The notes beneath the pieces were generated by a model. It made no database searches and had not been told where the DNA came from. It saw only the letters and a program-made list of their open reading frames with translations. The translations under genes were made by a program, and so were the position numbers. From NCBI GenBank assembly GCA_035221665.1, contig CM069131.1, positions 163,742,001-163,806,000 of the forward strand: DNA of 64,000 nucleotides, read 5' to 3'. Below are positions 1 through 64,000 of the stretch, in pieces. How positions within the stretch are numbered: the first letter of the stretch is position 1; every line of letters begins with the position of its first letter. This stretch comes from Okamejei kenojei (lineage: Eukaryota).

Positions 1-520
1 TGGCCTCCTAATTTGAGGAAGGGCATTATTGCTATTGAGGGAGTACAGTGTAGGTTCACCAGGTTAATTCCCGGGATGGCGGGACTGACATATGATGAAA
101 GAATGGGTCGACTTGGCTTGTATTCACTGGAATTTAGAAGGATGAGAGGGGATCTTACAGAAACATATAAAATGATTAAAGGATTGGACAGGCTAGATGT
201 AGGAAAAATGTTCCCAATGTTGGGAGAGTCCAGAACCAGGGGTTGCAGTTTAAGAATAAGGGGTAAGCCATTTAGGACTGAGATGAGGAAACATTTTTTC
301 ACCCAGAGAGTTGTGAATCTGTGGAATTCTCTGCTATGGAAGGCAGTGGAGTCCAATTCATGGGATGTTTTCAAGAGAGTTAGATTTAGCTCTTAGGGCT
401 AAAGGGATCTACGGATATGGGGACAAGGCAGGGATGGGGTACTGATTTTAGATGATCAGCCACGATCATATTGAATGGCGGTGCTGGCTCAAAGGACCAA
501 ATGGCCTACTCCTGCACCCA
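1..520 (+). mobile_element. CR1 LINE 3' fragment (C-terminal ORF2 plus 3' UTR)
   Basis: ORF 13..396 has RRMRGDLTETYK and FFTQRVVNLWNSL, typical of CR1 ORF2, followed by the CR1 3' UTR seen throughout the window. Confidence 0.9.
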
Positions 521-524
521 TTTA

Positions 525-752
525 TGTCCACACAGACCAGCGCTCCCCATATGCTAACACTATCGTACACACACTATGGACAATTTACAAGCTTACCAAA
601 GCCAATTAAACTACAGACCTGTACATCTTTGGAATGTGGGCGGAAATCGGAGCACACAGGGAAAATGTACAAACTCCGTACCGACTGTACCCATAGTAAG
701 GATCGAACACGGGTCTCAGGCACGAGAAGGCAGCAACTACTGCTACACCAAT
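525..752 (-). mobile_element. tRNA-derived V-SINE (HE1-like), partial
   Basis: Reverse complement of the SINE at 1140-1445. Confidence 0.75.
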
Positions 753-1139
753 GAAGCATTAAACAAAACAAACTTTGACCTTTTTAATATTCCCTTCACA
801 TGGATTTGGATGTCACTTGACAGAACAGCATTTATTACCCTTCCCTAATCGTATCGGTGTTCACTGGGCACTTAAGTGTTAATCATATAGTTACAACTAG
901 ACCAGGCTGGGCAAGGATGGCCAAGTTCTTTCCCTAATGGACATTTATGAACCAGATGGATTTTTATGGCAGTCTGTTATTTGTCTTTCATTCCAGATTC
1001 AACTATTTACTGGATTTTAAATTCTCCAGCTGCTGTTTGAGGATTTAAACTCATATCTGCATTTAAATCAGTGCAGGTTTCAGTCCAGAAAAAAAAACTA
1101 TAGTGTACTTCAGGCTGGACAAGGATGACCCACAGTTCG

Positions 1140-1445
1140 GGCAGCACAGCAGCGCAGTGGTGGAGTTGCTGCCTTACAGCGCTAGAGATCAGAGTTTAAA
1201 CCCGACTACGGGTGCTGTCTGTATGGAGTTTGTACGTTCTCCTCGCGACCGTGTGGGTTTTCTCTGAGAACTTTGGTTTCCTCCCACACTCCAAAGACAT
1301 ACAGGTTTGTAGGTTAATTGGCTCGATATATATGTTAAAAATTGTCCTCGTTGTAGGATAGTGTTAATGTGCGGGGATCACAAGTTGGTGTTGACTCAGT
1401 GGGCCAAGGGGGCTATTTCCGCGCTGTATCTCTAAACTAAACTAC
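1140..1445 (+). mobile_element. tRNA-derived V-SINE (HE1-like), full length
   Basis: tRNA-like head, central GTATGGAGTTTGTACGTTCTCC...GGTTTCCTCCCACACTCCAAAGAC domain, CR1-like 3' end and (CTAAA)n tail. Other copies near 2070-2367(-), 13180-13527(-), 14370-14675(-), 22610-23245(+, interrupted), 23884-24190(-), 27170-27610(+), 32500-32748(-), 45335-45646(+), 54979-55270(-), 55895-56270(+, interrupted). Confidence 0.85.
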
Positions 1446-1619
1446 AGGCCAGGCTAACATCAGTGGAATGAAATGCAGAGACCAACATATTGTTCTAGGA
1501 AGGGGGTGGATAGACAGACAGTAGCAAAAGAACAGAAACAAGTGATATCCAATTCACAGTTTCAAGATCAGTGTTTCAGAGTTCCCAGGGCTTGAGAAGC
1601 ATCACGAGTATTTGTTTTC

Positions 1620-1790
1620 CTTTCTTCTTCCCGCCTCCTCCCCCCCACCCTCACATCAGTCTGAAGAAGGGTCTCGACCTGAAGTGTCACCTATTTCCTT
1701 CGCTCCATAGATGCTGCCTCAGCCGCTGAGTTTCTCCAGCATTTTTGTCTACCTTCGATTTTCCAGCACCTGCAGTTCCTTCTTAAACAA
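1620..1790 (+). mobile_element. Penelope-derived terminal-repeat unit with mutated hammerhead motif
   Basis: CTGAAGAAGGGTCTCGACCTGAAGTGTC at 1661-1688 followed by the family sequence ATAGATGCTGCC...CTCCAGCATTTTTGTCT. Confidence 0.75.
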
Positions 1791-2941
1791 GTGTTTGTCT
1801 TAATCACCAGCAGTGATTCGTTTTTAAGCAATAGTCAGAGAAACATACCAACACCTAGAGGACATCAATGTTAGTGCAGAGCTGAAAAATGCAGAGATTA
1901 AAAACAAAGTCAAATATAGAACCAAAATAGTGAGCATTGTGTTCACTGGCTCATGTTAATGTCGCTGTCAAGCCATTTGTATTGTTAGCAGTAACTCTCT
2001 ACATACCACATGCAGGAATTGGAAGGGTGATGTCCGCAGCTGTTGACCATTCAGTTAGCAGTAAGCTGAGGTTTCGTTTAGAGATAGTGTGGAAACAAGC
2101 CCTTTGGCCCACCAAGTCCACGCTGACTATCGATCACCCATACACTAGTTCGATGTCCGACACACTAGGAGAAATTTAGCAGAAGCCAATTAACTTGACC
2201 GTTGTAATATTCTGCACATCTTTGGTATGTGGAAGTAAACCAAAGCACCCAGAGAAAACCCACGCAAGTCACGGGGAGAATGTACAAACTCCGTACAGAG
2301 AAGCACCGTAGAGTCAAGATCTGGGCTGTAAGGCAGAGATTCTACTAGTGGCGCCACCATACTGCCATATAAAGGCCAAAGTAAGAACATTTTCCAAGCA
2401 GGCTTATCAATTTGAAAGAATACAATCTGGCATTAAAAGGAAATGTTGCTGTAGTCAAGTGTCTGAAACATCATGTTCATAAGCGATGGGAGCAGAATTA
2501 GGCCATTCTACCCATCAAGTCTGCTCCGCCATTCAGTCATGGCTGGTCTATCTCTCCTGCCTAACACCATTCTCGTGCTTTCTTATAACAATAGACAATA
2601 GACGCAGGAGTAGGCCATTCGGCCCTTTGAGCCAGCACCGCCATTCAATGTGATCATGGCTGATCATCCACAATCAGTACCTACTCCCCATATCCCCTGA
2701 CTCCACTATCTTTAAGAGCCCTGTCAAGCTCTCTTTGAAAGTATCCAGAAAACCGGCCTCCACCACCCGCTAGAGGCAGAGAATTCCAGACTCACAACTC
2801 TCTGTGTTTCCTCATCTCCGTTCTAAATGGCTTACCCCTTATTCTTAAACTGTGGCCCCTGGTTCTGGACTCCCCCAACATCGGGAACATGTTTCCTGCC
2901 TCTTGCGTGTCCAAACCCTTAATAATCTTATATGTTTCAAT

Positions 2942-3672
2942 ACTCCTCCACGGAGAGGCGACTCTTTCCATGTCGCCTCCCTCGTGGCCTAACATAGAGG
3001 ATCGGTTCGGCCTTTCCCGGAGACGCGCTCTGGGCTTCAGCCGCGGGCGCAGCGAGGACTCTTTCGTTGCAGAGCAGGTGAGCCCTTGCCGGGGGTCGCC
3101 GGAGGGAAGCACTCCGCTCGCTGGCCCGCGGCAGCCTGAAGTCGCGGCCTGCGGAGCTCCAGCTGGCGCGGCGTCCAGAGCCCGGGATCTCTCGTTGGGG
3201 ATCCCGGAGAAGAGCTCCGACCGCCGACCCGCGGCTTATTTCTAACCGAGTGCGCGGCGTGAACTTACCATCCGGAGTGGGATCCCTCGTCGGGGATCCC
3301 TGGAGAGGAGCTCCGACCGCCGGCCCTGTGGTCTGCGGTGCTTCTGGCTGCGGCTCGGTGGGCACATTAAATCTTCAACCGCCGGCCTGCACCATCTTGA
3401 AGTGGCGGTCTCCGGTGGGGAGGCACCGATTCAGGACTTACCAGGACTTACCATGTCTGCACATTTGGACACACGCAGCGGCGATCAAGGGGGAAAATGG
3501 AGGAGGACTGACCAAATTTTGTGCCTTCCAACACAGTGATGAATGCTGTGGTGGATGTTTGTGTTAAATTTTTATTGTGTATTCTTTTTTATATTGTACC
3601 GCTGCTGGCAAATTAATTTCACTGCACTTTATGTGCAGGTGACGAATGAAACCCGACTTGACTTGAAAAAAA
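2942..3672 (+). mobile_element. GC-rich composite non-autonomous retroposon (5'-truncated)
   Basis: Homologous to 36250-37090(-), 38040-38830, 39437-40208, 56610-57410 and 22785-23066; ends in AATTTCACTGCAC...GTGACGAATGAAA plus (ACTTG)n. Confidence 0.7.
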
Positions 3673-3870
3673 AGATCTCCTCTCATTCTTCAAAATACAA
3701 GCCCAGCCGCTCCATTCTCTCAGCATATGACAGTCCCTCCATCCCGGGAATTAATCTTGTGAACCTATGCTGCACTCCCTCAATAGCAAGAATGTCCTTC
3801 CTCAAATTTGGAAACCAAAACTGCACACAATACTCCAGGTGTTGCCTCATTAGCGCCCTGTACAACTGCA

Positions 3871-5051
3871 GCTTTCGACAAGGTCCCACATAAGAGATTA
3901 GTATACAAACTTAAAGCATACGGTATTAGGGGTTCAGTATTGATGTGGATAGAGAACTGGCTGGCAAACAGGAAGCAAAGAGTAGGAGTAAACGGGTCCT
4001 TTTCACAATGGCAGGCAGTAACTAGTGGGGTACCGCAGGGCTCAGTGCTGGGACCCCAGCTATTTACAATATATATTAATGATCTGGATGAGGGAATTGA
4101 AGGCAATATCTCCAAGTTTGCGGATGACACTAAGCTGGGGGGCAGTGTTCGCTGTGAGGAGGATGCTAGGAGACTGCAAGGTGACTTGGATAGGCTGGGT
4201 GAGTGGGCAAATGTTTGGCAGATGCAGTATAATGTGGATAAATGTGAGGTTATCCACTTTGGTGGCAAAAACAGGAAAGCAGACTATTATTTAAATGGTG
4301 GCCGATTAGGAAAAGGGGAGATGCAGCGAGACCTGGGTGTCATGGTACACCAGTCATTGTAAGTAGGCATGCAGGTGCAGCAGGCAGTGAAAAAAGCGAA
4401 TGGTATGTTAGCTTTCATAGCAAAAGGATTTGAGTACAGGAGCAGGGAGGTTCTACTTCAGTTGTACAGGGTCTTGGTGAGACCACACCTGGAGTATTGC
4501 GTGCAGTTTTGGTCTCCAAATCTGAGGAAGGACATTATTGCCATAGAGGGAGTGCAGAGAAGGTTCACCAGACTGATTCCTGGGATGTCAGGACTGTCTT
4601 ATGAAGAAAGACTGGATAGACTCGGTTTATACTCTCTGGAATTTAGGAGATTAAGAGGGGATCTTATAGAAACTTACAAAATTCTTAAGGGGTTGGACAG
4701 GCTAGATGCAGGAAGATTGTTCCCGATGTTGGGGAAGTCCAGGACAAGGGGTCACAGCTTAAGGATAAGGGGGAAATCCTTTAAGACCGAGATGAGAAAG
4801 ACTTTCTTCACACAGAGAGTGGTGAGTCTCTGGAACTCTCTGCCACAGAGGGTAGTTGAGGCCAGTTCATTGGCTATATTTAAGAGTGAGTTGGATGTGG
4901 CCCTTGTGGCTAAGGGGATCAGAGGGTATGGAGAGAAGGCAGGTACGGGATACTGAGTTGGATGATCAGCCATGATCATATTGAATGGCGGTGCAGGCTC
5001 GAAGGGCTGAATGGCCTACTCCTGCACCTAATTTCTATGTTTCTATGTTTC
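3871..5051 (+). mobile_element. Young CR1 LINE, 5'-truncated, one nonsense change (TAA 4360-4362)
   Basis: RT motifs GVPQGSVLGP and FADD; near-identical to 18354-20560; (TTTCTATG)n tail. Confidence 0.95.
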
Positions 5052-5424
5052 TAGAAGGACCTCTTTGCTCCTATACTCAACTACTCTTGTTATGAAGGCC
5101 AACATGCCATTTGCTTTCTTCACTGCCTGCTGTACCTGCATGCTTACTTTCAGTGACTGATGAACAAGGACCCCCAGATCCCGTCGTACTTCCCCTTTTC
5201 CCAACTTGACACCATTTAGATAATAATCTTCCTTCCTGTTTTTGCTACCAAAGTGGATAACCTCACATTTGTCCACATTAAACTGCATCTACCATGCATC
5301 TGCCCACTCACCCAAGTCCAAGTCACCCTGCATTCTCGTAGCATCCTCCTCACTGCCTCCCAGCTTTGTGTCATCTGCAAATTTGCCAATGTTACTTGTA
5401 ATCAGTTCATCTAAATCATTAATA

Positions 5425-6297
5425 TCTATGTATCTATCTATACATAACTAAAACTCTGATCTTGCTATCTTCCGATTTGCGCGGTCTTTCAATTTGCGCA
5501 ACAACGGTACACTATAGCGCTACGAATTTTTGCCAGCATACTCACTGTTCTCCTCTGCTGCGAGTGCACCATGTTTCGTTCTGACTGGGGGTGTAGTGTA
5601 AAAGTTAGTGCGGTTTAAAAATCGCGTGTGCACTGATCGATCTCATCTCCTGCCAGTCGATGCAGCGTGGATTGGTCTTTTCCCTTCCTGCGCCATCGCA
5701 TCTTTACTGGAGCTGAGGCAGGCTCTGGATGGCCGGCGGAAGTCTCCAACCAGACACAATTTACGGAGGGACCGGAAACGGCCTGGCCCGGCCCAACCCA
5801 GCCCGGAGTCGGATAAGTCGCCAGACGGAAAACAGAGACTCTTATCCCGGCGGAGGAGAACATCCTGCGACAAGCCCCCTCTGCGAGTTCTCAGCGCACT
5901 GTCAGCTGCAGCCCCTTCCCCTCTGGTCCACCTCGCTGGCTCCTGCCCACTTCCCCCGTGATACCCCCCTCTGCCCCTTCTTTTCTCTGAGCTCTCTCCC
6001 CCCCCACACCTCACATGCCCCTCCTACACACCCCCCGTCCACACACACACACCCCTTCCCACCCCACACCCCCCCTTACCTCCCCTTGTCCCCTCCCACA
6101 TATGAAGAGGAGGGGGAGGGAGTGCTGGGGGATGAGGGGAAATTAGCCCCACCTGCACAGTTAGGGGCTATGGGTGAGAGGTGGAATATTGCGTTGGGGG
6201 AACAGGTGAGTGGTGGAAAATTGCATTGGGGAATGGGTTGCACTGGTGGACCAGGCCTCCCGTGTGACTGGGACCCAACGGGTCTCACTTAGTCTAG
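5425..6297 (+). mobile_element. Non-autonomous Helitron (873 bp)
   Basis: 5' TC, 3' CTAG, subterminal hairpin TGGGACCC-AAC-GGGTCTCA (6269-6287), inserted between A and T of the host CR1 (cattaata|tatatt) with no TSD. Confidence 0.85.
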
Positions 6298-6790
6298 TAT
6301 ATTTTAAATAGCTGTGATCCCAGCACCGAGCCTTGTGATACCCCACTAGTCACTGCCTGCCATTCTGAAAGGGACCCGTTAATCCCTACTCTTTGTTTCC
6401 TGACTGTCAACCAATTTTCTATCCATGTCAGCACTCTACCCCTAATACCATGTGGCCTAATTTTGCCCACTAATCTCCTATGTGGGAACTTATCAAATGC
6501 TTTCTGAAAGTCCAGGTACATTACATCCACTGGCTCTCCCTTGTCCATTTTCCTAGTTACATCCTCAAAAAATGTCAGAAGATTAGTCAAGTATGATTTC
6601 CCCCTTTTCTATCCTCCTTTATATTCTTGGCTAACTTACCTGCGTACCTCATCTTTTCTCCCCGTATTGCCTTTTTAGTTATCTTCTGTTGCTCTTTAAA
6701 CGTTACCCAATCCTGGGTAACCAGACAAAACCCCTGGCGCCCATACTAATCATACCATGATAGCAGATTAAACAATTAAAATGTAAAACA

Positions 6791-6796
6791 TTTATT
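6791..6796 (-). promoter_or_regulatory. Polyadenylation signal AATAAA of C18orf54
   Basis: AATAAA on the minus strand about 57 nt after the stop codon. Confidence 0.6.
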
Positions 6797-6852
6797 TGAT
6801 TAAAGTACACAATATAAATATTGTACTATGAATTGTTCTCCCAGGTAGCTTA

Positions 6853-6943
6853 TCAATCATATTGATTGCTCTCTGGTTCTTTATTCTTCTTGCGACCAAT
6901 ATCATCAACAAGCCCCTTCAGGTGTTTCAGATGGCTCAGTGCC
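6853..6943 (-). CDS. C18orf54: C18orf54/LAS2 coding exon 7 (terminal)
   Basis: Acceptor TTTTCTGTCATCAG, phase 2; (R)ALSHLKHLKGLVDDIGRKKNKEPESNQYD*; resembles human KALHHLSRLRDLVDD. Confidence 0.9.
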
Positions 6944-7171
6944 CTGATGACAGAAAACAATGCAGTCATCATCACACTTTAACATACATCCACACTCACT
7001 CAGTTGCTTTTAAAACAAGACTTACATTAAGTAGTGCCTTTCACATACAATTTTACAACTTCCCAAAGGGCCTAATGTCAATCAAGCGCTTTGCAGTTGG
7101 TCTTCTAAAATAGAAAGATAACATATCGACTAATTAACAATCTAATTATAACCAGTTGATCTATTTTAGTC

Positions 7172-7367
7172 ACACAATGCTGGAGTAACTCAGAGGGACA
7201 GACAGTGTCTCTGGAGAGAAGGAATGGGTGATGTTTTGGGTCGAAACCCTTCTTCAGGCATCTCCAGAAAGCCATTCTTCAGAGATGCTGCCTGTCCTGC
7301 TGAGTTACTCCAGCATTTTGTGTTTATCTTCAGTGTAAACCAGCATTTGCCGTTCCTTCCTACACAT
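7172..7367. mobile_element. Inverted pair of Penelope-derived terminal-repeat units
   Basis: Minus copy 7172-7259 (degenerate hammerhead) followed by plus copy 7270-7367. Confidence 0.7.
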
Positions 7368-8988
7368 TCAATCTATTTTAGTGACGTTAGTGCAGGGCAC
7401 CTTCTCTACCTTTCTTCAAAACCCGCAAAGAGGTTTATTTTGTCCTGTCATTTGTTTTTAGGGGCGAGGATAAAGTCAGATGGACCAGCAAATGTTGCCC
7501 CAAATGCAGTCGAGGTTGATGCACATTTTAAAACTATGCTTGCAATTTTTACACCAAGATATCTAGAATGTGTTATTAACTGTTTTTAACAAATGAAATA
7601 CTGTAGATAGTTCATAAATTGTAAGAGCAGAATTTGGTCATTGGGCCCATCAAGTCTTCACCGCCATTCAAACATGGCTGATCTATCTTTCCCTCTCAAC
7701 CTTCATTCTCCTGCCTTCTCCCTACAACCCCTGACACCCGTACTAATCAAGAATCTATCAATCTTAGACAAACCTTTTAAGAAGCTAGGCAAAAAAGGCA
7801 ATATATGCGTGGAACTTGAACACGTGGACGAAGTGTGAAAACGCACATCAGCAGATTTAGGGACAGTTTCTTCCCAGCTGTTATCAGGTAACTGAACCAT
7901 CCTACCACAACCAGAGAGCAGTGTTGAACCACTGTCTACCTCTTTGATGACCCTGGGACTATCCTTGATTGGACTGCTGGTTTTGCCTTGCACTGAACTA
8001 AAGTCGGCAATGAAAACTGCTCATCCATATTCACCAAGGACTTCAGGAAGGAGGCAAGAATATTCTAGACCATGTGACATTGAAAAGCATCTGATGACTT
8101 TGAGGGCTTACAGATGGATAGGTCCTCAGAACTTGATGCGATGGAATATATCCCAAGTTGCTATGGGAGACAAAGGAGATGATTTCTGGGGCCCTGACCA
8201 AGATCTTCAACATTTGCTGGCCAAGCTTAAGATGCCAGGCATATGGATGACACCAATATGGCACAATTAGTCAGGAAGTGCAGCAGGATAGGTAATTACA
8301 GGCTAGTGAGACAAACAGCAGTGATGGAGAAGTTAATGGGAAATATTCTACAGGACATGGTCGATCTAGACTTGCAAAGGCAGGGGCTGATCGGGGATAG
8401 TAAACGTGGCATTGTTGGGTTAGGAGGGACCCTTAATGACTAACTAATTGGGTAGTTACTTAGAAGAAACAAAATATTAGCAAAAGATTCTGAATCAGGC
8501 GGGATGAACTTAAATAATTGGTATGATTTAGAGGCAAGTTGAGGAAAAATCATTCAGAGGGTAGTTGGGGGTCTGGAACTCATTCTTGAAAATATGATAC
8601 AGGCAGATACCCCCAGCACACTTAAACACTATGTGTAGGAAGGAACTGCAGATGCTGGTTTACACCGAAGATAGATGCAAAAAGCTGGAGTAACTCAGCG
8701 GGTCAGGCAGCATCTTTGGAGAAAAGGAATAGGTAACATTTCGGGTCATCTCAAACCAAAACATTCACCTATTCCTTTACACTTAAACACTACTTGGATG
8801 CACGGTGATCTGCAGAGCACAGGGTCATATGGCACGGAAACAGGCCCTTCAACCCAGCTTGTCCATGCCACCCACAATGCCCACTCTAAGCTAGTCCCAT
8901 TTGCCTGCATTTGTCTAAGCCTTTCTATATCCTTGCTGCACCCCAACATTAAATCTCTGGATCCAGACACATCTATGCACTAAGTTAC

Positions 8989-9062
8989 CTTTGTAAAGAC
9001 TTGCTGCCAGGTGCCTCTTCAAATTCCAGGCTCTGGTTTTGAGATGTAAAGTTTTCAGGTAT
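8989..9062 (-). CDS. C18orf54: C18orf54/LAS2 coding exon 6
   Basis: Acceptor CTTTTCTTTTGGCCAG, donor AG|GTAACT, 74 nt (phase 0 to 2); IPENFTSQNQSLEFEEAPGSKSLQ(R). Confidence 0.85.
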
Positions 9063-9958
9063 CTGGCCAAAAGAAAAGCGTTACTTAGCAAGTGATTAAC
9101 AACGACAATAATTATACTTAATATACAAAAATAAATCTCAGAAATTGATTTTTCTGCAGAAACACAGCATTAACTTGCTCAGGCACCGAAGACCGAAAAG
9201 CACAATTGCTGGAAGAACTTAGCTGGTCAGTCAGCATCTGTGGAAAGAAAGGCAGGTTAATGTCCCAGGTCGGTACCCCTCCTCAGAATTGGGGGAAAGA
9301 GTAGATGGTTTATGGTTTTGAAAGCAGAGCTGGGGAAGGAGTAAGATATAAATTGAAAGACCATATGGAGATAAATCAAGACAGATCAGGTGGCAAGGAG
9401 CATGAGTACCGACCATTAGCAATTTTTAAAGAAATAGAGTGAGCTTAATAATGGAAACAATGAGAGACAGTTCAAGTAACCCGGTGAAAGTTGAAAGTTG
9501 GTATATTCAATGTTCATTCCAGAAGGCTGCTAAATGCATAGATGGTATTGGAGTTGGAATATGTGAGGGATTGAGAATTAAAGTGCTAGTCAAGAGTGTA
9601 GTCTTGTCACGTGTACCGAAATAGAACAATGACATTCTTACAGCAACACAACAGGTTTGCAAACACAGTACCCTATAGATAATATGATAAACAAATAATA
9701 ACAGTTCAATATTTTTTTTTTAAACGAGGTAGTGCAAAAACTAAACAAAGTCCAACATCCCTAGTGCAACCAAGACAGATCAGAGATTAGTTGCAGCTCG
9801 TAGTGTTCAATAGCCTGATTGTAGGCAACAGGAAGCTCAGTCACCCTTCAGACTGAGCTTTGCTGCTCTGTGAAGTGATCCCTCTATCTGACTGGTTTCG
9901 CCAACATTGAGAAGGAGGCCACACTGTGAGCACTGAATGCAGCATTCTAGACTGGAAG

Positions 9959-10919
9959 CAAGTGCGGACGTGGCGTTGAAGGACGAGAAGCCAAAGCGAA
10001 GAAGTGGAAGCCAAATAACCGAACGGAAACAAATCCGAAAAGCCAAATAACTGAAAGCGTACAAAGCCGAAAAGCCAACTAACCGAAAGGGCAGGACGCC
10101 TAAAAGCCAACTGACCGAAAGGCCGCAATGCCGAAACGCCAACTGACCGAAAGGCCGCAATGCCTAAAAGCCAAATAACGGACATGACGTCGCCGGGGGG
10201 GCGGAACTTGTCAGCGATTGGTCCAGACCCCCGCGTCCATCACATCACTGGCCGGGTGAAACGGGAGGGTGGGGATCATTTTCCCCACAAGATCTCCCAG
10301 GGCTGGAGGGTGACTGGGCACTCTGAACCCGAGCACCAAGGTGTAAGCGGCCAAAGGAGCGCATCCCTTGGGACATCCCCCACTCTTCCACGGCCACCCT
10401 CCGCCTCGTCTCCCCCATGTGGCCGCAGTGTGACGGGCTGTGGGTCGGCAGTGCGCACACACATGCACACAGCTGGTGGAGCAGAGTTGGGGACAGTCTG
10501 GTCCCTCTGCCCACCTAGAGTCACTGACCGCAATGCACCATGGACGGGGACAGGCATTGCGGCCTTTCAGTGAGTTGGCTTTTAGGCGTCCCGCCCTTTC
10601 GGTTAGTTGGCTTTTAAGCATCCCGCCCTTTTGGTTAGTCGGATTTTAGGCATCCCTCCCTTTCGGTTAGTCGGATTTTAGGCGTCCCGCCCTTTCGGTG
10701 AGTCGGATTTTAGGCGTCCCGCCCTTTCGGTTAGTCGGATTTTAGGCGTCCCGCCCTTTCGGTGAGTCGGATTTTAGGCGTCCCGCCCTTTCGGTTAGTT
10801 GGCTTTTCTGCTTCGTACGTTTTCAGTTATTTGGCGTTTCGGCTTCGTTTCCATTCGGTTATTTGGCTTCCACTTCTTCGCTTTGGCTCCTCGTCCTTCG
10901 ATGTCATGTCCGGGTACCA
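9959..10919. mobile_element. Foldback-type non-autonomous DNA transposon (MuDR-like, long repeat-containing TIRs)
   Basis: Left arm 9965-10180 is the inverted copy of right arm 10552-10912; candidate TSD ACTGGAAG at 9951-9958 and 10920-10927. Confidence 0.7.
10580..10803 (+). repeat. Minisatellite, 7 x 32 bp, inside the right TIR
   Basis: Unit TTTTAGGCGTCCCGCCCTTTCGGTTAGTCGGA, head to tail, no spacers. Confidence 0.9.
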
Positions 10920-13900
10920 ACTGGAAGGCATGCGACTGAATCGCTGCTTCACCTGGGAGTGATAAGTAAGGAAGAAGTGAAGGAACAGATGTTGCATCTT
11001 CTCCAGTTGTATTGGAAGTTGCCATGCGACAGGCAGTGGTGGCATGGATAGAAGAGTGGACCAGGGAAGCACAAAGCAAGCGCACCACTCAAAATGCAGA
11101 AAGGGAAGTAGAAGGAAGATGTGAGGAGTGTCATAGAGTCAGGCATCTGAGAAACAGGCTGTTCTGCACATCACGTCCATGCCAGCCATTGGACACTCAT
11201 CTGTATTAATCCAATCTTCCAGCACTTATCCCAAAGCCTTCAAACTCAGGTGATTCAAATATTCAGTTAAACACCTCTTTAAATCCTGTTAGCACCCCTG
11301 CTAATGTGGAAGTTAATAATGATTTAAAGATACAAAATGGATTCCACTGAAACTAAGACAGGCTTTCACCATCTTCTATTAAATTGCAAAGCTAGCGAAA
11401 ATGCACTAACCTTTGCTTTCAGTACATTAACAAAGCTAGCAGACTGTTGATGTTCCCTTTCCAATAACATAAGCGAGATAACAAGCACAACTTCACGAAT
11501 GTCTCCTCTACCACATAAACATAGGAGAGAATTCAGACTAACCCTTGTTCCACAAGATTATGATATGCGTCATAAAAAAACAAAATGCTTGGTCTGCAGA
11601 AATATAACCTTCTCATATAACCATATATGGCTAACCCTTCCTCTGTCAAAAGAACCAGTCAATCTTCTGATGCTGTCAATCTTAAGGATCTGTTAATCTT
11701 AAGAGACTGTACTAAACTTTATAGATAACTTATTGCTGAATCGTTGAATAGTGGGGTATATATACACATGTACTGAAATCAGTGTCCCTTTGTGTGGGAC
11801 TTCTCTCTTTAGTCTGTTATCAGCATACTGTAAAGAGTTTTTACCACACCCACCTGGCGTAATAAGAGATTACTGCTTATACTGATTTTATTTGCTTTTC
11901 TGTCTGCTTAAGAATATTTGAACCACGACATTACCACACTGTTTCTGGCAGTGCATTCCAGGTTATCACCACTCATGGAAGAAAAAAAAAGGCTGCCTTA
12001 AATACTCTCTATCTTCCACTAAATCTATGTTCTCTAGTTTTATTTACCTCTGAAAAGGGGAAAAGAATGCCTACCCTTTATATACTACTCACAATTGTTT
12101 ACACCTCATTCATATCCCCTCAGCCTCCTCCGTTCCAGGGAAAACACATCTATCTTCTTATCTTTGCTCACAACTAAAATGCTCTGTCCCAGGCAACATC
12201 CTGGTGAAACTCCTCTGCACCCTCTCCTGCAGTATCACATTATCTATCTGCTCTGACACCATCAAAGATCTTTGCACTTGCACATTAAGGGGATCATGTT
12301 GGAGCTGGAGGAAACTGCAAAAGATTTTATTAATTTGACTCGATAGCATGCAAAACAAATTTTCCCAGTATCTCGGTACGCATGACAATACTAATCCAAT
12401 ACATGTGAATGTGACGGCTGGTAGGTTGGCAGGTGAGCACCTTTGTCCCATCCAGGAGAGGTGGGCGAGAGTACAGAAGTAGTAAACCGAGGAAATGTAG
12501 ATGAAATCTACATACCCTGTGGCAGAGGTTGAGCCACATGTCAGGAAGGAGGACGTTTCAGAGGCACCAGAGCAAACGGCCTTATCCCTGGAACAAACGC
12601 AACAGAGATGAAAAACTGGGAAAAGGGAATGACATCCTTACAGGAAGCAGGGCAAAAGGATGTGCAGACACAATCGCCTGTGAGAGCCTGTGGACTTGGA
12701 AAATATATCGGAGACAGAAATCCAGAAAGAGAAGTGTCAAAGATAGACCACGTAAATGTGGAAGCAACATGGAAATTGGTATCAAAAGCATTGAAACTGG
12801 AGTTCTGTACATGTGCAGAATAAAGAAACCATCAGTGAGCTGGAGAAAGAGTTGGGGGAGTGGTCCCAAATAAAACTGAATTAAGGATTGTTACTGCGTC
12901 CAACAAAAAGAAAAGACATATCTAGGGCCCTTGTGAGTTCCATTAGCTACACCTTTAATCAAATAGAATTGAATAAAAAGGAGACTGGCTCCAGCAGAGT
13001 GGCCATTTTGGCAGTGGTTTGGCTTGAGATCCAGCTGCAGTGTTTGAGATTAAGTGACGAGGCTTTGTCAGGAGAGGCTTCAGCGAGGAGGTTAAGCAAA
13101 GGAAAGGAAAGATATATTCAACTGTCTTAGCCTTAGTCAGGAGGAAGTTATGGCAGTACCATGAATTGATTGATTGAAAGGTGAAGCACAGAAACAAGTT
13201 GTTTGGCCCACAGAGTCCACGCTGACCATTGATCACCCTTTCCCATTAGTTCTATGTGATCACACTTTTAACATCCAGTCCCTACACAAAAGGGGCAATT
13301 TTACAGAGGCCAAATAACCTACAAATCTGCACATCTTTGGGATGTGGAAGGAAACTGGAGCACCGAGTGCTGGGGTGCAGGAGGAGACTGGAGATCCTGC
13401 AGAAAACCCACGCAGGTCACTGGGAGAAAGTACAAACTCCATACAGACAGCACCCATGGTCAGGATCGAACCCGGGTCTCTGGCGGTGTAAGGCAGCAAC
13501 TCTACTGCTGCGCCACCGTGCCGCCCACTGTGTTAGTGAGCCTAAGCTCAGGAGTGAGTCATTGACGACTGCTGGCTTTAATATACTTGTAAAAAATTGT
13601 AACCTGGCAGCACTCCTGACAAAGATGAGAAATTCCCTTCCACTTACTGCCATTGATCATGTTTATTTCATATTGTGGAGTGATCAGGGATGAAACCAAT
13701 CTGGCTGATTTATATTTCTCTTACGGAAGAATCTGTCAAGATGTACAAAAAATATTTCTGGAATTGAGACTACATGTTAGCTTTGAAAGTTACCGTTTTA
13801 TGATAAGAAGAGAATTGAGAAGAGAGTTTGGAGTCTGTAGTGATGTCAGGTCTGATTTTACATTCAGTAAATCAGTTGCTGAAAGTGAACCTCTCTCTAG

Positions 13901-15568
13901 CCTATTGTTTACAGATTTTGTTGATCACCAAATGTAGAAGAAAACATGACATTCCATTACTTATCATCTGGTGCACTTTGGCAAAAATCCAAAATGTACA
14001 GAACTTATAAATTTGTTCCCATGTGTCTGAACCTTTTAGCCTTTGTGGTGGACCAAGTTACAGATTTGGGAGGTTACTGTGTGTCCCAGTTAGTTCATCC
14101 AAAGCATTTTGTAGATAGCACGCACTGCAGCCACAGTGCCATAACGGTGGGTGGAATGAATGTTAATGGCAGTGGGTAAGAGGCAATTGAGCAAGCTGCA
14201 GTTTTAGATGGAGTCAAGCTTCTTGAGTATTAATAAAACTACTCACAATTCCCAGAAAATAGAAAGTGCTCCGTCATTTTCTGACTTTGACCCCTGGAAA
14301 TCTCTGGAGTGTCACAAAGTGATTCACTTACCAAAGTCCCCAAGCTCTTGCCTTTTCTTGCAGCCACAGTTTAGTTCAGTTTAGAGATACAGCGCAGAAA
14401 CGGGCCCTTCGGCCCACCAAGTCCGCGCCGACCAGTGATCCCCGCACATTAACGCTACCCTACATACACGAGGGACAATTTACATTTATACCAAGCCAAT
14501 TAACCTACTAACCTGTACGTCTTTGGAGTGTGGGAGGAAACCGAAGATCTCGGAGAAAGCCCACGCGGTCACGGGGAGAACGTACAAACTCCATACAGAC
14601 AGCACCCGTAGTCGGGATCGAACCCGGGTATCTGGCGCTGCAAGCAGTAACTCTACCACTGCTCCACCATGCCACATTATTTATGTGGCTGGCCCAACTT
14701 ATTTTCCTGTTGGTAGTTGATCTTCAGGATGTTGATGGGGGGGATTCCTCTTAATGATGCCATTATTAATAAATGGATAGATTCTCACTTATTGAAGATA
14801 ATTATTTCCTGGTAATTTGACATTTAAATGTTGCTTGCCATTTATCAATCCATATGAAAGTGTTCACCAAATGGCTGCATGAGAATTACTGGTCATTTTT
14901 TGTTCACCATCTGACCAGCAGTGAACAGAGTTCTAGGAGAGCTCATTGTGTTCATCACATGCCCCATTTAACCGGGTTGTTAATAATGCTATAATGTGGA
15001 GCTACAGCAAAAAGATCGGTCCCAAAACATTTGGAAATTAGTTTTCACAAGAGATGCAAACCTCTTGCAGATGGATAATTTTTAAGGCAGAGATAGATAG
15101 ATCCTTGATTAGTATGGGTGTCAAAGGTTAATAGGAGAAGGCAGAAGAATGGGGTTGGGAGGAAGAGATTGATCAGCCATGATTGAATGGCAGAGTAGAC
15201 TTAATGGGCCAAATGGCCTAATTCTGCTCCTAGAACTTATGAACCTCTGGGTGTCCTGCAATATTCTTGATAACTTGATGTAAATAAAAATCCAGAATTG
15301 GAATTTGTGTTGTTTCTGCAGATTTCAATTTTAACTCCACTACGCATGAATGAAGTAAAGATAATGGCTGAAATGAAGCAATGTTGATAAATTTAAACCA
15401 GCTTGCGAGAAGCATGACACACATATTCACGGTGCAGGGCTATGTAAAGTCTCTCCAGTAACACTTTGGCAACATCACACTATTAAATTGCCAAGCAAGT
15501 AACTCAGTTGTAAAACTTTATAATGTTGTAGTTGTCGACTCAAAATCTTTTCAATTTATTCTTCTGAC

Positions 15569-15700
15569 CTCTTCCTGTTCGGTGGGTTCCTCGTCAAAGC
15601 CTTGTTGCACTGTTTGCAAACTGAACAACATCTGTTTGAGTGCTTCAACTGGCCCATGGTGCTTTCTTCCAGAAACTTCTGATGAGCCCGGATGATTTTT
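15569..15700 (-). CDS. C18orf54: C18orf54/LAS2 coding exon 5
   Basis: Acceptor TTCTTGATCTTTAG; [44 protein letters not shown] (human [18 protein letters not shown]); donor GAG|GTCAGA, phase 0 to 0. Confidence 0.9.
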
Positions 15701-15811
15701 CTAAAGATCAAGAAGAATAAGATGTCATTTTGGTAGAAACAAATAGCTGGAGTAACTCAGCGGGTTTTAGCGCCTATCTTCGGTTTAAACCAGCACCAGC
15801 AGTTCTTTCAT

Positions 15812-17457
15812 AGAAACATAGAAAATAGGTGCAGGAGTAGGCCATTTGGCACGTCGAGCCAGCACCGCCATTCAATATGATCATGGCTGATCATCCAAAA
15901 TCAGTACCCTGTTCCTGCTTTCTCCCCTTTCCCTTGATTCCTTTCGCCCCAAGAGCTAAATCTAACTCTCTCTTAAAAACATCCAGTGAATTAGCCTCCA
16001 CTGCCTTCTGTGGCAGAGAATTCCACAGATTCACAACTCTCTGGATGCAAAACATAGAAACATAGAAACATAGAAATTTGGTGCAGGAGCAGGCCATTCG
16101 GCCCTTCGAGCCTGCTCCACCATTCAATATGATCATGGCTGATCATCCAACTCAGTATCCTGTACCTGCCTTCTCTCCATACTCCCTGATCCCTTCAGCC
16201 ACAAGGGCCACATCCAACTCCCTCTTAAATATGGCCAACGAACTGGCCTCAACTACCTTCTGTGGCAGAGAATTCCACAGATTCACCACTCTCTGTGTGA
16301 AAAACGATTTTCTCATCTCGGTCCTTAAACTGTGACCCCTTGTCCTGGACTTCCCCAACATCGGGAACAATCTTCCTGCATCTTGCCTGTCCAACCCCTT
16401 AAGAATTTTGTAAGTCTCTATGAGATCACCCCTCAATCTTCTAAATTCCAGCGAGTACAAGCCAAGTCTATCCAGTCTTTCTTCATATGGAAGTCGTGCC
16501 ATCCCAGGAATCAGTCTGGTGAACCTTCTCTGTACTCCCTCTATGGCAAGAATGTCTTTCCTCAGATTAGGAGACCAAAACTGTACGCAATACTCCAGGT
16601 GTGGCCTCACCAAGACCCTGTATAACTGCAGTAGAACCTCCCTGCTCTTGTACTCAAATCCTTTTGCTATGAATGCCAACATACCATTCGCTTTCTTCAC
16701 AACCTGCTGCACCTGCATGCCTACTTTCAATGACTGGTGTACCATGACACCCAGGTCTCGCTGCATCTCCCCTTTTCCTAATCGGTCACCATTCAAATAA
16801 TAGTCTACCTTCCTGTTTTTGCCACCAAAGTGGATAACCTCACATTTATCCACATTATACTGCATCTGCCATGCATTTGCCAACTCACCCAGTCTATCCA
16901 AGTCATCCTGCAGCCTCCTAGCATCCTCCTCACAGCTAACACTGCCCCCCAGCTTCGTGTCATCCGCAAACTTCGAGATGTTGCATTTAATTCCCTCGTC
17001 CAAATCATTAATGTATATTGTAAATAGCTGGGGTCCCAGCACTGAGCCTTGCGGCACCCCACTAGTCACTGTCTGCCATCCTGAAAAGGACCCGTTCACT
17101 CCTACTCTTTGCTTCCTGTCTGCCAGCCAGTTCTCTATCCACATCAAAAGTTTATTCTTATCTCATTCCTAAATGGCCTACCCCTCATTCTTAAACTGTG
17201 ACCCCTTGTTGTGGACTCCTCGAACATCGGGAACATTTTTCCTGCATCTAGTCTGTCCAATCCCTTAAGAATTTTACATGTTTCTATAAGATCCCCTCTC
17301 ATCCTTCTAAATTGCACACAGCAAAACTGCACACAATACTCCAGGTGTGGTCTCACCAGGATCCTGTACAACTGCAGTAGGACCTCCTTGCTCCTAAATC
17401 CTCTCGCAATGAAGGCCAACATGCCATTAACTTTCTTCACTGCCTGCTGTACCTGCA
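15812..17457 (-). mobile_element. CR1 LINE (16050-17147) nested in an older CR1
   Basis: 331-aa RT C-terminal ORF 16152..17147 with (TTTCTATG)n tail; older copy continues at 15812-16045 and 17150-17457. Confidence 0.9.
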
Positions 17458-18353
17458 TTTTCTACACAAGATGTCACTTTGATTTGGTTTTGTGATTGAA
17501 GAGGCTTACCTGATTACACACTTCAAATACAAAACTAGTAATGTACAGTAGCTATCCATATTGGGAAGAAATAACTGGACTCGTTAACAATTTTTAAAAT
17601 GTTTCCTTTCCTCTTCAGAAACTGACGGGCCAGCTATCTGCTGACAGCTTTAATTTCAGATTTGCATTATTCACATTTTTCCCTTTATCTTCAGCATTTC
17701 ACACACAACAATGCATTGCTCCCTTTCATAACATCCAACAGCCCTTCTTCAAAAGCCCTTTCAGCCTCCTCTGATCTGGCAGTGTTGTCCAATATTCTAA
17801 TTTCCTTTCCTTTTCAGACTCCTTAACTGCGTGGGAGTGAAAGTAACCTGCATCTATTTGTACTACTGGTTGTAGCTGAAGAATTGGCTGTGTTACTTGT
17901 CAGTGCGCATATGCTCACAGCACTATTCTGCTTCACCAATTGGGATTGTCACAGATACAGCATTGTTTGAAGAAGAAAATGGGAAAATATATAACCAGTT
18001 ATTTTTGTAAAAACATTCTTCTGTCATTGTAATCGAGGGTTTGGAATTGAGGGTATTTACTGTGAAGAAATGAAGAACCACAGATGCTGGTTTATACCAA
18101 CACTAGACACAAAGTGCAGGAGTAACTCAGCAGGGCAGGCAGCACTATCCAGAGGTGCTGCCTTACTCGCTGAGTTATTCCGATTTGCGTTAGTCCCTTT
18201 GTTGTGATGTTTTGTGTTTGGAATGAAGGCAAAATAAAAAAAATTCTTCCCCTGAATCAACACCTTTAATTTCAATACGCACGATATTCATACATTTCAA
18301 TGTGTACAGTCTTTGTACATTAGGTGATTCACTGATTAGGTGTCAGGGGTTAT

Positions 18354-20560
18354 AGAAAGGTAACTTTGAGGGTATGAGACGTGAATTGGCCAAGATTGAC
18401 TGGCAATTAATTCTAAAAGGGTTGACGGTGGATATACAATGGAAGACATTTAAAGACTGCATGGATGAACTACAAAAATTGTTCATCCCAGTTTGGCAAA
18501 AGAATAAATCGGGGAAGGTAGTGCATCCGTGGATAACAAGGGAAATCAGGGATAGTATCAAAGCAAAGGATGATGCGTACAAAGTAGCCAGAAAAAGAAG
18601 CATACCAGAGGACTGGGAGAAATTCAGAGACCAGCAGAGGAGGACAAAGGGCTTAATTAGGAAAGGAAAAATAGATTATGAAAGAAAACTGGCAGGGAAC
18701 ATAAAAACTGACTGCAAAAGTTTTTATAGATATGTGAAGAGAAAGAGGTTAGTTAAAACAAATGTAGGTCCCTTGCAGTCAGAAACAGGTGAGTTGATCA
18801 TGGGGAACAAGGATATGGCGGACCAATTGAATAACTACTTTGGTTCCGTCTTCACTAAGGAAGACATAAATAATCTGCCTGAAATAGCAGGGGACTGTGG
18901 GTCAAAGGAGGAATTGAGTGAAATCCAGGTCAGTCGGGAAGTGGTGTTGGGTAAATTGAATAGATTAAAGGCCGATAAATCCCCAGGGCCAGATAGGCTG
19001 CATCCCAGAGTACTTAAGGAAGTAGCTCAGGAAATAGTGGATGCATTAGTGATAATCTTTCAAAACTCTTTAGATTCTGGAGTAGTTCCTGAGGATTGGC
19101 GGGTAGCAAATGTAACCCCTCTTTTTAAGAAGGGAGGGAGAGAGAAAACGGGGAATTACAGACCAGTTAGTCTAACATCGGTAGTGGGGAAACTGCTAGA
19201 GTCAGTTATTAAAGATGGGATAGCAGCACATTTGGAAAGTGGTGAAATCATTGGACAAAGTCAGCATGGATTTACAAAAGGTAAATCATGTCTGACGAAT
19301 CTTGTGGAATTTTTCGAGGATGTAACTAGTAGCGTGGATAAGGGAGAACCAGTGGATGTGGTATATCTGGACTTCCAGAAGGCTTTCGACAAGGTCCCAC
19401 ATAAGAGATTAGTATACAAACTTAAAGCATACGGTATTAGGGGTTCAGTATTGATGTGGATAGAGAACTGGCTGGCAAACAGGAAGCAAAGAGTAGGAGT
19501 AAACGGGTCCTTTTCACAATGGCAGGCAGTAACTAGTGGGGTACCGCAGGGCTCAGTGCTGGGACCCCAGCTATTTACAATATATATTAATGATCTGGAT
19601 GAGGGAATTGAAGGCAATATCTCCAAGTTTGCGGATGACACTAAGCTGGGGGGCAGTGTTCGCTGTGAGGAGGATGCTAGGAGACTGCAGGGTGACTTGG
19701 ATAGGCTGGGTGAGTGGGCAAATGTTTGGCAGATGCAGTATAATGTGGATAAATGTGAGGTTATCCACTTTGGTGGCAAAAACAGGAAAGCGGACTATTA
19801 TTTAAATGGTGGCCGATTGGGAAAAGGGGAGATGCAGCGAGACCTGGGTGTCATGGTACACCAGTCATTGAAAGTAGGCATGCAGGTGCAGCAGGCAGTG
19901 AAAAAAGCGAATGGTATGTTAGCTTTCATAGCAAAAGGATTTGAGTACAGGAGCAGGGAGGTTCTACTTCAGTTGTACAGGGTCTTGGTGAGACCACACC
20001 TGGAGTATTGCGTGCAGTTTTGGTCTCCAAATCTGAGGAAGGACATTATTGCCATAGAGGGAGTGCAGAGAAGGTTCACCAGACTGATTCCTGGGATGTC
20101 AGGACTGTCTTATGAAGAAAGACTGGATAGACTTGGTTTATACTCTCTGGAATTTAGGAGATTAAGAGGGGATCTTATAGAAACTTACAAAATTCTTAAG
20201 GGGTTGGACAGGCTAGATGCAGGAAGATTGTTCCCGATGTTGGGGAAGTCCAGGACAAGGGGTCACAGCTTAAGGATAAGGGGGAAATCCTTTAAGACCG
20301 AGATGAGAAAGACTTTCTTCACACAGAGAGTGGTGAGTCTCTGGAACTCTCTGCCACAGAGGGTAGTTGAGGCCAGTTCATTGGCTATATTTAAGAGTGA
20401 GTTGGATGTGGCCCTTGTGGCTAAGGGGATCAGAGGGTATGGAGAGAAGGCAGGTACGGGATACTGAGTTGGATGATCAGCCATAATCATATTGAATGGC
20501 GGTGCAGGCTCGAAGGGCTGAATGGCCTACTCCTGCACCTAATTTCTATGTTTCTATGTT
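18354..20560 (+). mobile_element. Young CR1 LINE, 5'-truncated, uninterrupted 697-aa RT region
   Basis: ORF 18374..20467 with KSPGPD, NYRPVSLT, DFQKAFD, PQGSVLGP, FADD; 11-bp TSD TCAGGGGTTAT at 18343-18353 and 20561-20571; no endonuclease domain. Confidence 0.97.
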
Positions 20561-20767
20561 TCAGGGGTTATGGGGAAAAGGCAGGAGAATGGGGTTGAGA
20601 GGGAGAGGTAGATCAGCCAAAATTGAATGGCGGAGTAGACCTGATGGGCCGAATGGCCTAATTCTCATCTTATAACTTATGAACTTATTAAATCAAATGT
20701 TGAGAAACAGGCAGGACATGTACAATTTGGTGAAGTTTATCCAGGCTAACCAGTCGTTTACACTGAC

Positions 20768-20873
20768 CTGATTGCAAGTATTAAAGTGGCTATGGTGAAT
20801 GTCATTGTCCTGTGCAGGGTTAGATACTTCAAAACAATCTTCTCCACTGTTGCCTACAGGCACTGGGGATTTG
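20768..20873 (-). CDS. C18orf54: C18orf54/LAS2 coding exon 4
   Basis: Acceptor CCTTTTTATTCAG, donor CAG|GTCAGT, 106 nt (phase 2 to 0); (F)KSPVPVGNSGEDCFEVSNPAQDNDIHHSHFNTCNQ (human FKSPVPV). Confidence 0.88.
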
Positions 20874-21400
20874 CTGAATAAAAAGGTAAAAATAGTTACA
20901 AAGAAATTAACAGCAAACTTATCACAAAGCTTAATTTCTCAGGTTATCCCCTTCAAGAGCATCAGATTTAGGCTTAAGTTTATTAATGTCACATGTACTA
21001 AAATACAGTGATTTTGTTTTGTTTTGCATGCTGCACAATCTAATCAGATAATACCACAAATAAATACAATCGGACCAAACTCAAGTACCATGGGTAGAGT
21101 GGAGGGAAAGGTACAGAATGCAGAATATAGTTAATCGTATTAGGTTTACAGGTACAAGAGATTTAAAGGAGTAAGTGGTGTAGTAAGTAAGTAAAGTAAG
21201 TAAGTTTATTGGCCAAGTATTCACATACAAGGAATTTGCCTTGGTGCTCCGCCCACAAGTAACAAGATAGCACACAGTGACAGTGACAGCATACAGGAAC
21301 AGCACATGCTGGTACTTACGGTAGACACAAAGTGCTGGAGTAACTCAGCGGGTCACACGGCACCACTGGAGAAAAAGGATGGGTTTATTTAGAGTCGGGA

Positions 21401-21433
21401 GTCTGAAGAAGGATCCCGAGCCGAAACGTCACC
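21401..21433 (+). ncRNA. Minimal type I hammerhead ribozyme motif at the centre of a palindromic Penelope-derived unit (21321-21492)
   Basis: GT-CTGAAGA-A-GGATC-CC-GAGCC-GAAAC-GTC-AC; catalytic core intact, one mismatch in helix II. Confidence 0.65.
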
Positions 21434-24257
21434 CATCCTTTTTCTCCAGTGTTGCTGCCTGATCCGCTGAGTGAGTCCAGCACTTTGTGTCTGGATAAAA
21501 GAGTAGGCTGATTGCATTGAATGATCGCAGATCCTCCTGTAGAGTCACCACATTCAAGGCATCAAAGGTTAAGGGGAGAAGGCAGAAGAATCAGGTTGTG
21601 GGAAAAATAGATCGGCCACGATCGAATGGTGGAACAAACTTGATGGGCCGAGAGGTCGAATTCTGCTCCTATGTCTTATGGTGCCTGTGCTTCTTGCTAA
21701 TGGAGGATCATGGATGATACCTTATACAGTGCAAATATCTGTGAGGGAATAACATGGTCAAACCTTACAACTTTTAGTTGTGTATACATGGACACATAGA
21801 AAATAGGTGCAGGAGTAGGCCATTCAGCCCTTTGAGCCAGAACCACCATTTAATATGATCATGACTGATCACCCTAAATCAGTACCCCGTTCCTGCTCTC
21901 TCCCCATGCCCCATGATTCCTTTAGCCCGAAAAGCTAAATCTAACTCTCTCTTGAAAACATTCAGTGAATTGGCCTTCACTGCTTTCTCTGGCAGAGAAT
22001 TCCACAGGTTCACATCTCTCTCCATAAAAGTTTTTCCTCATCTCGGTCCTAAATGTCCCACATACTCATTCATTTTTAAACCGTGATCCCTGGACTGGAC
22101 TCCTTCACCATCGGGAATATTTTTTCTACATCTAGCCTGTCCAATCCGTCAAGAATTTTATATTTTTCTATGATATTCTCTCATCCTTCTAAATTACAGT
22201 GAATATAAGCACAGTCGATCTAGATGGTGTCAGTTTTAGGGCAGATCAAATGAGGATTATAGCAGATCAAATGAGAATTAGCAGATTCTGTCTACTTCCA
22301 CAATCCTGGCCTTCACTCGCTTTATTTCATCAACTGATCTACCCATTACCACTCTGAGTCTTCCATTTTAGCATCCATCAGCGTAAGAAGAACATCTCAG
22401 GAATGCATGTAGGGACAATTGCCTCATATTTATTCAGTGCATCGGTCCAGCTCTTGCAACAATGTCCAAGTGGAATCCAGCTAATGGTGAATTTCAAGTT
22501 GCACCCTTCGTCATGAATCGTGCATGCGTTATTCACACGTTTTGCATATTTGGCACGCAGGGAATGATATCATTTCTCATGCAACACACCTACGCATAAC
22601 CTGCGGTTTGGGCGGTTCAGTGACGCAACGGTAGAGCTGCTGCCTCCCAGAGCCAGAGATCCTGGCTTAATCCTGACAACGGGTCGGGGCTGAGATGGAG
22701 AGGTAGATCAGCCATAATTGAATGGTGGAGTAGACTTAATGGGCTGAATGGCCTAATTCGGCTGCTATCACTTATGAACTTATGATCGCGGGAGCTCCGG
22801 TCGCCCCGACGCGGGGGCTTCGATCGCCCCGACTGCAGACGGTTTGATTGCCCCGACCATGGGAGAATAAAGAGGAAGAAGATTAGACTGTATTGCCTTC
22901 CATCACAGTGAGGAAAGTGGGGAATCCGCTGTGGTGGATGTTTATTTGACTTTTATGTAGTTGTATGTCTTGTTGCTTTTTTTTTAAGTATGGCTGTATA
23001 GTAATTCAAATTTCACTGTAGCTTAATTGGTATACGTGACAATAAACTGGCCTTGAAACCTTGAACTATGGGTGCTGTCTGTACATTCTCCCTGTGACCG
23101 TGTGGGTTTTCTCCACTTGCTCCGGATTCCTCCCACATTACAACGACGTGCATGTTTGTAGGTTAATTGGCTTCTGCAAATTGCCCCTAGTGTGTAGGAT
23201 GCAAAAGTAGGATAACATAGATGGTCGGTGTGGACCGAAGGGTGCTTGGTTTTGTTGGCTGCTTTCCTGAGGCAACGTGAAATGTAATGGCGTTTATGGT
23301 GGGGAGTTTGGCCTGTGTGATGGGCAGCTGTGAAATTGCTCCTGATCATTCTTGCTCCATTTGGAACAACCTTAACCATGCCTGAGCTATATTAGCAAAG
23401 TAGTCAGTTGGCACAGCTCTTCAGATGATGCATGTAAAAATAATTCATTAATAGCCTTTAAAAGTTCATGAAGTCGGCCCATCTCGCTTTGATAAAAAAA
23501 AACATATTTTTCAGATAGTCATCAGAGGAAAAGGTTATTGCAACACGAATACAGGATCAGAGCACATACGTCAGCTTTGAATCATTATGGTTTTCAGAAG
23601 TTTAAAAAATGAGTCAACAAAATCTTTCCTCGTCACCAGATGGCTCTGCTGCACTGCACACAATTTCTTCAAAAGCTTCAGAACAAGAGCAATTATTGTG
23701 CTGAATGTTTACGCTTCCAATTAGCTTAGAATGTTTAAAGATATAATCAAACATGAATCAAAAATCAATATACGGATAAATAAACTGCTGCTTAATTTAT
23801 CATGTGTTCTAAACACACAGCAATAGACTAAGTGAGAGACTAATACTAGTTACTCAATGCATATGAAGATGTGAAATTGTCCGTTTAGTTTAGTGATACA
23901 GAGCAGAAACAGACCCTTTGGCCCACCAAGTATTCGCCAACCAGCAATCCCCGCACATTAACACTACCCTACACACACACTAGGGACAATTTTCATTTTT
24001 ATCAAGCCAATTAACCTACAACGCTGTACATCTTTGGAGTGTGGGAGGATACCAAATATCCTCGAGAAAACCCATGCAGGTCACGGGGAGACCGTATCAA
24101 CTGCAGACAGACAGAACCCGTAGTCAGGATTGAACCCGGGTCTCTGGCGCTGCAAGGCAGCAACTCTACCGCTGCGCCACTGTGCCGCCCTGGTAGGCAA
24201 AATGTTAAAGCGCAATATCTAATTAGGAGGAGATCACAGAACGCTGCAATACAGAGT

Positions 24258-24484
24258 AACCCGAGGGGCTCTGTGTAATTTGCAAAACATTGGTACTCAG
24301 GTAAAGTAAGGACTTAAGAAAGCTGGAGTTTAAATACCACCTTAGACCACCAGAACAGAAATAATTCATTAAACCTGAGGGACTCTATGTGATTTGCAAA
24401 AAGGTTAGTACTCGGGTAAAGTAAGGAATCAAGAAAGCTGGTGTTTAAATACCATTTTAGACCACCAGAACAGAATTCATTAAA
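24258..24484 (+). repeat. Diverged tandem duplication, 2 x ~114 bp
   Basis: GGTAAAGTAAGGA...AAGAAAGCTGG...TTAGACCACCAGAACAGAA occurs twice. Confidence 0.85.
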
Positions 24485-24631
24485 GTTCAACATCAGCTTC
24501 AACTTGGTAAATACTTTGCAATGTACCACCAGACGCAAATATTTTCTGAGCTTCAAGGTTTCCAATAGATTGCGGTCTGGCTTTCACCCTATTTCATCAG
24601 AAAAGACAGGAGAAATTTGTGTTTGACTTAC

Positions 24632-24782
24632 AAAGTAATTGGTGGATTGTCCCAAGATCGATCAGCATCCAGGACCTCTTCAGTACAAGGACTGCCAGCG
24701 TTCTCTTGTTGGCTCGTCACTTGCTGCGAAAGTGCATCAAGAACATATTCGGCCTTCTGAATTAGCAAATCAATGTGCTCTT
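24632..24782 (-). CDS. C18orf54: C18orf54/LAS2 coding exon 3
   Basis: Acceptor CTGTCTTGTTTAG, donor TT|GTAAGT, 151 nt (phase 1 to 2); EEHIDLLIQKAEYVLD...SPCTEEVLDADRSWDNPPIT(F) (human DKIELLILKAK...EAERSWENIPVTF). Confidence 0.92.
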
Positions 24783-25989
24783 CTAAACAAGACAGAGGAG
24801 GAGGAGATTCTTTAACGAGAAAAAGATATTCATTCCATGGCTACAAATTTTCTAATTCAATATAACCTAATAAAATATAATTCAATATTACTGGCCTTTT
24901 ACCTTGCACTAAACGTGATACACTATGAATGGCTCGATTGTAACCATGTATTGTCTTTCTGCTGACCGATTAGCACTTTTCACTGCACCTCGGTACACGT
25001 GACAATAAATTAAAATGAACTGAGCATAACCTCCTTTTAGTACTATTTCAATCCCAGTAGACGCCACTGACACATCCTTGAGATCTTAGTTTTGGTATAA
25101 CACTGTCTCTACAGATTTTGACTGATCTCATTGCAGTTTCCGACTGATCAATTGTATTCTGTTCATGATCAAATTTCCGAAATCATCATTTCCCTCTGTG
25201 CTTTACCTGTTCAAGTCAAGTTGGGTTCATTGTCATATGCATAGGTTCGGTAATGTACAGGCACAATGAAGAAACTTGCATACAGCAGCAGCATCACAGG
25301 CACAGGACTCAGACAACAAACAAAAACAGAAATCATACACAAAATTGTACATCATTTGCAAATGAATTGTGCAAGACAGTAAAATGAAAACACTTTGCAT
25401 TAGTGCAATACAATTAGAAGCCAAATCCATGGTAATGTAAGAGGTTGCCCATAGCATTCCGTTGTCGAGGTAGGATTAGCATTGTGCTGATATGGTCGAT
25501 TCTTCAGGTTTTTTTTCCATTTGGGTATCAAGCCCAAAGCAATAAGTAGAAGGATCTGAAATAAATCCAAATACCTACTTGTCCCAATTATCATTATCTC
25601 TGTTATCAAATTATCAAAACTGAACAGTAATAGCCTATAATCTGTTTATTTGCACTTTATCAGTTTACTTATTCATGTGTGTATATGGTTGCATATGTAT
25701 ACAATGGTATATGGACACACTGATCTGTTCTGTATTCATGCCTACTATGTTCTGGTGTGCTAAAGCAAAGCAAGAATTTCATTGTCCTATCAGGGACACA
25801 TGACAATAAACTCTCTTGAACTCTTGAGAAGTACAATCAAGCATCAAGGAAGAAATAGCTAAGGTCCTGGCAGAGACTTTGTACCTTCCTTAACTGTTGA
25901 AAGTGGCCACAGGTAGATAGGGTGGTCAAAAAGGTTTCAGGCACATTGACCATCATTGAGCCTGAATAAGTATTGAGTATACTCAAAGT

Positions 25990-26399
25990 CTTTGGAGCGC
26001 AGAAGGTTAAGGGGGGACTTGATTGAGGTCTTTAAAATGATGAAAGGGATAGACAGAGTTGACGTGGATAAGCTTTTCCCATTGAGGGTAGGGAAGATTC
26101 AAACAAGAGGGCATGACATGAGAATTAAGGGACAGAAGTTTAGGGGTAACGTGAGGGGGAACTTCTTTACTCAGAGGGTGGTGGCTGTGTGGAATGAGCT
26201 TCCAGCAGAGGTGGTGGAGGCAGGATCGATTTTAACATTTAAAAGTAAAGTGGATAGGTATATGGACGTGAAGGGAATGGAGGGGTATGGTCTGAGTGCA
26301 GGTAGATGGGACTAGGGGAAAACAAATGGTCGGCACGGACTGGAAGGGCCGAGAGGGCCTGTCTCCGTGCTGTAATTGTTATATGGTTATATGGTTATA
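25990..26399 (+). mobile_element. CR1 3' fragment, (GGTTATAT)n-tail subfamily, inserted in an older CR1 (to ~26890)
   Basis: Near-identical to the 3' end of 43163-44825. Confidence 0.9.
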
Positions 26400-27839
26400 G
26401 AAGTTGGGAGGTCATGTTGCAGTTATACAAGATGTTGGTGAGGCTGCATTTAGAGTATTGTATTCATTTCTGGGCACCATGTTATAGGAAAGACGTTTTG
26501 TCAAGCTGGAAAGGGTACAGAGAAGATTTACCTGGATGTTGCTAGGACCTGAGAAGGCCAAAGCTATAGGGAGAGGTTGAGCAGACTAGGACTATTTCTT
26601 GGAGCACAGAGGATGGGGGTGGTGATCTTATAGAGGTGTACAAAATCATGAGAGGTAATAGATCGGGTTGAAGCACAGAGTCTCTCGCCCGTAGTAGGGG
26701 AATCGAGAACCAATGGACATCGGTTTAAGGTGAGGGGGGAAAGATTTAATAGGAAACTGTGGGATAACTTTTTCCACACAATCGATCGACTGATCGGTGT
26801 ATGGAACGAGCCGCCGGAGGAGGTAGTTGAGGCAGGTACCATCGCAACATTTAAGAAAAATTTAGACAGGTACATGGACAGGAAGGGTTTAGAATCTGTT
26901 GTTGGCTTGGTTTGTCCTGGTCTTTTGTTTCTCTCCCCATACCCCCCCCCCCCCCCCCCCCCCCCCCACACCAGTCTGTAGAAGAGTCCCAATCCGAGAG
27001 GTCATATAAGATAAGATATAGGTCACCTATCCATATTCTCCAGACATGCTGCCTGACCCACCGAGTCCAGCTTTTTGTTTCTATCTTTGCTACTGTGGGG
27101 GAAGTCTGAAGAAGGGTTCTGAGATGCTTCCTGAACTGCTGAGCTACTCCAGCACTCTGTCTTCTGACACGGCATGGTGTGTGGCACAATGGTAGAGCTG
27201 CTGCCTTACAGCGCCAGGCACCCGGGTTCGATCCTGAATGATCAAAATTCACCCTTAGGGGTGCTGTCTGTATGGAGTTTGAACGTTCTCCCCGTGACCT
27301 GCATGGATTTTCTCCGGGAGCTCCGGTTCCTCCCACACTTCAAAGACGTACAGGTTTGTAGGCTAATTGGCTTGGTAAAATTGTGAGTTGCTCCTAATGT
27401 GTGTAGGATAGATGGGACTAGGGGAAAACAAATGGTCGGCACGGACTGGAAGGGCCGAGAGGGCCTGTCTCCGTGCTGTAATTGTTATATGGTTAAATTG
27501 TGAGTTGCTCCTAATGTGTGTAGGATAGTGTTAGTATGTGGGGATTGTTCCTCTGCGTGGATTTGGTGGGACAAAGGGCCTGTTTCCATACTGTATCTCT
27601 AAACTAAACTAGAAGGATATGGGCCAAACGCTGGCAGGTGGGACTATTGTAGGTGGGACATGTTGGTTGGTGTGGGCAAGTTGGGCCAAAGGGCCTGTTA
27701 TAATGCTGTATGACTATGACTCTATGAATGAGGTGTGCTAATGTTGTGCCTTTATTTAAGAAGGTCTGCAAGGAGAAGCCTGGGAACCACAGGCCAAGTG
27801 GGAAAGATACTTGAGAGGTTTTCTGAAAGATAGGATGTA

Positions 27840-29430
27840 CAGTGCATTCAGAAAGTATTCAGACCCCTTTAACTTTTTCCACATTTTATTACGTTACAGC
27901 CTTAATCTAAAATTGATTAAATTCCTTTTTTTTATCATCAATCTACACACCATACCCCATAATAAAAAAGCGTGAACAGGTGTTTAGAAATGTTTGCAAA
28001 GTAATTAAAAAGAAATAACTGAAATATCACATTTACATAAGTATTCAGACCCTTTACTCAGTACTTTGTTGAGGCAACTTTGGCAGCGATTATAGCCTCA
28101 AGTCTTCTTGGGTTTGACAATACAAGCTTGGCACACCTGCATTTGGGTAATTTCTCCCATTCTTCTCTGCAAATCCTCTCAAGCTCTGACAGGTTGGATG
28201 GGGAGTGTCGATAAACAGCTATTTTCAGGTCCCTCCAGAGTTGTTCGATCACATTCAAGTCTAGGCTCTGGCTGGGCCACTCAAGGTGATTCACAGACTT
28301 GTCACGAAGCCACTCCTGCATTGTCTTGGCTGTGTGCTTAGGGTCGTTGTCCTGTTGGAAGGTGAACCTCTGCCCGTCTGAGGTCCAGAACGCTCTGGAG
28401 CAGGTTTTCATCAAGATCTCTCTGTACTTCGCTCCGTTCATCCTTCCCTCGATCATGACTAGTCTCCTAGTTCCTGCCGCTGAAAAACATCCCCACAGCA
28501 TGATGCTGCCACCACCATGGTTCACCATAGGTATGGTATTGGCCAGGTGATGAGCGGTGCCTGGTTTCCTCCAGACGTGATGTTGGCATTCAGGCCAATG
28601 AGTTCAATCTTGGTTTTATCAGATCTTGTTTCGGTGCCTTTTGGCAAACTCCAAGCGGGCTGTCATGTGCCTTTTACTGAGGAGTTACTTCCGTCTGGCC
28701 ACTCTACCATAAAGCCCTGATTGATGGAGTGCTACAGATATAGTTGTCCTTCTGGAAGGTTCTCCCATCTCCACAGAGGAACTCTGGAGCTCTGACAGAG
28801 TGACCATTGGGTTCTTTGTCACCTCCCTGACCAAGGCCCTTCTCCCCCGATTGCTCAGTTTGTCTGGGCGGCCAGCTCTATGAAGAGTCCTGGTGGTTCC
28901 AAAGTTCTTCCATTTAAGGATGACGGAGGCCACTGTGCCCTTCGGCACCTGCAATGCTGCACAAACTGTTTTACACCCTTCCCCAGATCTGTGTCTTGAC
29001 ACAATCCTGTCTCGGAGGTTTACGGACAATTCCTTCGTTTTCATGGCTTGGTTTTTGCTCTGACACACACTGTCAACTGTGGGACCTTATATAGACAGGT
29101 GTGTGCCTTTCTAAATCATGTACAGTCAATTTAATTTACTTCTGGTGGACTCCAATCAAGTTGTAGAATCATCGCAAGGATAATCAATGGAAACAGAATG
29201 AACCTGAGCTCAATTTTGAGTGTCATAGCAAAGGGTCTGAAAACTTATGTAAATGTGATATTTCAGTTATTTATTTTTAATTACTTTGCAAACATAATTT
29301 TCGCTTCTTCATTCTGGGGTATTGGGTGGAGATTGATGATTTTTAAAAAAAATAATCCATATTAAAATAAGGCTGTAACGTAACAAAATCTGGAAAAAAT
29401 GAAGGGATCTGAATACTTTCAGAATGCACA
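27840..29430 (-). mobile_element. Tc1 DNA transposon with disrupted transposase
   Basis: TA|CAGTGCATTCAGAAAGTATTCAGACCCCT left TIR and inverted right end; ~210-bp TIRs with internal repeat; ORFs 28685..29068 (paired-like HTH, GRP) and 28058..28528 (QQDNDPKH...LNVIEQLW); inserted in a CR1 remnant. Confidence 0.95.
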
Positions 29431-31521
29431 CTATCTACCTGAACTGATCAGCAATAATCAGCATGGCTTAGTGCAGGTCTCATGAATTTGATTGAATGTT
29501 TTGCAGAAGCAACCCAGAGGATTGAGTCCAGTTTATTTGGACTTTAGTAAGGCTTTTCACAAAGTCTGAAGATAGACACAAAAAGCTGGGGTAACTCAGC
29601 AGGACAGGCAGCATCTCTGGAGAAAAGGAATGGATGACATTTCAGGTCGAGACCCTTCTTCAGGTCCCACCGACTAGGCTGGAGCAGGGTAGGAAGGTGA
29701 AATCATATGAGATCCAGAGATGGCAAACAAACTGAATATAACATTGGCTTGGTGGGAAGAATAAGAGGTTGGGTCCCTTGCTGTTTGCCATACATATTAA
29801 CGATTTGAATGAGAATGTAGGTGGCATGATTAATAGGTTTGTGGATGACACTAAACTTGCTGGTGAAAGATGTCATTGGATCAACAGAATCTAAGTCAAA
29901 TGGGAAAGCAGGCAAAGGAATGGTAGATTGAATTTAACACAGACAAGTGCAAGATGGTGTATTTTGGGAAGTTAAACCACGGCAGGACATACACAGTAAA
30001 TGACAGTGACCTAGGGGTAAAGGTACACAGTTCCGTGAAAGTGGAGAAGGAGGTGGACAAGGTAGACATGAATACTGTGTAAGAAGGAACTGCAAATGCT
30101 GGTTTAAACCGAAGATAGACACAAAAAGCTGGAGTAACTCAGCGAGACAGGCTGCATCTTTGGAGAGGAATGGGTGACCCGAAACGTCAGAATTCCACAG
30201 ATTCACCGCCCTCTGACTAAAGAAATGTCTCTTCATCTCCTTCAACATGTTGGTTTGTAGTCACGTTTCTCACAATTAGATCACTTTTGCACGAACATTA
30301 TTTTTCTTGTTACGCACTAGATAAACAGCAAGGCCACATTGTACTTTTTAAATAGAATCAGTTTACACATCTCCAAAACAAAACCCTGAATGTAAATGCT
30401 AATTGCTCCTGTCATATGCACATTTTACAACCAAGCAGATGTAAATACTACCAATCTGAAAAAATACAGAAAATTCTGGAAATGGTTTATTCTGTATTCA
30501 TGAAGAGAAAAGGTCACCTTTTGGAATGGCAGGTACTGTATATCACTTATGTTTGGCTAAGATCAATAGGCATTTTAGAAAGGTTGAAAATCAGTATGAC
30601 AGCCAATAAATGTATAGATTATGTTAAATGCTCTACATGCAGCTTAATCAAAAAGTTAATGATATAAAAGATATTTCATAAAGGATAAATAATCTTTATG
30701 TTGAGACGAGGCTAACAAAGGTGCAAGAGAGATCAACACACATTAAAAGCATAAGACAAAGCAAGTTTAGCTTGCTGGCCCTTGTCTGGAGGGGTATTGA
30801 GTCTGAGACATCTCTAATCTTGTACATTTGATGGAGTGCAGAAGAGATTCACCGGGATTGTGCCTGGAATGGTGGCCTTTAAAAACAAGGAGAGTTTAGA
30901 CAGGTTGGGATTGTTCTCACTGTAGAGCAAGAGACTGAGGAGTGGTTATACAGAGGTTTATAAAATTCTGAAGGCTATAGATAGGGTAGAGAATCAGTCT
31001 TTCTTCAAGGGTAAGAGGTTTCTAAAACTCAGAGGGCATCGGCCACAGGTGAGATAGGAAATATTTAAGAATTCTGAAATGTTCACCGACAATGGTGGGA
31101 AGATGGAACAAGTTTCCAGAGGAGGTAGTAGAGGCAGATACAATCACAGCATTTAAAATACATTTGGACAGATACATGGATAGGAAAGGAAAGAGGGAAA
31201 CCATAAGGAACTGCAAATGCTGGAATCTTGAGTAAATCCCAAATGCTGGAGTAACCCAGCGACTTGGGCAGCATCTCTGGGGGGAATGGACAGACGACTT
31301 TTCAGACTGAAGGAGGATCCTGACCCCCAAACATCAATCTGGCCATTCTCTCCAGAGATGCCACCTGACCTGCTGAGTTACTCCAGCTCTTCATGTTTTA
31401 CTCAGGAATGGAGCGATATGGGCCAAATGGGAAAGATGGGATAGGTATCTTGATTGCCATGGACACATCGTTCTATGAATCATTTTATTAACCTTTATTC
31501 CCACACTATATGTTACTGTAC

Positions 31522-32382
31522 CTCTGAATGGTTTACTGCTGTGGGAATCCTCCACCTCTTGAGTATGACACTGGGTTAATGCACCGTGCAGCCTGTGCCA
31601 AGGTGACCTTTGCAAAAAGCCACGGGTGCCTGGCTGACGAGTGTGGTTGTGAAACTCTTGATCTTCACTGTTTGAGTAATGGGCAAAATGTTCATGTCTT
31701 GGCATACTTTTAGCGGCACTGGAGTGTAACTTGAAGTCTACAAGCTCAGTCTCACAATGAGTGTCCTGGGAACTTCCATTCAATGCAACCGGGTCATTTA
31801 AATCAGAGCCAAGGTCACAATTTTGAAGCCAGCCGGGGTACTTCAGCTCAGGAATGCTGCTTATTCCAGAAACACTCAGCTCAGATTTTTGGCTGGTTAA
31901 CCATCTCGGATAATTCTGCCGGGAAAGAGAGTTAAGTTTGTGGTCTCCAAATCGACAGCCTTTCGCAGAAGGGCCTCCTGGAACAAAAGGGGCCTCATAT
32001 TTACCTCCTGAGCATGCCCCCCTCATTGAATGCACAATTCGAGAAGGTTTGAGACTGGCAGTCCTATTTAATGGCTTATCCCCAGCTTTCCTAGAAGACA
32101 GTGCAAAACTGTCATTGTTCCTGCGTTGCCAGTCCTCATAAGACACTGAAGGTGGCTTTAGCGACGCGTAGGAGTTGTGTTTCAATCGTGTTCCCAATTG
32201 CTGTTTGGTGTCTGTCCAGCAATGTTGTGCGGAGGCTCGAGTCAGTGGTAGGGAGCCATCCGGTGGCAAATTCACAAGATCGTCAGTGGTGAGGCTCATG
32301 AGGTCCGGCTCACTATCTATCCGCCTCTGCAAAGGTCGACTGAGAAAATCCAAACCTCTGAAGGAATGCTGCTGTCTAAAAA
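31522..32382 (-). CDS. C18orf54: C18orf54/LAS2 coding exon 2
   Basis: Acceptor CTTTTTCCTTGTAG, donor G|GTACAG, 861 nt (phase 1 to 1); motifs MSLTTDDLVNLPPDGS and NYPRWLTSQKSELSVSGISSIPELKYPGWL. Confidence 0.93.
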
Positions 32383-33088
32383 CTACAAGGAAAAAGAGTT
32401 ATTTAACTATAATCATACTTAACACCCTTAGTGGCTAGAATTAACGATAGCAAATCCTGCAGCATATAATGGCTTATCGACAAACTCCAGCCTGGATGAT
32501 TGTTTAGTTTAGTGATACAGCACGGAAACAGGCCCTTCGACCAGCGATCCCTGCAGATTAACACTATCCTACACACACTAGGGACAATTTTACATTTATA
32601 CCAATCCAATTAACCTACAAACCAGTATGTGGGAGGAAACCGAAGATCTCAAGAGAAAACGGAGAGATCGTACAAATGTGGTACAGACCGTAGTATGGAT
32701 TGAACCCGGGTCTCTGGCGCTGTACGGCAGCAACTTTACTGCGCCACCTGCTGGGGGGGATGGGAATTATCCCGTAATCCCAAGCTTTGGTCCAAGTGTG
32801 AGTGGTTCCAAAATGAACAATAACTGATGTCATGAAATACAAAGTGAGGAGGTGCGAGCTCCCACTAGCTTGGATGTAAGCTAAGGAGTCTACATCTGGT
32901 CACCCATGGTATTGTGCCCAGCCATGTCACTCCCTACAGAAGGGAAAACAGAGATGGGAAAACAAAATGTAACCACGTAATTCATTTTACAAAAATTTGG
33001 ATTTGCTCAGTAGAAGACTGAATTTAAAAACCTGGAGATACCTGTAAGCATTATTTTAATAATAGCAGTGATTAGCCTCCTACCTTTG

Positions 33089-33509
33089 TTATTGGATTAC
33101 ATAAAGACTGAAATAATGAATTCAAAGAGAAAAGATGAAATAAATTGTGATGAGAAATATATATTTATTTATATAAATAACCTTTGTTATTGGATCTCAA
33201 ATTACTTTTCAAAATAAAGTAAACAAAAAGTTAAAATAATTCATGGTCATTTTGCTATAGAAGGAAGCCATTGAGTGCCTGACTGCTCTGTGTTCAGCAA
33301 TCCATTTATTTCCCAATCTTTCCCTTCAGCCCTGTAAATATAGACCCATCCAATTCCATCTTGAAAGCCCTGAATAACAGCGTTTCCACTGCCCTAAAGG
33401 CAGCAACTGTGGGTCATGAAGAACTGTTAATAAATATATATTTCTCATCACAATTTATTTCATCTTTTCTCTTTGAATTCATTATTTCAGTCTTTATGTA
33501 ATCCAATAA
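33089..33509. repeat. Perfect 81-bp inverted repeat (33089-33169 / 33429-33509)
   Basis: Direct base-by-base reading. Confidence 0.9.
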
Positions 33510-34071
33510 TACGAACTGATCTTTACCCTATACAAAGCAGACATGAAATGGTGTTTCTCAATGACATTTCCCCACAACCTTCTTTGCTCCATGGAGAACA
33601 ACCCCAGGTTCTCCACTTTTACCTTGCACATGAAATAGACAATAGGTGCAGGAGTAGGCCATTTGGCCCTTTGAGCCAGCACCGCCATTCAATGTGATCA
33701 TGGCTGATCATACCCAATCAGTACCCCGTTCCTGCCTTCTCCCCATCCCTGGAACCATTCCCATAAATATTTCCTGCAACCTTTTAACGTTCTTGCTAAA
33801 ATGTGGTGACCAGAAATAAGTACAATATTCCAGCTACAGTTTAACCACTGATGCATGCTTTGTACTGTTTTCATCAATGAAGCTTAGCATCCCGCACATT
33901 CTGAACGACTCACTCAATATTAAGACCGCTTCCAAATACTCATTCAAATATTCACATACAGTGGGTCCCTCTGTTGCTACAGACTCTGTAGTCCAAATTG
34001 TGATGCCATGTTCCAACCGCCACAAGGTTTTCAAAATCATCAAGAAATGTGTTGATTCGCAAGATTTTCAA

Positions 34072-34555
34072 TAAATAATAGGTGCAGGAGTAGGCCATTC
34101 GGCTCTTTGAGCCAGCACCGCCATTCACTTTGATCATGGCTGATCATCCACAATCAGTACCCCGTTCGTGCCTTCTCCCCATATCCCCTGACTCCGCTAT
34201 CTTTAAGGCCTCTATCCAACTCTCTCTTGAAAGCATCCAGGGAATTGGCCTCCACTGCCTTCTGAGGCAGGGAATTCCACAGATTCACAACCCTCTGTGT
34301 GAAAAAAGTGTTTCCTCATCTCCGTTCTACATAGTTTACCCCTTATTCTTAAACTGTGGCCCCTGGTTCTGGACTCCCCCAATATCGGGGACACGTTTCC
34401 TGCCTCTGGCGTATCCAAACCCTTAATAATCTTATATGTTTCAATAAGATCCCCTCTCATCCTTCTAAATTCCTGAGTATACAAGCCCAGCCGCTCCATT
34501 CAATCAACATGACAGTCCTGCCATCCCGGGAATGAACCTTGTGAACCTATGCTCA
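34072..34555 (-). mobile_element. CR1 3' fragment
   Basis: ORF 34212..34499 RRMRGDLIETYK plus CR1 3' UTR. Confidence 0.88.
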
Positions 34556-35662
34556 CGTGACTTGACGTAACATACATAATGTACTATAAATAATCACACT
34601 AAAGCACACAGATCTTTCCCATCTCTCTTGTGTTTCCAGTATTACAAGTGATAGCACATGTATTTCTTTGGCATTAAAACTCTCGGGACCTTCTGAGACT
34701 GTAAAAGGCACTATAAAATACGAGTTATATTATTAAAAAATGAAAGAGCTTCAAGAAAACATTAACTGAGAAATCAATTAGAACAAATCTCAAACTAGTT
34801 CTTTCTTTTGAAGGGTCTTGACCGGAAACATTACCCATTCCTTCTCCCCAGAGATGCTGCCTGTCCCGCTGAGTTACATAGAAAATAGAAAATAGGTGCA
34901 GGAGGAGGCCATTCGGCCCTTCGAGCCAGCACAGCCATTCATTGTGATCATGGCTGACACTCTATCATTTTGTGCCTATCCTTCTTTTGAGGCATGTTTC
35001 CAAATTACAGCAAGCCCTATCAGTGGTCATAGATTTGGATACAAAAATTAAGTACAAATCATAATTATGAGGGTCTGCTCATAACAAAAGGGATGTATGT
35101 AAATCTGCATGTAGAAGAGATTTAAATAAGGTCAATTATCTAAATGCATCATGTTGTGTTATATCCAAACCATATGGGATAGAAAAGCTCCGTTCATTTT
35201 CCCAAGTTAGCTATCCGTCCAAGAGAAAGAGATTGGCTAAAGCAAATATCTATTTCCAAGAAGTGGGATGGGGGAAGGAAATTACCAGTGACTTAGAGGT
35301 GATAACCAAAGATCGTAGAAGGCTCTAATATCTTTGGTGATGACTGCTGACCCGCCACACAGTGTGTGCAGGAAGTAAATTGCTTTGTTGGACAGGTGAC
35401 TAGTTGTCTGCCAATACTCACATGTTGACACGTTGCTCTTTCACATGCAGCGTCCAGCAAGTCCATGCATTCTAGAGAGGTGGTGACCTCTTCACAGACA
35501 CTACATGAAAGGCTGGGTTATGAGTCAGAATCGCACAGCAGGGAAACAGATCCTCCCAGCATCACTCGTTTGCACTATTCCTACATCAAACTCATTTCAT
35601 TCGCCGTACATCCCAAATTTCACATCAACATGGCACCGGTTGAGGGAAGGAAGCATTCTTAC

Positions 35663-35951
35663 CTTCTTCTCTGTTGTGGGGAGAAGTGGAAAACAGTTTG
35701 GAGCTGCTTTCCGAATGTAGTTTGTTTGCATGATACGGAGATGACAGCTTTTTTTCAAAATTGTCAATATAAGCTTCCAGAGCCTCTGATGCTGACTGGT
35801 AATTTATACCTCGATAGAGGACAGAGCTGGGACATTGGGTGGAGCCCTGGGAACAACAGCCATGCCCATAACTTGTACCAGTTAACAACTTAGATAGTGT
35901 AGAATCTGGAGAATGGAAGGACAGCCCATGGTCCATGTTGATCGCTGTCAT
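35663..35951 (-). CDS. C18orf54: C18orf54/LAS2 coding exon 1 (exon starts 35974, ATG 35951)
   Basis: Acceptor TTTTTGTGTTGCTAAG, donor G|GTAAGA; YRGINYQSASEALEAYIDNF resembles human YKDKLYRSASQALQAYIDDF. The seven exons total 1704 nt, 567 aa plus stop. Alternative start ATG at 35936. Confidence 0.9.
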
Positions 35952-36107
35952 GACATCTTGCAACTTTATCTCTCCTTAGCAACACAAAAACAAAACAAAA
36001 AGATAATGTGAAAAAAATGTGTTGATCTACTTTTAAAGCATTTTTAACAATTAAGTATTCAGTGGATTGTACAGCAATTGTATAATTGTATTAGGACATT
36101 GGTGAAT

Positions 36108-36247
36108 NNNNNNNNNNNNNNNNNNNNNNNNNNNNNNNNNNNNNNNNNNNNNNNNNNNNNNNNNNNNNNNNNNNNNNNNNNNNNNNNNNNNNNNNNNNNN
36201 NNNNNNNNNNNNNNNNNNNNNNNNNNNNNNNNNNNNNNNNNNNNNNN
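36108..36247. other. Assembly gap (140 N)
   Basis: N run. Confidence 1.
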
Positions 36248-36249
36248 GT

Positions 36250-37090
36250 TTAAATCAACTCACGTTGAAGCCAAAGTGCTTTACATAGAAGAAATAATTA
36301 GGTTTCCGTAAATCCATAGAAAAATTAAAAAAATAAAAATGATACAACACATTATAGAATTTAACGAACATCCTCCCCCACAGCATAATCAAACTTTTCC
36401 ACTGTGGGGAAAGGCATCCGAAAGTTCAGTCCTCTTCCTCTGTGATCACCCGAGGTCGGGGCCTATTTGTGGCCTCCGCAGCCTGCCCGATGTTTTCAGG
36501 CCCTCTTGCCAGATGATGGAGCTCCAGCGTCGGGAGAATCACTCCTCAGAGGCATGGAGTGTCTGGAACAACCGCTCCCTCCCCGGAGACCCCGTGGCTC
36601 CCGATGTCCATAGGCCGCGCTGGTCGGAGCTCCGACTCTGGCGATCTCGGCGAGAGATCCCAGGCTCCCCGGTTTTGAAATCCAGCGCCGCCCGCAGCTG
36701 GACGTTCCGCAGACCGCAGCTCCTCAATGTTGGAATCGGTGGTCACAGCACTCCGGAGCTTACCGCACGGCGTCCCAGTAAGGCATCGCCAGCTCCTTGA
36801 CCGTGTTTCAATGCTGCGCCGCCTTCGAAGCTGGGGTTCTGACCGGTCCCGACAGGATACGCCGCTCCAATCCGATGGTAGGCCACGAGGAAGGGGCGAA
36901 GAAGCAGCTCAGAGGGAAGCCGCCTCTCCGACCAGGAAGGGACTAGGAAATAAAGTTTCCCCCTTCCCCTTACCCCACCCACCACATAAAAGACCTACAA
37001 CAAACTTTTTTTTTTAAACAGGACTAAAAATAAAAATTAAAATGGGTGAAAGGACAGACTGCAGGCAGAGCAGCCATACACAACGGCGCC
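36250..37090 (-). mobile_element. GC-rich composite non-autonomous retroposon
   Basis: Shares head, GC-rich body and 3' hairpin with 39437-40208. Confidence 0.7.
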
Positions 37091-37112
37091 CCACTCCAGC
37101 AGTCCACCAAGC

Positions 37113-37915
37113 GACAAGTGTAGCATTTCCTGCAGTTGCAAGGGAAAGTACCAGGGGAGGGGGTAGTTTGGGTGGGAAGCGACGATTTGACCAAGGAGTT
37201 GTAACTGCTCTACATCGGTGAGACCAAGCGTAGGCTTGGCGATCGCTTCGCCCAACACCTCCACTCAGTTCGCAATAACCAACCTGATCTCCCTGTGGCT
37301 CAGCACTTCAACTCCCCCTCCCATTCCGAATCTGACCTTTCTGTCCTGGGCCTCCTCCCTGGCCAGAGTGAGTCCCATCACAAATTGGATGAGCAGCACC
37401 TCATATTTCGCTTGGGTAGTTTACACCCCAGCGGTATGAACATTGACTTCTCCAACTTCAGGTAGTCCTTGCTTTCTCCCTCCTTCCCCTCCTCTTCCCA
37501 GCTCTCCCACAGCCTACTCTTCCCCCATCCCTACATTAGTCTGAGAAAAAACGTTTTCACCCAGAGAGTTGTGAATTTGTGGAATTCCCTGCCACAGAGG
37601 GCAGTGGAGGCCAATTCATTGGATGGATTTAAGAGGGTTAGATAGCGCTCCAGGGGCTAGTGGAGTCAAGGGATATGGGGAGAAGGCAGGCACGGGTTAT
37701 TGATTGGGGACGATCAGCCATGATCGCAATGAATGGCGGTGCTGGCCTGAAGGGCCAAATGGCATCTTCCCGCACCTATTTTCTATGTTTCTAAGGGTCT
37801 CGACCTGAAACGTCACCTATTCCTTCGCTCCATAGATGCTGCGTCACCCGCTGAGTTTCTCCAGCATTTTTGTCTACCTTTGATTTTTCCAGCATCTGCA
37901 GTTCTTTCTTAAACA
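37113..37915 (+). mobile_element. Penelope-like element 3' remnant: GIY-YIG endonuclease C-terminus plus terminal repeat with hammerhead split by a CR1
   Basis: 37205-37465 reads LLYIGETKRRLGDRFAQH...PVAQHFN...EQHLIFRLGSLHPSGMNIDF; inverted piece 37113-37200 encodes GTFPCNCRKCYTC; CR1 37544-37792 lies between GTCTGA and AAGGGTCTCGACCTGAAACGTC. Confidence 0.88.
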
Positions 37916-38039
37916 TAAACTAAACTGAACTCAGTGGGTAATGATAATTATTTAATTTATTTAATAACTGTGGGCGGCACGGTGACACAGCAGTAGAGTT
38001 GCTTCCTTAAATAAATAGCATCAATAGGTAGCACTCCAC

Positions 38040-38830
38040 CCGAGTTAGGTGTTTTTGTACTGGTTCCGGTTGGCGGCGCGACTCACGTTGCAGCGGCCCC
38101 TGTAGCCTGTCTGTCTTTTTAAAAAAATTTTGTCCAGTTAAATGTAGTTGTTGTGTTCTTTTATACTGTTTTTGGCTGTGTATATGTGGGGGGCGGGGGG
38201 AAATTTTAAAATCTCTCCCCTGCACGTGGAGCGGCCTCCAACCAGAACGACCTGGGGGCTCCAATCACGCAGAGCCTGCGGACTATTTACCATCGTGAGG
38301 CTGGCCTGCCTCGGAGCGTGGGGAGCTGTGGTGGCTCGCTGATGCGGCCCGACTCCGGAGCTCGGAGGCTCCAGGCGCAGGCCCTGGTGGACAGGAACAT
38401 CGGGAGCTCGCTGGTGCCTGGTGGGAGACCGCTTTTCGGAGCTCCCGCAACGCAACTTCTCCCGCCCGTGTCGCGGGGTTGGAACGACCTGGAGCGGGGC
38501 CTTACATCGCCCGGTACGGCTTTAACGGTCTCGGGACATTCCAACGCCCGCCGGGGGCTCCCCGTTGAGACATTAAGACCTGGAGCGGGACCGTACATCA
38601 CCCGGCGCAGCCTTAACGGCCGTGGGACTTGCCATCGCCCGCCTGGGGCTTCAAAGTCGGGAGAAAAATGGAATACAGGGGAGAGAAAAGACTTTGCCTT
38701 CCATCACAGTGAGGAGGAGATTCAATGTGATGGATGTTTGTGTGTCTTGTAGAAATTGTTTTTGTTTGTATGGCTGTAGAAACAGAGTTTCGTTTGAGCC
38801 TCATTGAGGTTCAAATGACCATGAATAAAT
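38040..38830 (+). mobile_element. GC-rich composite non-autonomous retroposon, inserted in a V-SINE head
   Basis: Family head, degenerate internal repeats, GCCTTCCATCACAGTGAGG hairpin at 38696. Confidence 0.7.
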
Positions 38831-39436
38831 ATTGTATATCGCATATTTTCTGCTCAAAACTTAGCCTTTTGTGTTGACATATTAGTTTAATATTGGTAAC
38901 ACAAGGGGATGCTGGAATCTTGAGCAAAAACAAAAGGCTGGATGAACGTAGCAGATCAGACAGTATATAAGGAAAGGACAGACCTCCACAGATGCTGCCT
39001 GTCCCCCTGATTTTCTCCAGTCTTTTGGTTATTAATTTAATATTGGCATTGCTTTTGCAAAGTAAATACCCTATATTTCTTGCTGAGATCCTTGAGAATA
39101 TTTTCCAGCATTTTTCTTTGACACCATAATTCTCATTCTCACCAATGTTGCATCACCACTATGGCACTTTTTTTTTTGTTGCCGATTCACCCAACCATTG
39201 TACTTAAAGTTCCCTTTAAAATTAAAGGGCAGTGGGAAGGCTTAGGCAGGAAGTTCCAGATCTTTGTGTCTTTTTGGTTGAGAGTAGCATATAGCAGGCG
39301 GGAAATGGCCCAAGAATCAGTCACAGGAATGTAAAACTTGGTTTTTATTCTGAAAAAGGATCCCAACCCGAAATTCACAAGTTATAGTAGTAGAATCAGA
39401 TCATTCGACCCATCAAGCCCATTCGGTACGTCATCG

Positions 39437-40208
39437 GGAGGCGCCACGCACAGCAGCCTCACCAGCAGTCTGTTCGTCTTTTCACCGTTTTTGTTATTTT
39501 TTAAGTCTGTTTAAAGTATGTTCCTGGAGGTTTCTTGGTCTTTTTATGTGGGGTAGGTGGGGAGGGGAAGGGGGAAACCATTTCCCAGTCACTTCCTGGT
39601 CGGGGTGCATCTATTCTCTGAGTCGCATCTTCCCCACCCCCCCCCCGGCCTTTCCTGCCGGAGACCGGACAAAGCTTCATCGGTGGCGCAGCACTGGAAT
39701 CCATCGCGAGGCGGGCGATGCCTTACCGGGGATCGCCATGTTGAGGCTCCAGAGTGTTGGGCCTGCCGACTTTAACACCGTGGAGCTGTGGTCGGCGGAG
39801 CTTCCAGCCGCGGACGGCGCTGACTTTAACATTCGCGGAGCCTGGGATCTTTGCTGAGGATCGCCAGTGTTGGAGCTCCGTCCAGCTCGGCCTGTGGACT
39901 TCGGGAGCTGCAGTCTCCGGTAGGAAGTGGCCGATTCAAGCCGCTAAGAGTGTTCTCCGTTCCGACGCCGGAGTTCCATCATCCCAGCGAGAGGGCCTGA
40001 AACATCGGGCCACCGTTGCCACGGGTGAACAAAGAGGAAGAGGACTTCATTGCCTTCCCTCACGGTGGGAAACGTTGATTCCGCTGTGCGGGTATGTTCA
40101 TGTTAAATTCCATCGTGTGTTTTGTTCTATTTATTTGTATAGCTGTATGGTAATTCAAATCTCACTGTACCAATTGGTGCATGTGATAATAAATGTCTCT
40201 TGAACTCT
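39437..40208 (+). mobile_element. GC-rich composite non-autonomous retroposon, inserted in a CR1 3' UTR
   Basis: Ends CTCACTGTACCAATTGGTGCATGTGATAATAAA; host CR1 resumes at 40209. Confidence 0.75.
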
Positions 40209-40848
40209 TAAGTCTACTCTGCCATTCAATCATGGCTGATCTAATCCCATTTTCCTGCCTTCTCCCCATAACCCTTGACCCAGTCTAATCAAGAATGTGT
40301 CTATCTTTGGCTTTAAAATATCCACTGACTTGGCCTCTACAGCCCTCTGTGGCAATGAGTTCCACAGATTAACTATCCTCTGAATGAAGAAGTTCCTCCT
40401 CACTTCCCTTTAATTCTGAATCTGGAATGTTACCTATCCATGTCACCCAGAGATGCTGCCTGACTCACTCCAGCACTCTATATTCTATGCCAATATTCCA
40501 GGATCTACTGTTCTTCATGTCTTCACTTGGTTTTCTTTGCTTTGTAGTCCTTGGCAATAAAATAAATATATACAAAAGGCTCCCAACTCCTATTTAAGTA
40601 TTATGAATATAACAACACCAATAATGCACATATTTAACAACTATGAATTAAACTGGGAACATATGTGGGAAGAATAATAACCTTGAGTAACCTAAATGAG
40701 TAAATAACTAAAATAAAACTGCATAAACTAATAATCTGAAATAAAAACAAGAAACTAAACATCTAGAGGAAATCAGGCAGAATATGTGAAAATAAACAGA
40801 ATCGGCCTTAATTTTAACGAAGGTGTTTTTTTTAAAGATTATACATAC

Positions 40849-40960
40849 CTGAAAGACTAACTTAGTTGCGCTTGCCACAGATACTGTGTGTTTCCAGCAA
40901 TTAAAACTGCAACTTTATTCTTTCAATGGGCGTGTCCGAATAAATGGCAGCGTCAAACTG
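40849..40960 (-). other. C18orf54: Probable non-coding first exon of C18orf54 (5' end uncertain)
   Basis: Strong donor CAG|GTATGT at 40849/40848 next to promoter motifs; the first coding exon has an acceptor, so an upstream exon is required. Confidence 0.55.
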
Positions 40961-41500
40961 TGCCAATTTGATTGGATGATTCAAATTTAAAAGAGATGTT
41001 CTTTGTGACAACAAAATACAAAGTTTGACGCTTCACGCTTCAGTCACACTCGGCCGGAGAAGTTCCTGTCGGCCCATGTACATTTAACACGATAGTGAAT
41101 GAATGCATCGATGCACTGCCCGACAGCACACAGACAGATCTACAGCCTGCGCAAGTGGGGGCGGATATAATCAGCAAATATGGCCAGGGTTTCAGTCTCA
41201 AAGTTAGTTGCTGTTTCTGTTTCTGCTCCTCAAGTCCCTGTAGCCTGACCCTGGGTGGCGGTGGTCGGTGCCTGGTGGTGTGGGGGTTCCTCGGTGTCCA
41301 GTGTCTGCGGCTCCAGGGCAGTGGTTATTGAGACTGCAGGCTCTCGCCTCTCCGGCCCGGCTCCAAACCCTTTGCTACAAACCTCCGCTCCTCACAATTG
41401 CTACAGTTGGGTCACAATGCGCTTGCGCGTCTCTTCCCCCACAGCCACATCACCCGGACCGGGCTGGGGAGTGTTTAAACTCCACCCCAGCATATTTGGT
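40920..41500 (-). promoter_or_regulatory. C18orf54 promoter, possibly bidirectional
   Basis: Non-repetitive, CpG-enriched; CCAAT 40963-40967, inverted CCAAT 40971-40975, CHR TTTGAA (minus, 40980-40985), TTTAAA 40986-40991, GC box GGGGGCGG 41157-41164. Confidence 0.6.
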
Positions 41501-41849
41501 GTAAACGAGAGAAAGAAAAGTTCACTGTGTGTCTTTCCAAGCTGGAAAGAGCCGAAACCTCACCCATTCCTTCTCTCCAGAGATGCTGCCTGACCCGCTG
41601 AGTTACTCCAGCATTTTGTGTCTGTCTTAGAATTAAGGGGATGTTGCCAGGACTTCATAGGTGATATACACACACGCACACATACAAACACATAAACAAA
41701 CTATAACAGTGACCAATATTCACCAATGTCCGAAATGCTGTATCTTACACAGAATATTTAATTGTTAAAAATGCTTTAAAAGCAGATCAGCGAATTATTT
41801 TTTTGTTTTTGTGTGTTAAATGAATAATTTAATTGAATATTTTTTTTAT

Positions 41850-42485
41850 TAGCCAAGTGTGTATACATACAAGGAATTTGCCTTGGTATTTTGCTCGCAA
41901 GGATAACACGATGCAGTCAATTAAAAATAAAACATTGTAATTTAAACATGTGAAGAATAAAACAAAATACCAGAGCAAAAGGAGGCTTCAGACTTTTGGC
42001 TGTTGAGTGGAGCTACTGCTCGAGGAAAAAAAGCTGTTTTTATGTCTGGCTGTGGTGGCTTTGACAGTCTGGAATCGCCTCCCAGAGGGAAGTGTTTGTG
42101 GCCAGGATGAGAGGGGTCAGAGATGATATTACCCGCTCGCTTCCTGGCCCTTGCAGTGTACAGTTCATCAATGGGGGGAAGGTTGCAGCCAACAAACTTC
42201 TCAGCTGATCGGACGATTCGCTGCAGCCTCTGGATGTCATGCTTGGTGGCTGAGCCAAACCAGACCATGATGGAGAAGGTGAGTACAGACTCTATGATGG
42301 CCATATAGAATTGGACCATCATTGCCTGTGGCAGATTGTGTTTTCTCAGCTGCCGCAGGAAGTATATCCTTTGTTGTGTCTTTTTGACTGTGGAATTGGT
42401 GGCCTCCTATTTTAGGTCCCAGGAGATTATGGTTCCAAGGAACTCAAATGACTCCACAGATGTGACTTTTGTGTTGTTGATGGTG
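41850..42485 (-). mobile_element. Rex1/Babar (L2-group) LINE 3' fragment
   Basis: ORF 41942..42322 FYMAIIESVLTFSIMVWFGSA...LQRIVRSAEK...IISDPSHPGH. Confidence 0.8.
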
Positions 42486-42530
42486 GAGTCACGCAGCAGG
42501 CCAAGCAGCATCTCTGGAGAGAAGGAATGA

Positions 42531-42562
42531 GTGACGTTTCGGGTCATGACCCTTCTTCAGAC
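42531..42562 (-). ncRNA. Minimal type I hammerhead ribozyme motif (best-preserved copy)
   Basis: GU-CUGAAGA-A-GGGUC-AU-GACCC-GAAAC-GUC-AC; intact core, perfect 5-bp helix II, palindromic ACGU helix III. Confidence 0.75.
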
Positions 42563-43162
42563 ACTCTGCCAGCTCTCTCAAACTTTTTCCAATTCTTGGC
42601 ACTGTTTCCCTCAGCGCAAGACTGTAAATAGGAACAGAACTGAAAAAGTTTGGGCCTTTTTAAGAATGACATTTAGAAAAAAAGTAGACCATTGCTGTCA
42701 ATGGTCTGAGCTATAAGGAGAGGTTGAGCAGGCAAGGACTCTATTCCTTGAGGGCGGTGCAGGAGGATGAGGAGTGATATTATAGAGTTGTATCAGATCA
42801 TGAGGGGAACAGGTAGGGTAGATGTACAGAGTATTTTATCCAGAGTAGGGGAATCAAGAACTAGAGGACATTGGTTTAAGGTGAGAGGGGAACAATTTAA
42901 TAAGAATTTAATAAGAACCTGAGGGGCAACATTTTCACACAGAGGATAGTGGGTATGTGGAACGAGCTGCCAGACGAGGTAGTTGAGGCAGGTACTGTCA
43001 CAACATTTACATTTGGACAGGTACATGAATAGGGTAGATTTAGAGGGATATGGACAAAACACAGGTGGGACTAGTTAGATGTGGCATCTTGGTCAGCATG
43101 GGCAAGTTGGGCCAAAGGGCCTGTTGCTATGCTGTATGACACTGATTAATCTAACTGGAGTT

Positions 43163-44825
43163 ATATAACCATATAACCATATATCAATTACAGCATGGAA
43201 ACAGGCCCTCTCGGCCCTTCCAGTCCGTGCCGACCATTTGTTTTCCCCTAGTCCCATCTACCTGCACTCAGACCATACCCCTCCATTCCCTTCACATCCA
43301 TATACCTATCCACTTTACTTTTAAATGTTAAAATCGATCCTGCCTCCACCACTTCTGCTGGAAGCTCATTCCACACAGCCACCACCCTCTGAGTAAAGAA
43401 GTTTCCCCTCACGTTACCCCTAAACTTCTGTCCCTTAATTCTCATGTCATGCCCTCTTGTTTGAATCTTCCCTACCCTCAATGGGAAAAACGTATCCACG
43501 TCAAATCTGTCAATCCCTTTCATCATTTTAAAGACCTCAATCAAGTCCCCCCTTAACCTTCTGCGCTCCAAAGAATAAAGACCTAACTTGTTCAACCTTT
43601 CTCTGTAACATAGTTGCTGGAACCCTGGCAACATTCTAGTAAATCTCCTCTGTACTCTCTCTATTTTGTTGACATCCTTCCTATAATTAGGCAACCAAAA
43701 TTGTACACCATACTCCAGAATTGGTCTTACCAATGCCTTGTACAATTTTAACATTACTTCCCTACTCCTATATTCAATGCTCTGATTTATAAAGGCCAGC
43801 ACACCAAAGGCTTTCTTTACCACCCTATCTACATGCGATTCCACCTTCAGGGAACGATGCACAGTTATTCCTAGATCCCTCTGTTCCACAGCATTCCTCA
43901 ATTCCCTACCATTTACCATGTACATCCTATTTTGATTTGTCCTGCCAAGATGTAGCACTTCACACTTAACAGCATTAAACTCCATCTGCCATCTTTCAGC
44001 CCACTTTTCCAAATGGCCCAAATCTCTCTGTAGACTTTGAAAATCTACTTCATTATCCACAACACCACCTATCTTAGTATCATCTGCATACTTACTTATC
44101 CAATTTTCCACCCCATCATCCAGATCATTGATGTACATGACAAACAACAGTGGACCCAACACAGATCCCTGAGGCACCCCACTGGTCACCGGCTTCCAAC
44201 CTGACAAACAGCCATCCACCATTACTCTCTGACATCTCCCATTCAGCCACTGTTGAATCCATCTTGATACTCCGCCATTAACACCCAAAGATTGAACCTT
44301 CTTAACCAACCTTCCATGGGGAACCTTGTCAAAGGCCTTACTGAAATCCATATAGACAACATCCACTGCTTTACCCTCATCAATTTCCCTAGTTACCGCT
44401 TCAAAAAATTCAAGGTTTGTCAAACATGACCTTCCAGGCACAAATCCATGTTGACTGTTCCTGATCAGACCCTGTTTATCCAGATGCTTATATATATTAT
44501 CTCTAAGTATCCTTTCCATTAATTTGCCCACCACTGACGTCAAACTAATAGGTCTATAATTGCTAGGTTTATTCTTTGAACCCTTTTTAAACAATGGAAC
44601 AACATGCGCAGTACGCCAATCCTCCGGCACTATTCCCGTTTCTAATGACATTTGAAATATTTCTGTCATAGCTCCTGCTATTTCTACACTAACTTCCCTC
44701 AATGTCCTAGGGAATATCCTGTCAGGACCTGGAGATTTATCCACTTTTATATTTTTCAAAAGTGTCAGTACTTCCTCCTCTTTGAATCTCATAGTTTCCA
44801 TAGCTACTCTACTTTTTTCCCTTAA
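43163..44825 (-). mobile_element. CR1 LINE, second young subfamily, 5'-truncated, 517-aa RT ORF
   Basis: ORF 43248..44801 with YADD; (GGTTATAT)n tail. Confidence 0.95.
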
Positions 44826-46579
44826 CTAAGTTGCTAAGCTGGATGGAAAAGTGGTGGCAGGTAAAATGTATACATTGCTTTTACTTAATTTTTTTTAATT
44901 AATTTCTGCCACTTAAGGGATTAATTTCTGCAACTTAATGTGTTTAAGAGAATTTGTCATTAAAAAAAAAAAAAATCTTAATGATTTATAACAAACAGTA
45001 CAAAAGCCTTTGAGAGCAGTGAATTATTTAAAGGTGACCAGGATGGTCTGGGGCATTACCTCATGATTCATCATCCTAGGCCTAGTTCTGGCTTGTGGAT
45101 GACTCTGCTTCATGGATCAGCCACGGCAGCGAAGCCTGGAGAACAATTAAACCCACGGGGCATTAGACCCACTTACCCGGCAGGGGAGAATCGGTGGTCA
45201 CGATGGCCGCTCTCCCAGGGCTTGTCCATCCCAATACACTTTGGTGTGCTGACGCCTGGGATGTCCCAAAATGCGGATTCTCTACTCCGCAAGATTTGTG
45301 GCGGTGGGGGACTGCGTTCGTGCTTAGCAAAGCGACGGCACAGTGGCGCAGCGGGGGAGTTGCTGCCTTTCAGCACCTGCAGCGCCGGAGACCTGGGTTC
45401 GATCCTGACCATGGGTGCTGACTCTAAGGAGTTTGTATGTTCTCCACGTCACCAACGTGGGTTTCCTCCCACACTCCAAAGAAATACAGATATGTAGGTA
45501 AATTGGCTTAATAAATGTAAATATTGTCCTTGAGTATGCGTAGGATAGTGTTACTATGTAGGGATCGCTGGTCAGCGCGGACTCGGTGGGCCAAAGGGCC
45601 TGTTTCTGCGCTGGATCTCTAAACTAAACTCTAAACTAAACTAAACAAAAGCTTGAATGCATGCTGGGAATAGCAGTTTGGATAGGACATGGTCTAGTTA
45701 CGGGATTATAAGAAATAGTCGCAAAATGGTGGACTATAATGCAGAAAAACATTACAGTGGGAGAGGAATGGCATGATCAATGAATTAAAAATATTCAAAA
45801 TCCTCTCCTCATTTACAACATTCATCGGAGCTTGCAGAGCTTGCAGAAGCCTTTGATCTACCCGTGCTGTTCTGTGCATTGCCCATTTCTCAAGTGGTGG
45901 CAAAGCTTTACATCTTCTTCCTGCTAAACTTGGAAATCTCCTCCTAAAATATTTTTTACGGGAAATATTTTTTAATCTGCCTCTCTTTTACACTGTTAAT
46001 AACCCATTTTGCAAAGTTGGATTGCATTCTTCAAACCCATTTTTATTTTGTTTTGATCTGTTGTGCTGCTGCAAGTAAGAATTTCATTGTTCCATTTCGG
46101 GACATATGACAATAAAACACTCTTAACAATCATGAATCTTGAATCCCACAACACCACTTTTACTTTGACAACATGAACAATCTCGCTCTGCTTTCTCATT
46201 CTTTCATCATTGGCACCTGTGTCTTACACTGCCCAGCCCCTCTTTATGGATATTTATTTTCTAACTTCCTCTGCCTTCTAATTTTCTTTCATCATTTGAG
46301 ATCCTTAAAGATTCAAATGCTGGGAGTTTTCAGCAAATTGGATAGAATCTGTGGAAAGAGAAAATAAAAATTTGGGTACAATACTGGGAATATTCGCCTA
46401 TCCAGCCCCTCCCCATCTCCGCTGCAACTTAAAACTAACGTTTGCAGTTATTTCAAAGAGCCTATGACCTGAGACATTCACTCTATTATCTGTTACAAAA
46501 TGCAGCCTGATCTGTTTAGATTTTAAGCTTATTTTTTATATTTCCAGCATTTGCAGATTTTAGTCTTGGTTCTTTTAAT

Positions 46580-47008
46580 CATAGAAACATAGAAACATAG
46601 AAAATAGGTGCAGGAGGAGGCCATTCGGCCCTTCGAGCCAGCACCGTCATTCATTGTGATCATGGCTGATCGTCCGCTATCAATAACCCTTGCCTGCCTT
46701 CTCCCTATATCCCTTGATTCCACTAGCCCCTAGAGCTCTATCCAACTCTCTCTTAAATCCATCCAGTGATTTGGCCTCCACTGCCCTCTGCGGCAGGGAA
46801 TTCCCTAAATTCACAACTCTCTGGGTAAAAAAGTTTTTTCTCACCTCAGTCTTAAATGACCTCCCCTTTATTCTAAGACTGTGGCCCCTGGTTCTGGACT
46901 CACCCAACATTGGGAACATTTTTCCTGCATCTAGCTTGTCCAGTCCTTTTATAATTTTATATGTTTCTATAAGATCCCCCCTCATCCTTCTAAACTCCAG
47001 TGAATACA
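46580..47008 (-). mobile_element. CR1 3' fragment
   Basis: ORF 46680..47009 and (TTTCTATG)n tail. Confidence 0.9.
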
Positions 47009-47876
47009 ATAATCATAGGCTCTTAATTTTAAATGTAGTGCTAGTGCTGCTACACAAATGCAAGTTGAAGTTTTTGTTTTATTTATTAAACCCACTCTAA
47101 TCTCGAGCCTTGGACAAAAAATAAACATATGATAGAAGAAAATGAGGCTACATTTACCTCAGGAATCCTGCAATATAATTGAGATAATTCAGACAGGAAG
47201 TTATTCCACCAATTAACATAATTCAATCTGATGCTGCAGATGGATACAAAATGCTGGAGTGATTCAACAGGTTACTCTGGCAGCATCTCTGGAGAGAATG
47301 AATACATGATGTTTCGCGTCGAGACCCTTCTTCAGACTGATCATCAGAATCTGATGCTAGATTGATGACTCTCTGGATCTTGAGCTACCTCCAAGACCTT
47401 GCCTGAGTCGTTAAAAAAAAACAGGAAAATCGCAAATATCGGATGGCTGAAGTGAAAACAGTAACTCCAAGAAATACACAATAAACCAGGCAGCATTTGT
47501 GAAGAGAGACCAATGTTAATATTACATATTATCAGAGTAAAATAATTCAAATAAAATGTTATTTTCACCACAGTTATTGCCAAACCTACTGAGTATTTCC
47601 ACTATTTTCAGTTTTTGTTACGGAATGTTAACCATATAATATAACCATATAACAATTACAGCACGGAAACAGGCCCTCTCGGCCCTTCCAGTCCGTGCCG
47701 ACCATTTGTTTTCCCCTAGTCCCTAGAATGTTCATACTAATGAGTTAAAATGCAGTACTTGAATCAAACTTGAATGTTCCATTCTTTTGTTCAGTTCAAT
47801 AAATATTTTTTGCTTCAAGGAGCAATGTTGGTTGCTGCATAGTTCTTGGCTTCTTTAAATGACACCATCCTATTAT

Positions 47877-48107
47877 TGTGCCAGCATTGATAGAAAAGAG
47901 GCCTATTCCAAGATGATGATGTTTAACCAAACAAAGAGCAGAGGAATCAATCCGAGCAATCAGGTACACACTGCCATCCGTGACCATCAATGTTTTTCTC
48001 AAGAAACTGTAAAAGAGTTGTATGGATCAAGAAACCTGTTCCTTGGAATTTTGTATGCTCTGTTACAAGCGTTACCTCAAACTAGACTCCTGATGAAGAA
48101 TAACTAA
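47877..48107 (+). pseudogene. STARD6: STARD6-like last-exon remnant
   Basis: AYSKMMMFNQTKSRG versus human STARD6 [15 protein letters not shown] as recalled (10/15 identical, ungapped); possible acceptor AG at 47892-47893; lies between POLI and C18orf54 and antisense to both, as in mammals. Confidence 0.5.
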
Positions 48108-48627
48108 GCTGATGAAATACTCTGAATTCCAAAGGTAATTAAATACAATGCCCAAGTAGCATTCTAACATTAGACTCAAAATTATTTAATCCTGATTCAG
48201 TGAATACCACAAATGACATTTCAAGGGCCTCAACAGTTTCGGGACTATATCGGAAATAGATTATTTGATCTGTCATACTTATTCTACTCTCAATCTTGTT
48301 TCATCCAGGTCCGATGTAGTGTTAATAAAACTGCATTAACTGGATTTGAGAAGAGTGGTGTCCAGGAGTGCAGGCGGATTTTGTTTTTAATCACTTGTCA
48401 CACAAGAGGCTTTTAATATTGAATTCATCTTTAATTCTGTAGTTATAACGTAAAAGCATTTGACATTACGGAATTCTCATTGGCAGTATGAATATATTAG
48501 CAAATATAACAGTCAGAGTCAGACAAAAGTGTTTTCATATTGCTGTCTTGAAATGTCCGTGTATTTTTACAATTAAGGTTAACAGCAAGGTGCTATCTTC
48601 ACTCTCGCATGTTCAAATTATGGAAAT

Positions 48628-48915
48628 AAGGAACTGCAGATGCTGGAATCATGAGCAAAATACACAAAGTGCTGGAGTAACTCAACAGGTTAAGTAGCAT
48701 CTCTGGAAAACATAGATAGGTGATGTTTTGGGTCGGGACCCTTCTTCAGACATTGTAGTGGGGTAGGGGCAGGAGAGAAAGCTGTGAAAGAGAGATGGGA
48801 GTTGGACAAAGCCTGACAAATTATAGGTGGATACGGGTGAAGGGGGTTTGACTGGCAGATGAGCGGAGTAAGTGACAAAGGTGAGAGGTGAAAAGGAGAC
48901 AAGAGGCTGTCAGAT
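48628..48915 (-). mobile_element. Penelope-derived 3' UTR/terminal-repeat fragment, degenerate hammerhead
   Basis: GTGATGTTTTGGGTCGGGACCCTTCTTCAGAC at ~48720-48751 plus family flanks. Confidence 0.7.
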
Positions 48916-49083
48916 AAGGAGACAGCCTCTTGATGTTAGGAAAGAGGCTATAGAAACGCAGGACACTTCCTTAGTGAACACCATGCTGTGCCTATGGAGT
49001 TCCTCCTCCGTTATCGAAAGAGCAGATACCCTTTCCAAGAAATGTCTGGGAATTAACTGTTTCCCTCCAGGCAGTTTCTGTGA

Positions 49084-51221
49084 ACATAGAAACATAGAAA
49101 CATAGAAATTAGGTGCAGGAGTAGGCCATTCAGCCCTTTGAGCCTGCACCGCCATTCAATATGATCATGGCTGATCATCCAACTCAGTATCCCGTACCTG
49201 CCTTCTCTCCATACCCTCTGATCCCCTTAGCCACAAGGGCCACATCCAACTCACTCTTAAATATAGCCAATGAACTGGCCTCAACTACCCTCTGTGGCAG
49301 AGAGTTCCAGAGACTCACCACTCTCTGTGTGAAGAAAGTCTTTCTCATCTCGGTCTTAAAGGATTTCCCCCTTATCCTTAAGCTGTGACCCCTTGTCCTG
49401 GACTTCCCCAACATCGGGAACAATCTTCCTGCATCTAGCCTGTCCAACCCCTTAAGAATTTTGTAAGTTTCTATAAGATCCCCTCTTAATCTCCTAAATT
49501 CCAGAGAGTATAAACCGAGTCTATCCAGTCTTTCTTCATAAGACAGTCCTGACATCCCAGGAATCAGTCTGGTGAACCTTCTCTGCACTCCCTCTATGGC
49601 AATAATGTCCTTCCTCAGATTTGGAGACCAAAACTGCACGCAATACTCCAGGTGTGGTCTCACCAAGACCCTGTACAACTGAAGTAGAACCTCCCTGCTC
49701 CTGTACTCAAATCCTTTTGCTATGAAAGCTAACATACCATTCGCTTTTTTCACTGCCTGCTGCACCTGCATGCCTACTTTCAATGACTGGTGTACCATGA
49801 CACCCAGGTCTCGCTGCATCTCCCCTTTTCCTAATCGGCCACCATTTAAATAATAGTCTGCTTTCCTGTTTTTGCCACCAAAGTGGATAACCTCACATTT
49901 ATCCACATTATACTGCATCTGCCAAACATTTGCCCACTCACCCAGCCTATCCAAGTCACCTTGCAGTCTCCTAGCATCCTCCTCACAGCGAACACTGCCC
50001 CCCAGCTTAGTGTCATCCGCAAACTTGGAGATATTGCCTTCAATTCCCTCATCCAGATCATTAATATATATTGTAAATAGCTGGGGTCCCAGCACTGAGC
50101 CCTGCGGTACCCCACTAGTTACTGCCTGCCATTGTGAAAAGGACCCGTTTACTCCTACTCTTTGCTTCCTGTTTGCAAGCCAGTTCTCTATCCACATCAA
50201 TACTGAACCCCTAATACCGTATGCTTTAAGTTTGTATACTAATCTCTTATGTGGGACCTTGTCGAAAGCCTTCTGGAAGTCCAGATATACCACATCCACT
50301 GGTTCTCCCTTATCCACGCTACTAGTTACATCCTCGAAAAATTCCACAAGATTCGTCAGACATGATTTACCTTTTGTAAATCCATGCTGACTTTGTCCAA
50401 TGATTTCACCACTTTCCAAATGTGCTGCTATCCCATCTTTAATAACTGACTCTAGCAGTTTCCCCACTACCGATGTTAGACTAACTGGTCTGTAATTCCC
50501 CGTTTTCTCCCTCCCTCCCTTCTTAAAAAGAGGGGTTACATTTGCTACCCGCCAATCCTCAGGAACTACTCCAGAATCTAAAGAGTTTTGAAAGATTATC
50601 ACTAATGCATCCACTATTTCCTGAGCTACTTCCTTAAGTACTCTGGGATGCAGCCTATCTGGCCCTGGGGATTTATCGGCCTTTAATCTATTCAATTTAC
50701 CCAACACCACTTCCCGACTGACCTGGATTTCACTCAATTCCTCCTTTGACCCACAGTCCCCTGCTATTTCAGGCAGATTATTTATGTCTTCCTTAGTGAA
50801 GACGGAACCAAAGTAGTTATTCAATTGGTCCGCCATATCCTTGTTCCTATGATCAACTCACCTGTTTCTGACTGCAAGGGACCTACATTTGTTTTAACTA
50901 ACCTCTTTCTCTTCACATATCTATAAAAACTTTTGCAGTCAGTTTTTATGTTCCCTGCCAGTTTTCTTTCATAATCTATTTTTCCTTTCCTAATTAAGCC
51001 CTTTGTCCTCCTCTGCTGGTCTCTGAATTTCTCCCAGTCCTCTGGTATGCTGCTTTTTTCTGGCTACTTTGTACGCATCATCCTTTGCTTTGATACTATC
51101 CCTGATTTCCCTTGTTATCCACGGATGCACTACCTTCCCCGATTTATTCTTTTGCCAAACTGGGATGAACAATTTTTGTAGTTCATCCATGCAGTCTTTA
51201 AATGTCTTCCATTGTATATCC
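49084..51221 (-). mobile_element. Young CR1 LINE, 5'-truncated
   Basis: 550-aa ORF matching the C-terminal part of 18374..20467; frameshifts near 50848 and 51050; (TTTCTATG)n tail. Confidence 0.97.
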
Positions 51222-51928
51222 AGACAATATGGAACAGTGTCAGGATAAATGGCACGCCGGCCCCGAAATCCAATTTTGAAAGAAACTAAGATTAGACTAT
51301 GCTGTTCTCATTTAAAGTTATACCCCCTTGTCTCTGAGAAGTGCAGGTTGGGACATTGCAACTTATACAACCGTTTGGAAGGCTAAGGATTATTCTTAGT
51401 GGCTTCCTTGCAGCTTTTGCTTTCTTCAAAAATAAATTTACGCAGAAAATGTTTGGAGACTGATTGAGGTACAATCACAATGACACAGTTTATAAAACAG
51501 TACTGAATAACTAGGCTCTGTGCAGTAAATGGTATTCTGGGGTGTCTCCACTTTCATAAGTGATATGAGCAGAATTGAAATGCTTCAATGATCTGTTGAT
51601 CTGATAGTGATGAAGGCCCACCATGCAAATTCAGCACCTGTGCCTGATATCACTTTTTTACCAGACCTATGTGTATGGAAGCATCCAAGAATGAGTTTTA
51701 CACAAAGCCCATTTTTGGATGTTTCAGTACATGGGCTTTACTTGGGATTTTTATATTCCTAAAACAAAGATCCTCTCTCTGCCTGCCTCTGGCTGTGCAA
51801 CGCCACACTCTGGCAGTACCAATCTACCAGAGACTCTGGAACCAGGAACTGATTCCTATATCGCCTCTCAAGGAAGGCAAGTGTCGTTGGTGTAATGCAC
51901 TAAATCCTTCAATGCCACCTGAAGAAAT

Positions 51929-51982
51929 GGGGTGAGAGATTGCAACCTTCATGTGGTCCACCCCGTTTCGACTAATGCAATG
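51929..51982 (+). ncRNA. Minimal HDV-like (CPEB3-type) self-cleaving ribozyme
   Basis: P1 GGGGUGA/CCACCCC, P2 AUUGCA/UGCAAU, P3 ACC/GGU, L3 UUCAUGU, P1.1 strand GU, reduced P4 UUCGA, J4/2 CUAA with the catalytic-position C at 51972. Confidence 0.8.
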
Positions 51983-52062
51983 AACCCGACGTGCATAAAC
52001 AAATTGATGTAATATTTCGGTGTCTACAAATTTAGGCTGTGCATGCCATACGCAAGAAGAAG
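51929..52062 (+). mobile_element. 134-bp short retroposon with (AAG)n tail (RTE-type 3' end)
   Basis: 12-bp TSD ACCTGAAGAAAT at 51917-51928 and 52063-52074; tail GCAAGAAGAAG. Confidence 0.85.
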
Positions 52063-52959
52063 ACCTGAAGAAATAAGCTTGGAATGAGCTCCACCATAAA
52101 CTCATGATTTACTTGTCAGCAATGACCCAGTATGCTTCTGTCATGGACGATGTATTCTTAGTTTATTGTGTGGCATTTATTTTTGTAAAGTTTAAAATAA
52201 TAATTTACAATATATTATTGCTATAGTAGTCATATAATGAGTCATACTATAGCAATACTACATTGTAAAGTATTACATGACTTCTGATTATATTATTGTT
52301 ATTTTCTAAGGCTTTGGTTAGTCAGTCAGTCCCCACATTAAATTTGGTTACTACCTACAATTGTTGTGTTGGGGCGTATTTTGTGCCGAGCTGGAAGTCC
52401 GCTGGTGGACACGGGGAGACTGCATGTTGAATTACCTGCTACTGTGATTGCCTGTAATTAAAGAAAAGTAAAGAACCCAATTGTAACCCGATTATTACCC
52501 ACAGCCCATAGTTTACTGGAGTATTCAATGTCTAAAACCTGGGGTTACAACTATATACCACAGACACTTTGAGGCACTGGAGAGATACTACCAATACAGG
52601 CTCCATAATGTTCTCTAAGCAGTTTATTCAAACCAACTTCATCATCCTCTCTTGGACCATCATCCTCTGCATAGAGGTCAGCTCCAACGTGAAAGTCATG
52701 TTCATAAGTCATACAGTAGGAGCAGAAATAGGCCATTTGGCAGTTCAAGTCTACTCCGCCATTCAAGCATGGCTGACATATCTTTCCCTCTCAACCCCAT
52801 TCTCCTGCTTTCTCCCCAAAACCCTTGACATTGTTACTAACCAAGAATCTGTCAATCTCCACCTTAAAAATATCCAATGACTTGGCCTCCACAGCCATCT
52901 GTGGCAATGAATTCCACAGATTCACCATCCTCTGGCTAAATAAATTCCTCCTCATCTCC

Positions 52960-53713
52960 TCAGAGACCCGGGTGTCCTTGTACACCGGTCACTGGAAGTT
53001 GGCGTGCAGCTACAGCAGGCAGTGAAGAAAGCTAATGGAATGTTGGCCTTCATAACAAGAGGATTTCAGTATAGGAGTAAAGAAATTCTTCTGCAGTTGT
53101 ATAGGGCTCTGGTAAGACCACATCTGGAGTATTGTGTGCAGTTTTGGTCTCCTAATTTGAGGAAGGACATCCTTGTGATTGAGGCAGTGCAGCGTAGGTT
53201 CACAAGATTGATCCCTGGGATGGCTGTATGAGGAAAGATTGAAAAGACTAGGCTTTATATGAGGACCATATGAGGAAAGATTGAAAAGACTAGGCTTGTA
53301 ATCACTGGAGTTTAGAAGGAAGAGGGGGTATCTTATAGAAACATATAAAATTATAAAAGGACTCGACAAGCTAGATGCAGGAAAAATGTTCCCAATGTTG
53401 GGAGAGTCCAGAACCAGGGGCCACAGTCTTAGAATAAAGGGGAGGCAATTTAAGACTGAGGTGATTAAAAAACTTTCACACCCAGAGAATTGTGAATTTG
53501 TGGAATTCCCTGCCACAGTGGAGGCCAAATCACTGGATGGATTTAAGAGAGTTAGATAGAGCTCTAGGGGCTAGTGGAATCAAGGGATATGGGGAGAAGG
53601 TAGGCACGGGTTATTGATTGGGGACGATCAGCCATGATCACAATGAATGGTGGTGCTGGCTCGAAGGGCCGAATGGCCTCCTCCTGCACCTATTTTGTAT
53701 ATTTCTATGTTTC
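52960..53713 (+). mobile_element. CR1 3' fragment with a small internal duplication, adjacent to an inverted CR1 end (52698-52960)
   Basis: ORF 53004..53231 is CR1 ORF2; TATGAGGAAAGATTGAAAAGACTAGGCTT occurs twice in 53227-53297. Confidence 0.88.
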
Positions 53714-56609
53714 TCACTAAAGGTACGTCTTTTTACTCTGAATATAGGAATATAGTGCCTGGTTCCATGGTCTCTGGTAGCCCTCATGTCCTAGACTCTC
53801 TCACTAGTGGAAACATCCTCTCCACATCCACTCAGTCCTGGCCTTTCACTATTGGGCAGGTTTCACTGAATTCCTCTCACCCCCCCCCCCCCCCACCCCC
53901 CACCCCCCACTCATCCTTCTAAGGTCTCATTGTCCTTGTGATCAAAACTGGATTCCTGAAGCAGATACTCTATTCTGAGCTCTATAACGGCCAGGGAGTA
54001 CTGTTTGTGCAGAGCAAACCAGTAAAGGATAAGTTTAATGCCTCCTTGGAAAAGTGCGACAACGCCACCAAATTGAAACGGAGAAGGAGCATTTGAGAAG
54101 GCATTTGTCAGTGCAGCCAAAAACCCACCCCTGCCCCCTTGAGCAGTTCCTGCCCCACCTGCAGTTGAGATTGCAGCTCTCCCATTGATCTCATCAGCCA
54201 CCACTGATTCGATGAAACTGGATTGAACACAAAATCATCCTGAGAGAAAAATCTGGAAAAATGATGGGCTTTGCCCAAAGGTGAATTGTTCAATCACTAG
54301 TGGCCTTGCTCCAAACTTGGAACAGTTTTTGTTAACTGCTAATGGAGCCTGCTCAGCAGAATTTGTGGGTCTTCTTGCGCCAGGTCCTCACATCTTCTTA
54401 GTTTTTTCTTGTGATTAGTGGTAACGAAGGCACATGGTATATTTTCCTTCATTGGTCAGGCATTGAGTCTCAGAGTCAGGAAGTCACGATGCAGCTTTAT
54501 AGGAAGATAGACACAAAAAGCTGGAGTAACTCAGCGGGACAGGCAGCATCTCTGGAGAGAAGGAATGGGTGACATTTTGGGTCGAGACCCTCCGTCAGCT
54601 TGATAGGACTGAATATGCTGCATTTGGAGTATTTGGCATTCAATTATGGTCGCTCACTACTGGTAGGATGTGGAAGGTTTGAAAAGGGTTATAAGAATGA
54701 TGCCCAGATTAGAGGGTTTTAGCTTGGACAGACTTGGATAGTTTTTGCTGGATTGCTTTCTCTGGAGGTTGTAGAGAGCCCTGATAGAAGTATGTAAAAT
54801 TATGAGAGCCATAGATAAGGTAGACAGTCAGAACCTTTTGCCCAGGATGGAAAAATCACAATATTAGTGGGGCAAAGCTTAAAGGAGATATGTCGAGCAA
54901 GTGTTTTACATAGAGGGCTGTGAGTGCCTTGAACATGCTGCCGGGGGGGGTGGGGGGGGGGGGGGGGGGGGGGGGGGGTTAGTTTAGTTTAGAGATACAG
55001 AGCAGAAATGGGCCCTTCGGCCCACCAAGTCCATACTGACCAGCGGTTCCCGTACGCATACACTATCCTACACACAGTAGGGACAATTTACACTTATACA
55101 AAGCCAATTAATCTATAAACCTCTATCTCTTTGAGGTGTGGTAGGAAACTGGTTGTCCAGGAGAAAACCCACGCAGGTCAAGGGGAGAAGGTACAAACAA
55201 GCACCTGTAGTCAGGATTGAACCCGGGCCCCTGGCGCTGTAAGGCAGCAACTCTACCGCTGCTCCATTGTATCGACGAGGGTGTTGAGGCAGATATTAGA
55301 CTTTTGGCTAGGCATATAGATGTGCAGGGAATCCAGTGTTATGGATTATGTGCAGGCAGGTGAGAGTTCGTTGTGGAATCATGTTCAGCAGAGGCATTGT
55401 GGGCTGAAGGGCCTTTCTTTTGCTGGATTGTTCTATGTTCTATAATATTTCTGACAAACTCACTCCTTAGCATCAGCACATCAGATATAATTACAGTAGC
55501 TGCTTCTCTACTTATAATTTATTTGAGCAGATCAAAGTGACGAGTAATCTTTTCATGGCTCTCAGCCTTTGGCAGAAAATAGTTTCTTTTTTTCTGTTTT
55601 CATGAACCTGCTGACGCAGCAATTTCTTTGTATGGAAAGTGCTTGGTTGAATTTCCTCATGAGTTTGTATTAATTCAAAGAGTCATGGTGGTGAATCAAA
55701 ATAGTGATATGTACTTTTAGGAGACTGATTTTTAACTCAGAGTGGGTTTCAAGCAGGGAAGGACACAGAAAAATCCTAAAACTCTCACAGTTTTCAGGCC
55801 CAGAGTATTTTAACTCCAGGCTTAATTTCTTCCAGGAACACTGGGAAGACAGTGTCGAGTGCCAACTGAAAGGAAAAATGGAGCAGCTTTTGCCCAGTGT
55901 AGCACAGTGGTAAAGTTGCTGCCTGACAGCCGCAGAGACCTGGGTTCGCTCCAGACAATGGGTAGTCTGAAGAAGGGTCTCAACCAAAAACGTCACCTAT
56001 TCCTTCTATCCAGAGATGTTGCCTGACCTGCTGAGTTACTCCAGCATTTTGTGTTTATCTTCGGTGTAAACCAGCATCTACAGTTCCTTCCTTCCAGCAC
56101 ATCCTGACTACGGGTGCTGTCTGTAGGGAATTTGTACGTTCTCCCCGTGACCATGTGGGCTTTCTCCAGGTGCCACAGTTTCCTCCCACATTCCAAAGGC
56201 GTGCAGGTTTGTAGGTTAATTGGCTTTGGTAAATTGTCCCTAACTTGCCGGATAGAACTAGTGTACGATTGTTAGTTTTTAGGCTTTAGAGATACAATGT
56301 GGAAACTGGCCCTACAGCCCACCGAGTCTGCACCGACCAGCAATCCCCCTGTTCTCCAGCACTATCCTACACACAAGGGGCAATTTATAATTTCTACTCC
56401 TCTTGGCCCCACTGTGCAAAACATTTGAATTTCCGGAGAATCTCTTCATCATCTCACCAGCTCCAAACTTGATCGAGCTGGGTAAGAAAGCACCAGCAAC
56501 CTCTTCACTCAGGGCCATGGGAAAAACATTACTGGGGATTTTGATGTGATAGGATTCTCAATTAGTATTTTATCAGCCATGATCATCTTGATCATTGTGC
56601 AGCAGCCTT

Positions 56610-57410
56610 GCCAGCAGATGTTAGTCATTTTGACTTTTTTTGTTTTTTAGTATGTCCAAATGTATGTGTTAGTGTCTCTCAGTATGTTTTTATGTGGGGG
56701 TGGTGGGGGGGTGAAGGGGGAAACCGGTTCCAGCCACTTACCTTGGCGGAGATGGGACTTTTCTCCTAGTCGCATTTTCGCCTCCCTCGCTGCCTAACAA
56801 CTTGGATTGGTGCGGCCTTTCCCGGAGACGGGCCAGAGCTTCAGCAGCAGGCGTGGTGTGGACTTCCATCACGGAGCCAGAAGAAAGGCTCCAACCGCCG
56901 GCCTGCTGACTTTAACATCGTGAAGCTGCGGTCTGTGGAGCTTCTAGCTGCCCGTGTGGAGCGGACTTTACCATCCTGGAGCCAGGGATCCTTTACCGGG
57001 GATCGCCGGAGAAAAGCTCCGACAGCTGGCCTGCCTGCGGCCTATAACATCGAGAAGCCGCGATCTCCGGTAAGAAAGTGGCCAATTCGGGAGCTCCAAG
57101 CCGCGAAGTGTGTTCCATCCATCCTGACGTCGGAGCTTCGATCATCCCGACGAGAGGGTTTGTACATCGGGCCGTCCGTAGCGGCGACTGCGGAGGGTCA
57201 AGTCCCCAAACACAAATGAACAAAAGGAGGAAGACTGACTGAACATTATTGCCTTCCATCACATTGATCACTGTGGTGGATGTTTATGTTAAGCTCTATT
57301 GTTTGTTTCATTGTGTTGTGTTCTTTTAATTGTATGGCTGTGTGATAACTCAAATATCACTGTACCTTAATTGGTGCTTGTGACAATAAATGTGAATCTG
57401 AATCTGAATG
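56610..57410 (+). mobile_element. GC-rich composite non-autonomous retroposon
   Basis: Family body and hairpin; tail TCACTGTACCTTAATTGGTGCTTGTGACAATAAA plus (GAATCT)n. Confidence 0.75.
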
Positions 57411-57884
57411 GCGGTGCTGGCTCGAAGGGCCGAATGGCCTACTCCTGCATCTATTGTCTATTGCCTATATCAGCTTCCAACCTGAGTCCAGCAGACATGT
57501 TCTTGTCAAAATCAACAGCATTATAATCAGCAGGAACAAAAAAGGGTTTGTGATTGCTTCAGTTTTAACGACCAACTAGCTGGTACCATTCTCACAGAGT
57601 CATTAAAATGCACTTCCCCACACATGCCCTTGGGAATTCAATATTATTGACAAATATGTTCTTAATTCAAACAGAGGAATATCTCTTTGTATATATTTTT
57701 CTATTCCTGTCAAGGTTCCTGTATATGTAGATTGTTCCTAAAATAAGGATTCCTGGTGCTGTGGAAATGTTATGATGCTACTGCTGCTGTTGCTGGCTCT
57801 GGTCACCTGGTAGCGCTGCAATGCAAGTTTCCCTGCTTTTATCTCAGCTCCAGTGACTTAAGATGAAAGAAATAGGAACAAGAA

Positions 57885-59710
57885 TAGGCCAAGTTTTGCG
57901 GATGATACGAAAATAGGTGGAGGGGCAGGTAGTGTAGTGAAAGCAGGTACTCTGCAGAAGGACTTAGACTGGTTGGGAGAGTAGGCAGATAAGTGGCAGA
58001 TGGAATATAGTGTAGCAAAGTGTGGAGTCATGCATTTTGGTAGTAGGAATAGACAATATACAATAGACAATAGGTACAGGAATAGGCCATTCGGCCCTTC
58101 GAGCCAGCACCGCCATTCACTGTGATCATGGCTGATCATCCACATTCAGTACCCCGATCCTGCTTTCTCCCCATTTCCCCTGACTCCGCTATCTATCCAA
58201 CTCTCTCTTGAAAGCATCCAGAGAATTGGCCTCCACTGCCTTCTGAGGCAAAGAATTCCACAGATTCACAACTCTCTGGGTGAAAAGGGTTTTTCCTCAT
58301 CTACGTTCTAAATGGTCTACCCCTTATTCTTAAACTGTGGCCCCTGGTTCTGGATTCCCCCAACATTGGAAACATGTTTCCTGCCTGTATCGTGTCCAAT
58401 CCCTTAATAATCTTAAATGTTTCAATAAGATCCCCTCTCATCCTTCTAAATTCCAGAGTATACAAGCCCAGCCGCTCCATTCTATCAACATATGACAGTC
58501 CCTCCATCCCGGAAATTAACCTCGTGAACCTACGTTGCACTTCCTCAATAGCAAGAATGTCCTTCCTCAAATTTGGGGACCAAAACTGCACACAATACTC
58601 CAGATATGGTCTCACTTAGGGCCCTGTACAACTTCAGAAGGACCTCTTTGCTCCTGTACTCCTCTTGTTATGAAGGCCAACATGCCATTAGCTTTCTTCA
58701 CTGCCTGCTGTACCTGCATGCTTACTTTCATTGAGTGATGAACAAGGACCATCCCCGATCACTTTGTAGTTCCCCTTTTCCCAACCTGACACCGTTCAGA
58801 TAATCTGCCTTCCTGTTTTTGCCACTAAAGTGGATAACCTCACATCATCCACATTAAACTGCATCTGCCATGCATCTGCCCACTCACCCAATCTGTCCAA
58901 GTCACCCTCCATCCTCATAGCACCCTCCTCACAGTTCACACTGCCACCCAGCTTTGTGTCATCTGCAAATTTGCTAAGGCGTACATTATTTTCTAAATGG
59001 GGAGAGAATCCAGAAATCGAAAGTGCAAAGGGACTTGGGAGTGCTGGTGCAGGATTCCCAAAAAGTTAATCTGCAAGACGAATTAGAAGTAAAAAAAGTA
59101 AACTCAATGCCAGCATTTATTTCAAGAGGGCTTGTATACAAAAACATGGTCAGGCCGCATTTGTAATATTGTGAGCAATTTTGGGCACCATATCTGAAGA
59201 AGGGTGTGCTGGCTTTGGAGAGGGTCCAGAAGTTTACAAGAATGATCCCAGGAATGAGTAGGTTATCATACGATGAGCATTTGATGGCACTGAGCCTGTA
59301 TTCGCTGGAGTTTAGAAGAATGAGGGGGGACCGCATTGAAATGTACATAATAGTAAAAGGTTTGGATAGTGGATGTTGAGAGAATGTTTCCACTAGTGGG
59401 AGAGTCTAGGATTAAAGGTTATAGCTTTAGAATTAAAAGACGTTCTTTTAAAAGAGATGAGGAGAAATTTCTTTAGTCAGAGGGTGGTGAATCTGTGGAA
59501 TTATTTGCCACAGAAGGCTGTGGAAGCAAAGTCAGTGGATATATTTAAGGCAGAGATAGATAGATTCTTGATTAGTTCAGGTGTCAGAGGTTATGGGGAG
59601 AAGGCAGGAGAATGCAGTTAGGAGGGAGAGATAGATCAGCCATGATTGAATGGCAGAGTAGACTTGATGGGCCGAATGCCTAATTCTACTCCTATCACAT
59701 GATCTTATGA
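57885..59710. mobile_element. Plus-strand CR1 (57885-58050, 58980-59710) interrupted by a minus-strand CR1 (58050-58978)
   Basis: AAGTTTTGCGGATGATACGAAAATAGGTGG (FADDTKIGG region) continues after the insert; the insert has ORF 58301..58615 and an (ATTGTCT)n tail. Confidence 0.85.
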
Positions 59711-59934
59711 AGACGGCAATTGGTTGTTTCATCCTATATGCTATTTAGTAAGGCCATGACTGATCCAATTCTATGGCATTGTCCCGTTGATATAAATGGG
59801 ATTGTGGGTCTCTATCCTACCCCTTCCAAAGTCTGCAATCAGTTCCTTGGTTCTATGCTTGCTTCAAAATGGAGGACATTGAAGTGCCTTCTCGAGCCCC
59901 CATAGCATAATTGTAATCTCAGACATTCAGGTAA

Positions 59935-61200
59935 GAACATTAGAAGATCCTTCATGAGGGTGAACCCTCTGAAAGCATCCGGACCTGATGATCACAGTCT
60001 CAAAACCTGCACAAACCAACTGGCTGGAGTTTTCCTGGACATCTTCAACCTCTCATTAATAAGGTCTGCAGTTCCCACCTCCTTGTATACTGATGCCCAA
60101 GAAAAGGTAAGGTGACATTCCTCTAAAACTGCTGACTGGTGGCACAACGGTTCATGGTGATTAAGTGTTTTGAGAGGTCGGTTATGGGACTACCCCAGCA
60201 AGAACCTGGAGTCACAATTTGCCTACTGCCACAATAGATCAATGGTGAATGCAATCTCGCTGACTCTCCACTGGACCAACTGGACACCAAGAACACATCT
60301 AGACACAAAATGCTAGAGTAACTTAGCAGGACAGGCAGCATCTCTGGAGAGAAGGAATGGGTGGCGTTTCGGGTCGAGACCCTTCTTCAGACTGATGGTC
60401 AGTTGGCCAGGTGGGCTGAGGAATGGTTAATGGAATTTACCAACTTCAGGGAACCCGGGCTCTGCACATCCCTTTGCAACTGGGATCATCAACATACACG
60501 GAATCAAGGGATGTGGGGAAAAAGCAGGAATAGGGGACTGATTTTGGATGACCAGCCATGATTATATTGAATGGCGGTGCTGGCTCGAAAGACCGAATGG
60601 CCTACTCCTGCACCTATTTTCAATGTTTTTAAACCGCAATCAGTAAGAATTGGCAATAATTCTTCCTCCTCTATAACCACCAGGCTGCTCCTCAAGGCTG
60701 TGTGGTCAGCCCCTCCACTTCTCATTCTCCACTCATGACTGTGTAACTGGACACAGTTCCAACTCCATCTTTAAATTTACCGATTACACCACCGTTGTTG
60801 GAAGAATTGTGGGTAGTGACGAGCCAGAGGAATTGTGGGTAGTGATGTAGGAGGGAGATCGATTTTCTGATGAAATGGTGCCAAAACATCAATCATGTTC
60901 TCAACCGAGGTAAACCAAGGAGATTGCAAAATGTCATAGTGAACGCTGGTCCATCATGGGTATTAATCTCTCCTCCATCGAAGAGACGTACAGAAGGTGG
61001 TGCCTCAAACAGGCAGTTAGCATCATCAAGAACCCATCATCAAGAGCCCAAGACTCAAGAACCCATGCTAGCCTGGCCTCATTCTCATTTCACTCTGCTG
61101 TTAGGAAGAAGGTATTGGAGTCTGAACAGCATGACCTCCAGTTTTACGAACAGCTTCTTCACAACAACCATCAGGCTCTTGAACACTACAATTGCTAACT
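59935..61200 (+). mobile_element. Highly degraded Rex1/Babar-type LINE, interrupted by Penelope-derived and CR1 pieces
   Basis: Remnants of VNP.KASGPD, DIFNLSL, APQGCV.SP and KF.D.TTVVG motifs in broken frames. Confidence 0.6.
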
Positions 61201-62827
61201 AAACTAGAAAGGCACAAGGGTATAGAAACATAGAAAATAGGTGCAGGATTAGACCATTTGGCCCTTTGAGCCAGCACTGCCATTCAATATGATCATGGCT
61301 GATCATCCAAAATCAGTACCCCGTTCCTGCTTTCTCCCCATAGCCCTTGATTCGGTTAGCCCTTAGAGCTAAACCTAACTCTCTCTTGAATACATCGCAG
61401 GTTTCCCGCATACATATGCAGGAAATAGAGGGATATAGATCACGTGCAGGCAAAGGAGATTCCTTTAACCTGACATCGTGTACATTGTGGGCCAAAGTGC
61501 CAGTTTTGCTGTGTACTTTCCTATGTTCCATGTATCACTATCCAGCAGTAGCTCCTGGTCTTCATCATTAACAATGGAAGTTATCACAATCAATTTTGAT
61601 GCATGAATAACTCTTCATACTTCTTATTTGGACTCCTTCCCTGTTCTTCCTCAAGCGCAGCCTCCTCTATCTGTCTTTTTCTGACGATACTATGGGTTCT
61701 TTCCATCAGTTTTGAGCCTGTTCTATCCACCTCTCCCAATTCTCTAACTTGGTTCTATGTTATCCCTCTCTCCTTGGCTTGCCTGTAACCCTCATCTACC
61801 TATCCACCGTTACACATTGCCTGAACCATTATATAACTCCCTACATTCTCCAATCCTCCTTTATCTTCGCCCCATTAGCTTCTAACCTCTACCCTCCTTA
61901 TTCTGGTTTATGTGCAATTTTCTTTTCCCCGGTGGCCCCACTTTACAAGAGTAGACATTGTCCTGACTCACTAATTCTAGACGTCGATCAACAATGAAAG
62001 GAAATTAACCACAGATTATTTATGTGTATGCAATGCTAAATCGCTGTTAATTCTCCCTGAGCTCCCAGTGAACTGTTAATTCAGGACAATGTTCTGAGAA
62101 TAGACACAAAAAGCTGGAGTAATTCAGCAGGACAGGCAGCATCTCTGGAGAGAAGGAATGGGTGCCGTTTCGGGTCGAGACCCTTCTTCAGACTGGTTCG
62201 GAGAATCAGTTTTAATTCAGTGCAGTTCTACAGAAGGGTGAGGTCCTCAGTTTAACATACATTTCCATGTAAATATTTGTAATGATAATAATTCGGGCAG
62301 TTAAATGTATTTTTATCAACACAGCAAGTTTATAATAATCACAGCAACACACTCATACAACAATCTGCTGCAGTAGCAAGCAGAAGCAGCTGACATGCAA
62401 TGAAACACAAATCACAAAATTCCAGTCCCCTTTTCTTTGAAGGGCACAACATGTATTGCAACACGCAGCTTTAAAGAACGTTATCTTGTCATTTTGTCTC
62501 AACATTATACTCCAATATAATCACATGCATTATCTTTAAGGTAAAAATGTTGAACATTCATAAACAACAACCTCTCACTATGTATTTCTGCTTGAGGGAG
62601 AGTCAGCAGTTTCCTGACTTTAAGAATATACTTCTTGATTGGAGTACCATTATCACAGTGTGCATGCATTTAATGGATACATTGGTGTTTATTTCTCAGT
62701 TAAAACTTTCCAAGCTTGTCGCCTGTTTGAATTTTCAGTCTTTGTGTTGCCGCTTATACATCAAGTATTTTTATTGGAAGAAATTAATCCTGTTTTGCAC
62801 GGTACACCTTTTAATCAAGCCCGTGTT

Positions 62828-63810
62828 CTACCTTTTGCTAAAGTACTTCAGAATACTGTTGGATTTCGGAGAGTTTTGTGGATGTCTTGCCCCTGTGCTG
62901 GATTTGACTTTCTTGCCTCGTTTAGCAACATGTACCTTCAACACTGTCCTCTGTCGCTTCCAGTCTGTCAGCAGTTCTTTCTGAAGCTCAGCAGGTAATT
63001 CTGAAAACACCTTGACATCCACGTTGGTGGGGAATGGCGGGGAATTTTGATCGGTGGGTGCATCATGACCTCTCTTAGCAGATTGTAAAGCTTCACCTGG
63101 AGAATGAGGGTCTGGCACATTGGTTGGCGTATCATTAAGGGCACACTGGGTTCCAAGATTGACTGACGTCCTTTTGGAATATTCCGCACCAGGATCATTA
63201 GTTGCACTAGAAATGTCTGGATTGCTCTCAGGGTCTGGGGCTGCCAAATATTTCCTCTGATCCTCTGTTGGTGACCTGAAGGTAAAATTACTTTCACAAA
63301 ATGCTTTCTCAATACCCGGAATGTGGGATCTGTGATATTTCATCTGTTCCTGTGAAGTGCTGGCATCTGTTATAATTTCCTTCTGGATATTAACTGGGAG
63401 TTCTTTAAATACATCAAAGTCAATCTCAGGAGATAGATTAGTATGTGATAATTTCCGAGTTGGATCAATGTCAATGACATCTTCTGTATTCACGGACGCA
63501 GACTGCAGGTGATTTTCGGTCTTGTTCAGTGGACTTTCAGTGTCTGCTAAATCAACATCATCAGACCCTTTCCGTTGCCCGAGAAGTTGTCTACTTACTT
63601 TTACCTTTGGGCTTGTGTCTAATTTTCCAGGTGATCTCTGGGTTAAATAGAATCCAATTGATCCTCTGAGAGGAGAAGACATTGTGGACTGAATAAGATT
63701 AGAAAAGCAGACATTCAAAAGGCTTATGAAGAACTGAAATTTGGTGTCCACCATCTTTTGAAAAAGCTTCATTAGGATATCAACCAGTGGAGTCACAAGT
63801 TCACAGGCAC
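62828..63810 (-). CDS. POLI: DNA polymerase iota, terminal coding exon (upstream exons outside the window)
   Basis: Acceptor CTTTTATTCACTAG at 63812-63811; TPLVDILMKLFQKMV...LLNVCFSNL (end of little finger), PIP-like RGSIGFYL, UBM1 IDFDVFKELPVNIQKEI, UBM2 VDVKVFSELPAELQKELLTDWKR; AATAAA at 62770-62775 and 62688-62693. Confidence 0.95.
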
Positions 63811-64000
63811 CTAGTGAATAAAAGAGACGTGTAAACTGTTTGGAAGAGTGTCATTAGAAAACATCATCTGTTTCAATTCCCTACCTCCACACACATAACC
63901 TACTACTTTTACAGATTCATTCTTTCATGAAGGACATTTTTAAATTAACACTTCCTCATTCAACTCCCACCTCTACACTCTTTGATTGTAACACATCACA

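Follow-up and report, generated by a model that had tools for sequence, protein, structure and literature searches.

Minimal hammerhead ribozymes (min-HHRs) are carried in the pseudo-LTRs (pLTRs) of metazoan Penelope-like elements (PLEs) (Cervera & De la Pena 2014, PMC4209133), a study whose main text and part of whose supplement include neither sharks nor skates among their examples. In the Anolis element Poseidon_Ac (PAc), a tail of 30-40 bp lies between two reverse transcription start sites, and ribozyme cleavage proved dispensable for this lizard PLE in vitro (Frangieh et al. 2024, PMC11167929). The skate repeats described here are, judging from their sequence, short and mostly decayed ends of PLEs bearing a min-HHR. 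With the min-HHRs of PMC4209133 they have in common the CUGANGA core, an unpaired base between positions 9 and 10.1, the G10.1-C11.1 pair, a palindromic helix III within GAAA-C-G-U-H, a location past the GIY-YIG stop codon, and an occurrence mostly as solitary truncated copies with neighbours on opposite strands; at 2 bp, their helix I lies at the short extreme of the range given there, like that of D. virilis.

Similarities extend to insertion anatomy. As in PAc, a ribozyme is followed by two putative reverse transcription start sites bounding an optional tail, and both DNA strands would prime; unlike PAc, which belongs to the Poseidon clade, the skate elements have a Neptune-type linker. Head-to-head ends, a tail at one end, target-site duplications (TSDs) of 8-14 bp and solo pLTRs recall inverted-pLTR Penelope insertions (PMC3846280, PMC8557442), from which most skate insertions differ in keeping only the last 95-135 bp. 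Animal non-LTR retrozymes (10.64898/2026.07.22.740005) are likewise non-coding, HHR-bearing, dispersed as monomers and kin to PLE terminal repeats. Retrozymes are defined by tandem full-HHR units, whereas the 64-kb stretch of DNA analysed here (the window) holds a single direct dimer, which is damaged, among dispersed monomers and inverted pairs; head-to-tail joints also occur elsewhere in the genome, among the 15 of 201 joints listed. Because motifs of this class and insertions of this anatomy have already been published, the find is ordinary in kind. Its standout features are sharply fixed ends and copy number, which appears far above the 4,000-9,000 intact motifs given for coelacanth and Xenopus in PMC4209133, the skate figures including decayed copies.

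Hand curation of the window yielded 33 pieces at 24 loci (Table 1), amounting to 2,600 bp (4.1% of the window) and to one locus per 2.7 kb. A 30-nt pattern gave 10 matches with at most 3 mismatches in the window and none in 100 shuffles. The preliminary description had reported very abundant PLE-derived min-HHR units, and the motif was recovered at all of its coordinates, together with loci absent from its list (9201, 15732, 18073, 27106, 38984, 39349 and 40447). Its PLE derivation agrees with the fit of the sequence to the published consensus and with the adjoining GIY-YIG gene end, and its abundance with 24 loci per 64 kb and with contigs of three species labels, which suggest a very large copy number. 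A search of the window against Rfam at E<=1 returned no hammerhead family; since the motif is helix-III-less, this null result is no argument against it. A scan of viral contigs gave 0 matches and one of metagenomes 5 loci, none of the five similar to the window by blastn. At one of these (L003), a PLE RT-EN remnant is followed by a similar ribozyme, and the locus is a parallel, not a DNA-level relative, of the skate units.

Table 1. Features of the window (HHR, hammerhead ribozyme; TSD, target-site duplication).
Feature	Position	Strand	Remarks
Host gene LAS2/C18orf54	6856..35951	-	7 coding exons; introns hold 19 unit pieces
Tailed unit preceded by pyrimidine tract	1618..1789	+	A15.1 mutated
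Head-to-head pair	7159..7385		7171-7257(-) whole HHR, no tail; 7275-7367(+) 5'-truncated, with tail; TSD 12-15 bp
Head-to-head pair	8618..8792		8632-8747(-) with tail; short arm 8759-8778(+); perfect 14-bp TSD
Older-subfamily unit joined to degraded GIY-YIG end	9201..9556	-	GIY-YIG part 9479-9556, the second link to an ORF; tblastn support weak (E 0.012)
Head-to-head pair	15732..15811		Body piece -, tail piece +; arms hardly overlap; CR1 3' end abuts
Head-to-head pair without ribozyme	18073..18181		
Head-to-head pair	21320..21492		- arm starts at first base past predicted cut; + arm 21400-21492 with intact core, helix II mismatch
Direct tandem of two damaged units	26925..27160	+	
Solo unit inside CR1 remnant	29569..29663	-	Intact core, altered palindrome
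Head-to-head pair	30076..30189		Tail arm -; 14-nt arm +
Head-to-head pair	31205..31391		Truncated tail arm -; + arm with whole mutated HHR
Partial unit	34808..34877	+	Cut by CR1 3' end
Inverted PLE ORF piece with C-x3-CxxC zinc-linker motif	37108..37200	-	5' inversion of 37108-37917 insertion
GIY-YIG endonuclease C-terminus and stop codon	37205..37465	+	79% identity to skate PLE-derived proteins
Pyrimidine-rich 3' UTR, then ribozyme core (first half)	37466..37544	+	
CR1 LINE 3' end, inserted within ribozyme core	37545..37792	+	Identified from repeat families
Second ribozyme half, body and tail	37793..37917	+	Subfamily common to 1654
Three short remnants	38984-39029, 39349-39373, 40447-40475	+	
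Solo unit	41549..41627	+	5'-truncated
Sole fully intact min-HHR	42531..42562	-	CUGAAGA plus extra A; helix II 4-5 bp; GAAA-C-G-U-C with ACGU palindrome; helix I 2 bp
Unit around 42531 ribozyme	extends to 42480	-	
Solo unit	47225..47358	-	Perfect 11-bp TSD
Other-subfamily unit	48625..48900	-	Long pyrimidine-rich upstream part; tail
Solo unit	54492..54608	-	5' end at core; 13-bp TSD, 1 mismatch
Solo unit with tail	55964..56090	+	Starts 3 nt before C3; within a repeat that we take to be SINE-like
Solo unit	60300..60397	-	U16.1 mutated
Solo 94-bp unit (62102-62195)	62091..62206	-	Starts 4 nt before C3; U16.1 mutated; 11-bp TSD, 1 mismatch

The conserved features of the ribozyme are best seen in the window majority sequence and in copy 42531, both of which present the CUGANGA ... 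GAAA ... UH core of the published consensus and the extra base before helix II. A scan of the window with the full min-HHR descriptor passed 42531-42560(-) alone; of the two copies earlier called intact, this one is confirmed, and that at 21401-21433(+) keeps its core and has an A-G mismatch in helix II. Across 13 rows, 92% of the cells of helix II with G10.1-C11.1 are paired, and no compensatory changes in this helix were seen inside the skate family. The helix III palindrome is ACGU in the majority sequence, ACGUC being retained in 3 of 13 copies. Helix I has 2 bp in all five family copies matched by a strict regular expression; its third pair is unpaired in 12 of 13 rows, and in the 9201 subfamily one change may plausibly be compensatory. 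In predictions, the folded monomer adopts a competing hairpin (helix II probability ~0.01), and the best-scoring dimer, at -26.9 kcal/mol, lies below an active-like one at -12.7 kcal/mol, a comparison that takes no account of tertiary contacts and helix I. By folding z-scores, which range from -0.92 to +0.68 for seven window copies and L003, the predicted ribozyme structure is not exceptional. At 31634, inside a LAS2 exon, a CUGA-GAAA match has no helix II and was set aside as chance. A splice-acceptor reading, like that in D. virilis, of the pyrimidine tract and the AG that precede helix I was not supported, as the loose ends listed share no spliced-on exon.

Linkage to a PLE gene is clearest at 37205-37465, where the GIY-YIG end noted in the preliminary description is borne out by 28 homologues, with skates and sharks leading; a Pfam search with the 86-aa piece gave no match. 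The units listed separately at 37540 and 37795 are instead halves of one ribozyme whose core is split by a CR1 3' end. A CX2-5CxxC linker, a Neptune trait shared by Nematis, is present as C-x3-CxxC at 37108-37200(-) and as C-x4-CxxC-like forms in homologues. No reverse transcriptase is attached to any unit in the window, nor was a full-length parent of the dominant subfamily seen, both ORF-linked copies belonging to other subfamilies.

Units measure ~95 bp or ~135 bp, the difference being the PLE 'tail'. Specifically, of 19 arms, 10 have their 3' end at consensus positions 96-102 and 9 at 126-139, with none in between. These two classes, ~40 nt apart, match the 30-40 bp tail between the two start sites of PAc (PMC11167929). 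TSD scores of at least 8 were obtained for 5 of 21 insertions, compared with 2% of 400 random site pairs; a clear TSD is missing in the other 16. Contigs of three species labels suggest that 5' ends cluster just upstream of the core, the contig-end figures coming from the rows listed, which are 15 of the 201 joints and 24 of the 756 loose ends. In one DNA run, at least 3,533 contigs have a loose 5' end 1-3 nt before C3, past which the sequence is AT-rich and of low agreement; in at least 1,932 more, the end lies at -4 and purine-rich sequence follows. Where a TSD bounds the unit, the 5' end varies between 0 and about -6, a spread that does not point to a single start site. In two other species labels, the 62102-62195 unit is present at the corresponding site. 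A loose end at 62164 in another run was rejected as a trace of cleavage, since it continues into ribozyme-like letters and is caused by a reference mismatch at 62165; nor is an untemplated cap-derived G at 5' junctions claimed, the hint consisting of the first loose-end consensus letter and one window copy.

Inverted pairs had been described at 7172-7367, 21321-21492 and 31205-31390, and all three are as stated; five more were found (8632, 15732, 18073, 30076 and 37108). All eight are head-to-head (p=0.008). The tail is on exactly one arm in seven and on both arms in none, and in six of the seven one-tailed pairs the tail-less arm extends further 5'. The 8632 pair departs from the order of twin priming, and the 21320 pair is without a tail.

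The mechanism that we propose is modelled on the in vitro behaviour of the lizard PLE. The protein of the skate element would nick its target DNA and start reverse transcription inside PLE RNA, at one of two sites ~65 or ~105 nt downstream of the predicted cut. If the 5' end of the RNA lay just upstream of the ribozyme, copying would run off after ~95 or ~135 nt and leave a short dead unit; on a read-through RNA, copying could go on into the UTR and ORF. Priming by both nicked strands on one RNA (twin priming) would produce a head-to-head pair with a tail on one arm, the tail-less arm usually being longer toward the 5' side, and arms that overlap in sequence would need strand displacement or two RNAs. 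The ribozyme, if active, may work only in source elements, as a dimer formed via the ACGU palindrome and probably protein-assisted, and inserted copies would lose it through ordinary CpG decay. This joint reading, in which the repeats are the ribozyme-bearing end (pLTR) of several Neptune-type PLE subfamilies in skate, formed by internal priming, run-off and twin priming, seems to us reasonably probable.

With regard to decay, CpG changes affect 5 of 13 core sites and 10 of 26 body sites, and non-CpG changes 7 of 130 and 58 of 598, respectively (p=0.13). Cores thus decay neutrally, like the flanking body, with no sign of host selection. An earlier tally of core versus body (7/155 versus 156/1,347) was discarded as biased by local-alignment ends and subfamily differences. 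The suggestion that antisense orientation and core mutations are favoured inside the host gene was not supported, as the LAS2 coding span contains 9 sense and 10 antisense pieces and intact cores number 4 of 13 versus 3.5 expected. These same counts, small as they are, speak against a purging of active sense-strand ribozymes from introns by the host, which we judge very improbable even though U16.1 is changed in both of the near-consensus copies that lie past the POLI stop on the POLI strand and the sole fully intact copy sits outside the LAS2 coding span. With an isolated monomer expected to misfold (predicted helix II probability ~0.01), there would be little for the host to select against. 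A long contig in another run, whose RNA status is guessed, ends at 62324, short of the 62102 unit near POLI.

Two further readings bear on the source RNA. The dominant subfamily could be a true SINE-like non-autonomous element, with short source copies giving rise to its ~135-nt ribozyme-headed RNA and a Neptune-type protein mobilising that RNA in trans; we consider this unlikely. None of its nine core-bearing copies enters upstream PLE sequence, versus five of eight copies of other subfamilies (Fisher p=0.009, for a post hoc grouping, with extension scored by pyrimidine content and ORF linkage because the upstream regions of the subfamilies align no better than chance). The 'non-autonomous family' of the preliminary description accords with this count, which run-off fits equally. 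Also favourable are solo units bounded by TSDs, head-to-tail joints in at least 85, at least 111 and at least 118 contigs of three runs, and a TCAGTCT at the 5' boundary of the dominant subfamily that resembles what we take to be the Inr consensus. A Pol III A/B box-like pair, scored on patterns that we assumed, has 2 mismatches in total and was matched or beaten by 32 of 1,000 shuffles in a post hoc comparison; no tRNA was called. Vertebrate PLE-derived non-autonomous retrozymes, including one chondrichthyan, offer a precedent (10.64898/2026.07.22.740005). However, clustering does not cleanly separate the subfamilies, the window has no tandem arrays but one damaged dimer, and lizard PLE RNA required ORF sequence beyond the start sites, which short units would lack. 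Moreover, some close relatives are longer, since the contigs running past -4 (at least 1,932) enter purine-rich sequence.

Alternatively, the head-to-head pairs may represent two RNAs in a dimeric particle, one of them ribozyme-cut, with arms starting before the ribozyme and at or just after the cut. All nine opposite-strand joints among the 15 of 201 listed combine an arm 0-4 nt before C3 with an arm 1-15 nt 3' of the predicted cut, and joints of this form occur in at least 97, at least 81 and at least 71 contigs of three runs. In addition, one 21320 arm begins exactly at the first base past the predicted cut, and the protein of the lizard PLE, a predicted dimer, extends both strands. Nevertheless, the commonest arm ends among the 15 joints listed lie 13 and 15 nt past the cut, not at it; two positions bias the clipping, 62165 through its reference mismatch and 62151 through a difference between subfamilies; and the same pattern would arise if a trailing polymerase were halted 30-45 nt away from the end of the RNA or if structure caused stalling. 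As five of the eight window pairs misfit, and the lizard PLE inserts without cleavage and yields no reads ending at the cut (PMC11167929), such paired RNAs are quite improbable. Just as doubtful is the compound proposal that the dominant subfamily is a self-propagating, ribozyme-headed PLE satellite of 95-135 nt in 10^5-10^6 copies, its pairs recording two paired RNAs, one cut at GUC. The best reading, and a fairly likely one, is that of short cDNAs primed inside PLE RNA, with pairs arising from twin priming.

Were the satellite and paired-RNA reading true, skate genomes would amount to a very extensive fossil archive of in vivo cutting by a PLE hammerhead while retrotransposition was under way. 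If the density of 24 loci per 64 kb holds genome-wide, skates give very many insertion junctions, and these could settle the in vivo role of PLE ribozyme cleavage, of two-site internal priming and of twin priming.

The recurring motif of the preliminary description is indeed present: a 30-nt pattern allowing up to three mismatches has 10 matches in the window vs 0 in 100 shuffles, and a piece of the ribozyme-bearing unit, a short Penelope-like element (PLE) end of about 95 or 135 bp, was found at every coordinate listed there. BLAST with four window copies, together with reading by eye, identified 33 pieces at 24 loci, or 4.1% of the sequence. As regards the two motifs described as intact, that at 42531-42560(-) is the only one in the window to pass a full descriptor covering the core and helices I and II (1/30 shuffled windows matched); in that at 21401, placed here at 21403, the core is preserved and helix II contains an A-G mismatch. 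The entry listed as 37540/37795 is a single ribozyme whose core is interrupted by a CR1 3' end.

The motif agrees with the PLE minimal hammerhead consensus, as given in excerpts of PMC4209133, in its CUGANGA core, in the additional base that precedes helix II, in G10.1-C11.1 and in its palindromic helix III remnant. Across skate copies, 92% of helix II cells are paired, and helix I consists of two pairs, a third being open in 12/13 rows; such two-pair helices are also present in the PMC4209133 alignment. Self-cleavage is predicted only. In the folded monomer, the core and helix II strand are predicted to pair with pyrimidines that directly follow the cut (probability of helix II ~0.01), the active-like dimer is predicted not to be the lowest-energy dimer, and skate copies are predicted to fold no better than shuffles; folding thus neither establishes nor rules against activity. 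According to the available portions of studies in other animals, the ribozyme of the lizard PLE Poseidon_Ac cuts only with protein present (PMC11167929), and 1/9 Xenopus dimers tested cut (bioRxiv 10.64898/2026.07.22.740005).

The 3' ends of 19 arms, a tally excluding five that were cut short or ambiguous, fall at consensus positions 96-102 in 10 arms and 126-139 in 9, two classes that match the optional 30-40 bp tail between two internal RT start sites reported for the lizard PLE in the excerpted PMC11167929. TSD scores of at least 8 (11-15 bp) were obtained for 5 of the 21 insertions tested, three loci lying outside the test, vs 2% of 400 random site pairs. Inverted pairs, several of them already remarked upon, number eight in the window and are uniformly head-to-head (8/8, p=0.008), with a tail on exactly one arm in 7/8 and on both arms in none, and the tail-less arm extends further 5' in 6 of the 7 one-tailed pairs. 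PLE insertions described in excerpts of PMC3846280 likewise show head-to-head ends, a tail on one side and TSDs, there of 8-10 bp. On the antisense strand of the unit, for example at 54505-54598(+), tRNA-like A-box and B-box look-alikes occur with one mismatch each, equalled by 32/1,000 shuffles, and hint weakly at an antisense transcript made by Pol III.

The most likely mechanism, and one that we consider probable, is internal priming on PLE RNA. The PLE protein would prime within its own RNA, using either of two sites that lie 3' of the ribozyme, such that an RNA starting just upstream of the ribozyme would give a 95- or 135-bp run-off copy, read-through RNA would give longer copies with UTR or ORF, and both nicked strands priming on one RNA would give pairs; in this explanation, we infer where the RNA starts, the displacement of strands and the source element. 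A separate non-autonomous family, as first proposed, appears unlikely, and draws its support from the commonest subfamily, which never extends upstream (0/9 vs 5/8 others, p=0.009, with the grouping made post hoc).

More doubtful still is integration that draws on two RNAs, of which one has been cut. Among the joints listed from public-run contigs, all opposite-strand examples (9/9) join one arm whose end lies 0-4 nt before C3 to another that stops 1-15 nt past the predicted cut, a pattern that such integration would fit, as it would the 21320 pair; it does not, however, account for the peak found 13-15 nt past the cut, nor for 5/8 of the window pairs. Head-to-tail joints are likewise present among those listed.

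The public-run comparison matched contigs of four runs to 61900-62900 at 80% likeness. Three large runs, each under a different species label, returned 160,017, 144,736 and 137,377 contigs, almost all of them matching the unit, where the summed depth is 1.2-1.8 million times single-copy depth, a figure inflated by overlapping short contigs and not a copy number. Since 23,000-26,000 contigs per run bear junctions, about 10^4 copies is a floor, and several 10^5 would be expected if the window density (1 locus per 2.7 kb) were representative of a genome of several gigabases. All three labels share the insertion at 62102. In one run (X1), the 5' loose ends listed lie 1, 2 and 3 nt before C3 in at least 915, 1,348 and 1,270 contigs, past which the sequence is AT-rich and of low agreement; those at 4 nt (at least 1,932 contigs) are in part longer copies, because purine-rich sequence lies beyond. 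These loose-end and joint patterns are leads, drawn from 15 of the 201 joints and 24 of the 756 rows of loose ends, with some events uncounted, and clipping is biased by reference mismatches at 62165 and 62151. In another run (X8, record 29), a 1,357-nt contig of depth 312 terminates with a sense-oriented, near-consensus unit; this contig may represent the end of a PLE transcript or the 3' UTR of a host gene.

The suggestion that antisense orientation and core mutations are favored inside the host gene was not borne out: the LAS2 coding span holds 9 sense and 10 antisense pieces, many being arms of pairs and so not independent. In the 13 copies with both core halves, 4 cores are intact vs 3.5 expected, and core decay resembles that of the body, for CpG (5/13 vs 10/26) as for non-CpG changes (7/130 vs 58/598, p=0.13). 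Neither strand counts in that span nor core decay in those copies gave a sign of host selection; U16.1 is changed in both near-consensus copies downstream of POLI, two cases that favor selection and are no proof.

The proposed tie to a Penelope-like parent is upheld by the GIY-YIG end and its homologues (table); C-x3-CxxC-type linkers mark Neptune and Nematis elements in the excerpted PMC8557442. A metagenome locus from the motif scan (L003) has the same RT-EN, UTR, ribozyme order in unrelated sequence. Metagenome matches resembling other animals' minimal hammerheads were observed at L001/L004 2726-2753(-), L003 120-145(-), preceded by a PLE RT-EN remnant, and L005 1276-1300(+), where there is a weak GIY-YIG match. 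Much of the remaining window consists of CR1 LINE pieces.

Features of the window and their positions
Feature	Position	Observation
TSD-bounded solo unit	62102	starts 4 nt before C3
TSD-bounded solo unit	54505	starts 0 nt before C3
TSD-bounded solo unit	47240	starts ~6 nt before C3
60300 unit	60275-60415	5'-side flank an inverted copy of ~15 bp of other flank, not a direct TSD (by eye)
Tandem ribozyme heads	62195-62197 to 62166	joint in contigs of several runs; direct, ~38 nt apart; possible in-cis dimer locus
GIY-YIG end	37205-37462(+)	28 homologues, led by skate, ray, shark proteins, 62-79% identity
Inverted piece of same ORF	37108-37200(-)	directly left of GIY-YIG end; C-x3-CxxC linker
Second, older unit	9201(-)	likewise behind degraded GIY-YIG end
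PLE reverse-transcriptase remnant	12452-12971(-)	degraded; without attached unit
LAS2/C18orf54 large exon	31523-32383(-)	with six others (6856-35951) matches LAS2/C18orf54 proteins; best a skate protein, 86-96% identity
Assembly gap	36108-36247	140 N; just upstream of first LAS2 coding exon
ORF with UBM (ubiquitin-binding) motif	62828-63850(-)	presumably POLI last exon, from synteny
CR1 LINE copies	18804-20562, 49089-50847, 3871-5053	100% identical across 1.2-1.8 kb; open RT frame 703 aa; very young or active subfamily
Units abutted or interrupted by CR1 3' ends	15811, 34878, 37545	3/24 loci, a raw count
U1 snRNA-like copy	45169-45332(+)	probably pseudogene; Rfam 68.6 bits, just below gathering score 69.5
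Tc1/mariner-type transposase remnant (DDE_3)	28058-29086(-)	
Minisatellite, 32-bp	10520-10901	related inverted stretch near 9965-10189

This kind of motif has been known since 2014, and retrozymes are reported from one chondrichthyan in the available part of 10.64898/2026.07.22.740005. The literature search found no paper combining Penelope, skate, shark and ribozyme, and supplements or repeat databases may already contain the family. The skate family stands out slightly, by its abundance and by a junction pattern that can be tested.
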